Assembly: GCA_964479945.1 (NCBI GenBank)
Contig: CAYZNS010000001.1
Coordinates: forward strand, 11,493 to 75,492
From: an uncultured Candidatus Saccharibacteria bacterium
GTDB lineage: Bacteria; Patescibacteriota; Minisyncoccia; Ryanbacterales; 2-02-FULL-48-12
Reading direction: 5' to 3'
DNA: 64,000 nucleotides
Shown: positions 1-64,000 of the stretch, one piece after another
Layout: the number at the start of each line of letters is the position of its first letter
How positions within the stretch are numbered: the stretch's first letter is position 1
Program-made: the position numbers and the translations under genes
The notes under the pieces: generated by a model
What the model was told of the DNA's origin: nothing
The model's input: the letters and a program-made list of their open reading frames with translations, nothing else
Database searches by the model: none

Positions 1-1
1 C

Positions 2-487
2 GCCATAAACCCCGGAAATTCCGGTGGTCCGCTCATTAACTTGGCGGGAGACGTCATCGGCATCAATGTCGCAATCGTCTTCGGCGCGCAAAATATCGGC
101 TTTGCCATCCCCATCGCCAAAGCAAAACGGGACTTGGATGACATTCAACGGCACGGCAGAATCCGCCGGCCGTTTCTGGGCGTGCGGTACGTGCTCCTAA
201 ACAAACAGATTTCCGACCGCTTCGGCCTGCCCGTTGCCCATGGCGCCTATATCTTAAAAGAAGCGTTTCCGGGAGACCATGCCGTCATTCCCGGAAGTGC
301 CGCCGAAAAAGCAGGCCTTAAAGAAGGAGATATTATTATTACTTGTAATAGAAAGCGTATCTCGGACAAAGAAACACTGGAAGATATGCTGGAAGGAATG
401 GAAATAGGAGATGAAGTAAAGTTCGGTGTGCTGCAAGACGGTATCAAGCGCAAAATAACCACCCTGCGGCTGGAAGAGCGGACGTGA
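2..487 (+). CDS. htrA: HtrA/DegP-family serine protease, C-terminal part with PDZ domain (5' partial)
   Basis: Reading frame runs in from the window edge (AINPGNSGGPLINLAGDVIGIN...). GNSGGPL catalytic-Ser motif near position 17-37, PDZ-like C-terminus, stop TGA at 485-487. Confidence 0.8.
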   Translation, partial: AINPGNSGGPLINLAGDVIGINVAIVFGAQNIGFAIPIAKAKRDLDDIQRHGRIRRPFLGVRYVLLNKQISDRFGLPVAHGAYILKEAFPGDHAVIPGSAAEKAGLKEGDIIITCNRKRISDKETLEDMLEGMEIGDEVKFGVLQDGIKRKITTLRLEERT

Positions 488-2562
488 CTCCATTCCGCCT
501 TCTTATTGCGGGTTTACACCCCCGGCTCTTAGAAAAGCCGGCTGTTTGGTTTGAAAAACACGCGCGGGAAATTATAAACGCGCGGCATCTTAATGCATTC
601 TGGCGCAACCATACCAACATAATAGAAGAAGGAATTTCTGTAAAAATATCCGAGCTTGCGCGAATATTCACGGATTTAGGATACGTAAAACTGGCAGGCG
701 AAGAACAACCTGTACGCGGCACATTTCTTCTCCGCGGCGGAGAGTTTATCATATTTCCCATCAACACGAAACAAGCATACCGCATAGAATTTTTGGGAAA
801 CTGCATTGAACACGTTGAACCATTTTCCAAACAAAGCGCAGAAACTGACGAAAACACGGCAAAATTCCTCACGGCAAATGCTCTTGCTTCCCTGTGCCAC
901 GGCGACTTTGTGGTACATATAGATCATGGGATTGGGATTTATCGCGGGGTTGTGAGTTTGCCGGTGATGAACCAAGCTTTACACGATAAACCAAAAACCG
1001 AGCTACCCATCCGCGGTTGCACCGGGATGAAGCTCGATTTGAAACAACACTATCTTGCCATTGAATACGCGAAACCGCGCAAAAACGCGCCTCCCGACAT
1101 GCTGTATGTGCCGGAATATCAGATAAAGCGCGTCTCCCCGTATTTGGGATTTCGCACTCCCGCTGTACATCGCTTGGGAACAATGCTTTGGAACACGACA
1201 AAGCGTAAAGCAAAAGAGGACATTATTGCATTCGCAAAAGAACTGCTCTCTGCATACGCCGCGCGGGAAATTGCCGCGCGTCCGGCGTATGAATCACTGC
1301 CGCTCTTGGAAACGGAACTTGCGAACTCTTTTCCATTTGAAGAGACAGCCGGGCAAAGAAACGCGCTGGAAGAAATATTTTCTGATATGGCGCAATCCAA
1401 GCCCATGGACCGGCTACTTTGTGCGGATGTTGGGTTTGGTAAAACAGAGGTAGCGCTCCGTGCCGCATTTCGCGCCGTATGCAATAAACGGCAGGTGGCG
1501 CTGATTTGCCCCACTACCGTGCTTGCGGCCCAACATTACGCAACATTTGAAGAACGCTTGCGCACGTTGCCCGTAACTACGGCGCGTCTCTCGCGGCTTG
1601 AATCAAAAACACAACAGCGAGAGATATTGCAGCGCGCGGCGGCAGGCGCCATTGATATCATAATCGGCACACACCGCCTGATCTCGCGTGATGTAACATT
1701 CCAAAACTTAGGATTACTTATTATTGATGAAGAACAACGCTTCGGCGTGCGCCAAAAAGAGCATATGCGTACCCTGCGCTCTGCAACAGACACACTCTCA
1801 CTGTCTGCCACACCCATCCCGCGCACCATGCATCTAGCGCTCGCCAACCTCCGCCGATCAAGCATCATCACAACGCCGCCGCCTCTGCGCTTAGCGCCCA
1901 AAACATTCGTATTGCCGTTTAGTAAAAAAACAATACAGCAGGCAATAGAAGCCGAGATTGCGCGCGGCGGACAAGTATATGTGCTCTCCAACCACATCCG
2001 CAAACTGCCGCTTGCCGAAGAGTTCATCCGCAACGCCGTACCCCACGCGCGCATCAGCATCATCCACGGCCGCATGAAAGAAGCGGATATTGTCAAAGTC
2101 ATGCAAAACTTCCGCGCGCGTAAATCCGACGTTCTTTTGGCAACTACTATAATAGAAAACGGGCTTGACATCGCAAACGCAAACACAATCATTGTGGAAG
2201 ACGCTACGCGCATCGGTCTCTCGCAAGCACATCAGCTACGAGGTAGAATCGGCAGAGGCATCGTTCAATCGTATGCGTATTTTCTTTACCCAAGACAGTG
2301 CACCCGCGGAGGAAGTGGACACCTCAAAGAAAAAGCGGCACGACGCCTTACTGTACTACTGCACACCCAACAACTCGGCCAAGGCCATGAGATAGCGCTG
2401 CGCGATATGGAAATTCGCGGCGCGGGCAATATCATCGGCCGCGACCAATCCGGCCGGGTAAATCAAATAGGGCTTAATTTGTATTGTCAGATGCTGGCGG
2501 AAGCAGTAGAACAAATTCAAAATGTAAAAATCAAAATGCAAAATGACAATGTAAAATGTTAA
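484..2562 (+). CDS. mfd: Transcription-repair coupling factor Mfd, minimal architecture (TRCF/CarD-like RID domain plus SF2 translocase)
   Basis: GDFVVHIDHGIGIYRGV (CarD_TRCF motif), Walker A DVGFGKTEVA, DEEQRFGV, helicase motif VI QLRGRIGR. GTG start overlaps the htrA stop (GTGA). Only 692 aa. Confidence 0.8.
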   Translation: MTPFRLLIAGLHPRLLEKPAVWFEKHAREIINARHLNAFWRNHTNIIEEGISVKISELARIFTDLGYVKLAGEEQPVRGTFLLRGGEFIIFPINTKQAYRIEFLGNCIEHVEPFSKQSAETDENTAKFLTANALASLCHGDFVVHIDHGIGIYRGVVSLPVMNQALHDKPKTELPIRGCTGMKLDLKQHYLAIEYAKPRKNAPPDMLYVPEYQIKRVSPYLGFRTPAVHRLGTMLWNTTKRKAKEDIIAFAKELLSAYAAREIAARPAYESLPLLETELANSFPFEETAGQRNALEEIFSDMAQSKPMDRLLCADVGFGKTEVALRAAFRAVCNKRQVALICPTTVLAAQHYATFEERLRTLPVTTARLSRLESKTQQREILQRAAAGAIDIIIGTHRLISRDVTFQNLGLLIIDEEQRFGVRQKEHMRTLRSATDTLSLSATPIPRTMHLALANLRRSSIITTPPPLRLAPKTFVLPFSKKTIQQAIEAEIARGGQVYVLSNHIRKLPLAEEFIRNAVPHARISIIHGRMKEADIVKVMQNFRARKSDVLLATTIIENGLDIANANTIIVEDATRIGLSQAHQLRGRIGRGIVQSYAYFLYPRQCTRGGSGHLKEKAARRLTVLLHTQQLGQGHEIALRDMEIRGAGNIIGRDQSGRVNQIGLNLYCQMLAEAVEQIQNVKIKMQNDNVKC

Positions 2563-2625
2563 AATAATCCCGCTGTAAGCGGGATACCAAAATTTTACAT
2601 TTTGATATTTGCATTTTTCATTTTT
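2522..2625. terminator. low-complexity palindromic element (A-rich arm / GC hairpin ATCCCGC-TGTAA-GCGGGAT / T-rich arm) between convergent mfd and rpsA
   Basis: Arms CAAAATGTAAAAATCAAAATGCAAAATG... and ...CATTTTGATATTTGCATTTTTCATTTTTG are imperfect inverses. Confidence 0.6.
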
Positions 2626-3841
2626 GCTCATCCGGTACATTTGAACCCTTTTCACCACTATCACTTACACCACCTTCTTTTACATAGCTGAGCGACAATT
2701 TCCGTTCATCCGAATTTAAATTCAAAATCTGAAAATGATATATCTTGCCAACCTCCAGCGCTTCACGAAGCTCTTTTTCCGAACCAAACTCCGATACATG
2801 CGCGAGGCCCGAAAGCAGGAACTCTTCTATCTCCACAAACGCGCCGAACCGGTCCACCTTGCGCACCCGGCCTTTCACAATATCGCCTTTTTTAAATTTC
2901 TCCGCAAAATCCTTCCAGGGATCGGGCTTCAATGCCTTTACCGAAAGAGAAATTTTACCTCCTTCCACATTGATAATCTTTGCCGCAACGCGCTTGCCCA
3001 CTTCAAACAAATCGCTTGGATTTTCCACCAATCCCCAATCAAGCTCGGAAATGTGGGCCAGACCTTCCAGACCTTCTTCAATCCGTATAAAAATACCAAA
3101 ATCAACAACGCCCGTAACTTCCCCTTCAACAATGTCACCTACCTTATACTTTGCCAATACTTCTTTCATCTCATCGGATTCCACGTTCTTTTCGGAAAAA
3201 ATAATCTTGCTTTCTTTAGGATCCACATCAAGGATGATAACGTCTAACGTTTCACCTACGAATTTCTGGAGTTCCGAGAGTATTTTTCCTTTGTCTCCTC
3301 CTTCCACCCGCGGATAGTGCTTTGCGGCAAGCTGCGATACCGGCAAAAAGCCCTGCACGCCTTGCCAATAAATGACCAGCCCGCCTTTGTTTGCAGAAAA
3401 TACGCGAAGCGGGAACGGCTCTCGGCTACGCATGCATTCTTCCGCCTCCTGCCACATCTTATCCTGACCCGCCTCGCGAAGCGAGAGCTCCAAATAGCCC
3501 TCTTCATTCTCAAGTTCTACCACCTTCGCCGTAACCGCGGCTCCCTCTTTGAGTTGTTTTATAATATCGCGCGCATTATAAAACTCACGGCCATAGACCA
3601 CGCCGGTGCCATAAGGATCAAGATCCACGTACATGGTAGGTCCTCTGCGCGAAAGCACTGTTCCATGCACAAGATCGCCGACTTTCGGCATAGTAATAGG
3701 CTTTGCTGCCTTAAAAAGCGTCTCCATAAGCCGGCGGTTTTGCGCGCCGGTATCGGACAGTACGCCACGCGGGTCGTCTAACACAGCCACTCCGCCAGCC
3801 GGCAGACCCAACTCCTCCTCGTTATGAGCATTTTGTTCCAT
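2618..3841 (-). CDS. rpsA: 30S ribosomal protein S1 (about four S1 domains)
   Basis: Repeated S1 RNA-binding domain signatures (GDLVHGTV..., GDIVEGEVTGVVDFGIFI, GDIVKGRVRKVDRFGAFVEI). Start uncertain; an internal METLF... is an alternative. Confidence 0.8.
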   Translation of the reverse strand: MEQNAHNEEELGLPAGGVAVLDDPRGVLSDTGAQNRRLMETLFKAAKPITMPKVGDLVHGTVLSRRGPTMYVDLDPYGTGVVYGREFYNARDIIKQLKEGAAVTAKVVELENEEGYLELSLREAGQDKMWQEAEECMRSREPFPLRVFSANKGGLVIYWQGVQGFLPVSQLAAKHYPRVEGGDKGKILSELQKFVGETLDVIILDVDPKESKIIFSEKNVESDEMKEVLAKYKVGDIVEGEVTGVVDFGIFIRIEEGLEGLAHISELDWGLVENPSDLFEVGKRVAAKIINVEGGKISLSVKALKPDPWKDFAEKFKKGDIVKGRVRKVDRFGAFVEIEEFLLSGLAHVSEFGSEKELREALEVGKIYHFQILNLNSDERKLSLSYVKEGGVSDSGEKGSNVPDEQK

Positions 3842-3891
3842 GTACCCCAGTATACGGAAATGCGCCAGAAAGGCAAGAATACTGTAAACAA

Positions 3892-3916
3892 CTGTCAGAC
3901 ACTTAGTGTTTGACAG
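3892..3916. promoter_or_regulatory. 10-3-10 palindromic operator-like motif (CTGTCAGACAC TTA GTGTTTGACAG) overlapping a TTGACA -35-like hexamer
   Basis: Read from the sequence. Lies in the divergent rpsA / MBL-hydrolase intergenic region. A second copy is at 10951-10974. Confidence 0.5.
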
Positions 3917-4000
3917 CTCTGTGATTCAAAGCATAAATCACCAAAGAACGCGTATCATGTCAATATATCCTATACATTTCCCATGTAGTATACTATTAAA

Positions 4001-4621
4001 ATGGTTATCACCTATTATGGTATTTCATGTTTTAAGATTCAGTCGGGGGACACCGTGCTTGCCGTGGACCCGTTTTCCAAAGAATCCGGCTTGACGCCGC
4101 CGCGGTTTCAAGCCGATGTGGTCCTCTCCACGCGGCGTCATCCGCTGCATAATAATGTGGAAGTTCTGACGGGCACCCCTTTCATTGTACGCAACCCGGG
4201 CGAATATGAGACAAAAGGCGTTATGATAGAGGGCGCCGCGGTGGGAGAACACGTGCTGTATATTCTGGAATGGGAGGGTCTGCGGCTGTGCCACATGGGT
4301 TCCCTCTCGGAGAAAAACATACCGGACGACATGCGCGAAAAAATAGATTCGCCCGACATATTATTCCTGCCCGTTGGCGCCGGCGGGGCACTGGATGCCG
4401 AAGAAGCAGTACATGTAATGAATTTAATTGAGCCGCGCATAGTGATACCTATGTATTACGCCATCCCGGGCCTCAAAGCGCTTCCGCTGGAAAAGGCGGA
4501 AAAATTCCTCAAAGAAGTCGGTGTCGCCCCCCGTCCGGAAGAGAAATGCACCATAAAGAAAAAAGATGTGCCGACGGAGGAAACAAAAGTTGTGATGTTG
4601 AGCCCGCTTTCGAGCAAGTAA
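4001..4621 (+). CDS. MBL-fold metallo-hydrolase (UPF0173-like)
   Basis: N-terminus MVITYYGISCFKIQSGDTVLAVDPF typical of the UPF0173/metal-dependent hydrolase family. TATACT -10-like box just upstream. Confidence 0.6.
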   Translation: MVITYYGISCFKIQSGDTVLAVDPFSKESGLTPPRFQADVVLSTRRHPLHNNVEVLTGTPFIVRNPGEYETKGVMIEGAAVGEHVLYILEWEGLRLCHMGSLSEKNIPDDMREKIDSPDILFLPVGAGGALDAEEAVHVMNLIEPRIVIPMYYAIPGLKALPLEKAEKFLKEVGVAPRPEEKCTIKKKDVPTEETKVVMLSPLSSK

Positions 4622-4630
4622 TGTTTTTGT

Positions 4631-4891
4631 ATGGATATCATTCACGCCATTCACAATCTGCAGCGAAAACCCGACCACGTGCGGCGACGTATTTTGATCA
4701 TCAGCGTTGCAGGTACTATGGCGGTTATTATAGGATTCTGGCTTATGGCAACCAGCCGGCGCATTGAATATGCGTCTTCTGCGCCTACTACAAAGACCAC
4801 AACGAAAACCGAGTCTCCATTTGCAATGCTGAAAGCAACAGCAGGAGAGTTTGGTAAGATTATGGGTGAATATAAGGAGGTTTTTAAATAA
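4631..4891 (+). CDS. small single-TM hypothetical protein
   Basis: 86-aa ORF with one hydrophobic helix (ILIISVAGTMAVIIGFWLMA), sitting in the gap between two same-strand genes. Confidence 0.35.
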   Translation: MDIIHAIHNLQRKPDHVRRRILIISVAGTMAVIIGFWLMATSRRIEYASSAPTTKTTTKTESPFAMLKATAGEFGKIMGEYKEVFK

Positions 4892-4998
4892 AGACAAATA
4901 ACCACTGAACAATATAGAACGTAAAACGTGTAACGTAGAACGTTAAAAAAACAATTTTCTTGCGCTCTACGTTCCACGATATACGCTTTGCGAAAAAT

Positions 4999-7461
4999 AT
5001 GTCCAAAGAATCACAACCCAGACAGACCCCGTCTGGCGTCTCCGAGCGCGAAATCACGCAGGAGATGCGCGAATCCTACCTGGATTATGCCATGTCCGTT
5101 ATTGTATCGCGGGCTCTTCCCGATGTGCGGGACGGCATGAAACCCGTGCATCGGCGTATTTTATACGCCATGCATGAGCTGGGGCTTACCCGCGCGGCCA
5201 AGTACAAAAAATCCGCCAACGTGGTAGGAGCCGTGCTGGGGAGTTATCATCCACATGGAGACAGCGCCGTGTATGACGCGCTTGCGCGCATGGCGCAGGA
5301 TTTTTCGCTTCGCTATCCTTTAATTGACGGCCAGGGCAACTGGGGCTCTGTTGACGGCGACAGCCCGGCAGCGATGAGATATACGGAATGCCGTATGGAA
5401 CGAATGGCCGAACTTATGCTCGCGGACATTGAAAAAGACACGGTTAATTTTCTGCCAAACTATGACGGCTCCAAACAGGAGCCGGCGGTACTGCCCGCGC
5501 GCGTGCCGCAACTTCTTCTTAATGGCTCGCTGGGCATTGCGGTCGGCATGGCAACAAACATTCCGTCGCATAACTTCATGGAACTCGCGGAGGCCATTGA
5601 TCATCTTATCAAGAATCCGAAAGCGACAACGGATGATCTTATGCAGTTTGTCAAAGGCCCTGACTTCCCAACCGGCGGTATCATTTTTAATAAAAAAGAT
5701 ATACATCAAGCATACGCCACCGGCAAGGGCGGGGTTTTGACGCGCGGAGAGGCGGAGATAGTGGAAAGCAAACAGGGCAATTTCCAGATAATTATCACGT
5801 CTATTCCCTACCAGGTAAACAAATCCGCGCTCCTGGAACGCATTGCAGATCTTGTACGCGAAAAGAAACTGGAAGGCATCAAAGATCTCCGCGACGAGTC
5901 GGACAAAGACGGCATGCGCATCGCGGTTGACTTGAAATCCGGCGCGTTCCCGCAAAAGATACTCAACAATATCTATAAGCACACGGATCTGGAACGGGTA
6001 TTCCACGTAAATATGCTGGCACTCGTAGACGGCATCCAGCCGCAGGTATTGAGCTTAAAGAACGTGCTAGAGGAATTTATTAAGCACCGGCAGGTCGTTA
6101 TTGAACGAAGAGTGCGGCATGACCTTAAAAAAGCCGAGGAGCGGGCGCATATCCTGGAAGGCCTCAAAAAAGCGCTGGACCACATTGATGCCATCATCAA
6201 AACCATAAAATCGTCCGCCGACAAAGAAACCGCGCATAAAAACCTGGTGGCGAAATTCAAGCTTACGCCAATCCAGGCAACCGCCATTTTGGAAATGCGG
6301 CTGCAGACGCTTGCCGGCCTGGAAAGGAAAAAAATTGAAGACGAACTCAAGGAAAAGCAAAAGCTGATTGCAGAATTAAAAAGCATCCTTGCAAACCCGA
6401 AAAAAATTCTCGGCATTATTACGGAAGAAACCGACGAGATACGGAAACTCTATCCCGAAGGGCGCCGAACGCGCGTAGTGGCAAGCGCCGCAAAATCCAT
6501 ATCCGTGGAGGACTTGGTGCCGGAAGAAGAGGCGGCAGTAATTCTAACGAAAGGCGGCTACATCAAGCGCGTCAATCCGGAAGAATACCGCATGCAGCGG
6601 CGGGGCGGCAAAGGCATTATCGGCATTATGACGAAAGAAGAAGACGTAGTGGATCAGTTTGTCACCGTGCATACACACGACAATCTTCTGTTCTTCACCT
6701 CGCTTGGCAAAGCGTATCAAACCCGCGCGTATGAGCTTCCCGAAGGCAAGCGCGTCTCCAAAGGGAAAGCAGTCGCGAATTTTCTTCCTCTTGCGTCCGA
6801 CGAGCGCGTAACATCCATACTGCCTGTACCGAAAAGCCCACCATCCGGCGAACGCAGCGACCTGTACCTGGTTATGGCGACCGAGCGCGGCGTTATCAAA
6901 AAAACGGAGGCCGCTCAATTTGCCGACGTGCGCAGAAGCGGCATTATTGCCATTAAACTCCAAAAAGGCGACCGATTGGGATGGGTGCGCATGGCGGGCG
7001 CCGATGAAGATATAACGCTGGCGACGCGCCAGGGTTTGAGCATCCGGTTCCGCGAGCGCGATGTGCGTCCGATGGGTCGCGCATCCACTGGCGTGCGCGC
7101 CATGCGTCTCAAAGCCAATGACGCCGTGGTTGGCGCGGATGTCGTGCAGAAAGGGACGCCCGGCGAGCTTTTGGTTATAGCCGAACAAGGCTACGGTAAA
7201 AAAACGAACATAAAAGAATATAAAGTGCAGCAGCGAGGCGGGTCCGGCATTAAAACCATGAACGTAACCACAAAAACAGGCACAATAGTATCCGCGCGCA
7301 TTATTCTCCCCGATGAAGAAGATCTTATCGCCGTCTCCGCCAAAGGACAGATTATTCGCACGCCGCTCAAAGACATTCCATCTCTGGGACGCGCAACACA
7401 GGGAGTGCGCATTATGCGGTTGGAGCAGAAGGATAAAGTCGCTTCTGTGACAACATTATAA
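4999..7461 (+). CDS. gyrA: DNA gyrase subunit A
   Basis: [29 protein letters not shown] and the full GyrA domain order, with a C-terminal beta-pinwheel. ATG at 4999 inside a TTG-initiated track ORF starting at 4960. Confidence 0.95.
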
Positions 7462-7600
7462 AAATTAAAAGTTCAAAGTTTAAAGTTCAAAGTGTTGGTA
7501 TTCCGGCTGCGCCGGAATGAATGTGTATAATCCTTGAGCGAAGCGAACACCAAAATTTTGAACTTTGCACTTTTAACTTTGCATTTATTCATAGTACGCC
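7462..7600. terminator. same class of element downstream of gyrA (AAAGTTCAAAGTTTAAAGTTCAAAG ... GC hairpin ... TTTTGAACTTTGCACTTTTAACTTTGCA)
   Basis: Inverted A-rich/T-rich arms around a TTCCGGC-TGCG-CCGGAA hairpin. Confidence 0.55.
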
Positions 7601-8820
7601 TCTTTCGTATAAATATTCTTTGGATCCCAAGCCATCCACGAATCCAGCCCCGCATCATACACCGCCTGTTTTTGTTTTTGGATCATATCCGCCGTATAAT
7701 CCGCTCCCAGATCAAAATCCTGAATCCAGGGACGCAGTTGCGCGATTTCTTTGCCATACAACGGCGACGTTGAGCTTGCGGTTAAAGAGCGCAGCACGTC
7801 CAGCCGCCGCTCGCCTTCAGACATGGCATAATATATTACTTCATACGGATGCGCGGCGGGATTGGCAATGCCATGCCAGGTCGGCGGATAATGCGAAGGA
7901 TACACCATGGGAGCAATATAGTCGGCGTGGGGTGCGGCTTTCTCCAGAACCTGCCCGATATTCAAATCGTCCGTGTTCGTCATGGTCATACCAAAAAGAT
8001 CCAGCGAGATAGGTACGGGAAGACCGGAAAGTTCTTCATGAAGGTACGCAAAAAAATCTTCCATAACATCCGCGCGCGACTTGATGCCGTCCCACACGGG
8101 AAACTGAATGTTGGCCATATTGCCGTCGGAAGGAAAACGAATATAGTCAAAATTCAATTCGTCAAATCCCGCCGCTTCCGCCGCGCGCGCCACCTGCGCC
8201 GTATATTCCCATACCTCGCGGGAAGCAGGGTCAACCCATGAGAGTCCCTTGCGGTCTTTCCAGACGCTGCCGTCGTTTTTTTGCACGGCAAGATGAGGCC
8301 AATGCTGTGCCAGATGCGGATCCTGAAACACGCTAATGCGCGCAACGGCATAGATATTGCGCGCGTGAAGCTCTTCCACAAACGCGCGCATATCAGGCAC
8401 GCGGTTTTCTTCTGATCCGACCGCTTCTATAAAGGAATTGCCCGTCTGAAACGCAACCTTGCCCGAATAATCCTTGACGTCAATCACAAAAGCATTTATC
8501 TCGGATGCATCGGCAAACGCCACAAGCTCTGCGCGGAACGACGGCGTGCCGGCAACCCAGCTTGTCATATAAATTGCGCGCAAAGGCGACGGAGTGGAGA
8601 GATGCGCGGGAGGAGGCGGAGCCGCAACTTGTGACTTCGCCGCCGGCAGGAAATTAGATTCTTCCGCAGCGGGAAGCGTCTGTTCCTCAGTGCCAGGCGG
8701 ATATGATTCCAGAGGCGATATATGCCCGAATCCCCACAACACCCCAAATGCAAAACCGGCCGCCAAGACGCTCATACCGACCCCTATAATTCCTGTTCTC
8801 ACCTTGCTTTTTATTTGCAC
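7585..8820 (-). CDS. membrane-anchored putative glycoside-hydrolase-like TIM-barrel protein (DUF4015 / GH-like family)
   Basis: N-terminal TM/signal, Pro-rich linker, then FVIDVKDYSGKVAF...ARISVFQD...FDELNFDYIRFP, which is typical of DUF4015 putative glycosyl hydrolases. Confidence 0.55.
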   Translation of the reverse strand: MQIKSKVRTGIIGVGMSVLAAGFAFGVLWGFGHISPLESYPPGTEEQTLPAAEESNFLPAAKSQVAAPPPPAHLSTPSPLRAIYMTSWVAGTPSFRAELVAFADASEINAFVIDVKDYSGKVAFQTGNSFIEAVGSEENRVPDMRAFVEELHARNIYAVARISVFQDPHLAQHWPHLAVQKNDGSVWKDRKGLSWVDPASREVWEYTAQVARAAEAAGFDELNFDYIRFPSDGNMANIQFPVWDGIKSRADVMEDFFAYLHEELSGLPVPISLDLFGMTMTNTDDLNIGQVLEKAAPHADYIAPMVYPSHYPPTWHGIANPAAHPYEVIYYAMSEGERRLDVLRSLTASSTSPLYGKEIAQLRPWIQDFDLGADYTADMIQKQKQAVYDAGLDSWMAWDPKNIYTKEAYYE

Positions 8821-8827
8821 ATTTTTT

Positions 8828-8940
8828 TGATAAAACCTGCAAACTCAAAACTCAAAACTGAAATGCAAAACCATTAAACTTTTTTAGTTTTGAGTTTTAA
8901 GTTGTAGTTTTGACTTTCGCGTTTTAACTTTTAAGTTTAC
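8828..8940. terminator. same class (CAAACTCAAAACTCAAAACTGAAATGCAAAAC ... AGTTTTGAGTTTTAAGTTGTAGTTTTGAC)
   Basis: Lies between two minus-strand genes; inverted low-complexity arms. Confidence 0.55.
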
Positions 8941-10217
8941 TATACAATTTGCTCCGCCAAATCCGCCATACTGTCACTAAATATCGAAAGGTACGGCGCT
9001 ACATCCACCTTTTCCCGAATAAGCCGCTCTACAACGCGGCGGTCTTCAAATTTGTTCATAAGAACGGCGCCGACAAGCCGCCCATCTTCTATACTGAAAC
9101 GCTCATAAAATATATCGTTTTGGAATCGTGCAACATAGGACCGTCCCTGCGCTTCCTCGCCATTTGGAAATACATCGCCAATAAACGCGATATGCAGCCC
9201 GGCAACGTCAATTGCGTACAGAGGAATGGTGGAATGACGCTGCTCGCTGCCGCTTTTCAATTGCCGCATCGCCATATTTATGCCGGCTGTCCGCCCCTGC
9301 AAAAAAGCGTTATTCCAGTTACCAATAAGCATGTGCTTTTGAAAAACCGGATGGAACTGCTCGGCAATGTCACCCGCCACCCATATGTCGTTTACAGCCG
9401 TTTCCAAAAACTCATTCGACTTCAAACCGCGATCTACTTCTATGCCTATGCCGGTAAATGGCTCTATTTCCCGCTGCAACCCCATGCCTACGGCGACCGT
9501 ACCTGCCTCAAACTCATTGCCATGGCTCGTATATACGATACTACCATTGCCTTCCTTCTTAGGCCGTAAAAAAGTAATACTCTCGCCGCGCTGCAAAGAA
9601 ACGCTTTGAGTCCGTTCAAGAAATGTTTCCAAAAACGCGCTCCCTTTCTCATCCAGATATTTCTCCCAATACCGCTGTTCCGGCATTAGAATGCGCGCGG
9701 AAATACGCCGCGGCACTAAAGCACTCAAGAGTTCCAACGTAATGAACCCCGCCCCGACAATAAGCACTTCGCGCGGCGTAATTCCGCCTAACTGCTCTCG
9801 CAGCTTGTCCGCGTCATCGATAGTTTGCAAGCGAGACACTGGTACCGCATCGGAACCTTCCGCGCGCCACGGCCTTACCCGCCCGCCCGCGGATATCAAA
9901 AGCTGCTTATAAAAAAACAGCGTTCCGTTTCGCGTGCGCACTTCCTTGCGCTCACCGTCAACGACTGTTGCCTCTTCTCCGATAAATAAGCTGATATTGC
10001 GCTTGTAGTAATCATCCGGCTTGCGCAGAAATACCTGCTCGCGCGCAATGGCGCCTTCAATATATTTCGGCAGCAATACCCGGGAATACAATTCATACGG
10101 CTCTTTGCTGATAATGGCAATCCGACCGTCCAAATCGTGAGCGCGAATCGCTTCTGCGGCCGTAGTGCCCGCAATGCCCCCGCCGATGATCAGATAGTCT
10201 ACATGATGCTCCGTCAT
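8940..10217 (-). CDS. FAD-dependent pyridine nucleotide-disulfide oxidoreductase
   Basis: Dinucleotide-binding GxGxxG motifs YLIIGGGIAGTTAAEAI and VLIVGAGFITLELLSAL. Confidence 0.75.
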   Translation of the reverse strand: MTEHHVDYLIIGGGIAGTTAAEAIRAHDLDGRIAIISKEPYELYSRVLLPKYIEGAIAREQVFLRKPDDYYKRNISLFIGEEATVVDGERKEVRTRNGTLFFYKQLLISAGGRVRPWRAEGSDAVPVSRLQTIDDADKLREQLGGITPREVLIVGAGFITLELLSALVPRRISARILMPEQRYWEKYLDEKGSAFLETFLERTQSVSLQRGESITFLRPKKEGNGSIVYTSHGNEFEAGTVAVGMGLQREIEPFTGIGIEVDRGLKSNEFLETAVNDIWVAGDIAEQFHPVFQKHMLIGNWNNAFLQGRTAGINMAMRQLKSGSEQRHSTIPLYAIDVAGLHIAFIGDVFPNGEEAQGRSYVARFQNDIFYERFSIEDGRLVGAVLMNKFEDRRVVERLIREKVDVAPYLSIFSDSMADLAEQIV

Positions 10218-10411
10218 GGGCGTATTCTATCACAAAATTTGCTTGGTTTTAATACTATTGACCTTTCACTATTCACTTAACAGGCGCATGCCCCGTAAAA
10301 TGCCTATTTTAAAGCATTTTTGAGAAGACGACCATGTTAAGCTGTTTATGAAAGCTCAATAAAGATATTTTGTAATATGTTTTAAGAAACACGATCGTGA
10401 TTTATAGGAAT

Positions 10412-10463
10412 AATTCTATTCTATCAATTATTCGCATATGCGTATTTTTGATAGAATAGAATT
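10412..10463. promoter_or_regulatory. nested palindrome: perfect 16-nt arms AATTCTATTCTATCAA / TTGATAGAATAGAATT around an inner CGCATATGCG palindrome
   Basis: Read directly. Lies upstream of the FAD oxidoreductase start (10217) and downstream of the atpC-like gene. Confidence 0.55.
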
Positions 10464-10478
10464 TTCTTACAAAGTGTC

Positions 10479-10733
10479 CTACGCGCCAGTGGACTCATCT
10501 ACAAGCATGCGCGCCATATTGGAATCCTCCACTTCGAGAAAGCCGGAGGCAATTTTAAAATAATGGTCTTGATGCTTTGCGTCCGTAACTTTCACCACGC
10601 TGGACACAAGCGTGGAAATAAGCGGCCGATGATGATCCAACACGGTAATCTCACCGGAAGCGGTTTTACAATTGATACTCATCGCATCGCCGTGATAAAG
10701 CACGTGTTTGAGAGAATAGATGTTGAGTTTCAT
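10479..10733 (-). CDS. atpC: F-type ATPase epsilon-subunit-like protein (beta-sandwich domain only), orphan
   Basis: MKLNIYSLKHVLYHGDAMSINCKTASGEITVLDHHRPLISTL resembles the AtpC N-terminal domain. No other atp genes nearby. Confidence 0.4.
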   Translation of the reverse strand: MKLNIYSLKHVLYHGDAMSINCKTASGEITVLDHHRPLISTLVSSVVKVTDAKHQDHYFKIASGFLEVEDSNMARMLVDESTGA

Positions 10734-10950
10734 ATTCTTGATTTTATACTTTCATTATAGTATAGCCGGATAAAAAATCAACTGAAAGGAAGGATATTCC
10801 CGGTTCCGAAACACTGGCTCGCTCTTATGGCCTGTGGGAATAGTTGCATAATTCATCGAATCCCAAATTTAGACAAGAGAGTCGTTTTGATTGCGAGCAG
10901 ATTGCTGATCAAACAGGTTTTTCCGGCGTAAAGTCCGTAACCTCTACGGG

Positions 10951-10974
10951 ACTGTCAAACACTAAGTGTTTGAC
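10951..10974. promoter_or_regulatory. second copy of the palindromic motif (CTGTCAAACAC TAA GTGTTTGACA)
   Basis: 22 of 24 nt identical to the reverse complement of the copy at 3892-3916. Sits between speA and the atpC-like gene. Confidence 0.5.
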
Positions 10975-10995
10975 ATGAGTAAGGTTTTATGAGCA

Positions 10996-12369
10996 TCACC
11001 ATCCGAATAGTTTCCCGATATCTTCGGCCGTCTCACGTTTGCGGGCAACGGTTACAATGCCGTTTTGGATTACTATCTTAAGCGGCGAAGACAGCAGGCA
11101 ATGGTGCGAGGCGAACGCGTCTTGGTAAGCCGCTGTGTCAAAAATAGCGATATATAAATCTTCCCCGTGATCCAGATTCTCCAACCGTGGCAAGAGCACA
11201 TAGCCATCGCGTGCGGTATATTTATCGTCCGAGTCGCACGAGAGGCCGGCAAGCCAGACGCGGTTTTTCTTTTTGGCATCCATAATATTCGCCGGCACGA
11301 TATGCCACTTTTGATGCAGCGCCCACGTGTCTAGTAAATCGTTCATAAAACTCCCATCTATAATGTACCAAAACCGCGCCAACCCCTTAGGAACTTCCTT
11401 GGAAGAGACTATTTTAAACACCGTAATTTGCGCCGGCGCTATCACGTGCCGTCCCCATTCCACTATGATATGCGGATGCGGTATGCCAGCATCATCGGCA
11501 AGCCTTTTTAGGGTCTGCACAATCCGCCCAGAAACGGCATCCGCGCTATAGAGCCGTTTTTTTTCATACGGCACGGCGAAGCCGCCCCCTAGGTCTATGG
11601 TATCCAGCGCCGGATGCACCGCACGCAATTTTTTATACACGTCAAACGCTTCTTTGAGCGCCCGTATAATATCCTCTCCCCGCTCAATCTGCGACCCAAT
11701 ATGATAATGAAGTATCTTAAAATTCCGTATCTTTCCGAGCTCCAACAACTCTTCCGCCGTAAGTCCGAACCGGTCTGCCTTTTTGTCCCAGTGCGATTTT
11801 ACTTTTGTTTCCAGATTGATGCGAATGCCTACATCTCCGCGGAATTCCTTAAACAAATCAAGTTCCTGTAAGTCCTCAATAATGGGCACAATGCGCAGCT
11901 GTTTTTCCCACATGCGGAATATCAAGTCAACATACGCGCGCGTTTTGGGGCCGTTGCAAAGCACGCGGATGTTCTGATGCACAGCATCCCCTTCCCACAG
12001 TTTCCGCACCAGCGTAAGCTCGTTTACCGACCCTACTTCCAGATGCGCCCCTTCCGACACCAGCGGCAGAACCGCCTCTTTATTCTGATTTACTTTCATG
12101 GGATAGTGGTAAAAAAATTTTCCCTTGTAACCCGTGCGTTTGATGTGTCCGTTGAATAGTTCGTAAAGCTTGTTGAGACGCTCCTCTATTACGAATGGCA
12201 TAAATATCTCCAGCGACGAGCCGAATTTGCGCGCCAGATCATGCACGTTGTACTGATAATGCCCTTCACGGATGATAAGATCGCCGTCCTTGTTGACGTC
12301 AAACATATCGGTACCCACTTCGCGGTTACCAAGCTTCCAGGACTGCTTCACCAATTTTGACGCGGTCAT
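10996..12369 (-). CDS. speA: biosynthetic arginine decarboxylase (PLP fold-III decarboxylase)
   Basis: HYHIGSQI motif and N-terminus MFDVNKDGDLIIREGHYQYN typical of SpeA. Track ORF extends to 12429; an ATG at 12369 avoids overlap with the neighbouring gene. Confidence 0.8.
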   Translation of the reverse strand: MTASKLVKQSWKLGNREVGTDMFDVNKDGDLIIREGHYQYNVHDLARKFGSSLEIFMPFVIEERLNKLYELFNGHIKRTGYKGKFFYHYPMKVNQNKEAVLPLVSEGAHLEVGSVNELTLVRKLWEGDAVHQNIRVLCNGPKTRAYVDLIFRMWEKQLRIVPIIEDLQELDLFKEFRGDVGIRINLETKVKSHWDKKADRFGLTAEELLELGKIRNFKILHYHIGSQIERGEDIIRALKEAFDVYKKLRAVHPALDTIDLGGGFAVPYEKKRLYSADAVSGRIVQTLKRLADDAGIPHPHIIVEWGRHVIAPAQITVFKIVSSKEVPKGLARFWYIIDGSFMNDLLDTWALHQKWHIVPANIMDAKKKNRVWLAGLSCDSDDKYTARDGYVLLPRLENLDHGEDLYIAIFDTAAYQDAFASHHCLLSSPLKIVIQNGIVTVARKRETAEDIGKLFGW

Positions 12370-12455
12370 AGATAGTGTTATGGCATATTCGGCTGGTTGA
12401 CGCAATACGCAAACCCGTGCATAATGCAAGAAGTTTATTCTTTGAGGAGGTTACA

Positions 12456-13634
12456 ATGAAAACATATCCGTGCGGCTCCCCCATGCCATCATCCTTTGAC
12501 ACACAAAATTCCGCGACGGAAAAATTAATGGGAAAACCCATTACTGGCAAACCAGTAACAGAGTGCGGCACTCTTGATGATATTTTTCGCCATTGTTTTC
12601 CTGCCTTTGGCGGCGCGCTTCTTCGTAAATTCTATACCATTTCCTCGATGGCAATCCAAAACAACGCGCGGCTCGTGATATCGTTTGCGGGACCTATTAC
12701 CGTATCAGACGCGCACCGAATTTGGCTTAATCCACTTCTTGAGACTGGATGGGTTGCTTACATAGCTGCCGCAGACGCAGTTTGCTACCATGATGCACAC
12801 GACCTTGTACGCAGATTTACAGAGCGTCCTATTCGGGAAGTACATATGCATGGTAATGACAGCGCTCACCGGAACGCAGGAATCATTCGCGTTACTAATA
12901 CCGGTTTCGCCGAAGAACTCCTCTATGAAACAGATGCATTTCTCAATACGATCCTCGAGAAGCCGCAGTTTCAGAAAAGCATGACTACTACGGAACGAAA
13001 CTATGAGTTGGGAGTGGAATTTGGAAAGCGCGAAAAAGAAATTGAAGCGCGACCGGGCCTTCTGAGCACATGTGCCCGGCACGGTATACCTGTATTTATC
13101 GCCGCGCCAGCAGACGGAAGTGTATTTTTGGAACATGTAAAAATGTGGGCGCTCGGCAAGACATCCTTCACCCAACCATATCGTTTTCGCTACAACCTGG
13201 AAGAAGATGTTTTTGAAGCATGCGCATATCATTACTGGGGACTTCACAGTAAAGAAATATCGGGTTTTTGCGCATTCTTAGGAGGAGGTGGCGCAAATAA
13301 AAATTACATTCTTCAGCCGGAACCCGCTCTTTCTCAAATATTTGGGATTCCCGACGTACGCGGGTATGATTACGATGTGCAGATTGTTTCTTCTCCTGAA
13401 ACCGATGGCAGTCTTACTTCTTGCCCTCCTGCTGAAGCGGTAACATGGGGAAAAGTCAATCAAGAAACATATGAAGGAACTACCGTGAGCGTACCAGGAG
13501 ATTACTCTATGTTCATGCCCTTTATTATAAAAGCTCTCATAGACACGTTGACGCCAAAACCACAACTACGACTCTATGATCGGCGAAATCTCCTAAAGGA
13601 AAGTCTGTTAAAAATAGTCGCCAACATTATATAA
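12456..13634 (+). CDS. deoxyhypusine synthase-like protein (DHS family)
   Basis: FLGGGGANKNYI...ETDGSLTSCPPAEAVTWGKV matches the conserved DHS C-terminal motif (..DGS...P.EAVSWGKI). GAGGAGG RBS 6 nt upstream of the ATG at 12456. Confidence 0.75.
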   Translation: MKTYPCGSPMPSSFDTQNSATEKLMGKPITGKPVTECGTLDDIFRHCFPAFGGALLRKFYTISSMAIQNNARLVISFAGPITVSDAHRIWLNPLLETGWVAYIAAADAVCYHDAHDLVRRFTERPIREVHMHGNDSAHRNAGIIRVTNTGFAEELLYETDAFLNTILEKPQFQKSMTTTERNYELGVEFGKREKEIEARPGLLSTCARHGIPVFIAAPADGSVFLEHVKMWALGKTSFTQPYRFRYNLEEDVFEACAYHYWGLHSKEISGFCAFLGGGGANKNYILQPEPALSQIFGIPDVRGYDYDVQIVSSPETDGSLTSCPPAEAVTWGKVNQETYEGTTVSVPGDYSMFMPFIIKALIDTLTPKPQLRLYDRRNLLKESLLKIVANII

Positions 13635-13728
13635 CTCTCCCGAGCCGCACCCATGCGGCTCTTTTCTTTTCAAATACTCGCCGAGATGCTATGAATATAT
13701 CCAGATCATCTTTAAGAAGGAGAATAGT

Positions 13729-14730
13729 ATGGCTACTCGCATGCCCGCAGAATGGGAACCGCACAAAGCAACATGGATGGCATTCCCGCATAATAGGGGG
13801 GACTGGCCCGGAAAATACGAAGCGGCCTTACAAACGTGGGTTGAGATCGTACGTGTTCTTTCAGAACACGAACCGGTAAACATTCTCGTTTCTACAAAAC
13901 ATGAAGATCGGTGTGTCGCGATACTTCGCGAGAATCACGCTTTGGATTATCTCAATATCGCGCTCTATAATTTCCCCACCGACCGTTCGTGGGTACGAGA
14001 TACCGCGCCTATTTTTACCGAAACTGCCGCCATCCTGTTTCAATTCAATGGCTGGTCAAAATATAAAAACCACAAGCAAGACGCGCGCGTAGCGGCAAGA
14101 ATTTGCCATTTTGCGAACACCCTGCCGGTTGTTACAGCAGAGTATTGCGGTAACCGGGTGGTGCTGGAAGGCGGCGCGATTGATGTCAATGGTGCAGGCA
14201 TGCTCATGGCTACCAAAGAATGCCTGCTTTCAAAAGTGCAAGAACGAAACGCCGATATAACACGCGAGGGGTATGAGTATCTCTTTGAACACTATCTGGG
14301 AATTAACCGCGTCATCTGGCTCGAAGGCGGTATAGAAAGCGACGACACGCATGGCCATATTGATGACGTTGCGCGGTTTGTGGGACCGAACACCGTACTT
14401 GCCGCCATAGAACACAATACCGCAGATCCAAACCATGCTGTCCTTGCGAAGAATCTCGAAATTCTCCATGACGCGGGTCTTACGGTGTGCCAAATTCCCA
14501 TGCCGTCGCCTGTGTATTACAATGGAGAGCGGCTTCCTGCAAGTTACTGCAATTTCTATGTCGCGAATGAAGTTGTGCTCGTTTGCGTATTTAACGATAA
14601 CATGGATTCCGTTGTGATATCCATTATCAAAGAATGCTTCCCCGACCGCAAAGTCATCGGTATCTATTGCCGTGACTATGTGCTTGGGCTAGGAACCATT
14701 CATTGCTCAACAATGCAACAGCCAGCATAA
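13729..14730 (+). CDS. aguA: agmatine deiminase
   Basis: MATRMPAEWEPHKATWMAFPHN, WVRDTAP, GGAIDVNG and a C-terminal Cys (IHCSTMQQP) typical of the agmatine/peptidyl-arginine deiminase family. Confidence 0.85.
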   Translation: MATRMPAEWEPHKATWMAFPHNRGDWPGKYEAALQTWVEIVRVLSEHEPVNILVSTKHEDRCVAILRENHALDYLNIALYNFPTDRSWVRDTAPIFTETAAILFQFNGWSKYKNHKQDARVAARICHFANTLPVVTAEYCGNRVVLEGGAIDVNGAGMLMATKECLLSKVQERNADITREGYEYLFEHYLGINRVIWLEGGIESDDTHGHIDDVARFVGPNTVLAAIEHNTADPNHAVLAKNLEILHDAGLTVCQIPMPSPVYYNGERLPASYCNFYVANEVVLVCVFNDNMDSVVISIIKECFPDRKVIGIYCRDYVLGLGTIHCSTMQQPA

Positions 14731-14770
14731 CACCAAAATCATCCTCCGACGAGCATCGGAGGACCTTTTT

Positions 14771-15184
14771 TTATTTCCCTTCTTCGCGGATTCTTCCCTT
14801 TCGGAAAAAACGTGCTGCTTTTGCCACTGTTGCATTCTTTTTTGCCTGCCGCGCGCCTTTTATGATACCGGCGCTTCGTTTTCCCTTTAGTTTTTTAACT
14901 TCCCGCGTTATTTCATTCTGTAGAATATCAACCGCTTCCTGAAACGTCTCGCCGCGCGCCTCCGCCCGCAGCACGTTGCGCCCCATGCGCAGCGTTGCCT
15001 CCGCATCCCATACCAGTCCTTTCCGATGGTGTCGCGACTCTTTCCCCACCTCAATGGCTAAAGCAGAAGCCAGCGTATTTATGTTTCCCAGCACTTTTTG
15101 CAGCGGAAATACAAGCTTCTCCTCTGCATATACTTTCATGGCATCCGAAAACGCAACGTTCTTTGATTTGATTGTTGTTTTCAT
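14771..15184 (-). CDS. hpf: ribosome hibernation promoting factor (RaiA/HPF family) with basic C-terminal tail
   Basis: MKTTIKSKNVAFSDAMKVYAEEKL... matches the S30AE/HPF fold, with a Lys/Arg-rich tail. Confidence 0.8.
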   Translation of the reverse strand: MKTTIKSKNVAFSDAMKVYAEEKLVFPLQKVLGNINTLASALAIEVGKESRHHRKGLVWDAEATLRMGRNVLRAEARGETFQEAVDILQNEITREVKKLKGKRSAGIIKGARQAKKNATVAKAARFFRKGRIREEGK

Positions 15185-15250
15185 ACTGTAATGGTATCAT
15201 CCCCGCCGTAAAATAAAACCCCCCGCTTAGGCAGGAGGTTTCCAAGGAGA

Positions 15251-15316
15251 CTAGCGGCGGCGCTTCTTTGCCGTCTTCTTCGCTGTCTTCTTAGCAGCCT
15301 TTCTTTTCTTTGCCAT
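15251..15316 (-). CDS. candidate 21-aa Lys/Arg-rich peptide (MAKKRKAAKKTAKKTAKKRRR)
   Basis: ATG...TAG ORF between hpf and an AT-rich promoter-like stretch. Not in the ORF track (<60 aa). Composition resembles the HPF tail. Confidence 0.2.
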   Translation of the reverse strand: MAKKRKAAKKTAKKTAKKRRR

Positions 15317-15457
15317 GGTTTGGAAATTCTTATAGAGAACATTGTTTAAATCGACCTTTGTGAAACTTACTAAATTTTTACTGCAAAAATATTTTTTGAA
15401 AATAATTTTCACAGCTTATATGTATTATTACATAAATAAAAATTAAAAAAATTATTT

Positions 15458-16435
15458 TTATGCGAAAGGTGTGGATAAATATTGTATCTCTTCTTCAAGC
15501 ATGATTCCAAATTTTCTGTGCACTCTTTCTTTTAGTAACGCAATAAGCATTGCAACGTGTTCCGCCGTTGCGGCGCCATCGTTCACCAAAAAATTCGCGT
15601 GCTTTAATGAAACAGAAACGCCGCCTATCTTTTTTCCTTTCAAGCCGGCTTGTTCAATAAGAAAACCGGCGGAAAGCATGCGGGCGCGGTTTTCAAACAT
15701 CCAGCACGAAGTATCACCTTTTTGAAACCGCGCATCATGCGATTGCATAAGCGATATGGTTTCATTTGTAATAGGAATACCCTTGAACGTGCTGCCCATC
15801 GTGCGCGCGCCGATTGCCTGCTCGGCAACACGTTCGCGCATCATCTGCTTGATCCATGCCTGTCGCTCCTTCTTTTCTTTATCGGAGATGCGCTTGAGCT
15901 TCAAAGTAGCCCCAAGAATAATGAAGTCCTTATTTCTTTTGAAAATACTTTCACGGTAAGCAAATTTACATTCTGTAACTCGTAACTCGTAACTCGTAAC
16001 TCGAGGAATATCAAATACTTTAACTGATTCAATTACATCTTTTATCTCGCCGCCGAAACAGCCCGCGTTGCCATACACCGAGCCGCCGATTGTTCCGGGA
16101 ATGCCTACAGCCCACTCAAAACCGGAACGATTATGTTCCAATGCAAATAATGCCGCCTGCGCCATGGACACGCCAGCGCCGGCGCGCAGCGCATCGCCTT
16201 CAAGCGAAATGCCATTCAGGCGCATGCGTATAACTAAGCCGCCAAAACCGGCATCGGACACAAGAACATTGGAACCCGCGCCCAGCACCGCAACAGGAAT
16301 CTGCTGCTCCGCCGCCCATGCAACGACTTCTTGCAATTCGCGTTGCGACTTTACTTCAGCAAAAAAACGAGCAGGTCCGCCTACTTTAAGATGGGTATAA
16401 GGCGCCAAGGAAATATTTTCTTGAATAAGCGTCAT
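15458..16435 (-). CDS. murB: UDP-N-acetylenolpyruvoylglucosamine reductase
   Basis: FAD-binding N-domain (HLKVGGPARFFAEV..., AVLGAGSNVLV) and MurB C-domain (GGVSVSLKHANFLVN). Confidence 0.85.
   Translation of the reverse strand: MTLIQENISLAPYTHLKVGGPARFFAEVKSQRELQEVVAWAAEQQIPVAVLGAGSNVLVSDAGFGGLVIRMRLNGISLEGDALRAGAGVSMAQAALFALEHNRSGFEWAVGIPGTIGGSVYGNAGCFGGEIKDVIESVKVFDIPRVTSYELRVTECKFAYRESIFKRNKDFIILGATLKLKRISDKEKKERQAWIKQMMRERVAEQAIGARTMGSTFKGIPITNETISLMQSHDARFQKGDTSCWMFENRARMLSAGFLIEQAGLKGKKIGGVSVSLKHANFLVNDGAATAEHVAMLIALLKERVHRKFGIMLEEEIQYLSTPFA
15975..16002 (-). repeat. (GTAACTC)x4 heptanucleotide tandem repeat inside the murB coding sequence
   Basis: Four perfect heptamers read directly from the sequence. 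They encode ...RVTSYELRVTE... in MurB. Confidence 0.8.
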
Positions 16436-16452
16436 ATTCTTATAATATCAAA

Positions 16453-16471
16453 ATCCCGCAGAAAGCGGGAC
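16453..16471 (-). terminator. GC-stem hairpin (CCCGC-AGAAA-GCGGG) followed by a T-run on the minus strand
   Basis: Stem-loop read from the sequence. Minus-strand sense is AGTCCCGCTTTCTGCGGGATTTTGAT. Confidence 0.5.
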
Positions 16472-16610
16472 TTTGAAGGAACCGGCGGAGTAAGACCCCA
16501 ATCTACATCAATGTGGGTACTGCCGCCGATCCCATAGATATAGTAACAGATAAGATTGGATTAGAGAACAACCATTCAGAACTCTGCGTAAGCAAGCATT
16601 TCAACACAAA

Positions 16611-16629
16611 ATCCCGGTGAAACCGGGAC
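16611..16629 (-). terminator. GC-stem hairpin (CCCGG-TGAAA-CCGGG) followed by a T-run, downstream of the epimerase gene
   Basis: Same hairpin as at 16453-16471, with compensatory stem changes. Minus-strand sense ends ...GGGATTTTGTGTTG. Confidence 0.5.
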
Positions 16630-16701
16630 TATGTGCGATGTAGATATTCCTATTATACGCATTGATACAAAAAAGTCAAGAACAGCCGTGTATACCATGC
16701 T

Positions 16702-17658
16702 CTACACCCTCCGGTTCTCAAACCACGCAACCGTCCGTTTTAATCCTTCTTCAAATGATATATGCGGCTCATAACCAAGCAATTCTTTTGCTCTGGAAAT
16801 ATCCGCATGCGTATGACGTACATCACCCTGCCTCGGCGGGCGCTTCTCTGCGTCAATTTTTCGGCCGGTATACGCCTCTAGCAGTTTTTTTACTTCGTTT
16901 ACGTTTCTGCGCTCGCCGTGCCCAACGTTGCATGCCTCGCCCCGCAGCTTCTTTTTTGACTCCATTGCCAATATGTTAGCAAACACTACATTGTCTACAT
17001 AACAAAAATCCCTTGACTGGTTGCCATCACCCTCAAGAAATGCTTTTTTCTTTTTGGGGAAATACAATGCTTCCAACAAAGCTGAAATAACGGTTGAGTA
17101 GGAAGAATCTCCGTATTGGCCCGGCCCGAAAACATTAAAATAGCGAAGGCATACGGTATCAAGACCGTGTAATTCGCTAAACATGCCGCAAAACGACTCA
17201 CCCGCGTATTTCTGCAGCGCATACGGCGACTTGGGACAAGGATTATTCTCCGACTCCTTCGTCGGCAGTTTTTTAGCGCCACCGTATACGGAAGAGGAAG
17301 AAGAATATATAAATCGTTTAACCTTATGCTTTTTTGAAGCTTCCAATAGAGCCACGGTTCCTACGATATTAACTTCGCTGGTGCGGCGCGGATACTCCAC
17401 TGAATATGATACGCGCGGGATCGCGGCGAAGTGAAACACGTACGCGGGCTTATGCCGCGAGAATATGCGCTCTATGAGTTCCTCGTCCAATATGGACCCT
17501 TCATAAAAACGCGCGGCAGGATCAAGCAGCTCCTTGCGTCCCGTGGAGAAATCGTCAATGCCGATACCATTGATTTTTGGAAATCGTTTCCTAAATTCTT
17601 TGGTAAAATTACTCCCTATGAATCCGGCGCAGCCGGTAACTAAAATGGATCTGGCCAT
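16702..17658 (-). CDS. NAD-dependent nucleotide-sugar epimerase/dehydratase (extended SDR)
   Basis: [14 protein letters not shown] Rossmann motif, YxxxK region, WbpP/GalE-like. Confidence 0.8.
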   Translation of the reverse strand: MARSILVTGCAGFIGSNFTKEFRKRFPKINGIGIDDFSTGRKELLDPAARFYEGSILDEELIERIFSRHKPAYVFHFAAIPRVSYSVEYPRRTSEVNIVGTVALLEASKKHKVKRFIYSSSSSVYGGAKKLPTKESENNPCPKSPYALQKYAGESFCGMFSELHGLDTVCLRYFNVFGPGQYGDSSYSTVISALLEALYFPKKKKAFLEGDGNQSRDFCYVDNVVFANILAMESKKKLRGEACNVGHGERRNVNEVKKLLEAYTGRKIDAEKRPPRQGDVRHTHADISRAKELLGYEPHISFEEGLKRTVAWFENRRV

Positions 17659-17811
17659 ATATCAATAACCGTGAATTACAAAATATCTTTCTTTGAATTA
17701 CGAAATGTATTATTTGACATCTTGAATGTGCCGAGCCGGGCTATCCACAACACCTTTGGTGTGTGTAGAGCCCAACTAGTTACATTCCTTGCCGCATTTC
17801 GTAATTCACTG

Positions 17812-18753
17812 TCAATAAAGCGCATTTTTAAAATATTCTATTGTTTTCTGCAACCCTTCATCCAATGAAACTGACGGCTGCCATTGCAGTTTCTCCTTTG
17901 CGAGCGCAATGTCCGGCTTTCGGCGGCGCGGATCGTCTTCGGGCAATTCCTTAAACATAATGTTTGACTTGGATCCGGTTAGAGAAACGATTTTCTCCGC
18001 AATCTCCACTATAGCAAGCTCTTCCGGATTACCCATATTCACTGGTCCGACATACCTGCTGTTCATGAGACGGCAGAGACCGTCCCTCATATCAGAAACA
18101 TAACAAAACGAGCGCGTTTGCCGGCCATCTCCATAGATCGTTATATCCTCGCCGCGCAGCGCCTGCACAATGAAATTGGATACCACCCGGCCGTCATTTT
18201 GCGCCATCCGCGGTCCGTAGGTGTTAAAAATTCTGGCCACCCGGATGTCCACGCCATGATTCCGGTGATATTCAAAAAACAGCGCTTCCGCAATTCTCTT
18301 CCCCTCATCGTAACACGCCCGCTGTCCGATTGGATTCACGTTACCGTTGTAACTCTCCGTTTGTGGATGGACAAGCGGATCTCCATACACTTCCGAAGTA
18401 GACGCCTGCAAAATCCGCGCCCCGTGCTTTTTTGCAAGCCCGAGCATAGTAATGACGCCGATAGTATTTACTTTGATCGTCCGTATGGGATTTGCCTGAT
18501 AGTGGATCGGGGAGGCGGGACATGCCAGATTATAAACCCGGTCTATTGCTTCTTCTTCAAAGTATACCGGGTCAACAATATCTTTTTGAAGAAACCGGAA
18601 TCTTTCATTCTCTACTAGATGCGCAATATTCTTTTTGCTGCCCGTAAGCAGATTATCTATGCCGATTATACGGCAATCTTCATGCTCCAAAATATAATCG
18701 CACAAATGGCTGCCGATAAAGCCGGCGCAGCCGGTTACCAAAATCGTTCTCAT
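17812..18753 (-). CDS. UDP-glucuronate decarboxylase (UDP-xylose synthase-like)
   Basis: [22 protein letters not shown]...[16 protein letters not shown] typical of UXS. ATG at 18753 forms an ATGA overlap with the ugd stop. Confidence 0.8.
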
Positions 18754-19745
18754 AGTTCTTTTACCTTTTTCCCTTTTCCTTTTATCTTTCGTTCTATCCA
18801 TTCCCGATCATGCACGCTCACATCTTCCACGGTAAGCCCCTGTGTTTGCAATAGCGCTTCATTATATTCCCATAATGCATCCAGAAATTTCACCAGCTTC
18901 TCAAAACGCTTACGCATCGGATCCCTGCGGGGTGTTTGTTTCAATAACGCTTTTGCCTGCGCGCGAAACGCGCTGACATCTTTTGGAAAGCACGCGCCGC
19001 CAAATCCGCGGTAGAGGTTGTGCTCTACGTCCAGCCATGCGTCCCCAATGCGGCTGTCGTGGGCAAGTATGCCGCGCACATTGCGGTAGTCAACGGCAGC
19101 CGCTATACCATCTTTTGCAAGCGGCCGTTGAGCCGCCTCGCATATATCCGCAAGCATATTGGCGTAACTTACCTTCAATGCGCCGAAGACGTTGCTAGCG
19201 TATTTTCCCATCTCGGCTTCCGTGGCAGTAATACGGACGAAATTATACGTGCCGAGCGTGCCGGGCGAAGAAAAAAACGCCTGCGGAAGCATGGTGAGAA
19301 TCGGTAACGCATGGCTTTTGGAAGAAGCGGTAAATCCCACCACCTGCCGGTCCGGCCGGATGGTATCTTCCCACGCGCGGGATTCCGTAAGAAATTCCGG
19401 ATTAAACAACAGCATGTGCTGCGGATATTCTTTCTGCAGGCGTTCGGTCGTCCCCGGCGGCACCGTGGATTTTACCACTATCACCTTGCCGCCCGTAAAT
19501 ATCTTTATCACACTCTCAATGGCCGACGTGTCACACGCGCCATCCTGCTTTGAAGCGGGCGTCGGCAGGCATAGAAACACGACATCCGCCGCATCAAGAT
19601 TATCGCGCATCTTCTTTGCAGGATCTTTGTCGTACACAAACAAATCCCCGCCGCGCGCATACCCGCGCGCTTCTTCGAAATACCGCTTGAGCTGGCTTCC
19701 GACCATGCCGATACCCGCGATACCGATTTTTATTTTGGGTCCCAT
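18750..19745 (-). CDS. ugd: UDP-glucose 6-dehydrogenase-family protein (short form)
   Basis: N-terminal [11 protein letters not shown] Rossmann motif and catalytic-Cys motif [10 protein letters not shown]. Shorter than canonical Ugd (331 aa). Confidence 0.7.
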
Positions 19746-19759
19746 TAAAAATTATTACT

Positions 19760-19917
19760 CAAAAATTATTCTAATTGCTCTAATTATTCTAATTGACCTA
19801 AGGAATGCCAAAATTCCAATACCCAATCATCAACATAATTTCTTTTGTGATTTAAGTCATTCGGTCATTGGGATTTCCTTAGAATAATTAGGTCAATTAG
19901 GGTAATTAGAATAATTT
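19760..19917 (+). mobile_element. MITE-like element, copy A (~160 bp, ~45-nt imperfect terminal inverted repeats)
   Basis: AAATTATTCTAATTGCTCTAATTATTCTAATTGACCTAAGG ... CCTTAGAATAATTAGGTCAATTAGGGTAATTAGAATAATTT. Near-identical copies at 34090-34247 and 47641-47797 (opposite orientation) and 43136-43599 (long form). Confidence 0.7.
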
Positions 19918-19918
19918 G

Positions 19919-22231
19919 TTATAGTGTTTCCAAAAAAGCATCCACTTCACTCTTCCTCCCCGGATCAAGCTGTAACACCTTCCTTGCCGCTTCCCGCGCA
20001 TGTTCCGTCTCTCCCGCTTTTTGATATAACGCCGCCAGATGCGCATAGTATACCGCCCGCTGCCGCGGCGTCAACTCGCTCGGACCCGATTCAATAGCCC
20101 GGACAATTTCCTCCTGTACGCGCACGGCGTCAGAAAACCGCTCCCGCTTATAATACGCATCGCGCAATCCTTCCTGTCGAAGGCCGCCATGCATTTGAAA
20201 CCACTCTTTTTGAATTTTTTCGCGCTCCTCATTGCCGGTTTCTATAGCAAGTACCGCGGCATTGAGATGACCAAATTCAAATTCTGGCAACGTCTGCAAT
20301 ATATAATCAAGATATTCCCAAGCTCCCGCAACATCACCCTGCACCTTGCGCGCTTGGGCAAGCTCCAAGTAAATCTGTGGCCGCCCGGGGGACATTTCTT
20401 TCGCGCGGAGAAAATCCTCTTCCGCTTTGCGGGCAAGCGCGGCGTCAAATTTCTGCGCCATTAAACTGTACAACTGCCCCCGGTACATCACCCATTTTAC
20501 GTTTCGGGGATCGGCCGCGATATTCTCATCCATTTTTTCTATTGCATACGCCATAAGCCGTGTAAGCGATGCATCCGGCCTGCTGCCGCCCTGTTTTAGG
20601 AACTCAAACACATACTCGGCCGCAAACCGCCGCGCATCTATGGAATACTGCGTGCCATGGGAGATGCTTTTTTCAAATTGAGAAATCGCCGCCGCATCGC
20701 CGCCGCCGGTACGCAGCAACTCCCATCCTCTGTGCGCCGCCGTGTTCGCAAGAAGCGGCTTGAGCGCTATCGCATAGAGCAAAATTAGCGTTCCCGCGCA
20801 TGCGGGGATCCAGTATATAAACGCATGTTTCTGTGAATTACGAAATAGGTGCAGGGTTGTGACTAACCGAGCTCTACACGCGCCGAAGGCAGTGTGGATA
20901 GCCCGGTTCGGCATACCCGGAGTATTGTTGTCATTGCGCGTTCCTGTGTAACCAAGACGCGGCGCGTTGTGTTCTTGTGCATCTATATACCCGAACACAA
21001 ATATAATAATCATGAACGATGTGAGCGTATCAAACGTAAACATGTTCTGCGCAAGATGCGCAATCAGCAAAGAGATCAGCAGAGCCATGCTCCAAAACGG
21101 CATACTTCCCCGTTTCCATGATCGCGCTGCCAGAAAGCCGGCTGCGCCGAACATGCCCAGATACGCAAGCAGACCTAAAACGCCGGAGGTCGATCCCACA
21201 TCAAAAACAACATTGTGCGCGCGATCAAACCACGGCTCCACCGTATAGAGCGCGGGGTCATAATGCGCGTCAAAGAGAACATTGAAATTTTCGGGTCCCC
21301 ACCCCACCATCAAGCGTTCACTCCAGCCTTCCCATGCCACGCGCCAGGCCAGAATGCGCCCCGATGCAGTCCGTTCCTCAATAGTAAAATCAAAAAGACT
21401 CTGAAGCCGCCCAGGCAAAATTTTCTGCGAAACTTGCGGGGCCATGAAAAGAACTGCGGCGCCCAGCACACCAATCACCAAAACCGCGCCCGCAATCCGC
21501 TTGAGCTTCACGTTTGAAAATGAAAGCGTGTTTCCCGTCTTTTCTCCGAAAATTAAAAATAAAATAAGACTCGCGAACAATCCCGTTCCCAGCCCCACAA
21601 TACCTGCCCGCGCTTCGGTAAACACAAGAGCAAACAGCATAAGCAACGCAGCCGCGCCATACATCCATGCGCGCGCGGAGAATTTCTGCTCCCGAAACAA
21701 AAGAAAGAGTGCAAGAAAAAATACTGGGACAAGATACGAAGAGAGATACGCCGCATTCCCTATGGTGGCAACTGCTAAATCTGGCGCGGTAAGCCCCTGC
21801 CAGACGGCATGAATTGCAACAAGTAACCCCGTTCCCGCCGCGCAATGAAAGAGGATATCCCATTCCCGCTCGCGGAGAGCCGCGGAGGAAAGTATGAAAA
21901 ACAGCGCGCCGAGATGCAGCCACGTTATCAAGCCAAACATGCGTTCCGTATCCGACCAGATGCTTTTTCCGGTATCCACGCCAGTAAGCGCCGTGATGCC
22001 GAGAATGCCAAGAAATAACACAACAGCGCCGGCAATCCAAGAAACGCGCAGCCGGTACTCCGGCTTTGAGAACGCCAACAAAAACCACGCCAATAGCGCC
22101 GCATCAACAAGTATGTAAAATGCGATTGTTTTTATAAATGTGTACGGAAAAAACACTCCGCGCCACACGAGAAGCGGGATAAGAATAAAAACGGCCGCGA
22201 GAATCCAAAATAGTATATTACGAATCATCAA
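19919..22231 (-). CDS. O-antigen ligase (Wzy_C)-like polytopic membrane protein with C-terminal TPR repeats
   Basis: More than ten TM helices, ligase-type loop RILAWRVAWEGWSERLMVGWGPENF, and C-terminal TPR-like helical repeats. Confidence 0.7.
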   Translation of the reverse strand: MMIRNILFWILAAVFILIPLLVWRGVFFPYTFIKTIAFYILVDAALLAWFLLAFSKPEYRLRVSWIAGAVVLFLGILGITALTGVDTGKSIWSDTERMFGLITWLHLGALFFILSSAALREREWDILFHCAAGTGLLVAIHAVWQGLTAPDLAVATIGNAAYLSSYLVPVFFLALFLLFREQKFSARAWMYGAAALLMLFALVFTEARAGIVGLGTGLFASLILFLIFGEKTGNTLSFSNVKLKRIAGAVLVIGVLGAAVLFMAPQVSQKILPGRLQSLFDFTIEERTASGRILAWRVAWEGWSERLMVGWGPENFNVLFDAHYDPALYTVEPWFDRAHNVVFDVGSTSGVLGLLAYLGMFGAAGFLAARSWKRGSMPFWSMALLISLLIAHLAQNMFTFDTLTSFMIIIFVFGYIDAQEHNAPRLGYTGTRNDNNTPGMPNRAIHTAFGACRARLVTTLHLFRNSQKHAFIYWIPACAGTLILLYAIALKPLLANTAAHRGWELLRTGGGDAAAISQFEKSISHGTQYSIDARRFAAEYVFEFLKQGGSRPDASLTRLMAYAIEKMDENIAADPRNVKWVMYRGQLYSLMAQKFDAALARKAEEDFLRAKEMSPGRPQIYLELAQARKVQGDVAGAWEYLDYILQTLPEFEFGHLNAAVLAIETGNEEREKIQKEWFQMHGGLRQEGLRDAYYKRERFSDAVRVQEEIVRAIESGPSELTPRQRAVYYAHLAALYQKAGETEHAREAARKVLQLDPGRKSEVDAFLETL

Positions 22232-24503
22232 GTGAGCGTAAAAATTCTTCTACTTCTGGCGCGCGCGCCGGGTCTGCCGCAAGAACCCGTTCCGCATAGC
22301 CGCGCGCCCGTTCCTTGCGTCCCAATTCCGCTTCCATATTTGCCGTGGCAAGCAATAAATCAATATTTGTTGCCGCATCCAGCGTTGGCTGCAAGGAATC
22401 CATAAATTGTCTGCGTCCGGCCGCATCTCCATTCACGGCAAGAGCGCGTTGGATAACAAGCGCGAGTTTTTCCTGCTCAAAGGGTGCCGCACCGGGGAAA
22501 TTTGGCGTATTCCCCATACTGATATATTGCGCAACCTGCCGCGTCGCCTTCTCATAATCGCCTGCCAGTATACTCACGGAAAGAAGACTGTAGATAAACG
22601 GCGTAGGCCGCGTCATCTCTCCATAAATACTATCCATTACTTCAGCCGCATTCTTTGGATCCTGCGCCGCCAAATAGGTTTCCGCCGTGCCTATATACAC
22701 CGGCGGGTAATGAGGCGCCAACTTTCGCGCTTCGTTGTACGCGGCAAGCGATGCATCCCTGCTGCGCTCATCTCCCGTAGCAACAAAATGAAGCTGGTAG
22801 AGCTTTCCTAATGTAATAATCTCGCGAACCGCATGCGGACGCCCGTCAGTCTCTTTCTTTAATTCCTCAATACCTTTTGAAACTAGCATGGTAAAATCCT
22901 GCTGACCGATCCCTTTGGTACGGCTTGCCTGAAACACAACATCCACATAACGTTCCCGCGCTTCGGTAACGCCGAACGTGCCTTCCCGGAGAACGGTGTC
23001 AAATTTAGAATTGACGCTCAGTACTGTTGTGCCCGGCCGCGACGTCTCGCCCAGCATTTCTATAATGCCGCGCGCCACGCGCATGGGAGCGGCATTTGCA
23101 ATGTACGCGGCGCCGATTGCGAGAACCATTATCACCATGCCTGCAACAAGCTTTTGATGAATCGGCGCATACGTATGCTGCATATCAGCCGGTGCGCGCA
23201 TACTTTGCAAAAACGCCAGAAACAACACCAGAAAAAGGTACGTTACAATAGTGTCAAACACAAATGTGTTTTGCGCCAAATACGCGGCGAAAAATCCAGC
23301 CGTCAGCGCCGCCTGCGCCGTATCAAACACATGGCGGCGCCACAGTTGCCAGATGACAATAGCGCTTGCTGTCAAAAGCGCCAGATACGCGGCAAACCCC
23401 AACATGCCGCCGGCAATCAGCCATTCAAAATGCATATTATGCACACGGTCAAACCACGGCTCGTTGCCAAACAAATCCGGATTATAGTATTTCGCATACG
23501 GAATAATGAAATTCCCCGGACCCCATCCCAATAGGGGACGCTCTTTAAGTCCATCCCATGCGATGCCCCATATCATAAAGCGCGATTGTGCCGTCCCCGA
23601 TGCGGGACGAATGTCCGCCATCCGAGCCAAAAGCGCGTTTGATTGGATAAATGCGCTTTCACGAAAGAGAAACAAGGCGCCGGCAAGCATGAGTCCACTT
23701 GCAAGTACTGCGCCGCCCGCCAGACGCACGCGCCGGCTTTCAGAAAGAAACACAAAAAGAAGAAGGGTAACACATGCGCCCGCGAAAAACCCCAGAAGCG
23801 CCCCGCGTGTTTCGGTGAATAGAAAGAGATACAATTGGAAAAGAAAAATAACGCTGTATCCCGCGCGAAGCCAGACATTGCGCGTCCAGGAACATAAGAT
23901 GCCAAGGATAAAGAAATGAAAAAGCAGATATGCCCCAAAGTAAATGGGGTTGCCCAGCCTGGAGAAAATACGCTCACCGGTGGAACCCGGCACTTGTACG
24001 GCTCCCGTCTTTTCCAAAAATCCATAGAACGATACAAAGATGCTCACAAAAACTGATGTGTGAAAAAGCAGCGACCAATCCCAACGCGCGCGAAATACCG
24101 ATGATATCATCAAAAACAATGCAAAGAGATGCAAATACGTTATAAGTCCCTCCATCCGCTCGAAGTTAGACCAGAAACTATGATACGGATCCGCGCCGAA
24201 GACAGTGGCTATCGTAAGTACGGCTATAAACGCCGCGAGCGCCCACAGCACGATACCGCGCCGCGGGCGGTAGTAAGGAAATGCCAGCGCCAGCGCCAGC
24301 CATACACCGAATACGATCTCTGTTAGTATGCGAAAGAAGAAATTTTTTCCGGTTATATAGGGGAAAAACATAGTAGGAGCGACAACGAGAGGCGCGGCAA
24401 ACACCAGCAAAACACCGATCCGCACTCCCCATAGCAGCAGCTTTTCCGTTGTGGAATTCATGGAAATAACTATAGCACATTGTAAAGACATGCAAAATAA
24501 CAT
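22218..24503 (-). CDS. paralogous O-antigen ligase-like / TPR membrane protein
   Basis: Same architecture as the downstream neighbour (RFMIWGIAWDGLKERPLLGWGPGNF, EPWFDRVHN shared motif). Overlaps it by 14 nt. Confidence 0.7.
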   Translation of the reverse strand: MLFCMSLQCAIVISMNSTTEKLLLWGVRIGVLLVFAAPLVVAPTMFFPYITGKNFFFRILTEIVFGVWLALALAFPYYRPRRGIVLWALAAFIAVLTIATVFGADPYHSFWSNFERMEGLITYLHLFALFLMISSVFRARWDWSLLFHTSVFVSIFVSFYGFLEKTGAVQVPGSTGERIFSRLGNPIYFGAYLLFHFFILGILCSWTRNVWLRAGYSVIFLFQLYLFLFTETRGALLGFFAGACVTLLLFVFLSESRRVRLAGGAVLASGLMLAGALFLFRESAFIQSNALLARMADIRPASGTAQSRFMIWGIAWDGLKERPLLGWGPGNFIIPYAKYYNPDLFGNEPWFDRVHNMHFEWLIAGGMLGFAAYLALLTASAIVIWQLWRRHVFDTAQAALTAGFFAAYLAQNTFVFDTIVTYLFLVLFLAFLQSMRAPADMQHTYAPIHQKLVAGMVIMVLAIGAAYIANAAPMRVARGIIEMLGETSRPGTTVLSVNSKFDTVLREGTFGVTEARERYVDVVFQASRTKGIGQQDFTMLVSKGIEELKKETDGRPHAVREIITLGKLYQLHFVATGDERSRDASLAAYNEARKLAPHYPPVYIGTAETYLAAQDPKNAAEVMDSIYGEMTRPTPFIYSLLSVSILAGDYEKATRQVAQYISMGNTPNFPGAAPFEQEKLALVIQRALAVNGDAAGRRQFMDSLQPTLDAATNIDLLLATANMEAELGRKERARGYAERVLAADPARAPEVEEFLRSLDDS

Positions 24504-24517
24504 AACGTACGATATAT

Positions 24518-25903
24518 ATGCCTCAAAAACGCCTTATTACCCTTTCCCTTGCCGTCGGTGATCTTTTTTTTCTCTATGCCGCCCTTGCATTTACGCTTTT
24601 AGCTCGTTACGGCATTGACCTTGCCGAGCCGTGGAAAATCCACAAATTTCCTTTTTTGGCGGTATTTGGCATCTGGATACTCCTCTTTTTTATCGCAGGC
24701 CTCTATGAACAAAATGTATGGAGCGCGGACCGTACGGTAAAGGAACGGATTCTGCGTACCATAGCCGCCGCAGGCTTACTAGCCGTGCTTTTGTTTTATC
24801 TCGTCCCCGCGTTCGTTATTACGCCGAAGACAAATCTTCTTATTGTAATCGCCCTTTCCATGGGGCTGCTTATCGGCTGGCGCATGCTCGCGAGCGCCAT
24901 AATCCGCAACACGTCAAAAACGAACATATTATTTTTTGGCGTTTCCGATGAAGTTATTGCCCTCTCCCGCACGCTTAACAACCATCCGCATCTTGGCTAC
25001 CGCGTTGCGGCGTTGGTACATGCTGAGCCGTCGCCTTCGAAAAACCTACCTCCCTCCGGAATACCAATACTGCCATTTGATGCGGAACTGCCCCGCCTCC
25101 TGCAACATGAAAACATATCGCTGGTGGTCGCCTCCGCGGAAGTGCACTCTAACAAGGAATTCGTTCGCATGCTCTACAACGTGCTTCCGCTCAAGATACG
25201 GTTTATGGACTTTCCCACATTCTACGAGCAGATGACGGGCAAAGTACCTGTTTCCCTTATATCAGAAATATGGTTTTTGGAAAACGTGAGCGAGCGGGAA
25301 AAGCGTGTATTTGAAGTAATCAAACGAAGCTACGATGCATTTGTGGCGCTCCTGCTCTGCCTACCCGTCCTTATTATGACTCCCTTCATTGTGCTTGCCA
25401 TCAAGCTGGATTCGCGCGGGCCGGTATTCATCCGCCAGAAAAGAATTGGCAAAAACGACATTCCCTTTACGATTTATAAATTCCGCTCCATGATCGCCTC
25501 AACCCCCGATGGTCTCGCCGAGGACGGCAAGGCGCGATGGGCAGAGCAAGGTGACGGCCGCATAACGCGCGCCGGCAGGTTTCTTCGGAATAGCCGTCTT
25601 GACGAATTGCCGCAGCTTATAAATATTTTAAAAGGCGAGATGAGTTTCGTGGGGCCGCGCCCGGAACGCCCCGAGTTTATAGAGACGCTCAAAGCGCAAA
25701 TTCCGTTTTACGAGATCCGCCACCTGGTGCGCCCGGGGCTTTCCGGCTGGGCGCAAATCAATTTCCCGTACGGCGCATCCGTGGAAGACGCCATGCAGAA
25801 ATTGCAGTTAGATCTCTACTACATAAAAAACAGGTCCGTCGCCCTGGACCTGAATATAGCGCTCAAAACCATCTGGGTCATTCTCTCGCGGGAAGGAAGG
25901 TAA
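24518..25903 (+). CDS. polyprenyl-phosphate sugar phosphotransferase (WbaP/EpsL-type initiating transferase)
   Basis: C-terminal bacterial sugar transferase domain (KFRSM...DELPQLINILKGEMSFVGPRPERPEF) after four N-terminal TM helices. Confidence 0.85.
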   Translation: MPQKRLITLSLAVGDLFFLYAALAFTLLARYGIDLAEPWKIHKFPFLAVFGIWILLFFIAGLYEQNVWSADRTVKERILRTIAAAGLLAVLLFYLVPAFVITPKTNLLIVIALSMGLLIGWRMLASAIIRNTSKTNILFFGVSDEVIALSRTLNNHPHLGYRVAALVHAEPSPSKNLPPSGIPILPFDAELPRLLQHENISLVVASAEVHSNKEFVRMLYNVLPLKIRFMDFPTFYEQMTGKVPVSLISEIWFLENVSEREKRVFEVIKRSYDAFVALLLCLPVLIMTPFIVLAIKLDSRGPVFIRQKRIGKNDIPFTIYKFRSMIASTPDGLAEDGKARWAEQGDGRITRAGRFLRNSRLDELPQLINILKGEMSFVGPRPERPEFIETLKAQIPFYEIRHLVRPGLSGWAQINFPYGASVEDAMQKLQLDLYYIKNRSVALDLNIALKTIWVILSREGR

Positions 25904-25954
25904 CTCAACAAAAGCCCCTCCGAATTGGAAGGGTTTTTGTTTTCCGCGTGCTGT

Positions 25955-27196
25955 TTAGTATTGCACCGATTGAATCTGTTGCTGGAGAGAATTGATGAGC
26001 GATTGCAAATCCTGAACTTGCTGTTGCAGCGCCGCTTCCTGGCTTGTAGTGCCGCCGCCCATTACCTCGTTCAGCTTTGCCCGTGTCTGCGGACCCACGC
26101 GGCCTACTTGCGCAATACCATAGCGCGCCTGGAACCGCTTAACTGCTGCGGTGGTAAGGGAACCGTAGTACCCGGTAACCTTGCCTTCCGGATACAACTC
26201 CGCATCAGCGGCAAGATACACTTGAAGCTGCGTTACATCATTGCCGGAGTCTCCCGGATCAAGGTCACGGGTAAGCGCGGCTTGCGCTGCCGAAACGGAC
26301 GGAGCGGACGTGCCCGCAACAGGCGCGCTCCCAAACACTTCCGCGAGCTTCGCACGCGTCATGGGACCTACATAGCCATATCCCGGATCAGACGACGAAG
26401 AGACAATACCGTACTTCATCTGAAACTTCGCTACCGCGGTTTTGGTAAGCGCGCCGTAGTAACCCGTAACCAACCCTTCCGGATATACATCCTTCATACT
26501 TGCCAACGCTTCCTGCAACGCGCGCACATCATTCCCTTCTGATCCAAAAGTAAGGCCGCGCGAAAGCGTTGTTATTGCTGGGAACAAGGGGCCGGGCGCT
26601 GTAACTATAACAGAGGGCGCTGTCAATGGACCTGGCCGTCTTAACGGAACTGTCGGAGGCGGTGCGCCTTCCAAGTACTGCGAATCCGTTGTTATTTCTG
26701 TTGCAGTGGTAGTGTCCGTTGCAGTAGTATCTTCTGTTGTAGCAGTTGAATCAGTAGTAGTTGTGGTAGTGGTATCTGTTGAAGTTGAAGGCGATGTCGC
26801 ATTGGATCCCCCGCCGCCTCCGCTGGAACATGCAAAGCCCTCCATCGTTACAATAAAGCTCGTGGCTTTTGACGCATCTAGCGTCAACTCGGAGTTCTCG
26901 CTGTTGCAGACGTGTTTAACGCCATCCACATTCGTATTCATCACCTGCGCATCGCTATCGCGCAAATTAACTGTCTGCGTTCCGGAAAGCGTAAAAGTAA
27001 ACGTATTGCCGCCGATGATAAGCTCGTCAAAACTTGAATTTGCAAGCATTGTTACGTCAGCGCCGTTCGTAGTTTTCAAGGTAACATCCTGGCTTACCGG
27101 TATGGCGAACGCAATCCGCGCGGTGAACAACACAAGCATACCAAACAAAGCGAGCAATGAAGCAAACGGAATATTAATTTTCCTGCTCAATATCAT
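25955..27196 (-). CDS. secreted protein with two PG_binding_1 peptidoglycan-binding domains, a Thr-rich linker and a C-terminal Gln-rich coiled coil
   Basis: Signal peptide, TTTTTTTDSTATTEDTTATDTTTATEITT linker, and two copies of the ...GNDV..LQ..L......YPEG.VTGYYG..T..AV..FQ..YGI motif. Confidence 0.65.
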   Translation of the reverse strand: MILSRKINIPFASLLALFGMLVLFTARIAFAIPVSQDVTLKTTNGADVTMLANSSFDELIIGGNTFTFTLSGTQTVNLRDSDAQVMNTNVDGVKHVCNSENSELTLDASKATSFIVTMEGFACSSGGGGGSNATSPSTSTDTTTTTTTDSTATTEDTTATDTTTATEITTDSQYLEGAPPPTVPLRRPGPLTAPSVIVTAPGPLFPAITTLSRGLTFGSEGNDVRALQEALASMKDVYPEGLVTGYYGALTKTAVAKFQMKYGIVSSSSDPGYGYVGPMTRAKLAEVFGSAPVAGTSAPSVSAAQAALTRDLDPGDSGNDVTQLQVYLAADAELYPEGKVTGYYGSLTTAAVKRFQARYGIAQVGRVGPQTRAKLNEVMGGGTTSQEAALQQQVQDLQSLINSLQQQIQSVQY

Positions 27197-27218
27197 ATAA
27201 TGTGCTTTGGGTTAGCTA

Positions 27219-27911
27219 TTAATCACCTGCGCAGGTGCCTGCTTCCACCAGAACATCATTGCCGTCACCGTTGATCATTATTCGATAGATAAGACCATCA
27301 GAACTCATTTCTATGCAAGAGTTAGCTCCGTTGGCAGCTGCTTCATTCAGTATTTGCAGCGTGGAAGTGCTTGTGTCCCCGGTAGAGAATGTAAACTTTT
27401 TGGTTTCTACCACAAAACCATAATCCGTCGTGGTACCGCCTACAAACAAATTACCATTGCCGAACAAGAACAAGTTGGAACCTACCACAAAAGCGCTATC
27501 AGTTGTGGTAGCGTCTCCCACGCCAAGCCCGCCGGAGACATATAAGTCGCTGGTAGCTCCATGGCGGCCGATAACCACATCGCCGACATTCAAGAACAAA
27601 TCAGACGGCGTTGAAGATCCGAATGAAACAACACCCTTTTGGGAAACAAAGATCGCCGGCGTTGCCGTCGCATTGTCTCCCACCACAAACACCGGACGCA
27701 ATTCACTCTTACCTTCAACCTGATCAACCGCCAAATCGCCCCAGGGCGTGCTAGTTGCCGCGCCCAACGTGCCGGTGGCATCAATGTTGGTACCAATAGT
27801 AGTTCCCCATACGGTAAGGCCAATAAATAAAAACGCTGCCGCCAAAAAAACAGCAACCGCGATAGCCGCCTCGCGACGAGCGCGAGAAAGCGAAGAGAAA
27901 ACATTTGTCAT
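27219..27911 (-). CDS. membrane-anchored hypothetical exported protein (Gly/Thr/Val-rich, beta-rich)
   Basis: N-terminal TM anchor AAIAVAVFLAAAFLFIGLTVW. Low-complexity beta-strand-like repeats. No recognisable domain. Confidence 0.4.
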   Translation of the reverse strand: MTNVFSSLSRARREAAIAVAVFLAAAFLFIGLTVWGTTIGTNIDATGTLGAATSTPWGDLAVDQVEGKSELRPVFVVGDNATATPAIFVSQKGVVSFGSSTPSDLFLNVGDVVIGRHGATSDLYVSGGLGVGDATTTDSAFVVGSNLFLFGNGNLFVGGTTTDYGFVVETKKFTFSTGDTSTSTLQILNEAAANGANSCIEMSSDGLIYRIMINGDGNDVLVEAGTCAGD

Positions 27912-28030
27912 ATAGTCTGCGTTATAATTATAACCAATAAATAAAAGAGGTTTTGTTTCGACTCACCTTTTTAGTATAGCTTTTTATAAAACCTAATGTG
28001 AAATACCCCCCCTAAAGCTGTGGATAAGCT

Positions 28031-29029
28031 TTATATCAAATCAACATTGAGCGCCTCTTCTACAATATATTTCGGGCGCTGTTTTGTTTCCTCAAACATA
28101 ATACTCACGGCTTCCCCCAGAAATGACAAGGCGATTGAATGAAATGTGAGCAGGAATAATACGATAATAGACACCAAAGCGGCAAACCATGATAGCGTGC
28201 CGAAAAATGCGAGAATAATGAATGTTATGGCAAAGAACGGAAATAATATGGCAATCCAAAACGCAACACGTGTAATAAACGCAAACGGAGCTTCGGAAAA
28301 TGAAAATATAAACTTTTTCGCCCACCAAAAATTCTTGGCAAAGCCGGGGTTGGACGTAACGCCGCCTTTTCGATCCTCGCGGTTATATACCACGCCCGTA
28401 TGCCGGAACCCCAGCCATGCGCGGATACCCCTCACAAACCGCGAGCGCTCCGGCAACTTGTTAAACACGTCCGCAACCTGCCGGTCAAGCAGCGAGAAAT
28501 CTCCCGCATCAGCCGGAATATTCAGATAAGAAAGCTTATCAAATAGGCGGTAAAACCCCCGCCGGAACAGCCGCGAGAAAAATGAACCCGTTGAACGCGG
28601 GCGCACGCCATAGACTACTTTAAAGCCTTCCTGCCATTTTTTAATAAACTCCGTAATAACTTCCGGCGGATCTTGGAGATCGGCTTCCATCCAGATTATC
28701 GCATCCCCGCGGGCATACTCCGTGCCTGCCGAATAGCCATACTGCGAATTACCGTAATTGCGCGCAAAAAACAACGCTTTTACATGACCGTCGCGGGCTG
28801 CAAAGTCCCGCAGAAGCTCGCGCGTACGGTCGCGGCTGACGTTATCCACAAAAATAATTTCGTACTGCGGCGCGCTTTCCCGAAGAACTTTTGAAAGCCG
28901 CTGGTACAATTCCGGAATGTTGGATTCTTCGTTGTAGCAGGGGATTACAACGGAGAGCATTTTGTCGGTAAGAAAAGACATAAAAGATAACCCAAAACTC
29001 ATAATGCAAAAGTCAAAACTTAAACTCAA
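28031..29029 (-). CDS. GT2 glycosyltransferase, polyprenol-phosphate hexosyltransferase-like (DPM1/GtrB type) with C-terminal TM helices
   Basis: LSVVIPCYNEESNI...YEIIFVDNVSRDRTRELL...MEADLQDPPE, then two C-terminal TM helices. True start is probably an internal Met. Confidence 0.8.
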   Translation of the reverse strand: MSLSFDFCIMSFGLSFMSFLTDKMLSVVIPCYNEESNIPELYQRLSKVLRESAPQYEIIFVDNVSRDRTRELLRDFAARDGHVKALFFARNYGNSQYGYSAGTEYARGDAIIWMEADLQDPPEVITEFIKKWQEGFKVVYGVRPRSTGSFFSRLFRRGFYRLFDKLSYLNIPADAGDFSLLDRQVADVFNKLPERSRFVRGIRAWLGFRHTGVVYNREDRKGGVTSNPGFAKNFWWAKKFIFSFSEAPFAFITRVAFWIAILFPFFAITFIILAFFGTLSWFAALVSIIVLFLLTFHSIALSFLGEAVSIMFEETKQRPKYIVEEALNVDLI

Positions 29030-29103
29030 AAATAAAAACTAAAAGTTTTAAGTTTGAAGTTTCAGTTTTGCGTTTTGATTTTTGAATTTTGAATTTTGAG
29101 TTT
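29030..29103. terminator. same class (AAAGTCAAAACTTAAACTCAAAAATAAAAACT ... AGTTTTAAGTTTGAAGTTTCAGTTTTGCGTTTTGA)
   Basis: Lies between the DegT gene and the GT2 gene. Confidence 0.55.
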
Positions 29104-30302
29104 CATTTGTATTTCTTCAAAAACCTCCTAAAAACTTCTTCCATATACCCAATCTGCTTAGCGTCAAGCCCCTGATGACATCCCACCACGAATCCGCCGC
29201 GCATTACGTGTTCGGTAGCTGGATACTCTTTTACCGCTTTTTTATGCTGGATAGTTTGAAACGCCGGCTGGCGCAGAATATTTCCGGTAAAGATGGGGCG
29301 CGTCTGTATATCGTTTTTTTCAAGATAGGCGCAAATATCCCGCCGCGAAAACGGCGCTTCATCACGGATGGTAAGTGGAAACGCGAGCCAGTTTGTTACA
29401 ACACCGGGCATAGTTTCCGGCAGCAGGAAAAAATTGCGATATTTTTCAAAAAAATCCCGGAGACGCGAAAAGTTTTTCCGGCGCGTTTCAGAAAACTTTG
29501 GCAGGCGGTCCAGTTGTTTGAGCCCGAACGCCGCACTCAATTCAAGCGGCAAAAAATTATATCCCATCTCGCTGAACACAAACTTCGCGTCATACGGAAT
29601 GCCGTCAACCTCCACATCAAACCGCTTTTTTATATTTTCCGATGCGCGCGATTCTCCCAAAAGCGAAGAGGACCGCCCCCAGCCACGCAGTACTTGCGCG
29701 CGACCAGCGAGTGTTCTGTCGTGCGTCATAATCATGCCGCCGCCGCCTGCGCCGTTGATAATATGCGAGCCATAAAAACTTGTTGTTGTAATATCGGAAT
29801 ACGATCCCGTGGGTTTCCCATTTATGCGCGCACCAAGCGTATCGCAAGAATCTTCCACCAAAATTAGCTTATGCGCGTCGGCTATGTTGCGCAAACGCGG
29901 AAGATCGGGGACATTCCCCAGAAGCGAGGGCACCATGAGCGCGCGCGTTTTTTTGGTAATGGCTTTTTCTGCCTGATCAATATTCAAAAGATATGTTCCT
30001 GGCACCACGTCCACAAACATGGGGGTAAGCCGATGCTGCACCAGCGGCCCCACCACCGTGCTGAACGTAAGCGATGGCGTAATTACCTCCGACCCTTCCG
30101 GAAGATTCATGAGTTCCACGACAAGTATGTTTGCCGAGGAGCCGGAGTTTACCATCACGCCGTATTTCTTGCCAAACAGCCGCGCAATGCGCCGTTCAAA
30201 TTCGGCGGTTTTTGCGCCCACGGCCGTATTCCCGCGCAACACGTCGACTACCGCATCTATCTCCGGCTTACCATGGACTGATTGTGCATAAGGCACACGC
30301 AT
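29103..30302 (-). CDS. DegT/DnrJ/EryC1/StrS-family PLP-dependent sugar aminotransferase
   Basis: Family N-terminus KPEIDAVVDVLRGNTAVGAKTAEFERRIARLFGKKYGVMVNSGSSANIL plus a C-terminal extension. Confidence 0.85.
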   Translation of the reverse strand: MRVPYAQSVHGKPEIDAVVDVLRGNTAVGAKTAEFERRIARLFGKKYGVMVNSGSSANILVVELMNLPEGSEVITPSLTFSTVVGPLVQHRLTPMFVDVVPGTYLLNIDQAEKAITKKTRALMVPSLLGNVPDLPRLRNIADAHKLILVEDSCDTLGARINGKPTGSYSDITTTSFYGSHIINGAGGGGMIMTHDRTLAGRAQVLRGWGRSSSLLGESRASENIKKRFDVEVDGIPYDAKFVFSEMGYNFLPLELSAAFGLKQLDRLPKFSETRRKNFSRLRDFFEKYRNFFLLPETMPGVVTNWLAFPLTIRDEAPFSRRDICAYLEKNDIQTRPIFTGNILRQPAFQTIQHKKAVKEYPATEHVMRGGFVVGCHQGLDAKQIGYMEEVFRRFLKKYK

Positions 30303-30420
30303 GCAATAAAACTCTAAATTCCAAACCCTAAACTCTAAACAAGTTCCAAACTCAAAATTTTAAACCCAAAACGCTTTGAACTTTAAGCTTTGAGTTTGTT
30401 TAGAGTTTAGGGTTTATTTC
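30303..30420. terminator. same class (CCCTAAACTCTAAACAAGTTCCAAACTCAAAATTTTAAACCCAAAACGCTTTGAAC ... GCTTTGAGTTTGTTTAGAGTTTAGGG)
   Basis: Lies between the transketolase and DegT genes. Has the longest arms (about 17-nt near-perfect CCCTAAACTCTAAACAA / TTGTTTAGAGTTTAGGG). Confidence 0.55.
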
Positions 30421-30432
30421 AGTTCCTCTACT

Positions 30433-31365
30433 CTACCTTTTTTTAAACGTTTGTAAAATGCGCCCTGCAATCTGTTCCGGTAAAAGGCCGTGCTGTCGTC
30501 TGAGATATTCTTGCGATCCGGCTCGGAACGTAAATACGTCATGGACGCCGAAGCGCATAAAATTCTCAACCGTACCATTGTTCTCGGCCAGCACTTCGGC
30601 GACCGCAGAGCCCAGTCCACCGATAATGGAATGCTCTTCCAACGTTGCCGCAACGCGCGCGCCGTTCGCATAACTCACAATCCCCGCAATGTCCAACGGC
30701 TTTACAGTCGGCACGGAGACAACCGCAGCTTTGACGCCTTTGTTCCGCAATAGCGCCGCGGTATCAACCGCCGTACGCACCATATTCCCTGTGCCAAACA
30801 GCGTACACTCGCTCCCGGCGCCGCCCTCCACCGGAATTATCTTGCCAAGTGAAAACGAAACACGTCCGGTGTGCACCTCCGGCTCACCCTTTTTCCCTAT
30901 CCGCAGATACGCCGGCCCCTTCATGCGCGCAAGCGCTTTTGTTGCCGCGCGGGTCTCTGCCGGATCCCCCGGACACACAACTGTCATACCGGGAATACTC
31001 CGCATGATTGCTATATCCTCTATGGCGTGATGCGTAGGACCCAGCTGCCCAAATCCAAAACCAGCGCCAACCCCCACAATTATGACGCCTGCTTTTTGCA
31101 TGGCAACATCAACACGGATCTGTTCAAAACAACGCATGGTTGCGAAAGGGGCCAACGTATAGAAAAAAACTCGATATCCAGAAAGCGCAAGGCCGGCCGC
31201 AATGCCCACGGAACTTTGTTCCGTAACACCTGTATTCATAAACCTTTCAGAAAATTCATTCTGTAATTCTTCAAAAACAGAAAAGCCCATGTCAGCGGTA
31301 ATAAGCACAACATCATCCCTTCCCCGCATTAATTCAGTTACAGTTTCTACAAAAGCAGTTCTCAT
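30433..31365 (-). CDS. transketolase C-terminal (pyrimidine-binding / C-domain) subunit
   Basis: Split-transketolase B subunit signatures (FVETVTEL...DVVLITADMG, IDVAMQKAGVIIVGVGAGFGFGQLGPTHH). Overlaps the A subunit by 4 nt. Confidence 0.8.
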   Translation of the reverse strand: MRTAFVETVTELMRGRDDVVLITADMGFSVFEELQNEFSERFMNTGVTEQSSVGIAAGLALSGYRVFFYTLAPFATMRCFEQIRVDVAMQKAGVIIVGVGAGFGFGQLGPTHHAIEDIAIMRSIPGMTVVCPGDPAETRAATKALARMKGPAYLRIGKKGEPEVHTGRVSFSLGKIIPVEGGAGSECTLFGTGNMVRTAVDTAALLRNKGVKAAVVSVPTVKPLDIAGIVSYANGARVAATLEEHSIIGGLGSAVAEVLAENNGTVENFMRFGVHDVFTFRAGSQEYLRRQHGLLPEQIAGRILQTFKKR

Positions 31366-32156
31366 AACTCTTTCTCCGCTATGGCGATTTCGGCTTCACC
31401 CGGAGTTTGATAATGCCACTCATTCTTACCTTCCATCACAGAAAGACCTTTCCCTTTTATAGTATGCGCTATAATAACATTCGGTTTTCCCTTTCGTAAT
31501 TTTTTAAAAGCATCGCGTATCTCATTGAAATTGTGCCCATCAATGCTTTGAACACTCCATCGAAACGCCTCCCACTTTTGTGGAAATGGCTCGAGATCAA
31601 GAATATCCTCAACACGACCAAAACTTTGAAATTTATTATAGTCTACAATTGCAATCAAGTTATCCAACTTATAATGGCCTGCCTGAAGAATTGCTTCCCA
31701 AACGGAACCCTCGTCACATTCTCCGTCGCTTAACAATACAACTACTCTGCCAGGATTTTGCTGTAATCGATTTGCAAGCGCCATTCCTACGCCTATGGGC
31801 AATCCGTGACCCATTGAACACGTGGTTGCCTCCACGCCTGGTATGGTGCGCGTGGCAGCTCCCATAAAAGGACTTCCATCCTTACAGTATGTATCGAGCA
31901 ACTCTTTTTTGAAAAATCCCTTACGCGCAAGGACGGCATAGAGCGTAGAAATTCCCCACCCCTTGCTTAAAATAAATTTATCACGATCGGCTTGAAACGA
32001 AAAATCCACACGCAAAAAATCCTCGTATAAATAAACGAGTAACTCAACTATGGAGTATGAAGATGCGATATGCATCGCCCGGGCAGACACAATCATGTCA
32101 AGAACATCTTTCCGAATTTCTCGCGCCTCTGTTTTCAGTTTTTTCACAGATACCAT
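31362..32156 (-). CDS. transketolase N-terminal (TPP-binding) subunit
   Basis: TPP-binding fold, GDGECDEGSVWEA motif (GDG-x-E-G). Confidence 0.8.
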   Translation of the reverse strand: MVSVKKLKTEAREIRKDVLDMIVSARAMHIASSYSIVELLVYLYEDFLRVDFSFQADRDKFILSKGWGISTLYAVLARKGFFKKELLDTYCKDGSPFMGAATRTIPGVEATTCSMGHGLPIGVGMALANRLQQNPGRVVVLLSDGECDEGSVWEAILQAGHYKLDNLIAIVDYNKFQSFGRVEDILDLEPFPQKWEAFRWSVQSIDGHNFNEIRDAFKKLRKGKPNVIIAHTIKGKGLSVMEGKNEWHYQTPGEAEIAIAEKEL

Positions 32157-32171
32157 AAAACGTAAAAAAAC

Positions 32172-33122
32172 TCACCTATTATAAAGATGGATATTCTTGT
32201 CGTACCAAGTGTAAGTTTTCAAAAGGCCTTCTTCAAGGGTATGTGCAGGTTGCCATTTCAATTCTTCTCGCGCTTTAGAGATGTCAGCAATCCAATTTAC
32301 TGCTGCATTATAAGTTCTTTTTTTATCTTCGGACCCCCACTGGAGAGGAACTTTTATGCCCGCCATTGCAGATGCGCGCGTTACCACATCCTCCACCGCG
32401 TAATCTATGCCGCTGCCAACATTAAAAATGGAGCCCGGCACCTGCGGTTGATTTGCAGCGCTCTGTAAAGCTGAAACTACATCCTCAACATAAATAAAGT
32501 CGCGTCGAGAATCTCGGGAGGCAAGCCGGAGCGTTTCTTTTTTAATGAACGCCTGCATTATGTCAGGAATAAGGCGTCCCGACTCCTCGTAGGGACCATA
32601 TACAAGCGTTAATCGTAGAGTGGTAATTGGAAGATTGTGCGCTAACGCATAGTGACACGCAAAAAAAGTTTGCGCGGCTTTTGCAATGCCGTACGGAGTA
32701 TTAGGCTCCAATAAATCAGTTTCTTTCATTGGATGTTTTTTGAAACCATACTCGGAAGTACTGCCTATATTTACAATACTTATTGCAGAATCTGTTTCCC
32801 GAAGCGCCTCAAAGAGCGCAACACTGCCAAGGATATTTGTATGCACAATCGTTTCTATGTCTTTTTGGTACGAATAAGCGCCAAACATAGCAAGATGAAA
32901 AACAACATCAGGCCGAATTTTCAGAATACCCTGGCGTACAGATTCCTTATCCGTTATATCTATATTATATCTCTCAACCGCCTCATCAAATCCTTGAAGG
33001 CGCCACATATCTGATGTTTTGCGCGCAAATATAAAAACGGTATGTTGGCCAGATGCAACAAGCATCCGTATAAGATTCGCTCCTACAAAGCCAGTAGCAC
33101 CAGTTAGAAGTATTTTTTTCAT
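32172..33122 (-). CDS. NAD-dependent epimerase/dehydratase (extended SDR)
   Basis: MKKILLTGATGFVGANLIRML, YGIAKAA (YxxxK). Confidence 0.8.
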   Translation of the reverse strand: MKKILLTGATGFVGANLIRMLVASGQHTVFIFARKTSDMWRLQGFDEAVERYNIDITDKESVRQGILKIRPDVVFHLAMFGAYSYQKDIETIVHTNILGSVALFEALRETDSAISIVNIGSTSEYGFKKHPMKETDLLEPNTPYGIAKAAQTFFACHYALAHNLPITTLRLTLVYGPYEESGRLIPDIMQAFIKKETLRLASRDSRRDFIYVEDVVSALQSAANQPQVPGSIFNVGSGIDYAVEDVVTRASAMAGIKVPLQWGSEDKKRTYNAAVNWIADISKAREELKWQPAHTLEEGLLKTYTWYDKNIHLYNR

Positions 33123-33124
33123 GT

Positions 33125-34072
33125 CTATAAATAAAGATTTCTATTTCTTTTAAACCATTCAACTGTCCGCGCCAGCCCATCATCCAGTGTTGTAGCGGCT
33201 TTCCAGTCCAATATTTTTTTTGCTTTGGACACGTCATAGACGTGTTTTCGCGCAGAGTCCCATCGCCGCTCCTCAACCGCGCCCCATTGCAGCGGCACGG
33301 GAGTGCTCATGCGCCGCTGTACCGTGGTAACAACATCCTTGATAGAATATTCTCTGCCGGCGCCGATATTGATGATTTCTCCCGGCGCGACATCGCATTC
33401 TGCGGCGCGTTCAAACGCATCAAGCGCGTCTTCCACGAATAAAAAATTTTTTCGCGGCTTGGGCGAAGAGAGCTTGAGAGGCGTCTGCTTGAGATGCGCA
33501 AGAATAGACGCCGGCACCAAGCGGCGCGCTTCTTCATACGGCCCGTAAAGCAGCGACGGGCGCACAATGACAATCGGCATTTTATGAAAACGCGCATAGT
33601 ACTGCGCAAACAAGCTCTGCGACGCTTTTGAGGCACCGTACGCATTTGCTGGCCGCAAAAGAGAATACTCCTGCATCCACGCTTCATCGGAATCATACTC
33701 CATAACACTCCCCACATTTACGATACGCTCAACGGAACCACTATAACGAAGCGCCTCCAATAAATATATTGTTCCCAAAATATTGGAAACAACCATCTCT
33801 GTCAATACATTCTGATCAGTAAACAAAGTATGCGGAGGTCCCGCTATATGATACACAATTTCGGGTTGTGCTTTCTTCACGGCGCGCGCAACCGCGCGGG
33901 TATCGGCAAGATTTGCCTTATGCACAGTCAGGCGGGGTAAAATATCACGGATGCGCCAGGCATCCGAACTGGCGCGCATAATTATATGCACATCCGCGCC
34001 GCGCGAAACCAGCCGATGCGCAAGATTGGCGCCGACAAACCCCGTAGCCCCAGTTATAAGAATTTTGGACAT
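33125..34072 (-). CDS. NAD-dependent epimerase/dehydratase (extended SDR)
   Basis: MSKILITGATGFVGANLAHRL, YGASKAS. The longer track ORF (to 34162) runs into the MITE; ATG at 34072 chosen. Confidence 0.8.
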   Translation of the reverse strand: MSKILITGATGFVGANLAHRLVSRGADVHIIMRASSDAWRIRDILPRLTVHKANLADTRAVARAVKKAQPEIVYHIAGPPHTLFTDQNVLTEMVVSNILGTIYLLEALRYSGSVERIVNVGSVMEYDSDEAWMQEYSLLRPANAYGASKASQSLFAQYYARFHKMPIVIVRPSLLYGPYEEARRLVPASILAHLKQTPLKLSSPKPRKNFLFVEDALDAFERAAECDVAPGEIINIGAGREYSIKDVVTTVQRRMSTPVPLQWGAVEERRWDSARKHVYDVSKAKKILDWKAATTLDDGLARTVEWFKRNRNLYL

Positions 34073-34089
34073 ACGAAAAATTAAATTGA

Positions 34090-34247
34090 AAATTATTCTA
34101 ATTACCCTAATTGACCTAATTATTCTAAGGAAATCCCAATGACCGAATGATTTAAATCCCAAAAGAAACTATATATGTTGATGATTGGGTATTGTGATTT
34201 GGGCATTCCTTAGGTCAATTAGAATAATTAGAGCAATTAGAATAATT
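34090..34247 (-). mobile_element. MITE-like element, copy B (reverse orientation relative to copy A)
   Basis: Reverse complement of copy A with about 90% identity. Keeps the internal ATGACC start-codon remnant of the four-helix-bundle gene. Supplies the TAA stop of rfbG. Confidence 0.7.
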
Positions 34248-35228
34248 TTACTTTGCTGTTTCAAAAAATTCCTTGTACCAATCAATAGTGCGACGAAGCC
34301 CCTCCTCCAGCGTAAATTTCGGCTGCCATCCGAGCATTTCCCGCGCCTTTGCGGCGGACAGATATTGGTGCGGTATCTCGTGCGCCGCAGTTGCCAAAAT
34401 TTGCGGCTGCAAGTTACTACCCATAAGCGCGAGAATCTTATTAGCAAGCTCCAATACCGTAATTTGGTTTTCGTTGCTAAAATTAAACGCGTGGCCATGT
34501 ATGCGCTCATCGTCCATGCGCTCCGCAAGCGTAAGATACGCATGCGCGGCATCTTCAATATAAAAATAATCGCGGACCATACTGCCATCCGAGCGCAGAA
34601 CGGGCGGTATTCCATGTACTACAGACCGGATAGTGCCGGGCACAATGCGGTTGAAATTAAGATCTCCCCCGCCGTAAAAATTACCGCAACGCGTAATCGC
34701 TACCGGCAATTTATAGGTATTAAAATACGTATGCGCAATAAGATCCGCGGCACTCTTGGAAACATCGTACGGGTGGCTACCTTGCAGAGGCGCGGCTTCA
34801 CTGTACGGTAGCTCTTTATGCACGCCGTATGCTTTATCGGAAGACGCCACCACCACACGCTTTACCAGCGGGCTCCGGCGCGCGGCTTCCAGAACATTCC
34901 AGGTCCCTTTGATGTTTGATTCAAACGTGGAGAGGGGGTTCCTGTTTGCAATCTCAACAATTGTCTGCGCGCCGAGATGAAACATTGTGTCAATTTCATA
35001 TTCCCCCAATGCGCGTTCAAGTACCGGATAATCCTCCAAAGCGCCCCGCACAATAGTAACTTTGTGAATATAACCGGAACGAAACAGTTGCGCGTTTGGC
35101 ACAATATCACGAACAAGCACGGTAACATTTGCTTCCGCGTTCACAAGCGACTTTGTAAGCCACGAGCCCAACAAGCCGCTTGCCCCTGTAACAAAAACGT
35201 TTTTATGCTTCCAATACGCCGGAATCAT
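34248..35228 (-). CDS. rfbG: CDP-glucose 4,6-dehydratase
   Basis: [23 protein letters not shown] matches the RfbG N-terminus; extended SDR fold. Confidence 0.8.
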
Positions 35229-35308
35229 GCGTAAATTATCATACAACAAGATTTGCAATATCACAACCTTCTTTGGCTATTTTCTCGGGTAGAAAAAAAT
35301 GCTAAAAT

Positions 35309-36079
35309 GTGTGTTATCTTTATAGCATGAATTATATGGAGCAAAAGAAACAAGGAAAAGCGGTGGGAGTCATCTTGACTTACAATTGTGCGCACCTGGT
35401 TGAAGGTCTTATACGAAGAATACCCCGAGACGCGCTTGATGAAATCATCATAGTTGACGACAGCACCCGGGATCAAAATGAAACCGGCGCCATTGCCGCC
35501 AAGTATGACATACCATTTTTCCCCCAGCACTGCGTAGGGTACGGTGGAAATTTGAAATACGGGTTACGCAAAGCGATAGAGAGGGGGGCGGCTTTCGCCA
35601 TTGAAATTCACGGAGACGGGCAATTTGACCCGTCCGGCATTCCTTTAACTGTTGAGAAACTCCGCGGCGGAGCTGATTTTGTTATGGGATCGCGGTTCAC
35701 AAACTGGAAACAGCCATTGCGAGACGGAATGCCGCTTATCCGGTTTATAGCTAATATAATGTTAAGCACGATAGCGCGCACGGTCTTGCGCATACCGTGG
35801 TCAGAGTACCACAGCGGGTTCCGCGCCTACAGCGGGCGGCTTATCAACGCGGTTGGCAATAAAGGAGCGGACAACCACATTTTCAGCTTTCAGATAATTG
35901 CCCTGGCGCGTTTTCATAACATGAAATTCGATGAAATTCCAATACGCGCCAATTACAGAGACGAACACACGTCGGTTGGCCTGCCGGAGGCGGCCGTTTA
36001 CTTTTTTCAGGTTTTCATAGTACTATCCCAATACGTACTGGCACGTCTGGGAGCCAAAAGCGACCTGTTTAAAGAATAA
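35309..36079 (+). CDS. GT2 glycosyltransferase
   Basis: VGVILTYNCAHLV...EIIIVDDSTRD (GT-A fold DxD region). Confidence 0.75.
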   Translation: MCYLYSMNYMEQKKQGKAVGVILTYNCAHLVEGLIRRIPRDALDEIIIVDDSTRDQNETGAIAAKYDIPFFPQHCVGYGGNLKYGLRKAIERGAAFAIEIHGDGQFDPSGIPLTVEKLRGGADFVMGSRFTNWKQPLRDGMPLIRFIANIMLSTIARTVLRIPWSEYHSGFRAYSGRLINAVGNKGADNHIFSFQIIALARFHNMKFDEIPIRANYRDEHTSVGLPEAAVYFFQVFIVLSQYVLARLGAKSDLFKE

Positions 36080-36085
36080 CACCTC

Positions 36086-37378
36086 ATGATAACTTACAAA
36101 ACATGCAGAGTCTGCAGCAATCCCCATCTTGATTTCTCCGGACATTTGGGCAATCTTCCTCAAATCAATTATTGCTCAAAAAGCGAAAACGAGGCGAAAC
36201 AGCTCAAAAAACTACCCATAAACCTGTATTTCTGCGAGCATTGCTATCATTTTCAATTAGGCGAATCATTTGAACCGGAAGAAACGTTCCGGACGTATTC
36301 CTACGCCACGCAATATACGCCGTCCATCAAAAAGCACGGCGAACGTGTTGTCGGTTGGTTCCACCAGAAATATTCCATGGGAGGGAAAGATTTCGTGGTG
36401 GAACTTGCTTCAAGCGACGGAGCAATATTACATTCATTTATAATAAATGGTTTTCAAAACGTGCTTGGCATTGAGCCTGCAAGAAACATAGCGCGCATCG
36501 CGCAAAAAAACGGCATAAAAACAGAAACGGGGTTCTTCTCGCGCGAATATGCGCGTAAAACAATACGCAAACATGGCTACGCCGACTTTGTGCTTGCGCG
36601 TAATGTCTTGGCACACGTACCAGAAACGGTTGATTTCTTGCAGGGGGTGCGCGATCTTCTCAAGCCAGACGGCATTTTTTGCGTAGAGACGCCTTATGGA
36701 CGAAACCTTATAGATTATACGGAATTTGACAGCGTCTATCACGAGCACCTTTCCTACTATCTTGTATCTACCCTCAAATACCTTATGGGAAGAGCAGGTC
36801 TTGAGATCGTAGATATTGAAGAAACAAACATCCATACCGGAAGCATTGCTGTTTTTGCAAAACGAACAGAATCATCACGCCCCGTCTCCCCGCGCATAAA
36901 CAACTTTCTGGAAGAAGAAAGTAAAAACGGATATTTCAAAAAGGACACCTACCGCACGTTTGTCGCAACGGCAAAAAAGCATATAAAAAGCATCCAATTA
37001 TATGTTTCCGCGCTTGCAAAACAAGGTAAACCGCTTATCGGCTATGGTGCAGCCGCAAAAGCAAACGTCATAATAAATCTTGCCGGCATTAATTCTTCCC
37101 TTATGAACGTTATCGTAGACCGCAACCCCATTAAACACAATACATGGGCACCGGGTTCCGGCATACCAATAAAACCATCACAAGAAATACATGAAATAAA
37201 TCCGGAACACATTATTCTTTTTGCGTGGAATTTCGCTGATGAAATACTGCAAGAAAACGGGCACTTACTCCGAGTGGGAAAGAAATTTCACGTCCTTATT
37301 CCAAAACCCATGCGTATCACGCCGGAAATTATACAAAAGAAAGGAAGTTTCAAATTCTATCGGTCTCTTGAGACATAA
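36086..37378 (+). CDS. NDP-hexose C-methyltransferase (Zn-ribbon, class I SAM methyltransferase, C-methyltransferase C-domain)
   Basis: CRVCSN...CEHCYHFQ zinc-ribbon and VVELASSDG SAM motif. Architecture matches TylC3/NovU-type sugar 3-C-methyltransferases. Confidence 0.8.
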   Translation: MITYKTCRVCSNPHLDFSGHLGNLPQINYCSKSENEAKQLKKLPINLYFCEHCYHFQLGESFEPEETFRTYSYATQYTPSIKKHGERVVGWFHQKYSMGGKDFVVELASSDGAILHSFIINGFQNVLGIEPARNIARIAQKNGIKTETGFFSREYARKTIRKHGYADFVLARNVLAHVPETVDFLQGVRDLLKPDGIFCVETPYGRNLIDYTEFDSVYHEHLSYYLVSTLKYLMGRAGLEIVDIEETNIHTGSIAVFAKRTESSRPVSPRINNFLEEESKNGYFKKDTYRTFVATAKKHIKSIQLYVSALAKQGKPLIGYGAAAKANVIINLAGINSSLMNVIVDRNPIKHNTWAPGSGIPIKPSQEIHEINPEHIILFAWNFADEILQENGHLLRVGKKFHVLIPKPMRITPEIIQKKGSFKFYRSLET

Positions 37379-38714
37379 AATATGTTCGAAGCACCAAAAA
37401 TCCGTGCACTGCTGCAATGAATATGAATGGGCTTACACTGAACCGGTATCGGGCATTTGCATTTGGCCCGCCAGCTATCAATACCGTAACAGCAATGATT
37501 AGGAGGCAGAGCACGATAATGTTGGGCCGTGCGAGCGAGGACAAGTGGAAGCCGCCTACACTTACTATCATGCCCGCCGTAATAACAACCCAAGCGCTCC
37601 CGCCAATAAGCATCAAAGCCGATGATAATCCGTTGTGAGCAAACGCGTCGTATATGCCTCTCGCATCGCGCGCAAGCAACAGATTACCGATGTTAGATTG
37701 TTCTTCTGCAACATAACCCATACGCCGCGCTATATCGCGAAGCCCATCTGAAAAGAAAAACGGGAGCGATTTTACGGCATGAAAGTACGCATAACCGAAG
37801 GGGTCTTCAAAAAGAAACTCGCGTACAACCTGTCCCATATAAGGCGTGTTGCGGAGCGTGCCCGCGTCACTTTTATGCGGATTAATTTCTAAAAGCCGCT
37901 TTTGAAATACCTCATATGCCTCTGCATGCGAAATGCTGTGCTTATACGCGTAGTACAGCGGCGCTGATTGTTGAAACCATTGCGTTCCCGCGACAGCAGT
38001 AAGCGACCACGAGTCAAAAAGCAGCTTATTGCGCAGCATCCACGGAAACACGACGAGAGAAAATCCAAAACATATAACAAGCATGCGCGCAGTCACCCAT
38101 CGCGCGCGCCGCGCCGAATATATCCACATACCCAGCATAAAAACCGGAAGTACTACCAGGGCAGTAGGGCGCGCAAGCGTAGTAATGCCCAATATAACCC
38201 CGCTCAGGAAAATCGTACTCACAGAGCCATCGAAAAACTTCGCGTACACATATACGCTGCTAAGCAGCAAAAAAATAAAAAGCGTCTCGGTAAGTATGGT
38301 TGTGGAGTAAAAAATGCCAATCGGGTCCATGGCAAAAAGCAACGCGGCGCCTGTGCCAACTCGCAAGGAAACCATACTGCCGATCTTCCACAATAACACG
38401 CTGGAAAATCCTGCTACTATCGCTTGCAATAATACTGCATATCGCAGATTGTCGGTTAGGGCAATCACACCCGCAAGAAATACCGGATATGCCGGCAAAA
38501 CATAACTTTGAGGCTCCGATGCGCCAGGAGACGCAAATGTGCCATCTTTCAGCAACACCTGCGCGACGCCGACATACCCCCCGGAATCGCCACCGATAAC
38601 AGGATAACGATCCATCACGCCGCGCGACTCCGCAACCTCTGAAAGCGCGCCAAAAGCCAGTACGCGCAACGCGACGGTAATAAGAAAAATAACAATGCCG
38701 AATTTTGAATTCAT
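37350..38714 (-). CDS. GT39/GT83-like polytopic glycosyltransferase (PMT_2 / ArnT-like)
   Basis: About 12 TM helices; N-terminal region with PVIGGDSGGY loop typical of GT-C family 39 enzymes. Confidence 0.65.
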   Translation of the reverse strand: MNSKFGIVIFLITVALRVLAFGALSEVAESRGVMDRYPVIGGDSGGYVGVAQVLLKDGTFASPGASEPQSYVLPAYPVFLAGVIALTDNLRYAVLLQAIVAGFSSVLLWKIGSMVSLRVGTGAALLFAMDPIGIFYSTTILTETLFIFLLLSSVYVYAKFFDGSVSTIFLSGVILGITTLARPTALVVLPVFMLGMWIYSARRARWVTARMLVICFGFSLVVFPWMLRNKLLFDSWSLTAVAGTQWFQQSAPLYYAYKHSISHAEAYEVFQKRLLEINPHKSDAGTLRNTPYMGQVVREFLFEDPFGYAYFHAVKSLPFFFSDGLRDIARRMGYVAEEQSNIGNLLLARDARGIYDAFAHNGLSSALMLIGGSAWVVITAGMIVSVGGFHLSSLARPNIIVLCLLIIAVTVLIAGGPNANARYRFSVSPFIFIAAVHGFLVLRTYFMSQETDRI

Positions 38715-38784
38715 ATTTATAAAACACTATCACAAAAAAAGCGGTTTTTCAATCCTCATAGGACGAACAAACCGCTCCAAATAT

Positions 38785-39378
38785 TTACACCTGCCGAAAG
38801 CCGTACCTGCGCCTGGCATACAGCCAATTGAGAAATGTATACCAAAGGCAAAAGAGTGGCCCATATCCTGCGGCAATGGCCGTTATTGCGTGCAATATGC
38901 GGTACACCCATTTATGCCGCTCTGAACCGAAATACACTCTATAAATCTTCATGTGAAGATTCACGCGTGCCATATAGTGCGCCACCGCGGAATACATGAC
39001 CTGCAAGTACGCCCCCATTTCAGGAGATACAGTAAAAACCTCAATAATGTGATTGGGATGTTTCTCGGCAAGCCGCGCAAATGCCAGCCCGTCGGATGGC
39101 GATCCGGTCGTTTCCGTTCCCTCAATCACAATAGCAGCAGGATTAATGTTCCCGAAAGACACAACATCCGCCATCATAACATTATGAAGCACAAATTGTT
39201 TTGACGGATCGCGCACCACGGAGCGCGGAAAGCTGAATAGGGCCGAATGGCCTTCCTGCTGAAGCGTTTCCATGCGCCAGGCGGCATTCAAAAGCGCCTG
39301 CCGTGACCAAAAATCCGTCCGTGAAGAATCATTCCGATCAAACCCGGACGGAACCCAAAACAATATGTAATCTGCCAA
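38785..39378 (-). CDS. hypothetical protein (TTG start); shares a promoter/RBS module with the gene at 39905-40570
   Basis: Coding-like ORF preceded (minus sense) by TATAAAT ... GGAAAGGAGG then TTG. Confidence 0.4.
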   Translation of the reverse strand: MADYILFWVPSGFDRNDSSRTDFWSRQALLNAAWRMETLQQEGHSALFSFPRSVVRDPSKQFVLHNVMMADVVSFGNINPAAIVIEGTETTGSPSDGLAFARLAEKHPNHIIEVFTVSPEMGAYLQVMYSAVAHYMARVNLHMKIYRVYFGSERHKWVYRILHAITAIAAGYGPLFCLWYTFLNWLYARRRYGFRQV

Positions 39379-39388
39379 AAGAACGTCC

Positions 39389-39428
39389 TCCTTTCCAAAA
39401 TTCTGCCATAATTTATATCACATTCATA
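39389..39428 (-). promoter_or_regulatory. duplicated promoter/RBS module, copy 1 (TGATATAAATTATGGCAGAATTTTGGAAAGGAG)
   Basis: A 40-nt block repeated at 40581-40620 with 2 mismatches, each directly upstream of a minus-strand gene start. Confidence 0.5.
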
Positions 39429-39631
39429 GCCGAATCAGTCGCATAGGAGCCAGGGAGAATGAGAAATTTGAGATCATACTCTTTTCCTACAGCCGCAATA
39501 TTTCGTTGTTGCTGTTCCGTAAGTTTCATGCCTGTATTGTAACACTCACAGCCCCAGAAAACAATGGCCGGCAAAACTATATCTTTCCGCGATAGCAAAA
39601 AGATGTAGAGCCTATCTCAAAAATAATGAGG

Positions 39632-39740
39632 AGCTGAAATGCTTAGATTTCGTAGCGAAAATTGCAAACAAGTGAGGCGGCGTAGCATGCTACGCCAACG
39701 AGCTTTTTGCAATTTGCAGTAGAAATATAAGCATTTCAGC
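39632..39740. repeat. three-level nested palindrome: outer 19-nt arms, middle AAATTGCAAA arms, central perfect 18-nt palindrome GGCGTAGCATGCTACGCC
   Basis: Read directly: GCTGAAATGCTTAGATTTC ... GGCGTAGCATGCTACGCC ... GAAATATAAGCATTTCAGC. Confidence 0.6.
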
Positions 39741-39904
39741 CCTCAAGTGCTATTATGTGGTTATTATAAACGGTTATTTTTAAGATAGGCTCTAGTTTCC
39801 GAAAGTCCACACGATCGCATGTTGTTTCGGAAAGATTGATAAAGGTGAACTCCGAATTTTTTCGGAAAACAAAAAGCGGACCGCTGTAGATCCGCCATGA
39901 CACA

Positions 39905-40570
39905 TCACGCAATACTATCGTCATCTGGCAGTTTTACACCAACGGCCTTTAGACGAAACTTTAAAAGTTCAATATGCTCTTTGGCACCATTAAACACGAC
40001 TCCTTTCATTCCAAGCTGCATAGCCGCTTCTACATACGAAGCAACATCATCAATAACAACGCATTCTGATGGCTTAAGCCCATATCGCTGTTCGAGATCC
40101 ACGGCAACTACGCCATAAAGTTTTGGCTTCAGGCAGCGTGCATTACCAGAAGCATATACATGATCAAACCGTAAGCCATATTCCATAAACAACATCCGCG
40201 GGACATATTCGCTTCCGTAATCACCGTTAGACACAGCAAACATTTTGTACGTTTTTTTAAGCGAACACGCCAATTTCACTGTCGATTCTATAGGACGCAG
40301 ATGACAGACAAACATAGAAACAAAATCGTGAAATTGCATATCCCGCCGACTGATGCCGCCCACTTTGCACACACGCCGCCAAAGATCCTGAAAACTCATC
40401 TCGCCCGTATCCAACCTTTGGTAAACCGCTTCTCCCCACTGACTACCAAAGATAAGCGAAGCAGTTTTACTATTGCCACCGTAGTAGTCCACTATTTTCT
40501 GGATAACATCCTTTCGCTCCCAAAATGTAACGTATACACGACCGAAGTCATTCAGAATTGCTTTTATCAC
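39905..40570 (-). CDS. HAD-superfamily hydrolase-like protein (degenerate motif I)
   Basis: C-terminal VVIDDVASYVEAAMQLGMKGVVFNG (HAD motif III/IV-like). N-terminal LNDFGRV replaces the canonical DxDGTL. GTG start behind an AAGGAG RBS. Confidence 0.5.
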   Translation of the reverse strand: MIKAILNDFGRVYVTFWERKDVIQKIVDYYGGNSKTASLIFGSQWGEAVYQRLDTGEMSFQDLWRRVCKVGGISRRDMQFHDFVSMFVCHLRPIESTVKLACSLKKTYKMFAVSNGDYGSEYVPRMLFMEYGLRFDHVYASGNARCLKPKLYGVVAVDLEQRYGLKPSECVVIDDVASYVEAAMQLGMKGVVFNGAKEHIELLKFRLKAVGVKLPDDDSIA

Positions 40571-40580
40571 TTGGTTCCGC

Positions 40581-40620
40581 TCCTTTCCAAAATTCTGCCA
40601 TAACTTATATCACGTTCATG
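40581..40620 (-). promoter_or_regulatory. duplicated promoter/RBS module, copy 2
   Basis: See copy 1; GATATAAGTTATGGCAGAATTTTGGAAAGGAG. Confidence 0.5.
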
Positions 40621-40815
40621 AAATCAACGCAACAGCATACAAAATCGTTCAAAACCTCCCACGATTACGTGTTGCAAAGATGACATATATAAATGTGATC
40701 GCATTTTAATATGTCATCTTTAGCTCTTTCTAACCTCCGATGTTTTGCTGACAGTTGTACAAAAAAACGGCATCGGTCTGCTGGATGCAAACGGATGCCG
40801 TACAAAATTACTCAG

Positions 40816-41529
40816 TTACATGATTTGCTGACCCTGATCATCATATAAACAAGTAGGGTTCTGCGCAAGCGCTTCATCAAATGATGCAAACTCGCAGAAC
40901 CAATTTTTTCCTCGTAGCTCGTCATATATCTGGGCGAGCCACCTCCATTCAGATGCACGGTGCAAACCATCAAACCGGATAAGGCCTTTCCGCATTCCTT
41001 CCCGTCGAAGTAAGAATGCTCGCAGACAGTCCACATATTTCCTGTGATGGCCGAGCGTATCATCCGGAATCGCGGTGAGTGGGTAAAAAGTCCCGTTTGT
41101 CGGCTCACCTTCCACCTCACAGTACCAAAAGTGATTCATCTGCTGGCCCGGTACCCATCCGGTTTCCGGCCGGGTGCTGAAACGGCGGATAAACTCGAAA
41201 TTCACCAACTTAAGGCCTGTCTCGGAGGCAATTGTCCGTTTAACCCACGCTTCATCATCTTCGCCGCGCAGAATGTATTTCCCCGGCATGTGATGGCCTG
41301 TGTAGTCATCATCCCGAAACCACATGAGTACATGCGGCTCGTGGTTGATGGTGCGGACAATCGCGCATTCGGAGGGCACTGCCGGGAAAATCGCGAACAT
41401 AATTGCCTCAAAAATATCTTTCCCGGTTCTCTGCCATCCAACCTTTTTCAAAAGGCCCAATAACTGCTGCTGTTCTTCCGGCAATAATTGCGTTACCGCC
41501 GGCTGTTCATCCCACATCGGATGCTTCAT
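40816..41529 (-). CDS. Nudix-like protein (degenerate Nudix box), paralog of the adjacent gene
   Basis: GKYILRGEDDEAWVKRTIASETGL region aligns to the Nudix box of the neighbouring protein. Confidence 0.5.
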   Translation of the reverse strand: MKHPMWDEQPAVTQLLPEEQQQLLGLLKKVGWQRTGKDIFEAIMFAIFPAVPSECAIVRTINHEPHVLMWFRDDDYTGHHMPGKYILRGEDDEAWVKRTIASETGLKLVNFEFIRRFSTRPETGWVPGQQMNHFWYCEVEGEPTNGTFYPLTAIPDDTLGHHRKYVDCLRAFLLRREGMRKGLIRFDGLHRASEWRWLAQIYDELRGKNWFCEFASFDEALAQNPTCLYDDQGQQIM

Positions 41530-41552
41530 TCTTCACCTCCGTTCTTTAATCT

Positions 41553-42230
41553 TCAAGCGGTTTGTTGCGGCGTAACCAGATGCCACATGTGGCGAATTGC
41601 CTCATTAATATACGGCGCGTAGTCCTGTTGGATCGGAAGCATATTCGGCGGACACTCTTCAAACCAGGCGCAGTCGCCACCCACAGGTTTCTCCGGGTCG
41701 ACAGCAGGCTGCGCGATAAGCCCACCAACCACCTGGCAGCGGTATAAGATCGGGGCATCCCGAAAGCGCGGGCTACCGATCTGGTCAAAAACCTTAAGCA
41801 CTTCAAAAGGCCGAACCTCTAGCCCGGTCTCATCTCGTGCGCAACGCACCACAGCCTCTATAAATGTCTCGCTTTCCTTAGGATATGTCCCGGGCGTATG
41901 CCATCCTTCGCCAAATACCGGATGCAACCGCCATTCAAGGAGGACTTGCCCTTCATGGATGATAACCGCCTCCACCGCGACAACCGGCCCCGCCTTTCTC
42001 TTGATCGGCTCAAACGCGGCACCATGCCGCTCCGGTAACCAATTCTCAAGTTGGTATGCAAGCAGCTCCTTGCCCCGGTCATTAAACTTCCCTTCATCGA
42101 AGCATTCCAGTCCCTCAAGATATGCTTGGAAGAATTGTACATCCTCCTGTGTCATTTCCGCCATTTCTGGCCTCCTTCTTGGAAAAGATAGATTCTCATA
42201 CTGTATAGCAATATTCTGGAACATTGTCAA
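41553..42230 (-). CDS. Nudix hydrolase family protein
   Basis: PGTYPKESETFIEAVVRCARDETGLEV resembles the Gx5Ex7REUxEExGU Nudix box. Confidence 0.6.
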   Translation of the reverse strand: MTMFQNIAIQYENLSFPRRRPEMAEMTQEDVQFFQAYLEGLECFDEGKFNDRGKELLAYQLENWLPERHGAAFEPIKRKAGPVVAVEAVIIHEGQVLLEWRLHPVFGEGWHTPGTYPKESETFIEAVVRCARDETGLEVRPFEVLKVFDQIGSPRFRDAPILYRCQVVGGLIAQPAVDPEKPVGGDCAWFEECPPNMLPIQQDYAPYINEAIRHMWHLVTPQQTA

Positions 42231-42258
42231 TAATCATCCAATATGCTATTATACTCGC

Positions 42259-43146
42259 ATGGAGAATACGAAAAAACGCGTGCTCATAACTGGTGCCGGC
42301 GGGATGCTCGGAAGCGCTTTTACGACGCATTGTATGGAAAAAAAATACAACACGCGCGCGCTGGACCATGCCGCGCTAGACGTGGAAAACCGCGCGGCAG
42401 TACGCACACAACAGAAATGGAGCCCGGATTGGATTATTCACTGCGCGGGTATTGTGAATGCCGATTTTTGCGAAGAGAATCGCGATGCGTGTTTCAAAAA
42501 CCATGTGGAAGGAACGCAACATATCGTGGAGCTTGCGAAAACAACCGGCGCCAAACTGCTCTATCCGCAATCGTTTCTCATTTTTGACGGCAAAGAAAAT
42601 CCTATCACTGAAGAAACCGTCCCTGACCCCCTTTCGGTGTATGGCGAGGCGAAATGGGAAGCGGAACAACGGGTGCGCAAAGAATTGCCCGACGCGCTCG
42701 TCGTCCGCATGGGCGGGTTTTTCGGCGGCGAAGAAAAAGACAAAAACTTTGTCGGCAAGTTCGCGCGTCATCTGAAAAAATGTCTTGACGAAAGTATCAA
42801 AGAAATATCCATAGGAAAAAGAGTTTGGCAGCCAACCTACACCAAAGACCTGGCGGAAAACTGTGTATTGCTTTTGGAACACGAAAAAATCGGCGTATAC
42901 AATATGGCAAGCCATGGTGAGGCATCGTTTTATGACGTGGCATCTGCAATGGTGGAAATCCTTGGAATTGACGACAAAATCACCATCACGCCGTCAACAG
43001 ACGAATATAAAGAAAACGCAAAACGCCCCGACCGCGCCGTGATGGAAAACAGAAGATTGCAAGAAGAAGGGTTGGATAGAATGAGGGGGTGGAAAGATGC
43101 GTTGGGAGAATATCTTTCGCAAAAATATTTTAAAGAATTATTCTAA
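42259..43146 (+). CDS. RmlD-like NAD(P)H-dependent 4-keto-sugar reductase (dTDP-4-dehydrorhamnose reductase family)
   Basis: RVLITGAGGMLGSAF...DWIIHCAGIVNADFCEENRDACFKNHVEGTQHIVELAK is RmlD substrate-binding-domain-like. ATG at 42259 chosen to avoid overlapping the convergent Nudix gene. Stop TAA lies inside the MITE terminal repeat. Confidence 0.75.
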   Translation: MENTKKRVLITGAGGMLGSAFTTHCMEKKYNTRALDHAALDVENRAAVRTQQKWSPDWIIHCAGIVNADFCEENRDACFKNHVEGTQHIVELAKTTGAKLLYPQSFLIFDGKENPITEETVPDPLSVYGEAKWEAEQRVRKELPDALVVRMGGFFGGEEKDKNFVGKFARHLKKCLDESIKEISIGKRVWQPTYTKDLAENCVLLLEHEKIGVYNMASHGEASFYDVASAMVEILGIDDKITITPSTDEYKENAKRPDRAVMENRRLQEEGLDRMRGWKDALGEYLSQKYFKELF

Positions 43147-43599
43147 TTGCTCTAATTATTCTAATTGACCTAATGAAATCCCAATGACCAATACAGATAT
43201 ACCAAAACGTAAATATGATCTTGAAGAAAGAACCGCAACATTCGGAGAAAATATCATCAAGTTTGCAAAGAAAATTCCTATTAATGATGTGACCAAGCGC
43301 ATTGTTCCTCAACTTGTAGCGGCTGGTACTGCTATTGGTGCTAACTATTGCGAGGCCGATGATGCTGAATCAGGAAAAGATTTTAAACATAAAATAGGGA
43401 TATCTAAGAAAGAGGCATGAGAAACGAAACATTGGCTTCGTATGATAGTGGTGGCTGCGTCAGAACTAAAGGATGAAGCACGCACGTTATGGAAAGAAGC
43501 TAATGAACTAAACCTTATTTTCAATGCCATAACCAGAAAAATCAACGATAAGAAAAAATAATTGGTGCTTTTGGTATTGGGGTTTCCTTAGAATAATTT
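43136..43599 (+). mobile_element. full-length TIR element (copy D, ~465 bp) carrying a four-helix-bundle-protein gene
   Basis: Left terminal repeat AATTATTCTAATTGCTCTAATTATTCTAATTGACCTAATGAAATCCCAATGACC and right end GGTATTGGGGTTTCCTTAGAATAATTT match the ends of the short copies. The interior is the four-helix-bundle ORF. Confidence 0.65.
43184..43561 (+). pseudogene. four-helix-bundle protein (TIGR02436 / 23S rRNA intervening-sequence protein family) interrupted by an in-frame TGA at 43418-43420
   Basis: ...LEERTATFGENIIKFAKKIP...VPQLVAAGTAIGANYCEADDAESGKDFKHKIGISKKEA*ETKHWLRMIVVAASELKDEARTLWKEANELNLIFNAITRKI. The family signature continues in frame across the TGA. Confidence 0.7.
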
Positions 43600-43601
43600 A
43601 T

Positions 43602-44648
43602 ATGCTGCTTCTCTCTCCATTCAACAAAAACGGCTTATCGCTCAAAAACCGCGTGGTAATGTCCGCCATGACGCGGAATTTTGCCGACAAAGACCACAAC
43701 CCTACCGATCTTATGCGCGCATATTACGAACGCCGGGCTGCAAACGATGTCGGGCTTATTTTGACGGAAGGCACTATCATCCACCCCAGCGGCGACGGCT
43801 ACCCCGATGTGCCATATATCTATACCAGCGCGCAAGTAGAAGTATGGAAGCGTATTACCGACGCCGTTCATCAGCACGATACAAAAATTTTCTGCCAGCT
43901 TTGGCACTGCGGGCGCATCTCGCATCCGGACTATCTGGGCGGCGCGCTGCCGGTTTCCTCCTCTGCCGTACTCCCGGAAGGCAATGCCCCGCATATGCAA
44001 GTGCCTATGATCACACCGCGCGCGTTAGAACACGATGAAATCCCCGAAATCGTAGAGATGTTCGCAGAAGCGACAAGAAAGGCCCTTGCAGCCGGGTTTG
44101 ACGGCGTGGAAATACACGGCGGGCATGGCTATATTGTTGACCAATTTTTCGACAGCCGCATCAACCGGCGCACGGACGAATATGGCGGCAGCGTGGAAAA
44201 CCGCTGCCGGTTCGGGCTGGAGGTTGCAAAAGCCGTGCTGGAAGTCGCCGGTCCCGAACGTACGGCGCTGCGCATCTCGCCCTCGCGCGACATGAAAGGC
44301 CTCTACGAATGGCTCAACTTGGAAGAGATGCTTACTTATCTTATCCCGCAACTTGATAAAGCGGGCTTGCACATCCTGGATATTAGCTGCGCCCGCAGCG
44401 ACACCGTAAACATATACGAATCAACATCGGGAAAGATAGTGCGCATGGTACGCGCAATGTGGCCGCATATTATCATGGCGGGTGCAAGTTTGCCGGCCGA
44501 ACGCGCAGATGAAGAAATAGAAAACGGCATGGTTGATCTTATAACCTACGGGCGGTTTATTTTAGCAAACCCCGATTTCGTAAAAAAAATAGCAGCGGGC
44601 GAGCCGCTGGTTCCGTATGATCCTGAGATGAGAAAAACGTTGTATTAA
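43602..44648 (+). CDS. Old Yellow Enzyme-family NADH:flavin oxidoreductase (alkene reductase)
   Basis: LKNRVVMSAMTRN, HGGHGYIVDQFF, and the C-terminal OYE barrel. Confidence 0.85.
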   Translation: MLLLSPFNKNGLSLKNRVVMSAMTRNFADKDHNPTDLMRAYYERRAANDVGLILTEGTIIHPSGDGYPDVPYIYTSAQVEVWKRITDAVHQHDTKIFCQLWHCGRISHPDYLGGALPVSSSAVLPEGNAPHMQVPMITPRALEHDEIPEIVEMFAEATRKALAAGFDGVEIHGGHGYIVDQFFDSRINRRTDEYGGSVENRCRFGLEVAKAVLEVAGPERTALRISPSRDMKGLYEWLNLEEMLTYLIPQLDKAGLHILDISCARSDTVNIYESTSGKIVRMVRAMWPHIIMAGASLPAERADEEIENGMVDLITYGRFILANPDFVKKIAAGEPLVPYDPEMRKTLY

Positions 44649-44865
44649 CTCAAAAACCAAAACTCAAAATGCAAAACTTAAACTCAAAACTGCAAACTGA
44701 CTTAAAATCACGCTGTTATAAATTCGGTCTTGAAGTTATTCGTTTGACCGATACCTTTCCACAATCGTGCCGCAAAAAAGGCCGGATCATGGACAAAGAC
44801 TGTGAAAAAATGCATCCCCCTATTGTCGTCGAACTGATTCAGCGCGCACGTAAAAAATAACCTCC

Positions 44866-46221
44866 ATGCAACTGTATACCACCCGCGCACTGTTTTGTCT
44901 TATACTCATAATTTTTATCACGGGCATGGGTGGATTTTTTATAGGACTGAAATTTTTTAGCGCCCATGTTTCCGACATATCGCATATTGTAACCCGCCTT
45001 GATATTCTTCACGCAAATAATAACGCGCTGTGGCGTAATTTTTCGCCAACGTGGCGTTCTTTAAAACGTGTTGTAGACCTGCCATATGTATTGTATTACG
45101 CATTTTATACAACAAAATTACCTGTCTATGAACTTTCGTTATCTCGATCAGATACAAAAAATCTCCTTGCAAATTTACCTGTGTATCCTGGAAATACACT
45201 GCTCTACGACGAACACAAAGAAGCAGTTAAAGGTTCTTTTCGTACTAGCGCTTACTTCACCGATGAGGCAAAAATTCGTTATCGTGGGCTGACATCAAGC
45301 CATTGGAATGCAAAAAAGAAATCGTGGCATATTATACTTCCCTCATCACAACCGCTTCAGGGAACACACAAACTCCGGTTTGTTTTGCCGGAAGACAGAC
45401 GCTGGGCTACATATTTAGTCAACCAGCATAGAGCGCAAAAACTCAACCTCATAATGCTTACCGCGCATTTTGGGCGACTCACTGTAAATGAAGAAAATGC
45501 GGGCATATATCTTGTGCAAGAGGGATGGACGCCCGCGTTGCTTACAAAAACCGGACGCACGCCTGACGGCATTATATTTTCTGAACGCGACGGAGCACTG
45601 CAGAAAAATCTTTTTATGCCTGAACATATAGACATGTGGGAAAACAAACTGACCGGAGAACCAGCCGCTTCACACAAAGCTCTCCGCGCCCTGCTTGATC
45701 TAATAGCAAACTCGCCGGATGATGAATTTGCCAATACACTGCCGCGTATTCTTAACATGGAAGCAACGTATAACTGGATGCTTCTTATCGCGCTCTCCGG
45801 AAGCGCGCATCAGAATAACTATGAAAACGCAGCTTTCTATTTTGATCCCTCATCAAATATGTTTGAACCGATTCCCTTTGATCTTTCGTTAAACCCTCTC
45901 GGCAGTACATGGAACCATGGAAAAAATAACCTGATACGCAGAATCATGAGCATTCCATCATTTCAAAAAGAATTCAGCGCGCGTATTGCGGCATACGTAC
46001 GCAACCCCCAGACACTGCAAGATGACCTTGCCGTATATGACATGACGGTCGACCAAATAAAACCCGACGTGTTAAGCGACATCAAAAAAATTCAGTCTTC
46101 CGCAGAAGTTCTACAATCGTTTATCGACCAACGGACAATTATAGAAACCAACGCGCATATCCTCGCTGATATGATCCGACAAAATGGAGCTATATACTAC
46201 GACCCCATCCCAAAACTCTGA
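44866..46221 (+). CDS. CotH-family (atypical kinase-like) protein with N-terminal membrane anchor
   Basis: CotH signature AKIRYRGLTSSHWNAKKKSWHIILP. Shares NFSPTWRSLKR and other blocks with the paralogs at 50490 and 52903. Confidence 0.7.
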   Translation: MQLYTTRALFCLILIIFITGMGGFFIGLKFFSAHVSDISHIVTRLDILHANNNALWRNFSPTWRSLKRVVDLPYVLYYAFYTTKLPVYELSLSRSDTKNLLANLPVYPGNTLLYDEHKEAVKGSFRTSAYFTDEAKIRYRGLTSSHWNAKKKSWHIILPSSQPLQGTHKLRFVLPEDRRWATYLVNQHRAQKLNLIMLTAHFGRLTVNEENAGIYLVQEGWTPALLTKTGRTPDGIIFSERDGALQKNLFMPEHIDMWENKLTGEPAASHKALRALLDLIANSPDDEFANTLPRILNMEATYNWMLLIALSGSAHQNNYENAAFYFDPSSNMFEPIPFDLSLNPLGSTWNHGKNNLIRRIMSIPSFQKEFSARIAAYVRNPQTLQDDLAVYDMTVDQIKPDVLSDIKKIQSSAEVLQSFIDQRTIIETNAHILADMIRQNGAIYYDPIPKL

Positions 46222-46296
46222 TTTACCGCTATAATAAAGACATTATCAGGTGAGTAATCATCAATTGCTCACAAAAATAACGATAGTGTCTTTATG

Positions 46297-46717
46297 ATAG
46301 AAGTACATCGACATCCATATAATTCGGATATAACAGGTGCGCAGTGGGAGCGCATTGAACCGTTATTGCCAAAACAGGTCGAAAAAGAAGTAATCCACGC
46401 GAGGTACTAAACGGTATTCTCTATGTGCTTTCAACCGGTTGCCGATGGAAAGACCTGCCACACGATATTAGTGCGTCTCCTTCTACCTGTAATAGGTGGC
46501 TCCTTACCGAAAGAATCATAGAACTATCTATCTTGGAAGACCGCCAAAGGATACGCACGAAAAACGGTATAACCAGCAACGGTGGAAAGTGGAACGAACA
46601 TTTAGCCGGGCGAACAATAATCGGAGAATTGATCGTATGTTGGAACGAACACAGAAATCATATCGGGCATTTATACGAGTATATATCATGAAACATTATT
46701 TAAACCTTTTATATTAA
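46297..46717 (+). mobile_element. IS5/IS1182-family transposase remnant (frameshifted, internally deleted)
   Basis: N-terminal ...ITGAQWERIEPLLP... then a frameshift to ...LNGILYVLSTGCRWKDLPHD... (DUF4096-type). Far C-terminal ...QQRWKVERTFSRANNNRRI..RYE tail. The DDE core is missing. Confidence 0.65.
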
Positions 46718-46857
46718 TGTATTTTGAGTTTTGGGATGACTTCATTGAAAACAAAGAATGAAACCAAATTTTTGCGAGCTAAAAATATTATCATTGATTT
46801 ATAGGCTTTTTATTGAAAAGTTGCACTTGTAAATTGAATTCAGCTTGAATTAATTTT

Positions 46858-47640
46858 CTATTTCTCCCACACCATCCAGGGCCGCTCCCCTTTATTGTAA
46901 TACGCATTCAATCCTTCCACGTGCTTAAACGTGTCCATGCAATGCCAAAACTTGTTGTGTTGGTAAATCGCAAGCTGTCCTTGAGACGCGATCTGCCGGA
47001 GCGGCCCTTGCTCAAAAATCATGGTACCTTCCGGCGAGAGAAACTCAAACACTTTTTTATTGCACACAAAAAATCCGCCGTTTGCCCAATCCTGCGATTG
47101 CGGCTTTTCGGTAAAGGTTGTTACTACGCCATTTGCCGCTTCAATGACCCCAAATGGATTGGGCGGCTGGACACCCGTTACCGTAACCATTTTATTTTTC
47201 TCGCGATGAAAACGGTATAAATCCAAGATATCCACGTCGGTAACGGCATCCCCGTATGTCAGCATAAACTCTTCGTCGTCCCCAATGTATTTTTGAATGC
47301 GCGCGATACGGCTGCCCGTTTCGCACGCCTGCCCCGTATCCGCGAATGTTATCTTCCAATTGGGCGTGCCATTATCGTGATGAAAAACTTCTTTCTTTCC
47401 CGAACCAAGCTTCAACGTAAAGTCATGAGCCAGCTCATCGTAGTTCAGGAAATAATTTTTTATCATATCGCCCTTGTATCCCAGGCACAAAATAAAATCG
47501 TTGTATCCGTAATGAGAATATAACTTCATAATGTGCCACAAAATAGGCCGATCGCCCACCATAACCAGCGGCTTCGGCCGATATTCCGTCTCTTCCCGCA
47601 AGCGGGTCCCCTGTCCCCCGCATAAAATAACTACTTTCAT
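46858..47640 (-). CDS. rfbF: glucose-1-phosphate cytidylyltransferase
   Basis: MKVVILCGGQGTRLREETEYRPKPLVMVGDRPILWHIMK matches the canonical RfbF N-terminus. Confidence 0.9.
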   Translation of the reverse strand: MKVVILCGGQGTRLREETEYRPKPLVMVGDRPILWHIMKLYSHYGYNDFILCLGYKGDMIKNYFLNYDELAHDFTLKLGSGKKEVFHHDNGTPNWKITFADTGQACETGSRIARIQKYIGDDEEFMLTYGDAVTDVDILDLYRFHREKNKMVTVTGVQPPNPFGVIEAANGVVTTFTEKPQSQDWANGGFFVCNKKVFEFLSPEGTMIFEQGPLRQIASQGQLAIYQHNKFWHCMDTFKHVEGLNAYYNKGERPWMVWEK

Positions 47641-47797
47641 AAATTATTCTAATTACCCTAATTGACCTAATTATTCTAAGGAAATCACAATGACCGAATG
47701 ATTTAAATCCCAAAAGAAACTATATATTGATGATTGGGTATTGGAATTTAGGCATTCCTTAGGTCAATTAGAATAATTAGATCAATTAGAATAATTC
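47641..47797 (-). mobile_element. MITE-like element, copy C
   Basis: Near-identical to copy B. Starts immediately after the rfbF ATG and ends about 10 nt before the stop of the next gene. Confidence 0.7.
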
Positions 47798-47806
47798 TCT
47801 ATACTT

Positions 47807-49168
47807 TTATATAATGCGCTTTGTGAATAATTTGTCAATAAAAGAACGCGCGCCCACAACGAAAAACAAAAAATAAAACGGCAGCACCGGAACCAGAAAC
47901 CGTGGCTCGGCGGGAATAATCAATAACGCATGAGCAATATTAAAATACGCAATTAAGAATATCAACAGCCACGCGAAACGCGCATTGCTTTTCACTGCTT
48001 TATAAGCGCCCGTAACTGCCACGGCAAGAAACAAAAACCAGATACCGCGAGTGCCCAGGATTATGCTTACTTTCTGCAATGGCGGAATTGTGTCGCGCGT
48101 GCCCACAAACATGCGCGTTACCGGAAAGCCGCGGCCGTTTTCAGGCGTGTTCAGATCAAAAAGAATAGGAACAGTCCCGGCCAGAAACTTACCGGGGCGC
48201 CGGATTATTTCCGCGATACCCAACCGCATAAGAACATCTTCCGCTTCCGCGCGCGTATATCCTTCTTGCAGCAGGCGGGAAAATAATGCTTTGCGTTCCA
48301 CCCCTAATTGTTGCGCTATGGGATTAGGACCATATCCCTTCATAACTTTATCTGCAACATAATCACCTGACACGGCGGCAAGCGTATGCATACCTATATC
48401 ACGCCACGCGAGCGATCCGTAGAGAGAACGGGTATAGACAATATGGCCAGCACGTTCTATCTGCGCCTCACCAAACAACAAGTAAGTACGTACCATCCAT
48501 CCCCCAACAAAAATAAATATAATAAAAAACGCCGCACCCGCGCGCTTAATTGTTGCGCGTATATTCGTTTTTTCATATGCCATCCATACAAGTACTATCG
48601 GCACTATATAGAGAGCTACCGGTTTTGTGAGAACAAGAATGCTCCCCGCAACGCCTGCCATCACCATATAGCGTGTTTGCGGATCCATACGATAGCGAAA
48701 AAACAGCCACACAAGGAGAAGAATGAGAAAAATTGCAAGCAACTCCGACCCTATCTCAAACACGTAAAAATTAAAACCCCAATATAAACCAGCGGCAAGC
48801 GGTACTAATACCACATAAGAAGGCGGCAACAACACACCGCTTATTCGCCAAAGCAAGAACAGCGAAGCGGAAAATAATAGCACGTGCCCAAGCCATGCCG
48901 CGGCAACCTGCTTACCGAATACGCCATACATGCCCGCTAAAAAAATGGAATACGCGGGCGGGCGGCGAAACAAGGCCTGTTCTTCGCCCAACGATCCCGT
49001 ATGTATCAAGGACAATGCGCGGGCGTTATAGTATTCTGAATCATCGGACAAGTCGGCAAATGAAGTCTCAAACAAATGGCCATTAAACGCCGCGGTACCA
49101 ACGCTCGCAAGAATACCAAGCGCGATAATAAAAATAATACTCGTAAACCCCGTAAAATTTGAAATCAT
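47807..49168 (-). CDS. GT39-like polytopic glycosyltransferase (PMT_2 / ArnT-like)
   Basis: Multi-TM GT-C architecture similar to 37350-38714. Confidence 0.6.
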   Translation of the reverse strand: MISNFTGFTSIIFIIALGILASVGTAAFNGHLFETSFADLSDDSEYYNARALSLIHTGSLGEEQALFRRPPAYSIFLAGMYGVFGKQVAAAWLGHVLLFSASLFLLWRISGVLLPPSYVVLVPLAAGLYWGFNFYVFEIGSELLAIFLILLLVWLFFRYRMDPQTRYMVMAGVAGSILVLTKPVALYIVPIVLVWMAYEKTNIRATIKRAGAAFFIIFIFVGGWMVRTYLLFGEAQIERAGHIVYTRSLYGSLAWRDIGMHTLAAVSGDYVADKVMKGYGPNPIAQQLGVERKALFSRLLQEGYTRAEAEDVLMRLGIAEIIRRPGKFLAGTVPILFDLNTPENGRGFPVTRMFVGTRDTIPPLQKVSIILGTRGIWFLFLAVAVTGAYKAVKSNARFAWLLIFLIAYFNIAHALLIIPAEPRFLVPVLPFYFLFFVVGARSFIDKLFTKRII

Positions 49169-50448
49169 GGTATATTTATCATACAGACCTCATGCTAAAA
49201 ATGATAGGAAAATTTTTAGGGACTGACACCGCATATATTGCGGGCGGCAGTTTTTGGCTCTCCCTCCATAAAATTGCGAGCATCGGCGTCGCTATTCTTC
49301 TCTCTGTCGCATACGCCCGTTATCTTCCAAAGGAAACCTACGGCACCTATCGCTATATTTTAAGTTTTATAGGGATTTTTGGCGTCTTTGCAATATCCGG
49401 CATGGGCACTGCCATTATCCGAAGCGTGGCGCGCGGATATGCCGGCACATTTCGGGCGGGCGCTAAAACAATTTTTCTTTTCTCCTGGGGCATCAGCGTA
49501 TCATGCATTGCCGCCGCGGCGTACTTTTACTATGCAGACAGCTCACTGTCGCTGGCTGTTGGATTTCTAATTGCCGCGCTCTTTGTACCGTTCAGTGAAG
49601 GACTTGGCGCGTGGCGAAGCTACTACACGGCAACAAAACAATTTCGCGCGGGCGCTCTTTTTTCTTCCGGCGTGCAAATAACATACGGCATTGTCATGCT
49701 CGGCGGAATAGCAATCATGGCGGTATATCCTATTCCACAGGTATTGCATGTTCCACTCTTGGCAGGAGCATATCTTGCCGCGCACGCGCTTCCCAACATT
49801 GTTCTTATGCAGCGGCTGTGGCACGAAATTCCCCCCGAAGCGCCGGCAGACGCTTCCGCCCTGCGGTACGGTTTTCAGCTAACCGCAAGCGAGATTCCCA
49901 ATACCATCGCCCATTATCTTGACTCAATCCTACTCTATAGCCTGCTTGGTCCCGCGTCGATCGCCATATTTTCATTTGCCACAGCGCCCGTGGAACAGAT
50001 AAAAGCGCTGTTCGGCACCGCGGCAAGCGTAAGCATGCCCAAGCTCGCAGAAAAAACAAGTGAAGAATCGCTTACGCTTCTGAAGCAGACGCTTCCGGGA
50101 AAACTCTATCGCGCATGCGCGCTATCTGCCGCAATAGTAGCTGCCTATATTATCACCGCTCCGTTCCTTTTTCAGTTCTTGTTTCCCCGCTATATAGAAT
50201 CCGTGCCGCTTACGCAGGTTCTGGCACTATCGCTCGTTTTTTTTCCGTTGGGAGTATTTGGCACCGCGCTGAAGGCAGAAGGAAATATAAAAAAGATATA
50301 TATGTTCAGCATAACAAGCCCTCTTATTCAAATTGCCGCCATTATAGCGCTTATACCTCTCTACGGCCTATGGGGAGCAGTAGCCGCCCGCGTAGCGGGA
50401 AGAACCATTCATCATTTTTTTCTTGCGTATTTATACTATCGCCACTGA
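49159..50448 (+). CDS. Wzx-type oligosaccharide flippase / polysaccharide biosynthesis protein (MOP superfamily)
   Basis: About 12 TM helices with the MOP-flippase layout; TTG start. Confidence 0.75.
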   Translation: MKSWYIYHTDLMLKMIGKFLGTDTAYIAGGSFWLSLHKIASIGVAILLSVAYARYLPKETYGTYRYILSFIGIFGVFAISGMGTAIIRSVARGYAGTFRAGAKTIFLFSWGISVSCIAAAAYFYYADSSLSLAVGFLIAALFVPFSEGLGAWRSYYTATKQFRAGALFSSGVQITYGIVMLGGIAIMAVYPIPQVLHVPLLAGAYLAAHALPNIVLMQRLWHEIPPEAPADASALRYGFQLTASEIPNTIAHYLDSILLYSLLGPASIAIFSFATAPVEQIKALFGTAASVSMPKLAEKTSEESLTLLKQTLPGKLYRACALSAAIVAAYIITAPFLFQFLFPRYIESVPLTQVLALSLVFFPLGVFGTALKAEGNIKKIYMFSITSPLIQIAAIIALIPLYGLWGAVAARVAGRTIHHFFLAYLYYRH

Positions 50449-50489
50449 TCTCGCGTTATATAGGGATATATGGTATTGTGGTTGCGCAG

Positions 50490-52919
50490 ATGAATATCCT
50501 ATTTTCTTCCGGTTTCAAAAAATTCAGCTTGGTACTTGTAGCGCTCATCACGCTTGGTAGCGCCGCTTTTTTAGTGTGGCCGGGGACCATAGAACGGCTG
50601 GATATTATCTCTTCCAACCCCCATCCGCTCATCCGGCATTTTGCGCCGACATGGCGCTCGCTAAAACGCATAACAGATGTGCCTTTTCTTTTTTTGTATG
50701 CGTATCGCGCGCCACAACTTCCATTGTATGAAATAACATTATCACGGGGAGACAAAACGACGCTCTTTGATAACCTGCCGGACTATCCCCGCGTAGACGC
50801 CATGTGGGAAAACTATAAAATATCCGTAAAAGGCGAATTTCGCGCAGGCGATTATTTCACAGAGGATGCTAAAATCCGCCCACGTGGCATAGGACCCAAT
50901 CACTGGAATGCTGTCAAAAAATCGTGGCAAATTAATCTGCCGGAAGATAATCCGCTTGGCGAGCGCACCACCCTGCGGCTTATCCTTCCTGAAGACAAAG
51001 GATGGATCTTCTTCCCGCTCACCGCAATGCGCGCGCGTGAACTGGACCTTTTGAGTCCGCGGGTTTCATTTGTGCGCCTGCGCATCAACAGCGTGGATAT
51101 GGGAACCTATCACCTGCTGGAAGGATGGGAAGAATCATGGCTTGAAGGCCAGCGGCGCGGCTTGGGACCTTTTTTTTCCAACTTAAATCTAGACGTAACC
51201 GATACAGACTTATTCCGTACCGATTCGTTATATCTGTGGGAGAACCGTTTTGCCGCAGAAACGCCCGCAGAATCTCACGATGTTCTCACATACTTTTTGG
51301 ATCTTGTTGCAAACGCGCCTGATGATATATTCGCGCAGGAACTGCCGCGCATAGTTGATATGGACATGTTCAACCGATGGCTTATAATTACTACCCTTTC
51401 CGGCAATTTTCATCAAGGGAATATTGCAAACCAGAACTGGTATCTCAATCCCGCCACGGGAAAGCTGGAACCAGTGTTGTTTGACACCGCATTGAAACCC
51501 ATTGGGACCACGTTTTCTCTTGCAAACAACCGCTTGGTTAGCCGTGCCATGCGCGTTCCGCAATTCAACGCCACATTCACGGAACAGCTTGCAGCATACC
51601 TGGCAGACGGCTCCCGCAAAGAACGCGCACTTGCGTTTTACGACAAAACATATGCTGCCGTACGGAACGATATTTTCAGCGATACAAAAAAAATACAGCC
51701 GTCGCTCTCCGTACTGCGCCACGTACCAAAAGAGCGCGAAACCATCGCGCACAACTACGACGCGCTTTCTCGCATGCTGGCCGAGAACGGAATGATAACC
51801 TTTACATTTGCCGAAGAGTCGTATCCACTGGAGAGAGAATTTAACACAGCCGCATATAAGAATACATTTCTACGCCGCGGGGCCTCCCTGACAGAATTTC
51901 TCCGTTCCCATCGGCAATTTGTATCACGCGGGGGGGACACGCTGGCGCTTCCGCGTGGAACGCACGTAGTTCGCAGCACGATCGTAGTACCAGAGGGATA
52001 CACGCTTGTAATTGATCCGGGGGCACGCCTGCTATTCGCACCCGGCATCTCGCTGTTTTCCTACAGCCGCGTGGAAAGCCGCGGCACGGCAACGCGCCCT
52101 GTTGCCATACAAGCGCTTGATCCTAAAAAACCGTGGGGCGTATTTGCCGTTTTGGAAGCGCCCGGCACGAACACATTTACGCATACTCATATTGCGGATG
52201 GCAGGGAGACAACGTTTGCCGGCAGGTATTTCAGCGGTATGCTCTCCGTCCGGTCAAGCAATCTTAATTTTGAAAACGGATCAATCGCACGATCCTATGC
52301 GGATGACGGCATTCATGTTTTCAACGCGCAGGGAATTATTACGCATACCCTTTTTCAAGATACTCTCGGCGACAGCATAGATATTGATTTTGCATCTGAC
52401 AACACGGTCATTACTCATAATACATTTGTGAATGCCGGCACAGACGATGATGATAATGGAGATGCTATAGATTTGAGTTTTTCTAAAGTTATCATTCGCG
52501 AAAACGTCATTACCGGCTGCGCGGATAAAGGTATCAGCGTGGGAGAAACGTCAACGCCGCTTATAGAAAAAAATACCATCATTGGCTGCGTATATGGCAT
52601 TGCGGTAAAAGATAGATCATCCGCGACTATAACAGACAATATATTGGCTGCAAACAGCATCGGCATCGGACTTTACCGCAAAAAACCGTATTTCATAGAA
52701 GGCGGGCGTGCACATGTCCGAAATACCATAGTATGGGACAATAAAACACAAATTACGGCGGATGCGTATTCATCCGTTGATATCGAACAAAGCGTAATAG
52801 AAAACGGATATGCAGGCACGGGAAATTCTGACGCGCAACCGGATTTAAAATCTCTGCTGACCGCAGATCTTTTTGACGTTCTGCAAACAACTTTAAAACG
52901 CTATGAACAAACGCTCTAA
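50490..52919 (+). CDS. CotH-family domain fused to a C-terminal right-handed parallel beta-helix (pectate-lyase-like repeats), membrane-anchored
   Basis: HFAPTWRSLKR, AKIRPRGIGPNHWNAVKKSWQINLP (CotH), then NGDAIDLSFSKVIIRENVITGCADKGISVGE...NTIIGCVYGIAV...NILAANSIGIGL beta-helix repeats. ATG at 50490 after the upstream stop. Confidence 0.7.
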   Translation: MNILFSSGFKKFSLVLVALITLGSAAFLVWPGTIERLDIISSNPHPLIRHFAPTWRSLKRITDVPFLFLYAYRAPQLPLYEITLSRGDKTTLFDNLPDYPRVDAMWENYKISVKGEFRAGDYFTEDAKIRPRGIGPNHWNAVKKSWQINLPEDNPLGERTTLRLILPEDKGWIFFPLTAMRARELDLLSPRVSFVRLRINSVDMGTYHLLEGWEESWLEGQRRGLGPFFSNLNLDVTDTDLFRTDSLYLWENRFAAETPAESHDVLTYFLDLVANAPDDIFAQELPRIVDMDMFNRWLIITTLSGNFHQGNIANQNWYLNPATGKLEPVLFDTALKPIGTTFSLANNRLVSRAMRVPQFNATFTEQLAAYLADGSRKERALAFYDKTYAAVRNDIFSDTKKIQPSLSVLRHVPKERETIAHNYDALSRMLAENGMITFTFAEESYPLEREFNTAAYKNTFLRRGASLTEFLRSHRQFVSRGGDTLALPRGTHVVRSTIVVPEGYTLVIDPGARLLFAPGISLFSYSRVESRGTATRPVAIQALDPKKPWGVFAVLEAPGTNTFTHTHIADGRETTFAGRYFSGMLSVRSSNLNFENGSIARSYADDGIHVFNAQGIITHTLFQDTLGDSIDIDFASDNTVITHNTFVNAGTDDDDNGDAIDLSFSKVIIRENVITGCADKGISVGETSTPLIEKNTIIGCVYGIAVKDRSSATITDNILAANSIGIGLYRKKPYFIEGGRAHVRNTIVWDNKTQITADAYSSVDIEQSVIENGYAGTGNSDAQPDLKSLLTADLFDVLQTTLKRYEQTL

Positions 52920-54258
52920 AAAACTGCGCCTGATTTTCATTGTTGCAATTATCGCAGCGTCCATCGGCTTTAGCACGGCTACTCTTGCCAACGCTGTTGA
53001 AATTCCCACCTGGGAAAATCTGCACTGGCGGCTTGATATTATGTATCAAAATCCTGATTCGTTCATCCGACATTTTTCTCCTACATGGCGGTCGATCAAA
53101 AAAATCGGGGACTTATATTACTTGCCGCAAACCCTGTTCCACAAATCGGAACTTCCCGTCTATGAGATAACTCTCACGCGCGCGGATCTGCGATTGCTGT
53201 TGGATTCGCTGCCCGCGCTTGCCGGCGGCAAACCGCATCTTACGGAAGAACATAAGGCGTCCGTAAAAGGAACGTTTCGCAACGGTGAAATGGAAACGGA
53301 CGTGCGGGTGCGCTACCGCGGAGTTTTACCGAACCACTGGAGCGCGCGAAAAAAATCATGGAATATTACGCTTCTTGATGAAAACACGGGCGATGAAATT
53401 CGTACCTTGCGCCTTTTTATCCCGGAAGACCGCTCGTGGGCAGCAGAATTGCTGGAAGCATACCGCGCCCGAAAATTCGGTGTGCTAACCCCCTCTATTG
53501 AATTTGTAAAATTAAAACTCAACGGCCATGATCTGGGTGTTTACATGAGCATTGAAGGGTTTGACCAGTCGTTTCTTGAATATAATAACCGCCCCGTTGG
53601 CGACATGTTCTCCGAGCAGGATATTGAAGACCGCCCGGATTACATGCGAGTGGATTCTTTAGAATTTTGGCAGGCACGCATACACAAAGAAACTAATCCT
53701 TACAAAGAAAACATAGCGGAATTTCTCCACGTTATATCGGACACCACTGACGAGGAATTCACGCGCCGCATCCCCACCTTGTTGGATATGGAAAAAATGT
53801 ACGGCTGGATGCTAGAGTCGCTTATAGCACGAAACTATCATCAAAAAAACTCGGGAAATCTAAATTTCTATTACGATCCCGAGCGCCACATTTTTGAGCC
53901 GATCGCGTACGACATGTTCTCTCGCGAACTCGGAGATACATACGAAGTTGCCCATAATAGACTTGTCAATAGAGTTCTACAACAGGAACAATTTCGTGTT
54001 TCGTTTGAAACAAAAGCACGCGCTTATGTATATGATCCGGAAAACCTAAAAAACGATCTCGCGTATTACGATGCCATGGCCGCATCCATAGAAAAAGATA
54101 TAATGGCAGATACCGCAAAACTGCCGCCGACGTATTTATTTTTCTCTTATACGGAACGGCATCGAAATGAAATAATTGCAAATTTTGAGAAGGTGCGACA
54201 GTGGCTGGAAAACGGAGAGCTCCCCATTACGTTTGCAGAAGAAATATACCCGCTATGA
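52903..54258 (+). CDS. CotH-family protein with signal peptide
   Basis: HFSPTWRSIKK, VRVRYRGVLPNHWSARKKSWNITL. Third paralog. Confidence 0.7.
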   Translation: MNKRSKKLRLIFIVAIIAASIGFSTATLANAVEIPTWENLHWRLDIMYQNPDSFIRHFSPTWRSIKKIGDLYYLPQTLFHKSELPVYEITLTRADLRLLLDSLPALAGGKPHLTEEHKASVKGTFRNGEMETDVRVRYRGVLPNHWSARKKSWNITLLDENTGDEIRTLRLFIPEDRSWAAELLEAYRARKFGVLTPSIEFVKLKLNGHDLGVYMSIEGFDQSFLEYNNRPVGDMFSEQDIEDRPDYMRVDSLEFWQARIHKETNPYKENIAEFLHVISDTTDEEFTRRIPTLLDMEKMYGWMLESLIARNYHQKNSGNLNFYYDPERHIFEPIAYDMFSRELGDTYEVAHNRLVNRVLQQEQFRVSFETKARAYVYDPENLKNDLAYYDAMAASIEKDIMADTAKLPPTYLFFSYTERHRNEIIANFEKVRQWLENGELPITFAEEIYPL

Positions 54259-54989
54259 ATAATCAGATATTTAAACGCTATGAATTTAAATACCACGTAC
54301 CGGAGTACTTTGTACCGAACATTGCATCGTTTTTATTGCGCCATGGCATGCAATTGGATCCAGCCGCCAGACAGAAACCGGGTTCTTTTTATACGGTAAC
54401 AAGTTTATATTTTGATTCGCCCACATTAAACGACTACCATGACAAAGCAGGCGGATTTCTTTCACGAAAAAAAATCCGCGTGCGCATTTATGATCCATTC
54501 CTTACTGAAAATACCAAAGAAATATGGCTTGAAAAAAAAGCAAAGTACAATATGTGGGTCGCAAAAAAACGCGCGCTCCTTACCTTTACAGACTACAAGG
54601 AGCTTATGGGTAGATCCCGCGCCGGCCTTCTGCGGCAGTATGGCGCAGACTCCTATGCGGCAGAAACCCTATCACATATTGTCCGCGAACAAATGAAGCC
54701 GCAACTCATAACGCGCTATAGGCGCATTCCATTGCTGATGCCGGGACCGGCGGATTTCCGTATAACGCTGGACAGCCGCATAGAGACTTGCTTTTCGCGG
54801 GATTTGCGCTATACTGCACCCATGAAAACGGTACACCCTGGCACGGCGGTACTGGAAGTAAAATTCGGCACCATCCTCCCCGGCTGGTTCAGGACACTGC
54901 TTCAGCAATATAATTTAAGCAGGGAGTCGTCTTCCAAATACGCGAACGCCATGGAAGGCTTGCGAATCTATAATCCGATACCAAGATAG
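54255..54989 (+). CDS. VTC-domain (CYTH-like, polyphosphate-polymerase-type) protein
   Basis: MNNQIFKRYEFKYHVP N-terminus typical of VTC-domain proteins. ATGA overlap with the upstream CotH gene. Confidence 0.6.
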   Translation: MNNQIFKRYEFKYHVPEYFVPNIASFLLRHGMQLDPAARQKPGSFYTVTSLYFDSPTLNDYHDKAGGFLSRKKIRVRIYDPFLTENTKEIWLEKKAKYNMWVAKKRALLTFTDYKELMGRSRAGLLRQYGADSYAAETLSHIVREQMKPQLITRYRRIPLLMPGPADFRITLDSRIETCFSRDLRYTAPMKTVHPGTAVLEVKFGTILPGWFRTLLQQYNLSRESSSKYANAMEGLRIYNPIPR

Positions 54990-55025
54990 GTAATTTAAAA
55001 TTGCAAATATCAGATTTCAAATTTT

Positions 55026-55694
55026 ATGGAGAATTTTTTATATTTGGCAGAAACAGAAGTGAATGCGGCGGTTGTCGTGTTTAATATATTTTTTGTACTG
55101 GTTTTGGAACTCATCATCGCGTGGGTGTACCGAAAAACGCACCGCGCCCTTTCCTTTTCGCAATCCTTTCTATTCACCATGATCCTGATGGGGCTTATTG
55201 CCACCGTCATCATGATGGTTATTGCCGAAAACATTGTAGGCGCGTTCGCGCTCTTAGGCGCCTTCTCCCTGATCCGTTTCCGCACCATTGTGAAAGAAAC
55301 GCGGGATATCGCCTTCATATTTTTTGCGCTCGCTATTGGCGTTGCCGGAGGAACAAACAATTATGTCGTTGCCGGAATTGGAACTGTTCTTATATCCCTC
55401 ATTATTCTCTTTTTTGATAAGATAAACTTTGGATCCGCCGCGCGCGGCGGGCATCTCCTCCTGGTGGTAGCCAAAGAGCCGTTTGATCCAACTACGCACC
55501 CGGCGCTCCAGGCAGGCACCGTCTCTTCTTACGTACTAAACCTCAAAACGCTTGCGGAAAACATGCGTGAATATACCCTGGGCGTCCGCCTCAAAGACGA
55601 AAACGGCGTAACGCGCCTGATAGACTCCCTCAAAAAAGAGCAGCTCGTAGAGCACGTGGAACTCATGAGCGGAAAAAATGCTGTTGAGTATTAA
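55026..55694 (+). CDS. DUF4956-family membrane protein
   Basis: ...GAFALLGAFSLIRFRTIVKETRDIAFIFFALAIGVAGG matches the DUF4956 core. Confidence 0.6.
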   Translation: MENFLYLAETEVNAAVVVFNIFFVLVLELIIAWVYRKTHRALSFSQSFLFTMILMGLIATVIMMVIAENIVGAFALLGAFSLIRFRTIVKETRDIAFIFFALAIGVAGGTNNYVVAGIGTVLISLIILFFDKINFGSAARGGHLLLVVAKEPFDPTTHPALQAGTVSSYVLNLKTLAENMREYTLGVRLKDENGVTRLIDSLKKEQLVEHVELMSGKNAVEY

Positions 55695-57513
55695 ACAATA
55701 TACAGAATCCCTTGTAGATTGGCGCTTTTTTCCGGCGCTTTTTATAATTTTACTCACTACATTTTCTCTTATTGTAACACCTGGGTACGAAAGCTTTACG
55801 AGTGATCAGGCAATTTTTCTTCCTCCCCTACTGCATAACCTCGACCCTTCTTTTTTCCCAAACACTGATTTGCAACATTCTCACCTCATACACTCGGAAC
55901 GATCCGTTATTCTTGATATTCTCGCTTTCTTCGTACGCAGAGGAACGAATTTATTATTGACTCTTTTTATATTAAGCGCCTTACTACGCGCGCTCCTTTT
56001 CGCGCTTCTCTATGCGCTCATTCTTTATTTCACTGAAAACCGCTTGCGCGCATCTTTTATATTGCTATTTTTCCTCACACCCTTTTTCATCCCGGGAACG
56101 GGCCATGTAACGATAGAAAATATGTTTACCTACCGGACGATTGCCGTGCCTGCCGGGCTTTTGTACCTCGTTCTGTACTTGCATGGAAAACGTTTTGTCT
56201 CTCTTATTCCTCTACTGCTCACATTTAGTGTTCATGCCATTACCGCCCTTCCTTTTTTCTGTTTTCATTTCTTGCATCTCTTACACACAGGGTGGCACAA
56301 ACGAATGGATCGCCTTGAAATCTTGCGCAACCTCTTACTCGGCATTACGCTTATTATTGGCATGATACTGTTTTTGGTTTGGCGAAGCAGTGGTGCTACA
56401 AACGCGTTTTTCCTGCATATGGACGAAGAGTGGAAACAACTTGCCAATCCACGCAATGCGCCGGCGTTTTATGCGTATTGGGACAGTAACTCTTATTTTT
56501 CCATTATCTCCTGGCTCATTCTCGGCAGCATACCTCTTTTGTATATGAAAGAATTCTTGCGCAAAGCGGAAAAGCGCGCTATTTTTCTAATTATTCTACT
56601 GGTTCCCATTGTTATGGGTTTGCTTGCCGCTATAGGCGAGCTATCATCACTACATGGAATTATTAAATTAAACCTACAGCGAGGAATTCTTTTTATATCC
56701 TTGTTCATACCACTTTTGGTAAGTATGTTAACGTTATGGCACGCGGAACAAAAACGCGAAGAGATACTTAAAAATACGTTTCTGATTTCCATCCTTGCTT
56801 GGTTTTTATTTAAAGAAAACTTTGTGTTTCTGCGAGAACAAATGCTCCTCTTCGTTCCTCCTACAGCCTTGCTATTTTACGGATTGCCGCGCGCCGCTCT
56901 CGCAGTGTTTGCTGCTACTGATGCGGCAGTAATATACCGATCCTTGTTTTATGGAGATGTTTTCTCAATCATCTCGTTCCATCTGGCACTGATTGCGGGG
57001 TGGATGCTTTCTGAATTATACGCAAACAGCACTGTATCATCCTCTTCTCTTGCACGCCATGGCGTAATTGCCGCCATACCAATCTTGGTAATTATGATTT
57101 TATTCTCATTAAACTCTTTTACCATTTATCCGGCATATTCTTATAATACGCCGTATATGGAATCATGCGCATGGATACAGCAACATACGCATAAAAGTAA
57201 TATTTTCATCGTAGAGCCGTTTGTTACCGATCCTCCGCCGGCAGATTTCCGTCTTGCCTGCTTACGGCCCATTTTTACTACATATAAGGAAGGTGGCGTT
57301 GTGCCCTACGACGAAAACCGCGCAGTCGGGTTTGAATGGAAAAAACGCTATGATCTGATATATGCGCTTAAAAACGACATCACGCTCATCGGTCAGATCA
57401 AACAAGCGTATCAGGTTGACTATATATTCTCGCAAACACCCCTTGCGCTTCCTCAACGCTATCCATTAGTATTCTCAAACGAAGCATATTTTATATATGA
57501 TATTCGAAACTAA
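55678..57513 (+). CDS. large polytopic membrane protein, hypothetical
   Basis: 611 aa with more than 12 predicted TM helices; no recognisable motif. Confidence 0.5.
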   Translation: MLLSIKQYTESLVDWRFFPALFIILLTTFSLIVTPGYESFTSDQAIFLPPLLHNLDPSFFPNTDLQHSHLIHSERSVILDILAFFVRRGTNLLLTLFILSALLRALLFALLYALILYFTENRLRASFILLFFLTPFFIPGTGHVTIENMFTYRTIAVPAGLLYLVLYLHGKRFVSLIPLLLTFSVHAITALPFFCFHFLHLLHTGWHKRMDRLEILRNLLLGITLIIGMILFLVWRSSGATNAFFLHMDEEWKQLANPRNAPAFYAYWDSNSYFSIISWLILGSIPLLYMKEFLRKAEKRAIFLIILLVPIVMGLLAAIGELSSLHGIIKLNLQRGILFISLFIPLLVSMLTLWHAEQKREEILKNTFLISILAWFLFKENFVFLREQMLLFVPPTALLFYGLPRAALAVFAATDAAVIYRSLFYGDVFSIISFHLALIAGWMLSELYANSTVSSSSLARHGVIAAIPILVIMILFSLNSFTIYPAYSYNTPYMESCAWIQQHTHKSNIFIVEPFVTDPPPADFRLACLRPIFTTYKEGGVVPYDENRAVGFEWKKRYDLIYALKNDITLIGQIKQAYQVDYIFSQTPLALPQRYPLVFSNEAYFIYDIRN

Positions 57514-58402
57514 CCAACCGCTCGTAAGCGTAGTACTGCCCACGTACAACAGGGCATATATTCTGTCGAAGGCCATAGAAAGCGTACTAGCACAAACATA
57601 CACAAACTGGGAACTTATTATAGTAGATGATGGATCAACGGATACTACGCGCGAAATTATTGCCGGTTTTTCCAACCCACGCATTCGCTATATAAAACAC
57701 GAAGCAAACAAGGGCCTGGCCGCCGCGCGCAACACGGGTATCCGAAATGCGCGTGGGAAATATATCGCCAACCTGGATTCTGATGATGTGTGGATGCCCA
57801 AGAAATTGGAAAAAGAGATGCGGCGCTTTACGCCCGGCATTGATGTGGTATATTCCGGCTATGACCGCACGCTTCCCAATGGTCGCACGCTGCACCTCCC
57901 TCATCATCCGAAAGAAGGCAATCTCAAGAATGATTTTCTGGAATCAAACATCATTGGCATGGTTATGTCGACGGTGCGAAAAGAGATCTTTTTCAAATAT
58001 GGCATGTTTGATGAATCCGTCCAGGCGCTACAAGATTGGGAGTTATGGCTTCGCGTTGCTCCCCATTGTCAATTCGTATTTGTACCTGAAGTTTTAGTGA
58101 CCGGCAGCATACTTCAGGACAGTATTGCCAGCGATCATACAAAACGCCTTCGCTCGCGCGAACAAATATTCAGTAAACACGAACAACTGTTCTGTGCGGT
58201 TCCCGCAGTGTACGCAAAACACGCGTATAGCATCGGGCACGCATACGCTCTGCGCGGCAATATACCACACGCCCTGCCATATCTGAAAAAAGCATATCGG
58301 TCGCAACCATTCCGCATGCGCTATCTTGCCGCCTGTATATTGGCATGGATAACCGTGGTACTTCGAAGACCAAACATATACAAACAAATTGCAGCACGGT
58401 AA
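57497..58402 (+). CDS. GT2 glycosyltransferase
   Basis: VSVVLPTYNRAYIL...ELIIVDDGSTDTTREI...DSDDVW. Confidence 0.8.
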   Translation: MIFETNQPLVSVVLPTYNRAYILSKAIESVLAQTYTNWELIIVDDGSTDTTREIIAGFSNPRIRYIKHEANKGLAAARNTGIRNARGKYIANLDSDDVWMPKKLEKEMRRFTPGIDVVYSGYDRTLPNGRTLHLPHHPKEGNLKNDFLESNIIGMVMSTVRKEIFFKYGMFDESVQALQDWELWLRVAPHCQFVFVPEVLVTGSILQDSIASDHTKRLRSREQIFSKHEQLFCAVPAVYAKHAYSIGHAYALRGNIPHALPYLKKAYRSQPFRMRYLAACILAWITVVLRRPNIYKQIAAR

Positions 58403-58424
58403 GCACGCGTGCTAGCATACAACT

Positions 58425-59249
58425 ATGAACATGACCGGGCAGGAACTATTCTTTTTCGATCAAATATCGCTCTCCCACCTTGTCACGGAACATGCGGCCG
58501 GATACAGAGCAGCGATGCCGTTTCCACATGTGGTACTAAATAATTTTCTTCCGCCTGCCACTGCTGATGTTCTTGAAACATCGTTCCCTTACCCTACCGA
58601 GATAACGTGGAAAGACAAAACGCATGAGCACAGTAAAAAACTTGCCTGCCAGAATGATACGCTGTTTCCTCCTGCCATCCGCTATATCCTCAGCCAGTTT
58701 AATTCTTCCGTATTTATACGCTTCTTGGAACAACTTACCGGCATCCAAAACCTCCTACCCGATCCCCATTATGAAGGAGGCGGCATGCATCAAATTGAAC
58801 CGGGAGGTTATCTGGACATTCACGCTGACTTTAATCGGCATCACGTGTTTCAGTTAGAACGGCGACTCAATTTGCTTTTCTACCTTAATAAAAACTGGCC
58901 GGAAGAGTATGGAGGACACTTGGAACTCTGGGGTAATGATATGACACAATGCGAAAAGAAAATTCTTCCTATTTTTAACAGATGTGTTATATTTAGCACG
59001 TCCGATTCCTCTTTTCATGGTCATCCCGCACCATTGGCGTGCCCGCATGGCATGACGCGAAAATCACTCGCAATGTACTACTATACGAACGACCGCCCCA
59101 TAAATGAACTATCTCCCGCCCATTCAACGTTATATAGGAATGGTTATAAGAACGTAAGCCGTAAGAATTCACTACAGTATATAGCAAAGCGTATTATACC
59201 ACCGATTATTTTTGACAGCGCGCGCATTATATGGAAAAACATAAAATAA
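58425..59249 (+). CDS. 2OG-Fe(II) oxygenase superfamily protein (prolyl-4-hydroxylase-like)
   Basis: HADF...H two-His-one-carboxylate pattern (DIHADFNRHH ... SSFHGHP) and RLNLLFYLNKNW. Confidence 0.65.
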   Translation: MNMTGQELFFFDQISLSHLVTEHAAGYRAAMPFPHVVLNNFLPPATADVLETSFPYPTEITWKDKTHEHSKKLACQNDTLFPPAIRYILSQFNSSVFIRFLEQLTGIQNLLPDPHYEGGGMHQIEPGGYLDIHADFNRHHVFQLERRLNLLFYLNKNWPEEYGGHLELWGNDMTQCEKKILPIFNRCVIFSTSDSSFHGHPAPLACPHGMTRKSLAMYYYTNDRPINELSPAHSTLYRNGYKNVSRKNSLQYIAKRIIPPIIFDSARIIWKNIK

Positions 59250-59968
59250 TTTATATAGGTAATGACCGTTGGTCACACCAGCTGGACAATATTCAGCAAA
59301 ATCTTTCTAACAAGTGCGATGTCGTGGCCATATTCACCGAACCAAACACCAAAAATTTCGACAACCGCGGCTGCCCCGTATATCGTGATAATATCAATGA
59401 GAAGTTAGAAACAGTGCAAGAATATAAGCCGGACTTCATGATCGTGTATGGCTGTCCCTATCTTCTCAAGCAACCAGTGCTTAATATCGCGCCTGTGATA
59501 GGCATGCATCCCACCCTCCTACCAATGCGCCGCGGACATGCTCCGCTAAACTGGGCCATAATAGACGGCTTGGAAGAATCAGGAGTGACGCTTATGTTTT
59601 TGGATAAAGGGGCGGATTCGGGAGATATTATTTACCAGAAAAAATTTTCCATAGATCCAAGAGACACCATCAATGACCTCTTAAAAAAAGCAAATGATGT
59701 GCTGATAAAGATGACTACTGATCTTATTGTCAATTATCCAAACGTTCCACGCACGACGCAAAATCACTCCGATGCAACATACAAAAAAAAACGGATGCCA
59801 GCCGACGGTGAAATACGATGGGACACTATGTCAACTGAAGAAATAGATAGGCTAATCCGCGCTACCACCGGTCCACACTATCCCGGAGCATTTTTTGTTG
59901 TTGGGAATAAAAAAATTGTCCTGTGGGATGCAGTATTTACCATTCAAGACTTGCCGGAAAATTTATGA
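59231..59968 (+). CDS. formyltransferase (Formyl_trans_N fold; sugar/amine N-formyltransferase-like)
   Basis: FMIVYGCPYLLKQPVLNIAPVIGMHPTLLPMRRGHAPLNWAIIDGLEESGVTLMFLDKGADSGDII, with the catalytic His/Asp region. Confidence 0.7.
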   Translation: MEKHKIIYIGNDRWSHQLDNIQQNLSNKCDVVAIFTEPNTKNFDNRGCPVYRDNINEKLETVQEYKPDFMIVYGCPYLLKQPVLNIAPVIGMHPTLLPMRRGHAPLNWAIIDGLEESGVTLMFLDKGADSGDIIYQKKFSIDPRDTINDLLKKANDVLIKMTTDLIVNYPNVPRTTQNHSDATYKKKRMPADGEIRWDTMSTEEIDRLIRATTGPHYPGAFFVVGNKKIVLWDAVFTIQDLPENL

Positions 59969-60657
59969 AAATCTTAATTATAGCCGCGCATCCAGATGAT
60001 ATAGAGCCGCAGATGGGCGCAACTATTTATCAATTCACCTCTTCGGGTCACGATGTTACCATGATGACATTGATTCTACCCGAGGATGATAATAAAGGGA
60101 ACAAGATTGACGGATCCAAACAACGGAGGCGTAAAGAAATGGAGAAATCAGCAAAGATATTAAGCGCCCGACCAGTCATCTTTGATGAAGATAGAGAAAC
60201 ATTTTCTATTGATCCGCGAGCCAGAACAAGAATAATCGAAAAAATATATAAAGACTACCGGCCTGATATAGTATTCACCTGCTGCGAAGATGATTCGCAC
60301 TCCGACCATGCCATTGTTTACCGTGCAGTGCTTGGAGCAACCAGGGATAATAGTTCAGACCTTTATTTGTTTCAGCCCGTCATACCGGGGAATCTCTACC
60401 CACAACGTTTCAGAGCAAATGCCTTCTCGCATTTTTCACAACATGTCATGGATAAAAAGTTGGAGAGCATACGCTGCTATGTATCCCAAATGGAAAAAAG
60501 TCCGCGTTACAATGAAGAAAACTGGATTGGCGCTACCATGGCCCGTGACAAAATGTATGGTGGGCAGCTGGGAACTGAATACGCAGAAGCATTCCAGATG
60601 CTACGTGGCAAGTTGCATATTAACGGTAACTACTCACAAAGCGGATACTTTTTATGA
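59965..60657 (+). CDS. PIG-L/LmbE-family de-N-acetylase
   Basis: MKILIIAAHPDDIE and HSDH motifs. ATGA overlap with the formyltransferase stop. Confidence 0.75.
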   Translation: MKILIIAAHPDDIEPQMGATIYQFTSSGHDVTMMTLILPEDDNKGNKIDGSKQRRRKEMEKSAKILSARPVIFDEDRETFSIDPRARTRIIEKIYKDYRPDIVFTCCEDDSHSDHAIVYRAVLGATRDNSSDLYLFQPVIPGNLYPQRFRANAFSHFSQHVMDKKLESIRCYVSQMEKSPRYNEENWIGATMARDKMYGGQLGTEYAEAFQMLRGKLHINGNYSQSGYFL

Positions 60658-61430
60658 GACATTCTCTATCTATTATTCTTCCGATGCTTAATGAGGAAGA
60701 AAATGTTGAACCTGTTACCAAAGAGCTTGCGCAAACCTTAGAGGCAGCTTCTATCCCTTATGAGATTATATGCGTCAGTAATGGATCAACTGACAGGACG
60801 GAGGAATTTATAACTACATGTTCCCAGCAAAATCCACATATTCGGGGCATTTTTTTGCGCGAGAAGGGATATGGCCTTGCCATCACGACTGGCTTTAAAA
60901 CCGCTACTACAGACCTGCTTACCATCGTAAGTGGAGATGGGCAGGTTGATCCGCACGATATCGTGAAAGCCTATGAGATAATGGAACGCACGGATGTGGA
61001 CATTGTAAAACCGCGGCGCACGCACCGCAGCGACGGCTGGCACCGCGCGTTTCTGGCAGCAGCTCATACCATACTCCTAAAAATAGTATTCGGCCTGCCC
61101 GGATGGGACATTGACGCGCCGCCCAAAATCATTAAACGTGCTTTCGCCGAGCGTCTGCATCTGGAAAATAAAGAGTTTTCCATTGACGACGAGATTATGA
61201 TAAAAACGCATCACATAGGCGGCACTATGGCCGAACTTGACGTAGGTTGGCGCACACGCAAACATGGCACACCACATGTGGCCCGCGCGATATTGAAAGT
61301 AAGCTGGTGCATGTTTAAAAATATTATGCGATGGCGCTTGCATTATCGCGCATTGATAACAGATAAAATTTCCCCGCCTTCTCCAAACAAAAAAACCGCA
61401 GGGGAACATATATCTCCGCCTGCGGGATAA
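60654..61430 (+). CDS. GT2 glycosyltransferase (polyprenol-phosphate hexosyltransferase-like)
   Basis: LSIILPMLNEEENV...YEIICVSNGSTDRTEE. Confidence 0.8.
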   Translation: MRHSLSIILPMLNEEENVEPVTKELAQTLEAASIPYEIICVSNGSTDRTEEFITTCSQQNPHIRGIFLREKGYGLAITTGFKTATTDLLTIVSGDGQVDPHDIVKAYEIMERTDVDIVKPRRTHRSDGWHRAFLAAAHTILLKIVFGLPGWDIDAPPKIIKRAFAERLHLENKEFSIDDEIMIKTHHIGGTMAELDVGWRTRKHGTPHVARAILKVSWCMFKNIMRWRLHYRALITDKISPPSPNKKTAGEHISPPAG

Positions 61431-61432
61431 GA

Positions 61433-61684
61433 TTACAATAACTCTTCTAACACAACTTTAGAAATTATTGCATTGAACACGGGGGCCATACCTTTATCGC
61501 CCCCGATTTTTTCTCCGTCATCAAATGGATCGGCATCAACCTGATACCACTCCATGCCGGCACCAACAAATGTCAACAATGCCGGGTCGTTCGCAATGTG
61601 CATATCAATGCGCCACAAGGTTTTTGCCTTGTTATACCCAACATTGACAACTAAATGACCTTCAAATCTAAAAGGAGATATCAT
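61433..61684 (-). CDS. small hypothetical protein
   Basis: 83-aa ORF with a GGGAGG RBS before the internal ATG. Could instead be the frameshifted C-terminus of the DUF218 gene. Confidence 0.3.
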   Translation of the reverse strand: MISPFRFEGHLVVNVGYNKAKTLWRIDMHIANDPALLTFVGAGMEWYQVDADPFDDGEKIGGDKGMAPVFNAIISKVVLEELL

Positions 61685-62375
61685 GGTACATTCCTCCCAT
61701 AAAGTAAAATGCTCGACGATCTCGTTCGTTGAGATACGCAATCCCACGCTCAATGGAAACAAGGGGCATAAGCAATGGGTTTACAGAAACAGGATTTTGA
61801 TACGCCTGAATCCGATTGAGTTCCTCCACAAATAGTTTAAGCCGAGTCCCGGTTAAGACACCTTGTGAATGGATGACGGACTCATTCCATGGAAGAGGCA
61901 TACCTACCCGATTGTACACAAGAAGTTCCGGGTATTCCTTGTCCAAAGCGGTTACCATGGTGAGAAAGGAACGCAGTTGATGAAAGTGAGGAGCAACCAA
62001 ATATATGCTCCTCCAAGAACTTTTCTTCGCCAAGCGTGCCACGCTTATCATCTCGCTTAACGTATTGACACACTTGGCATCTATGAATTCCTGGCAAATA
62101 TACATTGGCACAATCGCCGTGGACGGAACACCTTCTTCTTTTAATTTATGTAATGAGTATTCGTAGCCGCAATACCCATACCCTTCTCCGTTCGCCTGAA
62201 TAGCAATCCGCGGAACAACCCCACCCTTCCAAAGCTCAGATCCTCGCAACAACACAGACAACCCGTTATAAGCCGTTTCTCCCACCAGATATGCGGCATC
62301 AGGCTTTTGGGAAGAAGGTATTTCATCCCCCAAAACGCGAGCCAAAAGTACAAGCCAACTTTCTGAATATGTCAA
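61668..62375 (-). CDS. DUF218 (YdcF/SanA-like) protein
   Basis: ...CVNTLSEMISVARLAKKSSWRSIYLVAPHFHQLRS matches the DUF218 core pattern (nT.eNa ... vilVTs.fHm.Ra). Confidence 0.5.
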   Translation of the reverse strand: MTYSESWLVLLARVLGDEIPSSQKPDAAYLVGETAYNGLSVLLRGSELWKGGVVPRIAIQANGEGYGYCGYEYSLHKLKEEGVPSTAIVPMYICQEFIDAKCVNTLSEMISVARLAKKSSWRSIYLVAPHFHQLRSFLTMVTALDKEYPELLVYNRVGMPLPWNESVIHSQGVLTGTRLKLFVEELNRIQAYQNPVSVNPLLMPLVSIERGIAYLNERDRRAFYFMGGMYHDISF

Positions 62376-62484
62376 AGTGCACCTCCATAAAAAATTACTT
62401 CCAAGACATAGTACCTTTTTTGTTCTCTGATGTCAACATGTTTATTCGTTGACACTTCTTCATAGAGTTCTTTATACTAGGTGT

Positions 62485-63873
62485 ATGTGTTCAGTCGCGG
62501 GAGCTAAAAACCCGGACGACGTGGCGCGGATGCTTCAGATGATGAAACATCGCTCACCAGACGGAATAAACAAAATTTATGACGGCAGGTTTTGCCTGGG
62601 AATGGGGCGGCTTGCCGTTATTGATTTGGTTTCTCCCAATTTGTTTCCATACCAGGAAAACGGTATGGTTCTTTCGTTTAATGGGGAAATTTACAACTAC
62701 GTTGAGCTGCGCGAAGAACTCAAAAAACGTGGGCACGCGTTCCACACAACTTCTGACACGGAAGTATTGATGAAAGCATGGCAAGAATGGGGTACGCAAT
62801 GCCTCAATAAACTCAATGGCATGTTTGCGTTTGCGGTGTACGATGGCGTAATGGTAACGCTTGCCCGCGACATTGCCGGAGAAAAGCCGCTGTATTTCCG
62901 CCGAAAAAACTTCACATTCGCTTCGGAAGCAAAGGCGCTGGCATGGGACTGCGAGGAACTCCCGCCCGGGCACACACTGACATACAACATGGAGACGTAT
63001 GAAATCGCCATACAGCGTTACTGGTCTCCTCAAAAAGTGAATATCCCCACCCATGAAGGCGGAGCGGAAGAAATGCTGGAAAAGTTATTAGAAGACGCCG
63101 TGCGGATTCGCACGCGAAGCGACGTGCCCTACGCATTATATGTATCGGGAGGCGTGGATTCCACGCTGATATCCACGTTTCACACCTTTAAGGAAAACAT
63201 AACCTATACCGATGACGACAAACGGGAAGAATTTTTAAAGAACTTTGAAAACATAGTATGGCATCTGGATTATCCTATAAAAAGCTTCTCCGCATTTGCG
63301 CTGTGGAAACTGGCAGAGGAAGCAAGCAAAAAAGTCCGTGTGGTACTTTCCGGCGAAGGAGCGGACGAGCTCTTCGGCGGGTACGTACGGTATGTACAGC
63401 CCCACTTTAATTATCTGGCGCATACGGCATTTCCCTCATACACGGCCATGTTCCATCCCGCGCGCAGCGTTCATGAAAGCGGCTGGGAAGAATTTAATGG
63501 CAATTTGCAGGAACTCTTGCGCATGGGGGACCGAATGGCAAGCGCGTGGGGACTTGAAAACCGCTGCCCATTTCTGGACCGGCGCATCATAGAATTCGCG
63601 TTTTCCCTGCCGCATTGCCTAAAGATTCAAGGACACCAAACCAAAGTAATCCTTAACAGGATTCTTAAAAAACGCCTACCCGCTTATAAAGATATAGAGA
63701 AGGCAGGTCTGTATGTATCCGTGAATGCATGGCTGGGCATGCCCCAAGAAGGATATGGAAAAGACACCTATCTTAAAAAACAACAGGATATATGGCGCGC
63801 GTTTCAGCAGCAAGCGCAAGTAGAAAATACTTTATTTAACAGAGAATTAATAAGAGAAGAGAAAAATATATGA
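62485..63873 (+). CDS. asparagine synthase (glutamine-hydrolysing)-family amidotransferase
   Basis: N-terminal MCSVAG (class II GATase catalytic Cys2), SGGVDS PP-loop. Confidence 0.85.
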   Translation: MCSVAGAKNPDDVARMLQMMKHRSPDGINKIYDGRFCLGMGRLAVIDLVSPNLFPYQENGMVLSFNGEIYNYVELREELKKRGHAFHTTSDTEVLMKAWQEWGTQCLNKLNGMFAFAVYDGVMVTLARDIAGEKPLYFRRKNFTFASEAKALAWDCEELPPGHTLTYNMETYEIAIQRYWSPQKVNIPTHEGGAEEMLEKLLEDAVRIRTRSDVPYALYVSGGVDSTLISTFHTFKENITYTDDDKREEFLKNFENIVWHLDYPIKSFSAFALWKLAEEASKKVRVVLSGEGADELFGGYVRYVQPHFNYLAHTAFPSYTAMFHPARSVHESGWEEFNGNLQELLRMGDRMASAWGLENRCPFLDRRIIEFAFSLPHCLKIQGHQTKVILNRILKKRLPAYKDIEKAGLYVSVNAWLGMPQEGYGKDTYLKKQQDIWRAFQQQAQVENTLFNRELIREEKNI

Positions 63874-64000
63874 AAAAAATACTTGTTACAGGCGTATCTG
63901 GGTTTCTTGGGCATCATTTTATCCAACATGCGCAGGATAAAGGATACTTTGTACTCGGCGTTGATAAGCGCCCCATCCCTAAAGGACACCATAAGCCAAA
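63870..64000 (+). CDS. NAD-dependent epimerase/dehydratase, N-terminal fragment (3' partial)
   Basis: MKKILVTGVSGFLGHHF Rossmann motif. ATGA overlap with the asnB-like stop. Confidence 0.7.
   Translation, partial: MKKILVTGVSGFLGHHFIQHAQDKGYFVLGVDKRPIPKGHHKP

Follow-up and report, generated by a model that had tools for sequence, protein, structure and literature searches.

The four repeats found in the gaps of a glycan cluster, within a 64,000-nucleotide stretch of DNA (the window) from a Ryanbacteria-like Patescibacterium, all belong to a single family of palindromic insertion elements found widely in Patescibacteria. These elements are a relative of the S23p-encoding intervening sequences (IVS) of 23S rRNA, here located in operon junctions and accompanied by ORF-less derivatives. 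The four copies are recent, lineage-specific insertions, and they left gene order unchanged. Taken as a whole, the best explanation of our data, and one that is probably correct, is a family of palindromic insertion elements with a proposed IVS-like hairpin, a putative TAGAAT -10 box and, as its least certain part, mobility that a four-helix-bundle (4HB) protein would provide.

Architecture and position of the repeats

Sequence comparison within the window recovered the four copies where the initial annotation had placed them, three of them short (157-160 nt) and one long (467 nt). Against an expectation of 1.7 occurrences, the window contains a 15-mer arm word pair 14 times, and all 14 fall inside the four copies. 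The full form of the element spans ~470 nt and comprises a left arm, a 4HB gene, and a right arm, while the short form of 157-160 nt is an ORF-less derivative in which two arms enclose a ~70 nt core. In the left arm a 9-nt word, AATTNNNCT, is repeated four times in tandem and leads into AAGGAA; in the full-length form this last motif is also the Shine-Dalgarno (SD) sequence; the right arm is mirrored, ending in ...AATTAGAATAATTT, and the termini of the element read AAATT...AATTT. Self-complementarity of the arms is only 66-70%; the CTAATT cores of the words mirror each other and the 3-nt spacers do not. The short copies A, B, and C lack an ORF and are 92.6-94.4% identical over their full length; several near-identical miniature copies are present within 28 kb.

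Short copy A (19761..19917, plus strand; left arm, ~70 nt core, mirrored right arm) is antisense to its flanking genes, both on the minus strand, and lies as originally described between the ATG (19745) of a downstream two-domain UDP-glucose/GDP-mannose-dehydrogenase-family gene (ugd-like; 18750..19745), whose 331-residue product is a conserved CPR form, and the stop codon (19919-21) of an upstream gene encoding Wzy_C (O-antigen ligase family) and TPR domains (19919..22231). Short copy B (34089..34248, minus strand) fills the gap between the stop of an upstream CDP-glucose 4,6-dehydratase-like gene (rfbG-like; 34248..35264, minus strand) and the ATG (34072) of a downstream NAD-dependent epimerase gene (33125..34072, minus strand). 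It is located 16-17 nt from the epimerase ATG rather than the 9 nt first given, and the rfbG-like TAA (34248-50) that it was thought to supply only abuts the element or overlaps it by 1-2 nt. Short copy C (47641..47797, minus strand) begins directly after the ATG (47640) of the immediately downstream glucose-1-phosphate cytidylyltransferase-like gene (rfbF-like; 46858..47640, minus strand), as had been noted, and lies 9 nt from the PMT_2 stop (47807-09) on its other side. Long copy D (43133..43599, plus strand) is composed of a left arm (43133-43183), a 4HB pseudogene, and a right arm (43563-43599) that is truncated by 27 nt. It lies between an RmlD-like reductase gene (42259..43146, plus strand) and an OYE-family flavin oxidoreductase gene (43602..44648, plus strand), in the same direction as both, and in agreement with the initial annotation it contains the RmlD-like TAA (43144-46), while its other end stops 2 nt short of the OYE ATG (43602). 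In relatives, the RmlD-like gene extends 1-4 codons beyond the version in the window. The proposal that the elements provide stops and 5' regions for glycan genes holds for the whole upstream regions of rfbF and OYE, and for the RmlD-like stop, which is found in the first arm word.

Copies A and D share one orientation and B and C the other, as claimed, with the qualification that the orientation of D is defined only by its outer ~60 nt; the inner stem of this copy corresponds, in the short copies, to the arm on the opposite side. Copies A and B form an inverted pair 14.2 kb apart with ~93% identity over 157 nt, while D and C form an inverted pair ~4 kb apart with 83% identity over 71 nt, and the bracketed distances of ~14 kb and ~4 kb were thus accurately reported. 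The label of MITE was apt in that the copies are MITE-like, recently inserted, and take up entire intergenic gaps, and the three short copies have the size and copy number of such elements, but copy D is not miniature: it is a coding copy of 467 nt with a 4HB pseudogene.

Recent insertion with unchanged gene order

In syntenic relatives, whose rfbF is about 76 to over 90% identical to that of the window, the orthologous junctions at four of four sites measure 0-25 nt and are often ATGA start/stop overlaps. The copy A junction is empty in L134 and L135, with gaps of 17-25 nt; that of copy B is empty in L036 (10 nt), L038 (ATGA overlap), and L037; that of copy C is empty in L037, L120-L126, and L036/L038; and that of copy D is an ATGA overlap in L036, L038, and L123. 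A search of the relatives' loci with nhmmer returned zero copies of the element. As the junctions of the relatives are empty and tight at all four sites, the copies are recent insertions, and the 93-94% identity of the short copies, together with a 4HB ORF carrying a single inactivating TGA, indicates that the family was recently active.

These comparisons also bear on whether the repeats could be native, vertically inherited regulatory cassettes of the glycan operons that serve as intercistronic terminators, promoters, or RNA-processing signals and are not mobile. The copies do sit exactly between cistrons, carry outward-facing -10-like words beside start codons, and have hairpin potential. 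However, none of the relatives examined has them at the orthologous junctions, even where rfbF is >90% identical, their identity to one another (93%) is far above that of the flanking genes to their orthologues, and identical arms occur in distant phyla beside unrelated genes, making a cassette origin highly improbable.

The initial annotation had further proposed that recombination between inverted copies would flip sugar-modification modules of 14 kb and 4 kb, and that rfbF and rfbG had been split by a past rearrangement of this type. We found no evidence of glycan-module inversion. The genes on both sides of every copy retain their order and strand in the element-free relatives L036, L037, L038, and L120/121, and likewise in L123-126, L134, and L135, so that the suggested synteny comparison gave the same gene order without the element, which was the pattern named in advance as speaking against the idea. 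The suggested search for alternative assemblies gave a similar answer, as the independent assembly L115 is collinear with the window at 99.98% identity and three of three contigs with an identical rfbF share the same neighbours. In element-free relatives a distance of ~5 kb already separates rfbF from rfbG, with the relative order unchanged, which makes the separation ancestral, and the extra distance in the window corresponds to added genes. Inverted pairs are present (A/B and D/C), and recombination of the RecA type could in principle act on such repeats, yet either inversion would set genes against a co-directional operon, no invertase is encoded in the window, and the homology between D and C extends over only about 60 nt. 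Given the syntenic relatives, the collinear assemblies, and the ancestral rfbF-rfbG separation, inversion or rearrangement is unsupported and we regard it as extremely unlikely. An invertible switch of the inverton or shufflon type found no correlate either, as the window encodes no recombinase for it and only one orientation occurs in two assemblies and all relatives.

The four-helix-bundle gene, its relatives and mobility

The pseudogene in copy D (43184..43561, plus strand) encodes a 4HB protein of the PF05635 family (23S_rRNA_IVP / S23p / Avd-like; E 2e-12). It is broken by an in-frame TGA at 43418-43420, where seven of seven aligned homologues have Arg, and apart from this single codon the ORF is intact; an SD-like GAA/AAGGAA is found ~7 nt 5' of its ATG. 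Homologues of the protein number at least 7978. Identity is 73-84% among the best of these, which carry names from Patescibacteria, Berkelbacteria, Taylorbacteria, and WOR-3, and 81-84% for the top matches. A structure model of the homologue P0004 (pLDDT 90.6) matches 2RLD and 2GSC of the S23p family and then Avd (4DWL/8UB7), a link made by fold only, as phmmer and profile searches against the PDB detected no sequence similarity to Avd. A second, decayed 4HB gene suspected in the OYE-CotH gap (44700-44860) received no Pfam or phmmer support and was discarded. Annotation pipelines call such genes plain 'four helix bundle protein', and the gene, like the Patescibacteria host and the cross-phylum family, had been overlooked in the initial annotation.

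Exact matches to a 20-mer of the arm were obtained at 21 genome loci, 20 of which share the architecture of the element; in the exception, L008 (Croceivirga), the match stands alone and no arms are present. The loci belong to Saccharibacteria, Taylorbacteria, Magasanikiibacteriota, Moraniibacteriota, Shapirobacteria, Nomurabacteria, and Minisyncoccales, with further ones in unclassified MAGs, Patescibacteria-group MAGs, and one Ignavibacteria MAG. Arms of CTAATT words surround the homologous 4HB genes in L009, L022, L032, L127, L129, L130, and L131. Across many classes of Patescibacteria, and also in MAGs of WOR-3 and Ignavibacteria, the same arms enclose either near-identical 4HB genes or short cores. 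In distant phyla the neighbours of the element are unrelated and include genes for ribosomal proteins, PolX, IleRS, and T4SS components. The 4HB-bearing form is always sense and between co-directional genes, with the 4HB gene running in the same direction as both neighbours at 10 of 10 distinct loci, while short copies across the family are sense to transcription in nine cases and antisense in six. Neither the arm pattern nor a relative of the 4HB protein turned up in the viral contigs, and phage carriage was rejected. A cyanobacterial origin or a Nezha-type MITE, guessed from the A/T-rich heptamer repeats, was dropped when a genome scan and protein clusters pointed to Ryanbacteria/Parcubacteria. 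Our literature searches found no published description of this element family, and for MITEs in Patescibacteria or mobile elements with 4HB/IVP genes only papers on IVS and CPR rRNA insertions were relevant.

How the element moves is the part of our account about which we are least confident. The arms might be terminal and subterminal transposase-binding repeats of ordinary DNA-transposon MITEs, with the transposase encoded elsewhere and the 4HB gene a captured passenger. The 157-160 nt length, the inverted arms, and the several intergenic copies of 93-94% identity fit this description, as do arm words that are conserved in sequence and not in pairing, and the ends of some transposons, such as Tn7 and Mu, typically carry several subterminal repeats; our view is also limited to 64 kb of the genome. 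On the other hand, comparison with the empty junctions revealed no target-site duplication at four of four sites, although the A/T-rich flanks could hide one of 1-2 nt. Apart from an unrelated IS4/5 relic, the ORFs of the window encode no transposase, recombinase, or reverse transcriptase (RT), and a parent element with the same ends and a transposase gene was not found in the window, where the relic (46290-46760) was rejected as the mobilising transposase on account of its unrelated ends, frameshift, and internal deletion. The coding relatives that were found instead all carry the PF05635 4HB gene; the same highly conserved, sense-oriented gene is present in every coding locus found, across several phyla, a pattern that one would not expect of a passenger. 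We consider a conventional MITE origin a minority explanation.

In the account based on the 4HB protein, mobility would most likely arise from a trans-acting function of intact 4HB-bearing copies on the word arrays, which is its least certain step. More specifically, the 4HB protein may be the element's own mobility or maintenance factor, its pentamer recognising the arm arrays and driving copying without a canonical transposase, possibly via RNA, a suggestion that we offer tentatively and to which we assign a rather low probability. The pentamer would then bind the arrays of four to five words as DNA or folded RNA, and copying into gene junctions might employ a host polymerase or one of the type found in diversity-generating retroelements (DGRs).

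Folding, expression and comparison with known systems

The short copies are predicted to fold into hairpins of -48 to -53 kcal/mol (-51 kcal/mol for copy A), and in the minimum free energy (MFE) fold of long copy D the two termini pair with each other around the ORF (z = -2.4). RNAalifold analysis of 19 family copies gave no covariation support (term -0.18), with only the invariant word cores pairing, while the 3-nt spacers are conservedly mismatched across the family, e.g. GAC on the left versus ATT on the right. As the spacers are mismatched in this conserved manner and only the cores pair, the arms could owe their conservation to a protein that binds the words and not to RNA structure. A G-U strand asymmetry that is clear in the three short window copies is not family-wide (13 of 19 short and 4 of 7 long copies), and strand stability was thus abandoned as a sign of RNA-level selection. 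Rfam models gave zero matches over the window at gathering thresholds, including no rRNA, and zero matches at E <= 1 over 17600-21000 and 43000-47900. In the mechanism that we propose, the 4HB gene would lack its own promoter and the element would ride on the host operon transcript, its arms folding into a long imperfect hairpin around the ORF. Such a hairpin would be similar to that of 23S rRNA IVS, in which RNase III cuts the stem; a cut of this type would split the operon RNA between cistrons and leave both unharmed.

The outermost word of the arm, TAGAAT, is a -10-like hexamer that ends 5 nt before the rfbF ATG in copy C and 7 nt before the OYE ATG in copy D. An SD motif precedes only six of 51 starts in the window, and a TAnnnT box is found 4-9 nt before the start of 11 of 46 non-adjacent genes compared to 7.2% of all ATGs. 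Clear -35/-10/ATG arrangements are found at the S1, RmlD-like, and MurB genes; the native RmlD-like promoter reads TTGTCA-17-TATTAT, its -10 box ending 6 nt before the ATG. With few SD-preceded genes and many whose ATG follows a -10 box at a distance of 6-7 nt, these patterns suggest that the genome is largely leaderless; a literature search returned no relevant paper on leaderless translation in Patescibacteria. Since TAGAAT lies 5 or 7 nt before the rfbF and OYE starts in an apparently leaderless genome, it could restore expression of the downstream gene after insertion has destroyed translational coupling, an arrangement seen in only two of the four copies of the window and, across the family, in roughly one copy in three. 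A scan with the sigma-70 consensus yielded 22 sites versus 26.8 expected, and canonical sigma-70 promoters inside the elements, not being above chance, were set aside.

S23p/23S_rRNA_IVP proteins and the IVS that carry them were first recognised more than 30 years ago, and to our knowledge have still not been assigned a function or a mechanism of movement. The present locus supplies what had been missing, namely a recently active family, filled junctions that can be compared with clean empty ones in relatives, and, outside rRNA, a coding form next to miniature ones. In addition, it indicates that the compact operons of Patescibacteria tolerate insertions into translationally coupled ATGA junctions, possibly owing to the terminal word acting as a -10 box in an apparently leaderless genome. 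Repeats of this kind break MAG assemblies. If the 4HB protein is indeed a mobility factor, rRNA IVS and the operon-junction elements would form a single, previously unrecognised class of mobile element, and the long-orphan S23p family would gain a function.

Among known systems, the element most resembles the S23p IVS of Leptospira, Coxiella burnetii, and CPR bacteria, elements of 430-760 nt with which it shares complementary termini and a stem around a PF05635 ORF, sporadic spread, and ORF-less short forms. An IVS of 428-444 nt has been described that encodes S23p, is bounded by inverted repeats forming a terminal stem, and is excised by RNase III (PMC4990558), 23S_rRNA_IVP ORFs occur inside insertions in CPR 16S and 23S rRNA (bioRxiv 10.1101/2024.02.27.582315), and the distribution of IVS is sporadic and horizontal-looking, with ORF-less short forms (PMC4990558; bioRxiv 10.1101/2024.02.27.582315). 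The window element likewise has an S23p / 23S_rRNA_IVP ORF and, in the predicted MFE fold of the long copy, complementary termini; unlike IVS, which reside in rRNA helices, all of its copies lie between protein-coding genes, its arms consist of arrayed 9-nt words whose spacers are mismatched, where IVS have a near-perfect 28-bp stem, and it has several near-identical miniature copies within 28 kb. Short palindromic repeats in gene gaps are also a feature of bacterial MITEs and of the Correia elements of Neisseria. The latter are repeats of 100-160 nt that lie beside or between genes, are co-transcribed, duplicate a TA target, and are reported to carry outward promoter boxes in their ends and to be cut by RNase III as RNA hairpins; we know of no coding parent for them. 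In contrast, no target duplication was seen for the present element, and a coding parent exists, the product of which is a 4HB protein and not a transposase. Avd, the accessory 4HB pentamer of DGRs, binds RT and structured RNA, and belongs to the same fold family as the protein encoded here, the model of which matches 4DWL and 8UB7 after 2RLD and 2GSC; PF05635 has itself been described as Avd-like (PMC10053308). Unlike in a DGR, no RT was found in the scanned window ORFs or among the called genes flanking 4HB loci, and no template or variable repeat was seen in the window. Finally, REP/REPIN sequences are short intergenic palindromes of many copies tied to RAYT, an HUH nuclease flanked by REPs, and the present family is similar in linking multi-copy intergenic palindromes to one small associated gene, with the difference that this gene encodes a non-enzymatic-looking helical bundle instead of RAYT and that word arrays take the place of GC-rich REP hairpins.

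Element copies and a four-helix-bundle cargo

A repeat search revealed four related copies in the window. Copy A (19761-19917) separates the Wzy_C/TPR ligase gene (stop codon 19919-21) from a two-domain UDP-glucose-dehydrogenase-family (ugd-like) gene whose ATG is at 19745, and copy B (34089-34248) lies between the stop codon of the CDP-glucose-4,6-dehydratase-like gene rfbG (34248-50) and an epimerase ATG (34072). Copy C (47641-47797) begins right behind the ATG of the glucose-1-phosphate cytidylyltransferase-like gene rfbF, and copy D (43133-43599) takes in the TAA of the RmlD-like gene and stops 2 nt short of the OYE-family ATG. The positions and orientations in the initial annotation agree with the repeat search and gene coordinates once C is taken as the 47641 copy and D as the 43133 copy, with one correction: copy B lies 16-17 nt, not 9 nt, from the epimerase ATG. 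Its description of the copies as MITEs suits the three short ones as miniature elements but not copy D, which is not miniature and carries an ORF between its arms. The three short copies share 92.6-94.4% pairwise identity, and a 15-mer from the arm occurs 14 times in the window versus 1.7 expected, always within the four copies.

In each arm, four 9-nt words (AATTNNNCT) stand in tandem ahead of AAGGAA. The opposite arm mirrors the CTAATT cores with different 3-nt spacers, so that arm self-complementarity is only 66-70%. As RNA, the short copies are predicted to fold into long imperfect hairpins (-48 to -53 kcal/mol), and the ends of the long copy, D, are predicted to pair and enclose its ORF. 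No covariation support for the hairpin was found, the arm spacers are conservedly mismatched, and a G-U strand bias does not hold family-wide. [quoted passage not shown] When a homologue with 84% identity was modelled (pLDDT 90.6), its structure matched the S23p-family structures 2RLD and 2GSC first, followed by the DGR protein Avd (4DWL, 8UB7).

The window also holds other repeats. A second intergenic palindrome family, with arms of 7-nt CAAAACT-like words, occurs at 2506-2620, 8821-8939, 28974-29102 and 44646-44700; two of these (8821-8939 and 28974-29102) occupy the whole gap between co-directional genes, and the 29103/28981 junction measures ~5 nt in the metagenome relative L036. In the relative L035, a different 4HB gene is flanked by similar CAAAAC-type words. 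An 81-nt pair, 77% identical and in inverted orientation, lies in a 153-nt gap between two epimerase genes (17729-17809, plus strand) and inside the Wzy_C/TPR ORF (20833-20913, minus strand); its members show common blocks and apparent compensatory changes in a small hairpin, and had no Rfam match at E <= 1. A 40-nt direct repeat (39388-39427 and 40580-40619, 95% identical) covers upstream regions, including the SD GGAAAGGAG, of two neighbouring genes that match no Pfam family (38785-39378 and 39905-40570), and probably reflects a local gene duplication. The ugd-like gene (18750-19745) encodes a 331-aa two-domain protein without the usual C-terminal UDP-binding domain; since homologues of similar length (305-354 aa, mostly 310-350) are frequent throughout Patescibacteria, the protein is a conserved short version rather than a truncated one.

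Empty junctions and gene order in relatives

Metagenome relatives of the cluster were collected through their OYE, rfbF and ugd-like proteins (L035-L038, L116-L126, L134 and L135). Gene order and strand on either side of all four copies are the same in these relatives as in the window, and nhmmer found no element copies in them. Their orthologous junctions are tight: the RmlD-like and OYE genes overlap by ATGA in L036, L038 and L123; rfbG and the epimerase gene overlap in this way in L038 and are 10 nt apart in L036; PMT_2 and rfbF show anything between an overlap of 4 nt and a gap of 23 nt; and the ligase/ugd junction spans 17-25 nt. The copies in the window are recent insertions into translationally coupled junctions, and comparison with the empty junctions reveals no visible target duplication.

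Some of these junctions hold other sequences in individual relatives. The RmlD/OYE junction is independently occupied by a different 4HB element of ~500 nt in L035 (200-780), by an unrelated palindrome of ~150 nt in L037 (9850-10000), and by a word palindrome of ~95 nt in L120 and L121 (L120 12239-12333); this marks it as either a hot spot for insertions or a site that tolerates them unusually well. At the PMT_2/rfbF junction of L035 (~2580-2800), an unrelated palindrome with arms TCCCGTTAGAAGC.../...GCTTCTAACGGGA, containing GCGATCGC, has inserted directly at the start of rfbF, apparently with duplication of ATGAA. The native rfbG/epimerase spacer of L037 (~6085-6118), AATTAGAGTAGAATAG, resembles two arm words, perhaps by chance, perhaps as the trace left by an element since lost.

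The initial annotation had also proposed that recombination between inverted copies would invert sugar-modification modules, and had read the separation of rfbF from rfbG, each abutting a copy, as consistent with past rearrangement. Relatives without the element keep order and strand at all four junctions, and the 92 kb contig of an independent assembly (L115) is collinear and 99.98% identical over 20.8 kb that include two copies; 3/3 contigs with the identical rfbF have the same neighbours. In element-free relatives rfbF and rfbG already lie ~5 kb apart in the same order, the larger distance in the window being due to extra genes. Therefore, neither inversion nor a splitting of rfbF from rfbG by the elements is supported. 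Apart from a degraded IS4/5-family transposase relic at ~46290-46760, no recombinase, transposase or RT was found in the window. This relic, frameshifted and internally deleted, retains DUF4096 (E 9e-17) and a DDE tail, and has a CotH paralogue on one side and rfbF on the other. As OYE and rfbF are adjacent and convergent in relatives, the CotH gene (44866-46221) and the relic look like a separate insertion.

Distribution and proposed workings of the element

The genes flanking the copies group with Candidatus Ryanbacteria and the Parcubacteria group (exact-sequence clusters), and window GC is 47.6%. A family scan using a 20-nt arm motif and one genome per species gave 21 loci; many classes of Patescibacteria account for nearly all of them and an Ignavibacteria MAG for one. 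Word arms around a variable core recur at these loci, often within a few nt of a start codon; only L008 (Croceivirga) departs from this, with a single match and no arms. Viral contigs yielded no copies. Homologues of the 4HB protein number at least 7978, and the best of them show 73-84% identity and carry the labels Patescibacteria, Taylorbacteria, Berkelbacteria and WOR-3. CTAATT-word arms lie on both sides of the gene in every context fetched (L009, L022, L032, L127, L129, L130 and L131). At 10/10 distinct loci, a count that takes in other 4HB subfamilies with different arm words, the gene occupies a short gap between co-directional neighbours and shares their orientation. What the elements carry is thus a conserved 4HB gene, and coding copies are sense-oriented without exception; short-copy orientations are mixed (9 sense, 6 antisense). 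At L127 (1872-2560) the left arm is expanded to ~15 CTAATT words and a second, ORF-less copy follows directly in tandem; the number of words per arm is evidently unstable.

The 4HB gene is preceded by an SD-like AAGGAA ~7 nt upstream and, as no convincing promoter was found for it, would depend on the host transcript. By analogy, the element hairpin would resemble that of S23p-encoding rRNA intervening sequences, the stems of which are cut by RNase III (PMC4990558), and such a cut between cistrons would be harmless to them.

SD motifs precede only 6/51 starts in the window, and TAnnnT lies 4-9 nt before the start of 11/46 genes versus 7.2% of all ATGs. In many first genes a -10 box stands 6-7 nt ahead of the ATG, and some of these also have a -35 at 16-17 nt; the S1, RmlD-like and MurB genes show the full arrangement, and starts with the leaderless pattern include 3841(-), 4001(+), 10217(-), 16435(-), 42259(+) and 58425(+). 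Together, the scarcity of SD motifs and the position of the -10 boxes suggest that leaderless transcripts are widespread in this Ryanbacteria-like genome. The element's terminal word, TAGAAT, lies 5 nt upstream of the rfbF ATG and 7 nt upstream of the OYE ATG and may therefore initiate leaderless transcription of the gene that follows; only some copies place it at this distance.

Relationship to known element types

We found no description in the literature of 4HB-bearing palindromes or miniature derivatives between protein-coding genes of Patescibacteria. The window elements differ from MITEs in showing no target duplication, and no transposase-encoding parent appears in the window or among the coding relatives found. 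Among known kinds they come closest to the S23p-type rRNA intervening sequence, which they resemble in size, in a stem-enclosed PF05635 ORF, in the occurrence of ORF-less forms and in sporadic distribution; 23S_rRNA_IVP ORFs have been reported within CPR rRNA insertions (bioRxiv 10.1101/2024.02.27.582315). Unlike S23p-type intervening sequences, which are defined by their location in rRNA, the window elements lie in operon junctions.

Follow-up and report, generated by a model that had tools for sequence, protein, structure and literature searches.

A divergent split transketolase in a CDP-sugar locus of an uncultured CPR bacterium most likely introduces the carbon branch of a 3,6-dideoxy cell-surface sugar

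We analysed a 64-kb stretch of DNA (hereafter the window) from an uncultured bacterium of the Ryanbacterales, for which a preliminary description had proposed a branched CDP-sugar pathway encoded in the interval 29103-47640. Profile matches retrieved all the gene types that it had named, at or near the positions assigned to them. The interval and its immediate borders contain the following genes:

28031-29002, minus strand: GT2a, PgfS/ArnC/GtrB-type polyprenyl-phosphate glycosyltransferase at the cassette end (NCBIfam PgfS, ArnC)
29103-30302, minus strand: predicted E1/ColD-like PMP-dependent CDP-4-keto-6-deoxyglucose 3-dehydratase (PDB relatives, His180)
30433-31365, minus strand: TK-C, transketolase subunit with pyrimidine-binding and C-terminal domains (Pfam Transket_pyr 133 bits, Transketolase_C 77 bits)
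31362-32156, minus strand: TK-N, ThDP/diphosphate-binding (PP-domain) subunit, 'W-type' (Pfam Transketolase_N 110 bits)
32172-33122, minus strand: SDR3, extended SDR conserved beside the TK pair (Pfam Epimerase 154 bits)
33125-34072, minus strand: SDR2, extended SDR of reductase/epimerase type (Pfam Epimerase 146 bits)
34248-35228, minus strand (longer reading 34248-35264): SDR1, CDP-glucose 4,6-dehydratase-like, rfbG-like (TIGR02622, PDB, motifs)
35309-36079, plus strand: GT2b, small soluble GT2, PpgS/AglJ/Dpm1-like (Pfam Glycos_transf_2 40.6 bits)
36086-37378, plus strand: NDP-hexose C-methyltransferase, TylC3/TcaB9/MtmC type (Pfam Methyltransf_13, 23 and 14)
37350-38714, minus strand: multi-pass membrane protein of 454 aa, candidate GT-C glycosyltransferase (about 10 hydrophobic segments)
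38785-39378 and 40816-41529: unannotated genes, bystander candidates within the interval
39905-40570: HAD-like, bystander candidate within the interval
41553-42230, minus strand: NUDIX hydrolase, recurrent rfbF/rfbG neighbour in CPR cassettes (Pfam NUDIX 33 bits)
42277-43146, plus strand (ORF 41959-43146): RmlD-like NDP-4-ketohexose reductase (Pfam RmlD_sub_bind 184 bits)
43602-44648: OYE, bystander candidate within the interval
44866-46221: CotH, bystander candidate within the interval
46858-47640, minus strand: rfbF, glucose-1-phosphate cytidylyltransferase producing CDP-glucose (TIGR02623)
47807-49168, minus strand: PMT_2 (ArnT/PMT-like) GT-C membrane glycosyltransferase (Pfam PMT_2 28 bits)

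RfbF, the sole NTP_transferase match among the scanned ORFs of the window, passed the TIGR02623 equivalog cutoff (302.1 against 300.25 bits) and shares a cluster at ≥90% with Candidatus Ryanbacteria proteins. About 12 kb separate its gene from the core operon; in at least 16 other loci rfbF immediately precedes rfbG and the TK pair, and an rfbG-like gene always follows rfbF in the related cassettes. The top NCBIfam match of SDR1 was TIGR02622 (201.9 bits, under the curated cutoff of 278; the RfbH-like, transketolase and GT2a matches likewise stayed below theirs). SDR1 also resembles the CDP-glucose 4,6-dehydratases 1WVG and 1RKX (136 and 130 bits), carries the motifs SSDKAYG (Asp-Lys) and YxxxK, and is 84% identical to its homolog in the closest syntenic locus, L012. 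SDR2, whose gene call of 315 aa recurs on independent contigs, has a GSVMEYD motif with Y/K and lacks the dehydratase Asp-Glu/Lys pair. SDR3 matches the GDP-4-keto-6-deoxyhexose reductase 2PK3 (101 bits); similar genes are found immediately beside TK-N in many loci, and on a plasmid of Paenibacillus cellulosilyticus, in an operon annotated rfbF-rfbG-CMT, one of them is fused to TK-N (635 aa). By analogy with YerF, SDR3 is proposed as a candidate branch-carbonyl reductase. Three SDR epimerases had been counted in addition to rfbG, but the interval holds three extended SDRs in total, the rfbG-like one included, plus the RmlD-like gene. The conserved domain of the RmlD-like protein begins at aa 107 of the ORF, placing the true start at about 42277, and the protein matched TIGR01214 below cutoff (173 against 224 bits) and has a 69% identical homolog at the same position in L012. 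Homologs of the NUDIX hydrolase, with a possible role in controlling the CDP-sugar pool, lie between rfbF and rfbG in L011, L017 and L089 and near both genes in L012. These annotations support the CDP-glucose-derived deoxysugar pathway originally suggested.

The supposed DegT aminotransferase required reinterpretation. Its best PDB relatives are E1 (3BCX, 244 bits) and ColD (175 bits), with which it aligns over its full length, and it matches NCBIfam RfbH at 339 bits (cutoff 423). As in both relatives, the catalytic Lys of aminotransferases is replaced by His (His180, aligned with E1 H220 and ColD H188). This replacement and the Fe-S motif define the 3-dehydratases and split E1/SpnQ from ColD (PMC8987622). 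His180 and the proximity to E1/ColD thus indicate a PMP-dependent 3-dehydratase rather than an aminotransferase. The residue pattern leads us to predict a 3,6-dideoxy sugar instead of the possibly aminated one envisaged before, with the 3-OH removed and no amine added (PMC8987622). The protein retains only one of the four Fe-S cysteines, and its E1 loop position reads WGRSSSLLGES. The DegT homologs with at least 30% identity that adjoin TK pairs are all of the His type; the E1 cysteine loop is present in nine and absent from four, as in the window protein, and it is also lacking in two weaker homologs (30% identity). Being nearer to E1 in sequence and CDP context and sharing with ColD the absence of an Fe-S cluster, the enzyme is predicted to belong to the E1 lineage and to work in the ColD way. 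By this analogy, PMP would be regenerated from glutamate, so that no E3 reductase would be needed.

The two transketolase genes overlap by 4 bp and have as closest structural relative the canonical split transketolase of Carboxydothermus hydrogenoformans (6YAK, 216 bits with TK-N; 6YAJ, 185 bits with TK-C). The two enzymes share the two-gene architecture, the Mg-ThDP motif (D144/N174 in TK-N), the cofactor Glu (E49 in TK-C, Ec E411) and the equivalents of Ec H26 (H29), H261 (H248) and H473 (H112); TK-C also retains R2 (Ec R358). However, 6YAK/6YAJ keep His66, His100, His461, Asp469 and the ADLSKST phosphate loop, whereas the window enzyme has Trp67, Ala100, Gly100, Leu108 and ADMGFSV, respectively, and Lys158 in place of Ec R520. 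Judging from this alignment, the cofactor-binding motif and Glu are kept and the acceptor/phosphate residues (Ec His461, Asp469) are gone. TK-C also matches DXS models (150 bits; about 89 bits for PDB DXS). Sliding-window identity and DNA collinearity revealed that TK-C combines two cassette subtypes in a natural chimera, with aa 1-~85 of W-type and the rest of H-type, joined at about 31115-31131. Both histidines missing from TK-N are normally conserved, and one of them corresponds to the residue that in E. coli and yeast transketolase is in contact with the ThDP diphosphate. With these histidines replaced and TK-C being a recombinant, the window copy could be impaired.

We compared this pair with 76 TK-C sequences/loci from other genomes, taking as canonical those of the His..Asp type. 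Sugar-nucleotide genes occurred within 10 kb of 46 of the 64 altered TK loci (rfbF in 16 of these 46), in contrast with none of the 10 canonical ones; the other 18 altered loci had no sugar genes detectable with window-derived queries, some of their contigs being truncated. In the tree, altered and canonical split transketolases separated in 30/30 bootstraps and the window enzyme fell within the altered clade, so that the phylogenetic check recommended at the outset, together with the residue pattern and the gene neighbourhoods, identifies it as a glycan-cluster paralog. A recurrent cassette, with the order rfbF-rfbG-(E1-like or C-methyltransferase)-SDR-TKN-TKC-GT2, was found in Omnitrophota, Anaerolineales, Acidobacteriota, Actinobacteria, Planctomycetes, Bacteroidetes, Bradyrhizobium, Sphingobium, Paenibacillus, Methylomarinum, the CPR bacteria Sungbacteria and Ryanbacteria, and an Altiarchaeota genome. 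It likewise surrounds the closest (W-type) relatives of the window enzyme, and some relatives occur within it as tandem double TK pairs. Since the same gene set is syntenic in many other genomes, the clustering of the pathway genes is not due to chance.

GT2a and the PMT_2 GT-C, which are functionally linked, lie just beyond the interval 29103-47640. GT2a matches the NCBIfam models PgfS (202 bits) and ArnC (120 bits) over its full length, under both cutoffs, and has a C-terminal hydrophobic segment (aa 247-308); homologs follow the dehydratase/TK genes in L012 (71%), L017 (59%), L089 (53%) and others. The PMT_2 protein, with about 10 hydrophobic segments, is a candidate user of polyprenyl-P-sugar, and in L089 a PMT_2 gene comes immediately after GT2a. 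The 454-aa membrane protein weakly matches the LA_3751/2 putative glycosyltransferase family and has a 67% identical homolog in L012. We know of no documented use of CDP-sugars by GtrB/ArnC-type enzymes.

The closest known parallel is the yersiniose A pathway of Yersinia pseudotuberculosis (DdhA/RfbF, DdhB/RfbG, DdhC/E1, DdhD/E3, YerE, YerF). It shares with the window the CDP-glucose start, the 4,6-dehydratase and the His-type PMP-dependent 3-dehydratase (PMC12247030, PMC8987622), as well as the presence, within a single glycan locus, of a ThDP-dependent enzyme together with an SDR-type reductase. YerE adds activated acetaldehyde onto CDP-3,6-dideoxy-4-keto-D-glucose, the same acceptor as predicted here, and the C4 ketone is the site of attack by the ThDP enzyme (PMC12247030). 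However, YerE is a decarboxylase-family flavoprotein (TPP_enzyme_N/M/C), domains without any Pfam match in the window, whereas the window ThDP enzyme has a transketolase fold in two subunits. Also unlike yersiniose, the window dehydratase lacks the [2Fe-2S] cysteines, the E3 gene is absent, and delivery appears to proceed via a polyprenyl-P monosaccharide (PgfS/ArnC-like GT2 plus GT-C) instead of O-unit assembly. We therefore consider a yersiniose-type route to a C-branched 3,6-dideoxyhexose, with the C-C bond made by a split transketolase-fold enzyme and not a YerE-type one, to be reasonably probable. RfbF, by its family membership, would convert glucose-1-phosphate to CDP-glucose, and SDR1 would form CDP-4-keto-6-deoxyglucose, a well-supported step. 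The Fe-S-less His-type dehydratase would then remove the 3-OH to give CDP-4-keto-3,6-dideoxyglucose. For the TK-N/TK-C reaction we infer donor (possibly pyruvate-like, hydroxypyruvate or a ketose), position of attack and product: a ThDP-bound acyl-anion equivalent would attack the C4 ketone and yield a 4-C-acyl tertiary alcohol. By analogy with YerF, SDR3, with or without SDR2, would then reduce the branch carbonyl or act as an epimerase. GT2a would probably load the sugar onto polyprenyl phosphate, and a GT-C (PMT_2 or the 454-aa protein) would attach it, outside the membrane, to a surface acceptor.

Keto-sugar branching by split-gene transketolases has been proposed and is unproven; a 2025 review listed only 13 putative ones from Streptomyces, none characterised in vitro (PMC12247030). 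The miharamycin/amipurimycin enzymes resemble that of the window, by description, in their two-subunit transketolase fold and proposed C2 transfer to a keto sugar, and the altered TK-C signature is shared by a Streptomyces plasmid homolog (L093), whose sequence GFAYGQLGPTHH likewise lacks His461 and Asp469. Those enzymes belong to actinomycete secondary-metabolite clusters for nucleoside-antibiotic sugars; by contrast, the window cassette is found in cell-surface glycan loci with CDP-hexose genes, in many bacterial phyla and some archaea.

A ThDP chemistry other than C4 acyl addition within the same CDP-sugar pathway is a less likely alternative. The enzyme might cleave or rearrange C-C bonds of the 4-keto sugar, branch C3 after keto-isomerisation, extend the chain or make a non-sugar acyloin substituent later joined to the glycan. 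The gene data leave regiochemistry and reaction direction free, and the DXS matches of TK-C, the many cassettes without 3-dehydratase and the tandem TK pairs, which hint at chemistry beyond a single C2 transfer, are compatible with such activities. Against them, rfbF, rfbG, the E1-like gene, the ThDP enzyme and the SDR correspond one-to-one with the yersiniose pathway and its C4 ketone attack (PMC12247030), C4 is the only electrophilic carbon made by the neighbouring enzymes, and the SDR fusion fits the reduction of a new ketone.

The C-methyltransferase aligns end-to-end with the mycarose 3-C-methyltransferase 4RV9 (247 bits) and TcaB9 (189 bits), and it conserves the four Zn cysteines, the Tyr and the NxxxH and Y-x-E-H motifs, so that its Zn-binding residues and all its catalytic residues, whose loss would have counted against the original proposal, are in place. 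GT2b, encoded co-directionally in the same operon, divergent from the TK genes, matches the NCBIfam models PpgS (44.8 bits) and AglJ (39 bits) and has no predicted TM segment. The reading of the locus as a single pathway, in which one sugar receives a C-methyl, a two-carbon transketolase branch and an amino group, appears rather unlikely. The methyltransferase, transketolase and DegT families do lie all inside 8 kb, and L005, L021, L055 and L092 have a TylC3-type methyltransferase within an rfbF-rfbG-CMT-SDR-TKN-TKC operon, which makes it plausible that a single sugar undergoes both C-methylation and the transketolase reaction. However, the amination step has no enzyme, the DegT homolog being a dehydratase (PMC8987622). 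In addition, loci with an in-cassette C-methyltransferase lack the E1-like gene, which suggests alternative C3 modifications, and the window methyltransferase is encoded, together with a GT2 of its own, on the opposite strand and is missing from L012. The C-methyltransferase, GT2b and RmlD-like reductase may serve to methylate the sugar on which the transketolase acts; alternatively, they may draw on the shared CDP-4-keto-6-deoxyglucose to make a second C-methyl sugar of the cereose/cillose type. An operon of Bacillus cereus, reportedly described by Li et al. in J Biol Chem in 2017, is said to comprise CDP-glucose formation, 4,6-dehydratase, C3-methyltransferase and 4-reductase. Likened by description, that cereose/cillose operon (sugars named in PMC7725333) has, as the window, rfbF, an rfbG-like gene, a TylC3-type C-methyltransferase and SDR/RmlD-like reductases, and the window set could similarly make a CDP-3-C-methyl-6-deoxyhexose; in contrast, the window methyltransferase has a small GT2 as its partner and lies beside a transketolase/3-dehydratase module.

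Finally, that the split transketolase is a housekeeping pentose-phosphate enzyme located by chance in a glycan locus is highly improbable and largely refuted: split transketolases are frequent in CPR bacteria, the top database matches (Patescibacteria and Woesearchaeota) are annotated 'transketolase' and no other transketolase was found in the 64-kb window, but besides the residue replacements, the tree and the tandem pairs, the altered clade sits in rfbF/rfbG cassettes of large genomes (e.g., Bradyrhizobium, Paenibacillus), the window TK genes overlap or abut SDR genes in an operon, and their summed NCBIfam score is under the transketolase cutoffs.

The comparisons support a glycan-cluster paralog, not a central-metabolism enzyme. 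Sequence evidence points most likely to a divergent two-subunit transketolase-like enzyme by which a 3,6-dideoxy sugar for the cell surface would gain its carbon branch, within an uncharacterised cassette spread over many phyla.

The sugar cassette lies inside an envelope-glycan locus of ~45 kb that spans roughly 15.4–62 kb of the window. ORF listing combined with Pfam and NCBIfam scans recovered every type of gene named in the preliminary description, including the rfbG-like SDR; the further SDRs are two, so that its count of three SDR epimerases was one too high. The interval 29103–47640 also holds genes without any evident link to the pathway. The cassette proteins are encoded identically on contigs of three other assemblies (JGI 3300017437, ENA ERZ27245644 and Logan SRR5747841), and tRNA and Rfam scans of the window returned no matches.

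Genes of the cassette and of the surrounding locus
35264 down to 28031, (−) strand: core operon, in the order SDR1, SDR2, SDR3, TK-N, TK-C, DegT-family protein, GT2; SDR1 is the rfbG-like SDR
33125–34072, (−) strand: SDR2
32172–33122, (−) strand: SDR3, the conserved partner of the transketolase-like pair
31362–32156, (−) strand: TK-N, first subunit of a transketolase-like ThDP enzyme
30433–31365, (−) strand: TK-C, second subunit, with a 4-bp overlap with the TK-N gene
29103–30302, (−) strand: DegT-family protein
28031–29002, (−) strand: GT2a, the GT2 of the core operon
35309–36079, (+) strand: GT2b, a small GT2 that forms, with a TylC3-type C-methyltransferase (CMT, same strand), a pair divergent from the core operon
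Beyond the divergent pair: multi-pass membrane protein, two unknowns, HAD-like, NUDIX, RmlD-like reductase, OYE flavoprotein, CotH, rfbF, PMT_2 GT-C
Elsewhere in the envelope-glycan locus: UDP-sugar SDRs, a dehydrogenase, a Bac_transf initiating transferase, a Wzx-like flippase, several GT2s, a formyltransferase, a PIG-L deacetylase, CotH/VTC genes, two Wzy_C proteins

The Wzy_C (O-antigen ligase/polymerase) domain occurs in two tandem proteins of ~760–770 aa (19919–24503, (−) strand), unusually long for this family. A trio encoding CotH-NosD/beta-helix, VTC-domain and DUF4956 proteins (50115–55694) is also found beside a W-type transketolase glycan locus (see below) of a Roizmanbacteria genome (L086/L087, 833–6076), and two more CotH genes are present in the window (44866–46221 and 52903–54258). 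At 10996–14730, the clustering of Orn/Arg decarboxylase-like, deoxyhypusine-synthase-like and agmatine-deiminase-family genes suggests polyamine (homospermidine-type) metabolism.

To place these genes in a comparative context, we aligned their closest relatives in the database and searched a single genome of each GTDB species with that alignment. This yielded at least 600 pattern matches and, of those listed, 595 encode relatives; the best 80 loci were kept, and synteny was examined by tblastn of the window proteins against these best 80 of at least 595 loci. Compared loci from other genomes are designated by L numbers, the closest syntenic relative being L012 (Parcubacteria). A nested palindrome of ~187 nt (39606–39795, arms GAGCCTATCTCAAAAATAA / TTATTTTTAAGATAGGCTC, fold −85 kcal/mol, z = −8.8) occurs once in the window, and L012 has an 89%-identical copy (6081–6304) in another intergenic position; the palindrome may represent a mobile, MITE-like hairpin or else a terminator acting in both directions.

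RfbF scored 302.1 bits against the TIGR02623 equivalog (cutoff 300.25), with residues 1–258 aligned to the 255-position profile, and shares a cluster of at least 90% identity with Candidatus Ryanbacteria and ‘Parcubacteria group bacterium Gr01-1014_29’ proteins, so that the window, a metagenomic contig, most likely derives from a Ryanbacteria-like organism of the candidate phyla radiation (CPR). Since RfbF is the sole sugar-1-phosphate nucleotidyltransferase detected within the window, the CMT and the RmlD-like reductase probably act on CDP-sugars as well. For SDR1, RfbG (TIGR02622) was the top-scoring family, albeit with 201.9 bits, under the curated cutoff of 278.45. Asp-Lys is the dehydratase acid/base pair in CDP-specific enzymes, and SDR1 carries the motifs SSDKAYG and PYDVSK (Ser-Asp-Lys; YxxxK). 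It combines the Tyr-x3-Lys, the Asp-Lys pair and the genomic pairing with rfbF that characterize RfbG; rfbG is found directly downstream of rfbF in L007, L009, L011, L017, L089, L092 and others. The NUDIX gene (41553–42230), a recurring neighbour of rfbF/rfbG in CPR cassettes (L011, L012, L017 and L089), may encode a protein controlling the CDP-sugar pool. The OYE gene (43602–44648) adjoins the RmlD-like gene, an arrangement also seen in L012.

The DegT-family protein had RfbH as top NCBIfam model (339 bits) and, as top solved relatives, the CDP-4-keto-6-deoxyglucose 3-dehydrase E1 (244 bits) and ColD (175 bits). In an alignment including E1 as the wild type (3BCX) and as the H220K variant (3BB8), its His180 aligned with E1 His220 and ColD His188, within a motif SFYGSH(180)I where aminotransferases have the Schiff-base lysine (SFxxxK); Lys-type homologs in the same alignment carry K in that column. 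This Lys-to-His swap is the key distinction of 3-dehydratases from aminotransferases (PMC8987622). We therefore rejected an aminotransferase role, which leaves the suggestion that the sugar might be aminated unsupported. DegT homologs with at least 30% identity in the compared loci (best 80 of at least 595) were likewise all His-type.

The E1/SpnQ subtype works with a partner reductase, either E3 or a ferredoxin system. A four-cysteine [2Fe-2S] motif marks E1 and SpnQ and is lacking in ColD, whose turnover proceeds by hydrolysis, with PMP restored from glutamate and no reductase (PMC8987622). In the window protein, only Cys153 aligns among the E1 Fe-S cysteines and all three loop cysteines are missing: the loop reads WGRSSSLLGESRASENIKK (WGRSSSLLGES), versus WGRDCYCAPGCDNTCKK / WGRDCYCAPGCDNTC in E1. 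No E3-like gene was found among the scanned window ORFs. Together, the missing loop cysteines and E3-like gene led us to discard the E3-dependent mechanism for this copy and to predict an E1-lineage enzyme working in the ColD way. Among the homologs in the compared loci, the E1 cysteine loop was present in nine and missing, as in our query, in four, and also in two weaker ones (30% identity).

The pair TK-N/TK-C has its closest solved relative in the split transketolase of Carboxydothermus hydrogenoformans (216 and 185 bits for the two chains). Through alignments to these chains, we transferred the residues to E. coli TktA numbering (Ec), taking both this numbering and the residue roles to be those of the yeast and E. 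coli literature. The pair retains the Mg-ThDP motif (D144, N174), the cofactor-activating glutamate (E49) and the equivalents of Ec His26 (H29), His261 (H248), His473 (H112) and Arg358. By contrast with these retained positions, Ec His461, Asp469 and Arg520 are swapped in TK-C (to Gly100, Leu108 and Lys158, respectively), and Ec His66 and His100 in TK-N (to Trp67 and Ala100). In ordinary sugar-phosphate substrates, the phosphate and C2-hydroxyl are bound by His461 and Asp469, Arg520 and Ser385 also bind the sugar phosphate or acceptor, and His66 and His100 are donor/cofactor residues. The two subunits scored 242 + 180 bits against the NF004559 transketolase model, below its cutoff of 488.

The acceptor positions Ec His461 and Asp469 served to sort 76 TK-C sequences, taken from the best 80 of at least 595 loci, and most of them were of the altered type, without this pair. 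The ten canonical sequences (His..Asp, with the phosphate loop ADLSKSTKT) had no sugar-nucleotide neighbours within 10 kb (0/10), as opposed to 46 of the 64 altered ones, 16 of which had an rfbF at ≥39% identity. Neighbour-joining analysis of concatenated TK-N and TK-C (Kimura distances) separated canonical from altered sequences in 30/30 bootstraps and placed the window pair among the latter, apart from the canonical split transketolases. A housekeeping transketolase is thus rejected by residue pattern, phylogeny and synteny; the earlier proposal that this split enzyme does not belong to central metabolism was borne out by its altered acceptor residues, its separate clade and its sugar-gene neighbourhood. 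Alpha-keto acid dehydrogenase E1-type branching enzymes (aKADH2), such as those of aldgamycin and kibdelomycin, pair an E1_dh alpha subunit with a Transket_pyr beta subunit and have PDH/acetoin E1 as top-scoring match; they were discarded because PDH E1 models reached at most 58 bits, far under the transketolase models. A YerE-like ThDP lyase, a type that belongs to the decarboxylase superfamily and binds FAD, was dismissed for want of TPP_enzyme_N/M/C domains in any scanned window ORF, so that the proposed likeness between YerE and the TK pair is one of function only.

In many lineages, TK-N/TK-C are located directly downstream of rfbF, rfbG and an SDR, often accompanied by an E1-like gene and a homolog of GT2a. 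These lineages comprise Omnitrophota, Anaerolineales, Terracidiphilus, Acidobacteria, Actinobacteria, Planctomycetales, Bacteroidetes, Bradyrhizobium, Sphingobium agri, Paenibacillus chibensis, Methylomarinum, one gammaproteobacterium, Sungbacteria, Ryanbacteria and one Altiarchaeota genome. A plasmid of Paenibacillus cellulosilyticus KACC 14175 (NZ_CP054609.1, 41.7–50.2 kb, L092) encodes rfbF, rfbG (both RefSeq annotations), a CMT, an SDR::TK-N protein, TK-C, a TylF-type O-methyltransferase and glycosyltransferases. The SDR::TK-N protein is a natural 635-aa fusion with an extended SDR (record positions 44990–46897), annotated only as ‘SDR family oxidoreductase’, and links SDR and ThDP enzyme as successive steps. 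A homolog on a Streptomyces plasmid (H6), unannotated and without recognisable sugar neighbours when searched with window-derived queries, shares the altered TK-C signature.

The TK-N of the window belongs to a subclade, here called W-type (SKGW, GAAT, TGSMGHG), whose members show 59–85% identity to it and come mainly from Patescibacteria and Woesearchaeota. The H-type, which keeps His66 and His100, accounts for most genome loci among the best 80 of at least 595, including the most syntenic ones, L012 and L017. W-type relatives occur in rfbF-rfbG-SDR cassettes (L084, L089, L090 and L091) and in other glycan or phosphonate loci (L086–L088), the TK-N of L089 being the closest relative with usable context (75% identity). 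In the Woesearchaeota locus L088 (GCA_018303205.1, a DPANN archaeon), the W-type pair adjoins a phosphonate module of CTP-transferase-fused PEP mutase, phosphonopyruvate decarboxylase and Fe-ADH, with a CDP-alcohol phosphatidyltransferase and a flippase nearby; this context indicates that the W-type clade is not confined to CDP-hexose cassettes. Two cassettes carry tandem pairs of different type, one W and one H (L089, 7445–10932; L090, 8224–11748), which hints at two successive or alternative carboligations.

TK-C itself is a chimera. Its residues 1 to ~85 are W-like (57–76% identity to W versus 34–52% to H sequences), whereas the remainder is H-like (70–90% identity to L012 versus 37–54% to W sequences). 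At the DNA level, window positions 31115–32140 are collinear with the first L089 pair and positions 30879–31131 with the second L089 TK-C and with L012, placing an in-frame junction at about 31115–31131. The simplest reading is in-frame recombination between paralogous TK-C genes: either tandem pairs underwent a deletion, or an L012-like backbone took up a W module. In line with this, identity to L012 is high for the flanking rfbG-like (84%) and E1-like (83%) proteins and only 40–51% for the SDR2-SDR3-TK-N block. The presence of the chimeric TK-C in several independent assemblies shows that it is no assembly artefact.

The CMT possesses all three expected Pfam domains (Zn-ribbon, class I SAM and C-terminal Methyltransf_14) and aligns end-to-end with 4RV9, a mycarose 3-C-methyltransferase (247 bits), as well as with TcaB9 (3NDI, 189 bits). 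The four Zn cysteines (CxxC...CxxC) and the Y, NvlaH and YhEH catalytic residues, for which we assume TcaB9 numbering, are all conserved, so that the protein is intact. Its absence from L012 and its divergent operon with the second GT2 suggest that it may make a separate, cereose/cillose-like C-methyl sugar from the common CDP-4-keto-6-deoxyglucose. However, CMT homologs lie between rfbG and the SDR-TK genes in L005, L021, L055 and L092, and these cassettes have no E1-like gene; C3-methylation and C3-deoxygenation may thus be alternative preparations of the transketolase substrate.

From these family assignments and residue patterns we infer the following chemistry. RfbF and SDR1 would produce CDP-4-keto-6-deoxyglucose, from which the E1/ColD-like enzyme would remove the C3 oxygen; the transketolase-like enzyme would then add a ThDP-bound acyl-anion equivalent to the C4 ketone, and SDR3, perhaps with SDR2, would reduce or epimerise the product. 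The gene logic parallels that of the yersiniose pathway, in which YerE draws activated acetaldehyde from pyruvate and attaches it to CDP-3,6-dideoxy-4-keto-D-glucose, after which the branch is completed by a reductase (PMC12247030). As for the donor, hydroxypyruvate or a ketose would suit the H-type enzymes, in which all residues holding the dihydroxyethyl-ThDP intermediate are retained. A pyruvate-like donor would suit the W-type enzymes, which lack the histidine binding the C1-hydroxyl of the donor. GT2a scored 202 bits against PgfS (cutoff 500) and 120 bits against ArnC (cutoff 529), in alignments spanning the whole protein, and has a C-terminal hydrophobic segment (aa 247–308) predicted as a hairpin; in L089 the GT2a homolog is followed by a PMT_2 GT-C gene, and in the window such a gene is next to rfbF. 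Taken together, these features make a polyprenyl-phosphate monosaccharide the probable form in which the sugar reaches an acceptor outside the cytoplasm.

That ThDP enzymes can form tertiary alcohols on keto sugars is biochemically established for the YerE family and for the E1-dehydrogenase type. A 2025 review recognizes three sugar-branching classes: YerE-like enzymes of the decarboxylase family (>200 predicted), the E1-dehydrogenase type (~120 clusters) and split-gene transketolases. The last class has the status of a proposal, made for miharamycin and amipurimycin; its 13 putative sequences all come from Streptomycetes, and none of them has been characterised (PMC12247030). The literature searched described no CDP-3,6-dideoxyhexose or surface-glycan locus with a transketolase; apart from this review, the one mention was of two transketolase subunits listed in passing in a recombination region of Campylobacter fetus. 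A bioinformatic survey of branching enzymes was reportedly carried out by Krug et al. (2024). Given the altered signature of the Streptomyces plasmid homolog, the altered clade and the Streptomyces split transketolases may be a single clade. The reaction type is known, while the part of the enzyme family in it is so far a proposal; new are the pathway context and the phylogenetic range.

We put forward, as a tentative reading that falls just short of being probable, that the altered split transketolases constitute a large clade of ThDP carboligases and a third, phylogenetically widespread route of sugar C-branching beside the YerE and E1-dehydrogenase types, acting on CDP-4-keto-(3,)6-deoxyhexoses in the surface-glycan loci of organisms as diverse as CPR bacteria, DPANN/Altiarchaeota archaea, rhizobia and Paenibacillus, and that W and H subtypes, since they differ in the residues holding the donor hydroxymethyl group, may install different branches and tandem W+H pairs may build larger ones. 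If this reading is true, recombination within TK-C, of the kind found in this window, may reshuffle modules and diversify surface sugars not yet seen chemically. The at least 595 related loci among GTDB species representatives offer many natural candidates with a defined nucleotide-sugar context, and some of these candidate transketolase-type branching enzymes are found in cultivable hosts; cultured carriers include Paenibacillus cellulosilyticus KACC 14175, P. chibensis NBRC 15958, Bradyrhizobium diazoefficiens SZCCT0138 and Sphingobium agri MAH-33. The labels ‘transketolase’ and ‘DegT aminotransferase’ in glycan loci are a common annotation trap that would mislead the metabolic reconstruction of reduced genomes; a CPR genome could, for instance, be credited with a pentose-phosphate step from this TK gene. 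The cassette predicts C-branched sugars on the cell surface of CPR bacteria and of further uncultured lineages, for which the chemistry of the envelope is essentially uncharted.

Follow-up and report, generated by a model that had tools for sequence, protein, structure and literature searches.

The stretch of DNA analysed here (the window, 64,000 nucleotides) belongs to a Parcubacteria bacterium near Ca. Ryanbacteria and contains, at one gene junction, a gene for a four-helix-bundle (4HB) protein enclosed by inverted repeats, together with three short repeats that have the same ends. The locus raises the question of what this unit is, whether the short copies descend from it, and by what means such copies reach the places they occupy. 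The question extends well beyond one locus: the 4HB "IVS proteins" are among the most common unexplained small bacterial genes, and both their role and the origin of the intervening sequences (IVSs) of rRNA have been open since the early 1990s. We believe, with a probability of about 0.7, that the four copies (A to D, Table 1) form one family of promoterless, IVS-type selfish cassettes accompanied by hairpin derivatives that are mobilised in trans.

Four copies in one window

The original prediction located the repeats correctly to within 1-4 nt. The pattern CTAATTNNNCTAATTNNNCTAA (two mismatches or fewer) has 21 matches in the window, all within the loci A-D, against 0.06 expected from dinucleotide shuffling; the arms, (AATTNNNCT)x4, are common to all four loci, and each copy lies between protein-coding genes. 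In the coordinates given for A-D, the element ends are defined as 5'-AATT...AATT-3'.

Table 1. Coordinates of the four copies and of the parts of copy D in the window
Feature	Coordinates	Strand	Remarks
Copy A, short ORF-less hairpin	19764..19916	+	between UDP-glucose-dehydrogenase-like gene and Wzy_C gene
Copy B, short form	34091..34247	-	between two sugar-nucleotide epimerase/dehydratase genes
Copy C, short form	47642..47796	-	between PMT_2 gene and NTP_transferase gene
Copy D, decayed long form	43136..43598	+	termini 5'-AATT...AATT-3'
D, left outer arm	43136..43171	+	four 9-nt units: AATTATTCT AATTGCTCT AATTATTCT AATTGACCT
D, left inner zone and leader	43172..43197	+	AATGAAATCCCAATGACCAATAC; start codon within, at 43184
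D, four-helix-bundle ORF (TIGR02436 / PF05635, S23p/Avd fold)	43184..43561	+	TGA-interrupted
D, 3' untranslated inner zone and right outer arm remnant	43562..43598	+	TTGGTGCTTTTGGTATTGGGGTTTCC and TTAGAATAATT

The short copies are 153-157 nt long, have no ORF and are 94-96% identical to each other (B and C, 95.6% over 158 nt; B and A, in inverted orientation, 94.4% over 160 nt). They share their interior and occupy three unrelated gene junctions. B begins directly after the stop codon TAA of the upstream gene and C ends one nucleotide before the ATG of the next one; the two genes flanking A are both on the - strand, and A is inverted relative to B and C as well as to transcription. All three fold into stable hairpins (MFE -38 to -52 kcal/mol, z from -3.8 to -7.9; for A, MFE -50.7/-42.4 kcal/mol and z -7.9/-5.9). 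Hairpins of broadly this kind are present at about one in four gene junctions of the window, and one public contig terminates inside copy B.

Copy D is a long form in poor condition. Over 59-62 nt, its left arm has 87-88% identity with one of the arms found in the short copies, and its left inner zone is imperfectly complementary to 43562-43589; D is not symmetric, since the right end keeps a single repeat unit (CCTTAGAATAATT), the usual number being 3-4, versus four on the left. The first repeat unit of D takes in the final three codons and the stop (43144-43146) of the upstream RmlD-like gene, and the ATG of the downstream OYE-type oxidoreductase gene is at 43602. The ORF inside D was described as a four-helix-bundle gene of the TIGR02436 type, which is correct provided that an in-frame TGA is read through: with this codon read as Arg, the ORF scores 69.7 bits against TIGR02436 (cut-off 24) and 47.9 bits against PF05635 (cut-off 33.8), and it matches PDB entry 2RLD by sequence with E 8e-14. 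The TGA (43418-43420) stands where 31 close homologues all have Arg. We considered TGA recoding and ruled it out: TGA is an ordinary stop in the host genome (14/49 genes). To judge from the sequence, the ORF is a pseudogene or yields a 78-aa truncated product, because the TGA interrupts it at an invariant Arg codon, and D, with its nonsense codon and truncated right arm, is a dead copy.

The suggestion that D is the parent of the short copies is not supported, given the nonsense codon, the truncated right arm and a divergence of ~12% from A, B and C. The related suggestion that the short copies retain both ends of the gene holds for one side. They share with D the arms, the leader through ATGACC and the 3' UTR repeats; the common 3' part is the untranslated stretch past the stop codon (TTGGTATTGGGGTTTCCTTAG) and not the last 25 nt of the gene. 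Moreover, ATGACC belongs to the inner repeat zone itself, and the short forms consist of two repeat zones and a small loop, with nothing else. An internal deletion of the coding part is for this reason not demonstrable.

Anatomy and position of the family in Patescibacteria

GTDB species genomes contain 430 loci of the CTAATT-type 4HB subfamily. In nearly all of the 80 that were examined, CTAATT arrays precede the gene and AATTAG arrays follow it (both arms in L002 and L007). The full unit is ~480 bp long with the ends 5'-AATT...AATT-3'. At each end, 3-4 CTAATT hexamers with 1 or 3 free nucleotides between them make up the outer arm; inward of it lies an inner zone of 7-8-nt repeats (CCAATGAC-like) that includes the start codon, and the gene occupies the loop. 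The hexamer is exact in 407/430 arm units, and the spacers are not complementary between the two arms (same-rank matches 5/101, null 10%).

The prediction that long gene-bearing and short gene-less forms have the same ends was confirmed also beyond the window, where both show the same arms and subterminal repeats, and the proposed search for more copies in related genomes was productive. In 1.06 Mb of Patescibacteria DNA, arm pairs of equal length are bimodal in their spacing: 33 are short (27-245 nt between the arms, mostly 50-100) and 63 are long (350-550 nt, with the gene inside). Thirty short forms other than A, B and C come from other genomes. Inverted arm pairs number 0 among the 120 viral control loci listed as matching a loose version of the pattern; these matches are single and unrelated.

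The long forms stand in sense within co-directional gene arrays (flanking genes (+,+) in 39 cases, (-,-) in 0) and take up the entire intergenic spacer: the median distance is 0 nt from the upstream stop to the left end and 6 nt from the right end to the next ORF start, and 21/50 long forms either touch the upstream stop codon or contain it. Scanning D and B for promoters and terminators gave nothing above shuffles; a weak outward match, TGGGCA-17-AATAAT, was seen in these scans. We infer that the cassette is expressed by read-through transcription from the host, since it has no detectable promoter, stands in sense orientation in co-directional arrays and replaces the whole spacer. In such a transcript the arms may pair into an imperfect stem in which the start codon is buried and which, by analogy with rRNA IVSs, might be cut by RNase III. 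A test for an RNA-structure signature in 67 elements was negative and gives no evidence of an RNA-level role: sense and antisense arm pairing are equal (-30.8 vs -31.1 kcal/mol), and so are the G-U pairs (178 vs 174; p = 0.68).

The protein encoded in the full unit is a basic four-helix bundle of 120-130 aa with the S23p/Avd fold; it has at least 7,900 homologues. As a stand-in for the D protein we used a monomer AF2 model of its homologue P0004 (84% identical to it), which has four helices at pLDDT 91.3 and which Foldseek matches to 2RLD (TM 0.74-0.84), to 2GSC (0.75-0.83), to Avd (4DWL) and to the DGR RT-Avd RNP (8UB7); the PDB entries matched contain five chains, A-E (pentamers). No transposase family in Pfam or NCBIfam matched the 4HB protein, known defence-system profiles (PADLOC) gave no match, and the subfamily was not found in viral contigs. 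Identity is 0.291 at 4-fold sites (chance 0.267) versus 0.785 at codon positions 1+2; synonymous sites are saturated while both the protein and the hexamer are conserved, and strong purifying selection acts on the protein.

Avd, the accessory protein of diversity-generating retroelements, resembles the 4HB protein in being a basic four-helix bundle, pentameric in crystals and nucleic-acid-binding in the RNP (4DWL, 8UB7). The sequence identity, however, is only 16-18%, and flanking hexamer arrays are no feature of DGRs; there is no reverse transcriptase among the called genes within ~20 kb of D, and no TR/VR-like long direct repeat was found near D.

How the copies may spread

Two of the sites have empty counterparts in relatives. 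At the junction corresponding to site B the genes are 14 nt apart in L294 and 4 nt apart in L296, and at site C of L294 the two genes overlap by ATGA. These relatives are syntenic (Ryanbacteria relative), and the flanking protein is only 66-69% identical, so that the left boundaries cannot be fixed to the nucleotide. Filled and empty alleles within a population were not found: the contigs from two other samples do not differ from the window (100% identity), exact-protein look-ups with the neighbours of B, C and other genes led back only to this contig or to such identical contigs, and a metagenome scan with the epimerase adjoining copy B gave only homologues of 32% identity or less.

The empty junctions have to be weighed against the possibility that the elements are domesticated operon modules, immobile today, in which the hairpin would be a signal for RNA processing, stability or insulation and the 4HB protein a nucleic-acid-binding factor of the host. 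Purifying selection on the protein and the exclusively sense orientation of the long forms (39:0) would also fit such a host-beneficial gene; the hairpins are stable, the homologous IVS stems are RNase III substrates (PMC4990558), and hairpins of similar style occur at other junctions of the window. We nonetheless consider a domesticated module unlikely: near-identical copies lie at unrelated junctions, orthologous junctions are empty (one with the stop/start overlap ATGA), the cassette type at one and the same junction varies between genomes, A is oriented against transcription, G-U pairs show no strand asymmetry, complementarity of the spacers is not kept, and D was allowed to decay.

Further observations support mobility, as the selfish-cassette reading has it. 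Within-genome copies are each other's nearest relatives in 3/4 cases, and the sequence comparisons support the view that short copies have spread as short copies. The short forms proliferate on their own and must therefore be mobilised in trans. Their long relatives encode only the 4HB protein, and no enzyme able to cut and join DNA was found: there is no transposase within or beside any of ~90 long copies, and the search of the window for one ended at a single transposase-like sequence, a degraded IS4/5 fragment whose ends are unrelated to the arms. Direct repeats outside the termini are not enriched at k = 1-6 in 68 elements (at k=2, 2 observed vs 7.3 expected), although an AATT duplication inside the termini would escape this count, and at sites B and C no target duplication is visible in comparison with the empty counterparts.

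The short copies had been called a classic MITE pattern. A, B and C are indeed short, non-coding and multicopy and have terminal inverted repeats; however, target-site duplication is lacking, and the long form has no known transposase gene. The same evidence bears on an ordinary TIR transposon with its MITEs, in which a DDE transposase encoded elsewhere would bind the CTAATT arrays and move both forms with the 4HB gene as a passenger. Such a transposon would account for the proliferation of short forms in trans and for arms built as inverted arrays of a conserved hexamer with free spacers, which look like multiple subterminal transposase-binding sites, a feature of Tn7 and Ac/Ds. Yet for a given arm type the cargo always belongs to one protein subfamily, and strong purifying selection acts on it; together with the missing target duplications, the long copies without a transposase and the unrelated ends of the only remnant in the window, this makes the explanation improbable. 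Co-transcribed MITEs (Correia/NEMIS of Neisseria, ERIC, RUP, BOX) are similar as multicopy, non-autonomous intergenic elements of ~150 bp with inverted ends that form hairpins in operon transcripts. In Correia and other DDE-derived MITEs, insertion duplicates the target site (TA for Correia), and no such duplication was found for the present elements; the related long form here encodes a 4HB protein instead of a transposase, and the arms are hexamer arrays.

The lack of target duplication argues against a DDE transposase and for a mechanism of the hairpin/ssDNA or recombination type, by which a putative enzyme would insert the cassette. One specific form is single-strand hairpin transposition of the IS200/IS605-RAYT or integron-attC kind, with an HUH or tyrosine enzyme acting in trans on a short target motif. 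Here it is consistent that the entire short form is a hairpin, that the termini AATT...AATT are fixed and flanked outside by preferred bases (A at -1 in 39/68 elements, T at +1 in 45/68), and that insertions are confined to intergenic spots; strand-specific insertion, established for IS608, could add to the orientation bias. In same-strand gene arrays, on the other hand, short copies point either way. The loci examined showed no HUH or integrase gene, and the domain-annotated parts of the window no HUH gene; the hairpins are A+T-rich hexamer arrays and not REP-like. REP/BIME elements with RAYT and IS200/IS605 share with our family intergenic palindromes, the absence of target duplication and mobilisation in trans; but REPs are G+C-rich stem-loops of 20-40 nt with a conserved tetranucleotide, as opposed to 50-nt A+T-rich arrays in elements that carry a conserved protein gene or derive from a carrier of one. 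This particular mechanism seems to us rather unlikely.

Homing-type spread, as of the free-standing homing endonuclease genes of T4-like phages, would copy the cassette into empty alleles by break repair, following DNA exchange between cells, and leave the arms as by-products. An observation in its favour, which also speaks for mobility in general, is a T4SS junction that holds, depending on the genome, a CTAATT-type 4HB cassette, a member of either of two further 4HB subfamilies whose arm motifs differ, or a cassette with a GxxExxY gene; the same junction is empty in L204. The GxxExxY gene is of the PD-(D/E)XK type, and one other 4HB subfamily has arms of the AATCAAAA or TATCAAT type. Free-standing homing endonuclease genes are likewise small, promoterless sense genes in tight junctions shared by different gene types, and here too the cassettes are wedged in sense between conserved genes that stay undisrupted, with no target duplication. 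The 4HB protein, however, has no known nuclease motif, arm sequence is conserved and not incidental, and palindromic arms and ORF-less derivatives have no counterpart among homing genes. Identical short copies lie at non-homologous junctions of one genome, and because of this their spread cannot be homing. We regard the whole proposal as very unlikely.

IVS anatomy at protein-coding operon junctions

The IVS of 23S rRNA is bounded by terminal inverted repeats, carries an S23p ORF whose start codon follows heptamer repeats, and is cleaved by RNase III, as was demonstrated experimentally (PMC4990558). The 4HB unit bounded by inverted repeats had been presented as unusual; in itself it is not, since it equals the published anatomy of the 23S-rRNA IVS in Leptospira and Coxiella (PMC4990558). 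The family described here is built like this IVS but is located at protein-coding operon junctions in the ultra-small Patescibacteria.

The likeness to the IVSs of Leptospira, Coxiella burnetii and Brucella and to the Xanthomonas-type protein includes the protein family (PF05635/TIGR02436) and fold (2RLD/2GSC), a sense ORF in the loop of terminal inverted repeats (in D, a full left arm and one right unit), and short tandem repeats directly before the start codon, which in Coxiella are GACAGAT heptamers (PMC4990558). ORF-less short versions and a sporadic distribution suggesting horizontal spread are known for IVSs as well (PMC4990558; PMC11270868). The differences are equally clear. The present elements lie between genes of protein-coding operons: the window has no match in Rfam, and conserved rRNA motifs are absent from all fetched loci. 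Their arms repeat a conserved hexamer, with spacers that are not complementary, in contrast to the near-perfect 28-bp stem of the IVS; the elements reach many copies per genome and have proliferating hairpin derivatives; and purifying selection on their protein is strong, while in Coxiella the ORF is decaying. IVS anatomy outside rRNA, at operon junctions and on a large scale, with hexamer-array arms and proliferating hairpins, appears to be new; we found no such description in the literature.

We presume that a sequence-specific factor recognises the conserved hexamer arrays. The leading candidate would be the 4HB protein of the element itself, since every 4HB subfamily is accompanied by an arm motif of its own; this co-variation is seen in the sequences of 7 paralogues and would also result from simple co-inheritance of a linked unit. 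Taken further, the 4HB protein might serve its own cassette as the sequence-specific recognition subunit: by binding to the hexamer arrays on both sides of its gene (CTAATT here, other motifs for other subfamilies), it would direct the copying or insertion of both long and ORF-less forms at gene junctions without a conventional transposase, and the rRNA IVSs would be those members of a wider class that landed in tolerant rRNA loops. This proposal is speculative, and we offer it tentatively; if true, it would answer what the IVS ORF is for, a question open since 1993.

What is seen of the family in the window and elsewhere turns the vague idea that the ORF is needed for mobility into a testable one, namely whether a 125-aa protein binds 4 x CTAATT arrays and how far subfamilies show cross-specificity. 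In practical terms, the repeats break metagenome assemblies and supply upstream genes with stop codons. The window and the 80 related loci make the IVS-type unit a general junction-invading cassette in Patescibacteria, with an anatomy that can be precisely defined.

Anatomy and distribution of the elements

Copy D (the long form with a four-helix-bundle, 4HB, ORF) and three ORF-less repeats of ~155 nt (the short copies A, B and C) were originally predicted to share their termini, and they do. The termini common to the four window loci are built from the 9-nt unit AATTNNNCT, i.e., the hexamer CTAATT and three free bases; a degenerate pattern of the arm has 21 matches in the window, and all 21 fall inside copies A-D (0.06 expected from shuffles). 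Identity is 95.6% between copies B and C and 94.4% between B and A (inverted); the left arm of D is 87-88% identical to one short-copy arm. All four copies occupy tiny gaps between co-directional genes. Long imperfect hairpins are predicted for the short copies (MFE -38 to -52 kcal/mol, z -3.8 to -7.9), which lie both ways round, A being inverted relative to B and C, all three within minus-strand gene arrays. The public contig ena:ERZ27245644:k141_807026 stops at window position 34199, inside copy B; therefore, that assembly broke within the repeat.

The window is metagenomic, with identical sequence in ENA ERZ27245644 and two JGI samples. Its GyrA is 79% identical to that of a "Parcubacteria group bacterium" and 72% to that of Ca. 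Ryanbacteria, and the region is a gene island for cell-envelope glycan. GyrA homologues 80-82% identical contain inteins (Intein_splicing/LAGLIDADG domains); the window GyrA (4960-7461) has none.

Elements and related features in and near the window (window coordinates unless a fetched locus, L, is named)
Feature	Position	z	Description
Copy A	19764-19916		ends defined as 5'-AATT...AATT-3'
Copy B	34091-34247		ends defined as 5'-AATT...AATT-3'
Copy C	47642-47796		ends defined as 5'-AATT...AATT-3'
Copy D	43136-43598		ends defined as 5'-AATT...AATT-3'
4HB ORF of D	43184-43561		PF05635 47.9 bits, TIGR02436 69.7 bits
Second family of intergenic hairpins	2524-2627, 7462-7586, 8832-8911, 28993-29091, 30323-30415	-3.3 to -9.7	
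Truncated long element of second type	44646-44865		CAAAACT/CAAAATG repeats, then 33 codons (MQNLNSKLQTDLKSRCYKFGLEVIRLTDTFPQS)
Intergenic palindrome	17694-17808	-4.1	AATTACGAAATG arms
Intergenic palindrome	39636-39737	-6.9	GAAATGCTTAG...GCAAATTG arms
Intergenic palindrome	10401-10474	-6.7	near-perfect TTCTATTCTATCAA stem
Degraded IS4/5-family transposase	46290-46700		DUF4096 and DDE_Tnp_1_2 fragments, each below curated cut-off
Hairpin with CGTAAYC heptamer arms	L299 19790-19875		~9 kb past window end
4HB gene with complete short hairpin	L158 9303-9935; L176 6949-7585; likewise L184, L197, L201, L206		

Some hairpin is found at about a quarter of the window gene junctions in total. The arms of the second family are short-period A-rich repeats (CAAAATG / CAAAACT / AAAGTTC types); two of its hairpins lie between convergent genes, and both enclose a small G+C-rich stem-loop. 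The 33 codons of the truncated element resemble the N-terminus of another 4HB subfamily (L143 4629-5000, MQNENAKFK...), and the sequence past them is unrelated. The 10 kb past the window end (L299) contain no further CTAATT-type copies.

Homologues of the D protein, its in-frame stop repaired, number more than 7,900 among the matches listed; the best are 81-84% identical and the named ones come from the Patescibacteria group; for many, the contig is ~1 kb long. In three unrelated contigs (e.g., Ca. Taylorbacteria MHRI01000030.1) the homologous gene is preceded by (CTAATTNNN)x3-4, and in two of them an inverted array follows it. Scanning a single genome for each GTDB species gave 430 loci with the 4HB subfamily; the best 80, spanning more than 15 candidate phyla-level groups, nearly all have CTAATT arrays on the 5' side and AATTAG arrays on the 3' side. 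The window and the 80 loci (1.06 Mb) contain 63 long arm pairs (inter-arm 350-550 nt, gene present) and 33 short ones (27-245 nt, mostly 50-100). The viral control, 120 listed loci that match a loose arm pattern, has no inverted arm pair, and the D-type 4HB subfamily is absent from viral contigs.

Of 96 elements, 68 have the termini AATT...AATT, flanked by A at position -1 in 39/68 and by T at +1 in 45/68. An outer arm usually consists of three full hexamers; their spacers measure 3 nt in 191 cases and 1 nt in 45. Inside both arms lies an inner zone made of repeats 7-8 nt long, such as CCAATGAC and CTAATGTC; it takes in the start codon together with the opening codons (MTND... N-termini). Short forms are the two zones and a small loop, with no recognisable coding remnant in them; what had been taken for the gene's final 25 nt is therefore the 3' untranslated inner zone. 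It is plausible that short forms arose by internal deletion of the long form; the reverse history fits equally well. In several genomes a complete short hairpin (left and right arm) stands directly 3' of the 4HB gene in place of the simple right arm, pointing to insertions that are nested or in tandem, or to elements that have recombined.

Position, insertion and the fate of copy D

Where both neighbours of a long form are resolved, the context is (+,+) in 39 cases and (-,-) in none. The median distance between the upstream stop codon and the left end is 0 nt, and in 21/50 long forms this codon is inside the element or directly adjoins it; the next ORF begins a median of 6 nt past the right end. 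Over D and B, no promoter or terminator signal rises above background; we presume that the cassette is promoterless and would likely be expressed via operon read-through.

Copy D is dead. An in-frame TGA (43418-43420) replaces an Arg invariant in 31 close homologues (KKEAR-ETKHW), and since TGA terminates 14 of the 49 window genes, the gene is a nonsense pseudogene; the right arm is down to a single unit. The RmlD-like gene 5' of D stops at 43144-43146, inside the first repeat unit, and the ATG of the 3' gene is at 43602, four bases past the final base of D. Neither the window nor the 10 kb past its end has an intact long CTAATT-type copy.

The near-identical short copies stand at three unrelated junctions, and the sites of B and C are empty in the syntenic Ryanbacteria relative L294 (524-kb contig; flanking protein 66% identical), in which 21 kb lack both CTAATT arms and the 4HB gene. 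At site C of L294, PMT_2 and NTP_transferase share an ATGA overlap; the right boundary in the window reads ...AGAATAATT followed, across the boundary, by TATGAAAG, and the relative reads ...TCCATATGAAAG. At site B, the spacer between two epimerase genes is 14 nt in L294 and 4 nt in L296, another syntenic relative. The junction of D holds a different 135-nt hairpin in L294 (6098-6240, between RmlD-like and OYE genes; arms AGAACTACAAAAYATT..GGAATAAA..TTTTAAAATCG); RmlD ends in ...DYFKDLFN* there versus ...KYFKELF* in the window, where element D encodes ELF*.

In the type IV secretion operon of Patescibacteria, the junction between a 226-aa gene and the VirB4-like ATPase after it differs in content between genomes. 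It holds a CTAATT-type cassette in five genomes, CTAATT arms around a non-4HB loop in one, 4HB genes 32% and 57% identical to the D protein in two (arm motifs AATCAAAA and TATCAAT), and only a 5-nt spacer in one. In one more (L154 2290-2805) a small GxxExxY gene (TIGR04256, PD-(D/E)XK-like) lies between inverted CACGAAT/ACGAAT arrays; thus, a second cargo type uses the same cassette architecture. The VirB4-like gene of L143 (6937-8930) is split by a ~2-kb insertion.

The nearest relative of a long copy is another copy of the same genome in 3/4 cases. No duplication of the target site can be detected outside the AATT termini, inside which an AATT duplication would escape notice. The surroundings of the degraded IS4/5 transposase have no similarity to CTAATT arms. 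The short forms are probably mobilised in trans by whatever recognises the arms, and the insertion chemistry is, somewhat less surely, of a non-DDE kind.

Selection and the possible role of the protein

At their 4-fold degenerate sites, 77 ORFs share an identity of 0.291 versus 0.267 by chance, i.e., neutral sites are saturated; yet identity at codon positions 1+2 is 0.785, and the exact hexamer is kept in 407/430 arm units. Therefore, protein and hexamer are both maintained. Complementary spacers between arms are not kept (5/101 identical at equal rank versus a null of 10%). In 67 long elements the arms bear no RNA-specific signature: folding gives -30.8 kcal/mol sense versus -31.1 antisense (p = 0.68), with 178 versus 174 G-U pairs. 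Since the spacers are non-complementary and the pairing energy is equal on both strands, what is conserved is a sequence motif in inverted arrays and not a maximised RNA stem; the elements do fold, but their arms are more reminiscent of recognition-site arrays than of a hairpin that is structural alone.

The AF2 model of P0004, an 84%-identical homologue of the repaired D protein (TGA read as Arg), is a four-helix bundle (pLDDT 91.3). Its Foldseek matches include the S23p-type proteins 2RLD and 2GSC, with five chains each, and also components of diversity-generating retroelements (DGRs), namely Avd from that of a Bordetella phage (4DWL) and the RT-Avd ribonucleoprotein (8UB7, 8UBE). A match to 2RLD is also obtained by sequence (E 8e-14). 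The repaired D protein is basic (pI 9.4). There is no reverse transcriptase near D, and defence-system profiles give no match. It is tempting to propose that the 4HB protein recognises its own arms, and subfamily and arm co-vary in seven paralogues; linkage could also explain this, and we consider the proposal doubtful.

Relation to intervening sequences and MITEs

A 4HB gene in a TIR-bounded unit had been thought unusual; published 23S-rRNA intervening sequences (IVSs) have that anatomy, so such a unit was already known. The Coxiella IVS is a 428-nt element with a sense S23p ORF, heptamers repeated in tandem just 5' of the start codon, and terminal inverted repeats forming a stem cut by RNase III (PMC4990558). 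By analogy with it, RNase III might process the transcript stem of the present elements. Older proposals cited for IVSs regard them as transposition remnants, or as mobile elements with an ORF for mobility (PMC4990558), and rRNA insertions of CPR bacteria also carry 23S_rRNA_IVP ORFs (PMC11270868). In the literature covered, which included few subscription-journal papers, we found no account of 4HB units that lie at operon junctions rather than in rRNA and combine hexamer-array arms, sense-only orientation and the lack of a target duplication with ORF-less derivatives proliferating across Patescibacteria.

Unlike an rRNA IVS, the CTAATT element does not lie in rRNA; unlike a DDE-type MITE, it has neither a detectable target-site duplication nor a transposase-encoding parent. 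Because it differs from both in their defining features, we believe that it is IVS- and MITE-like and a member of neither class.
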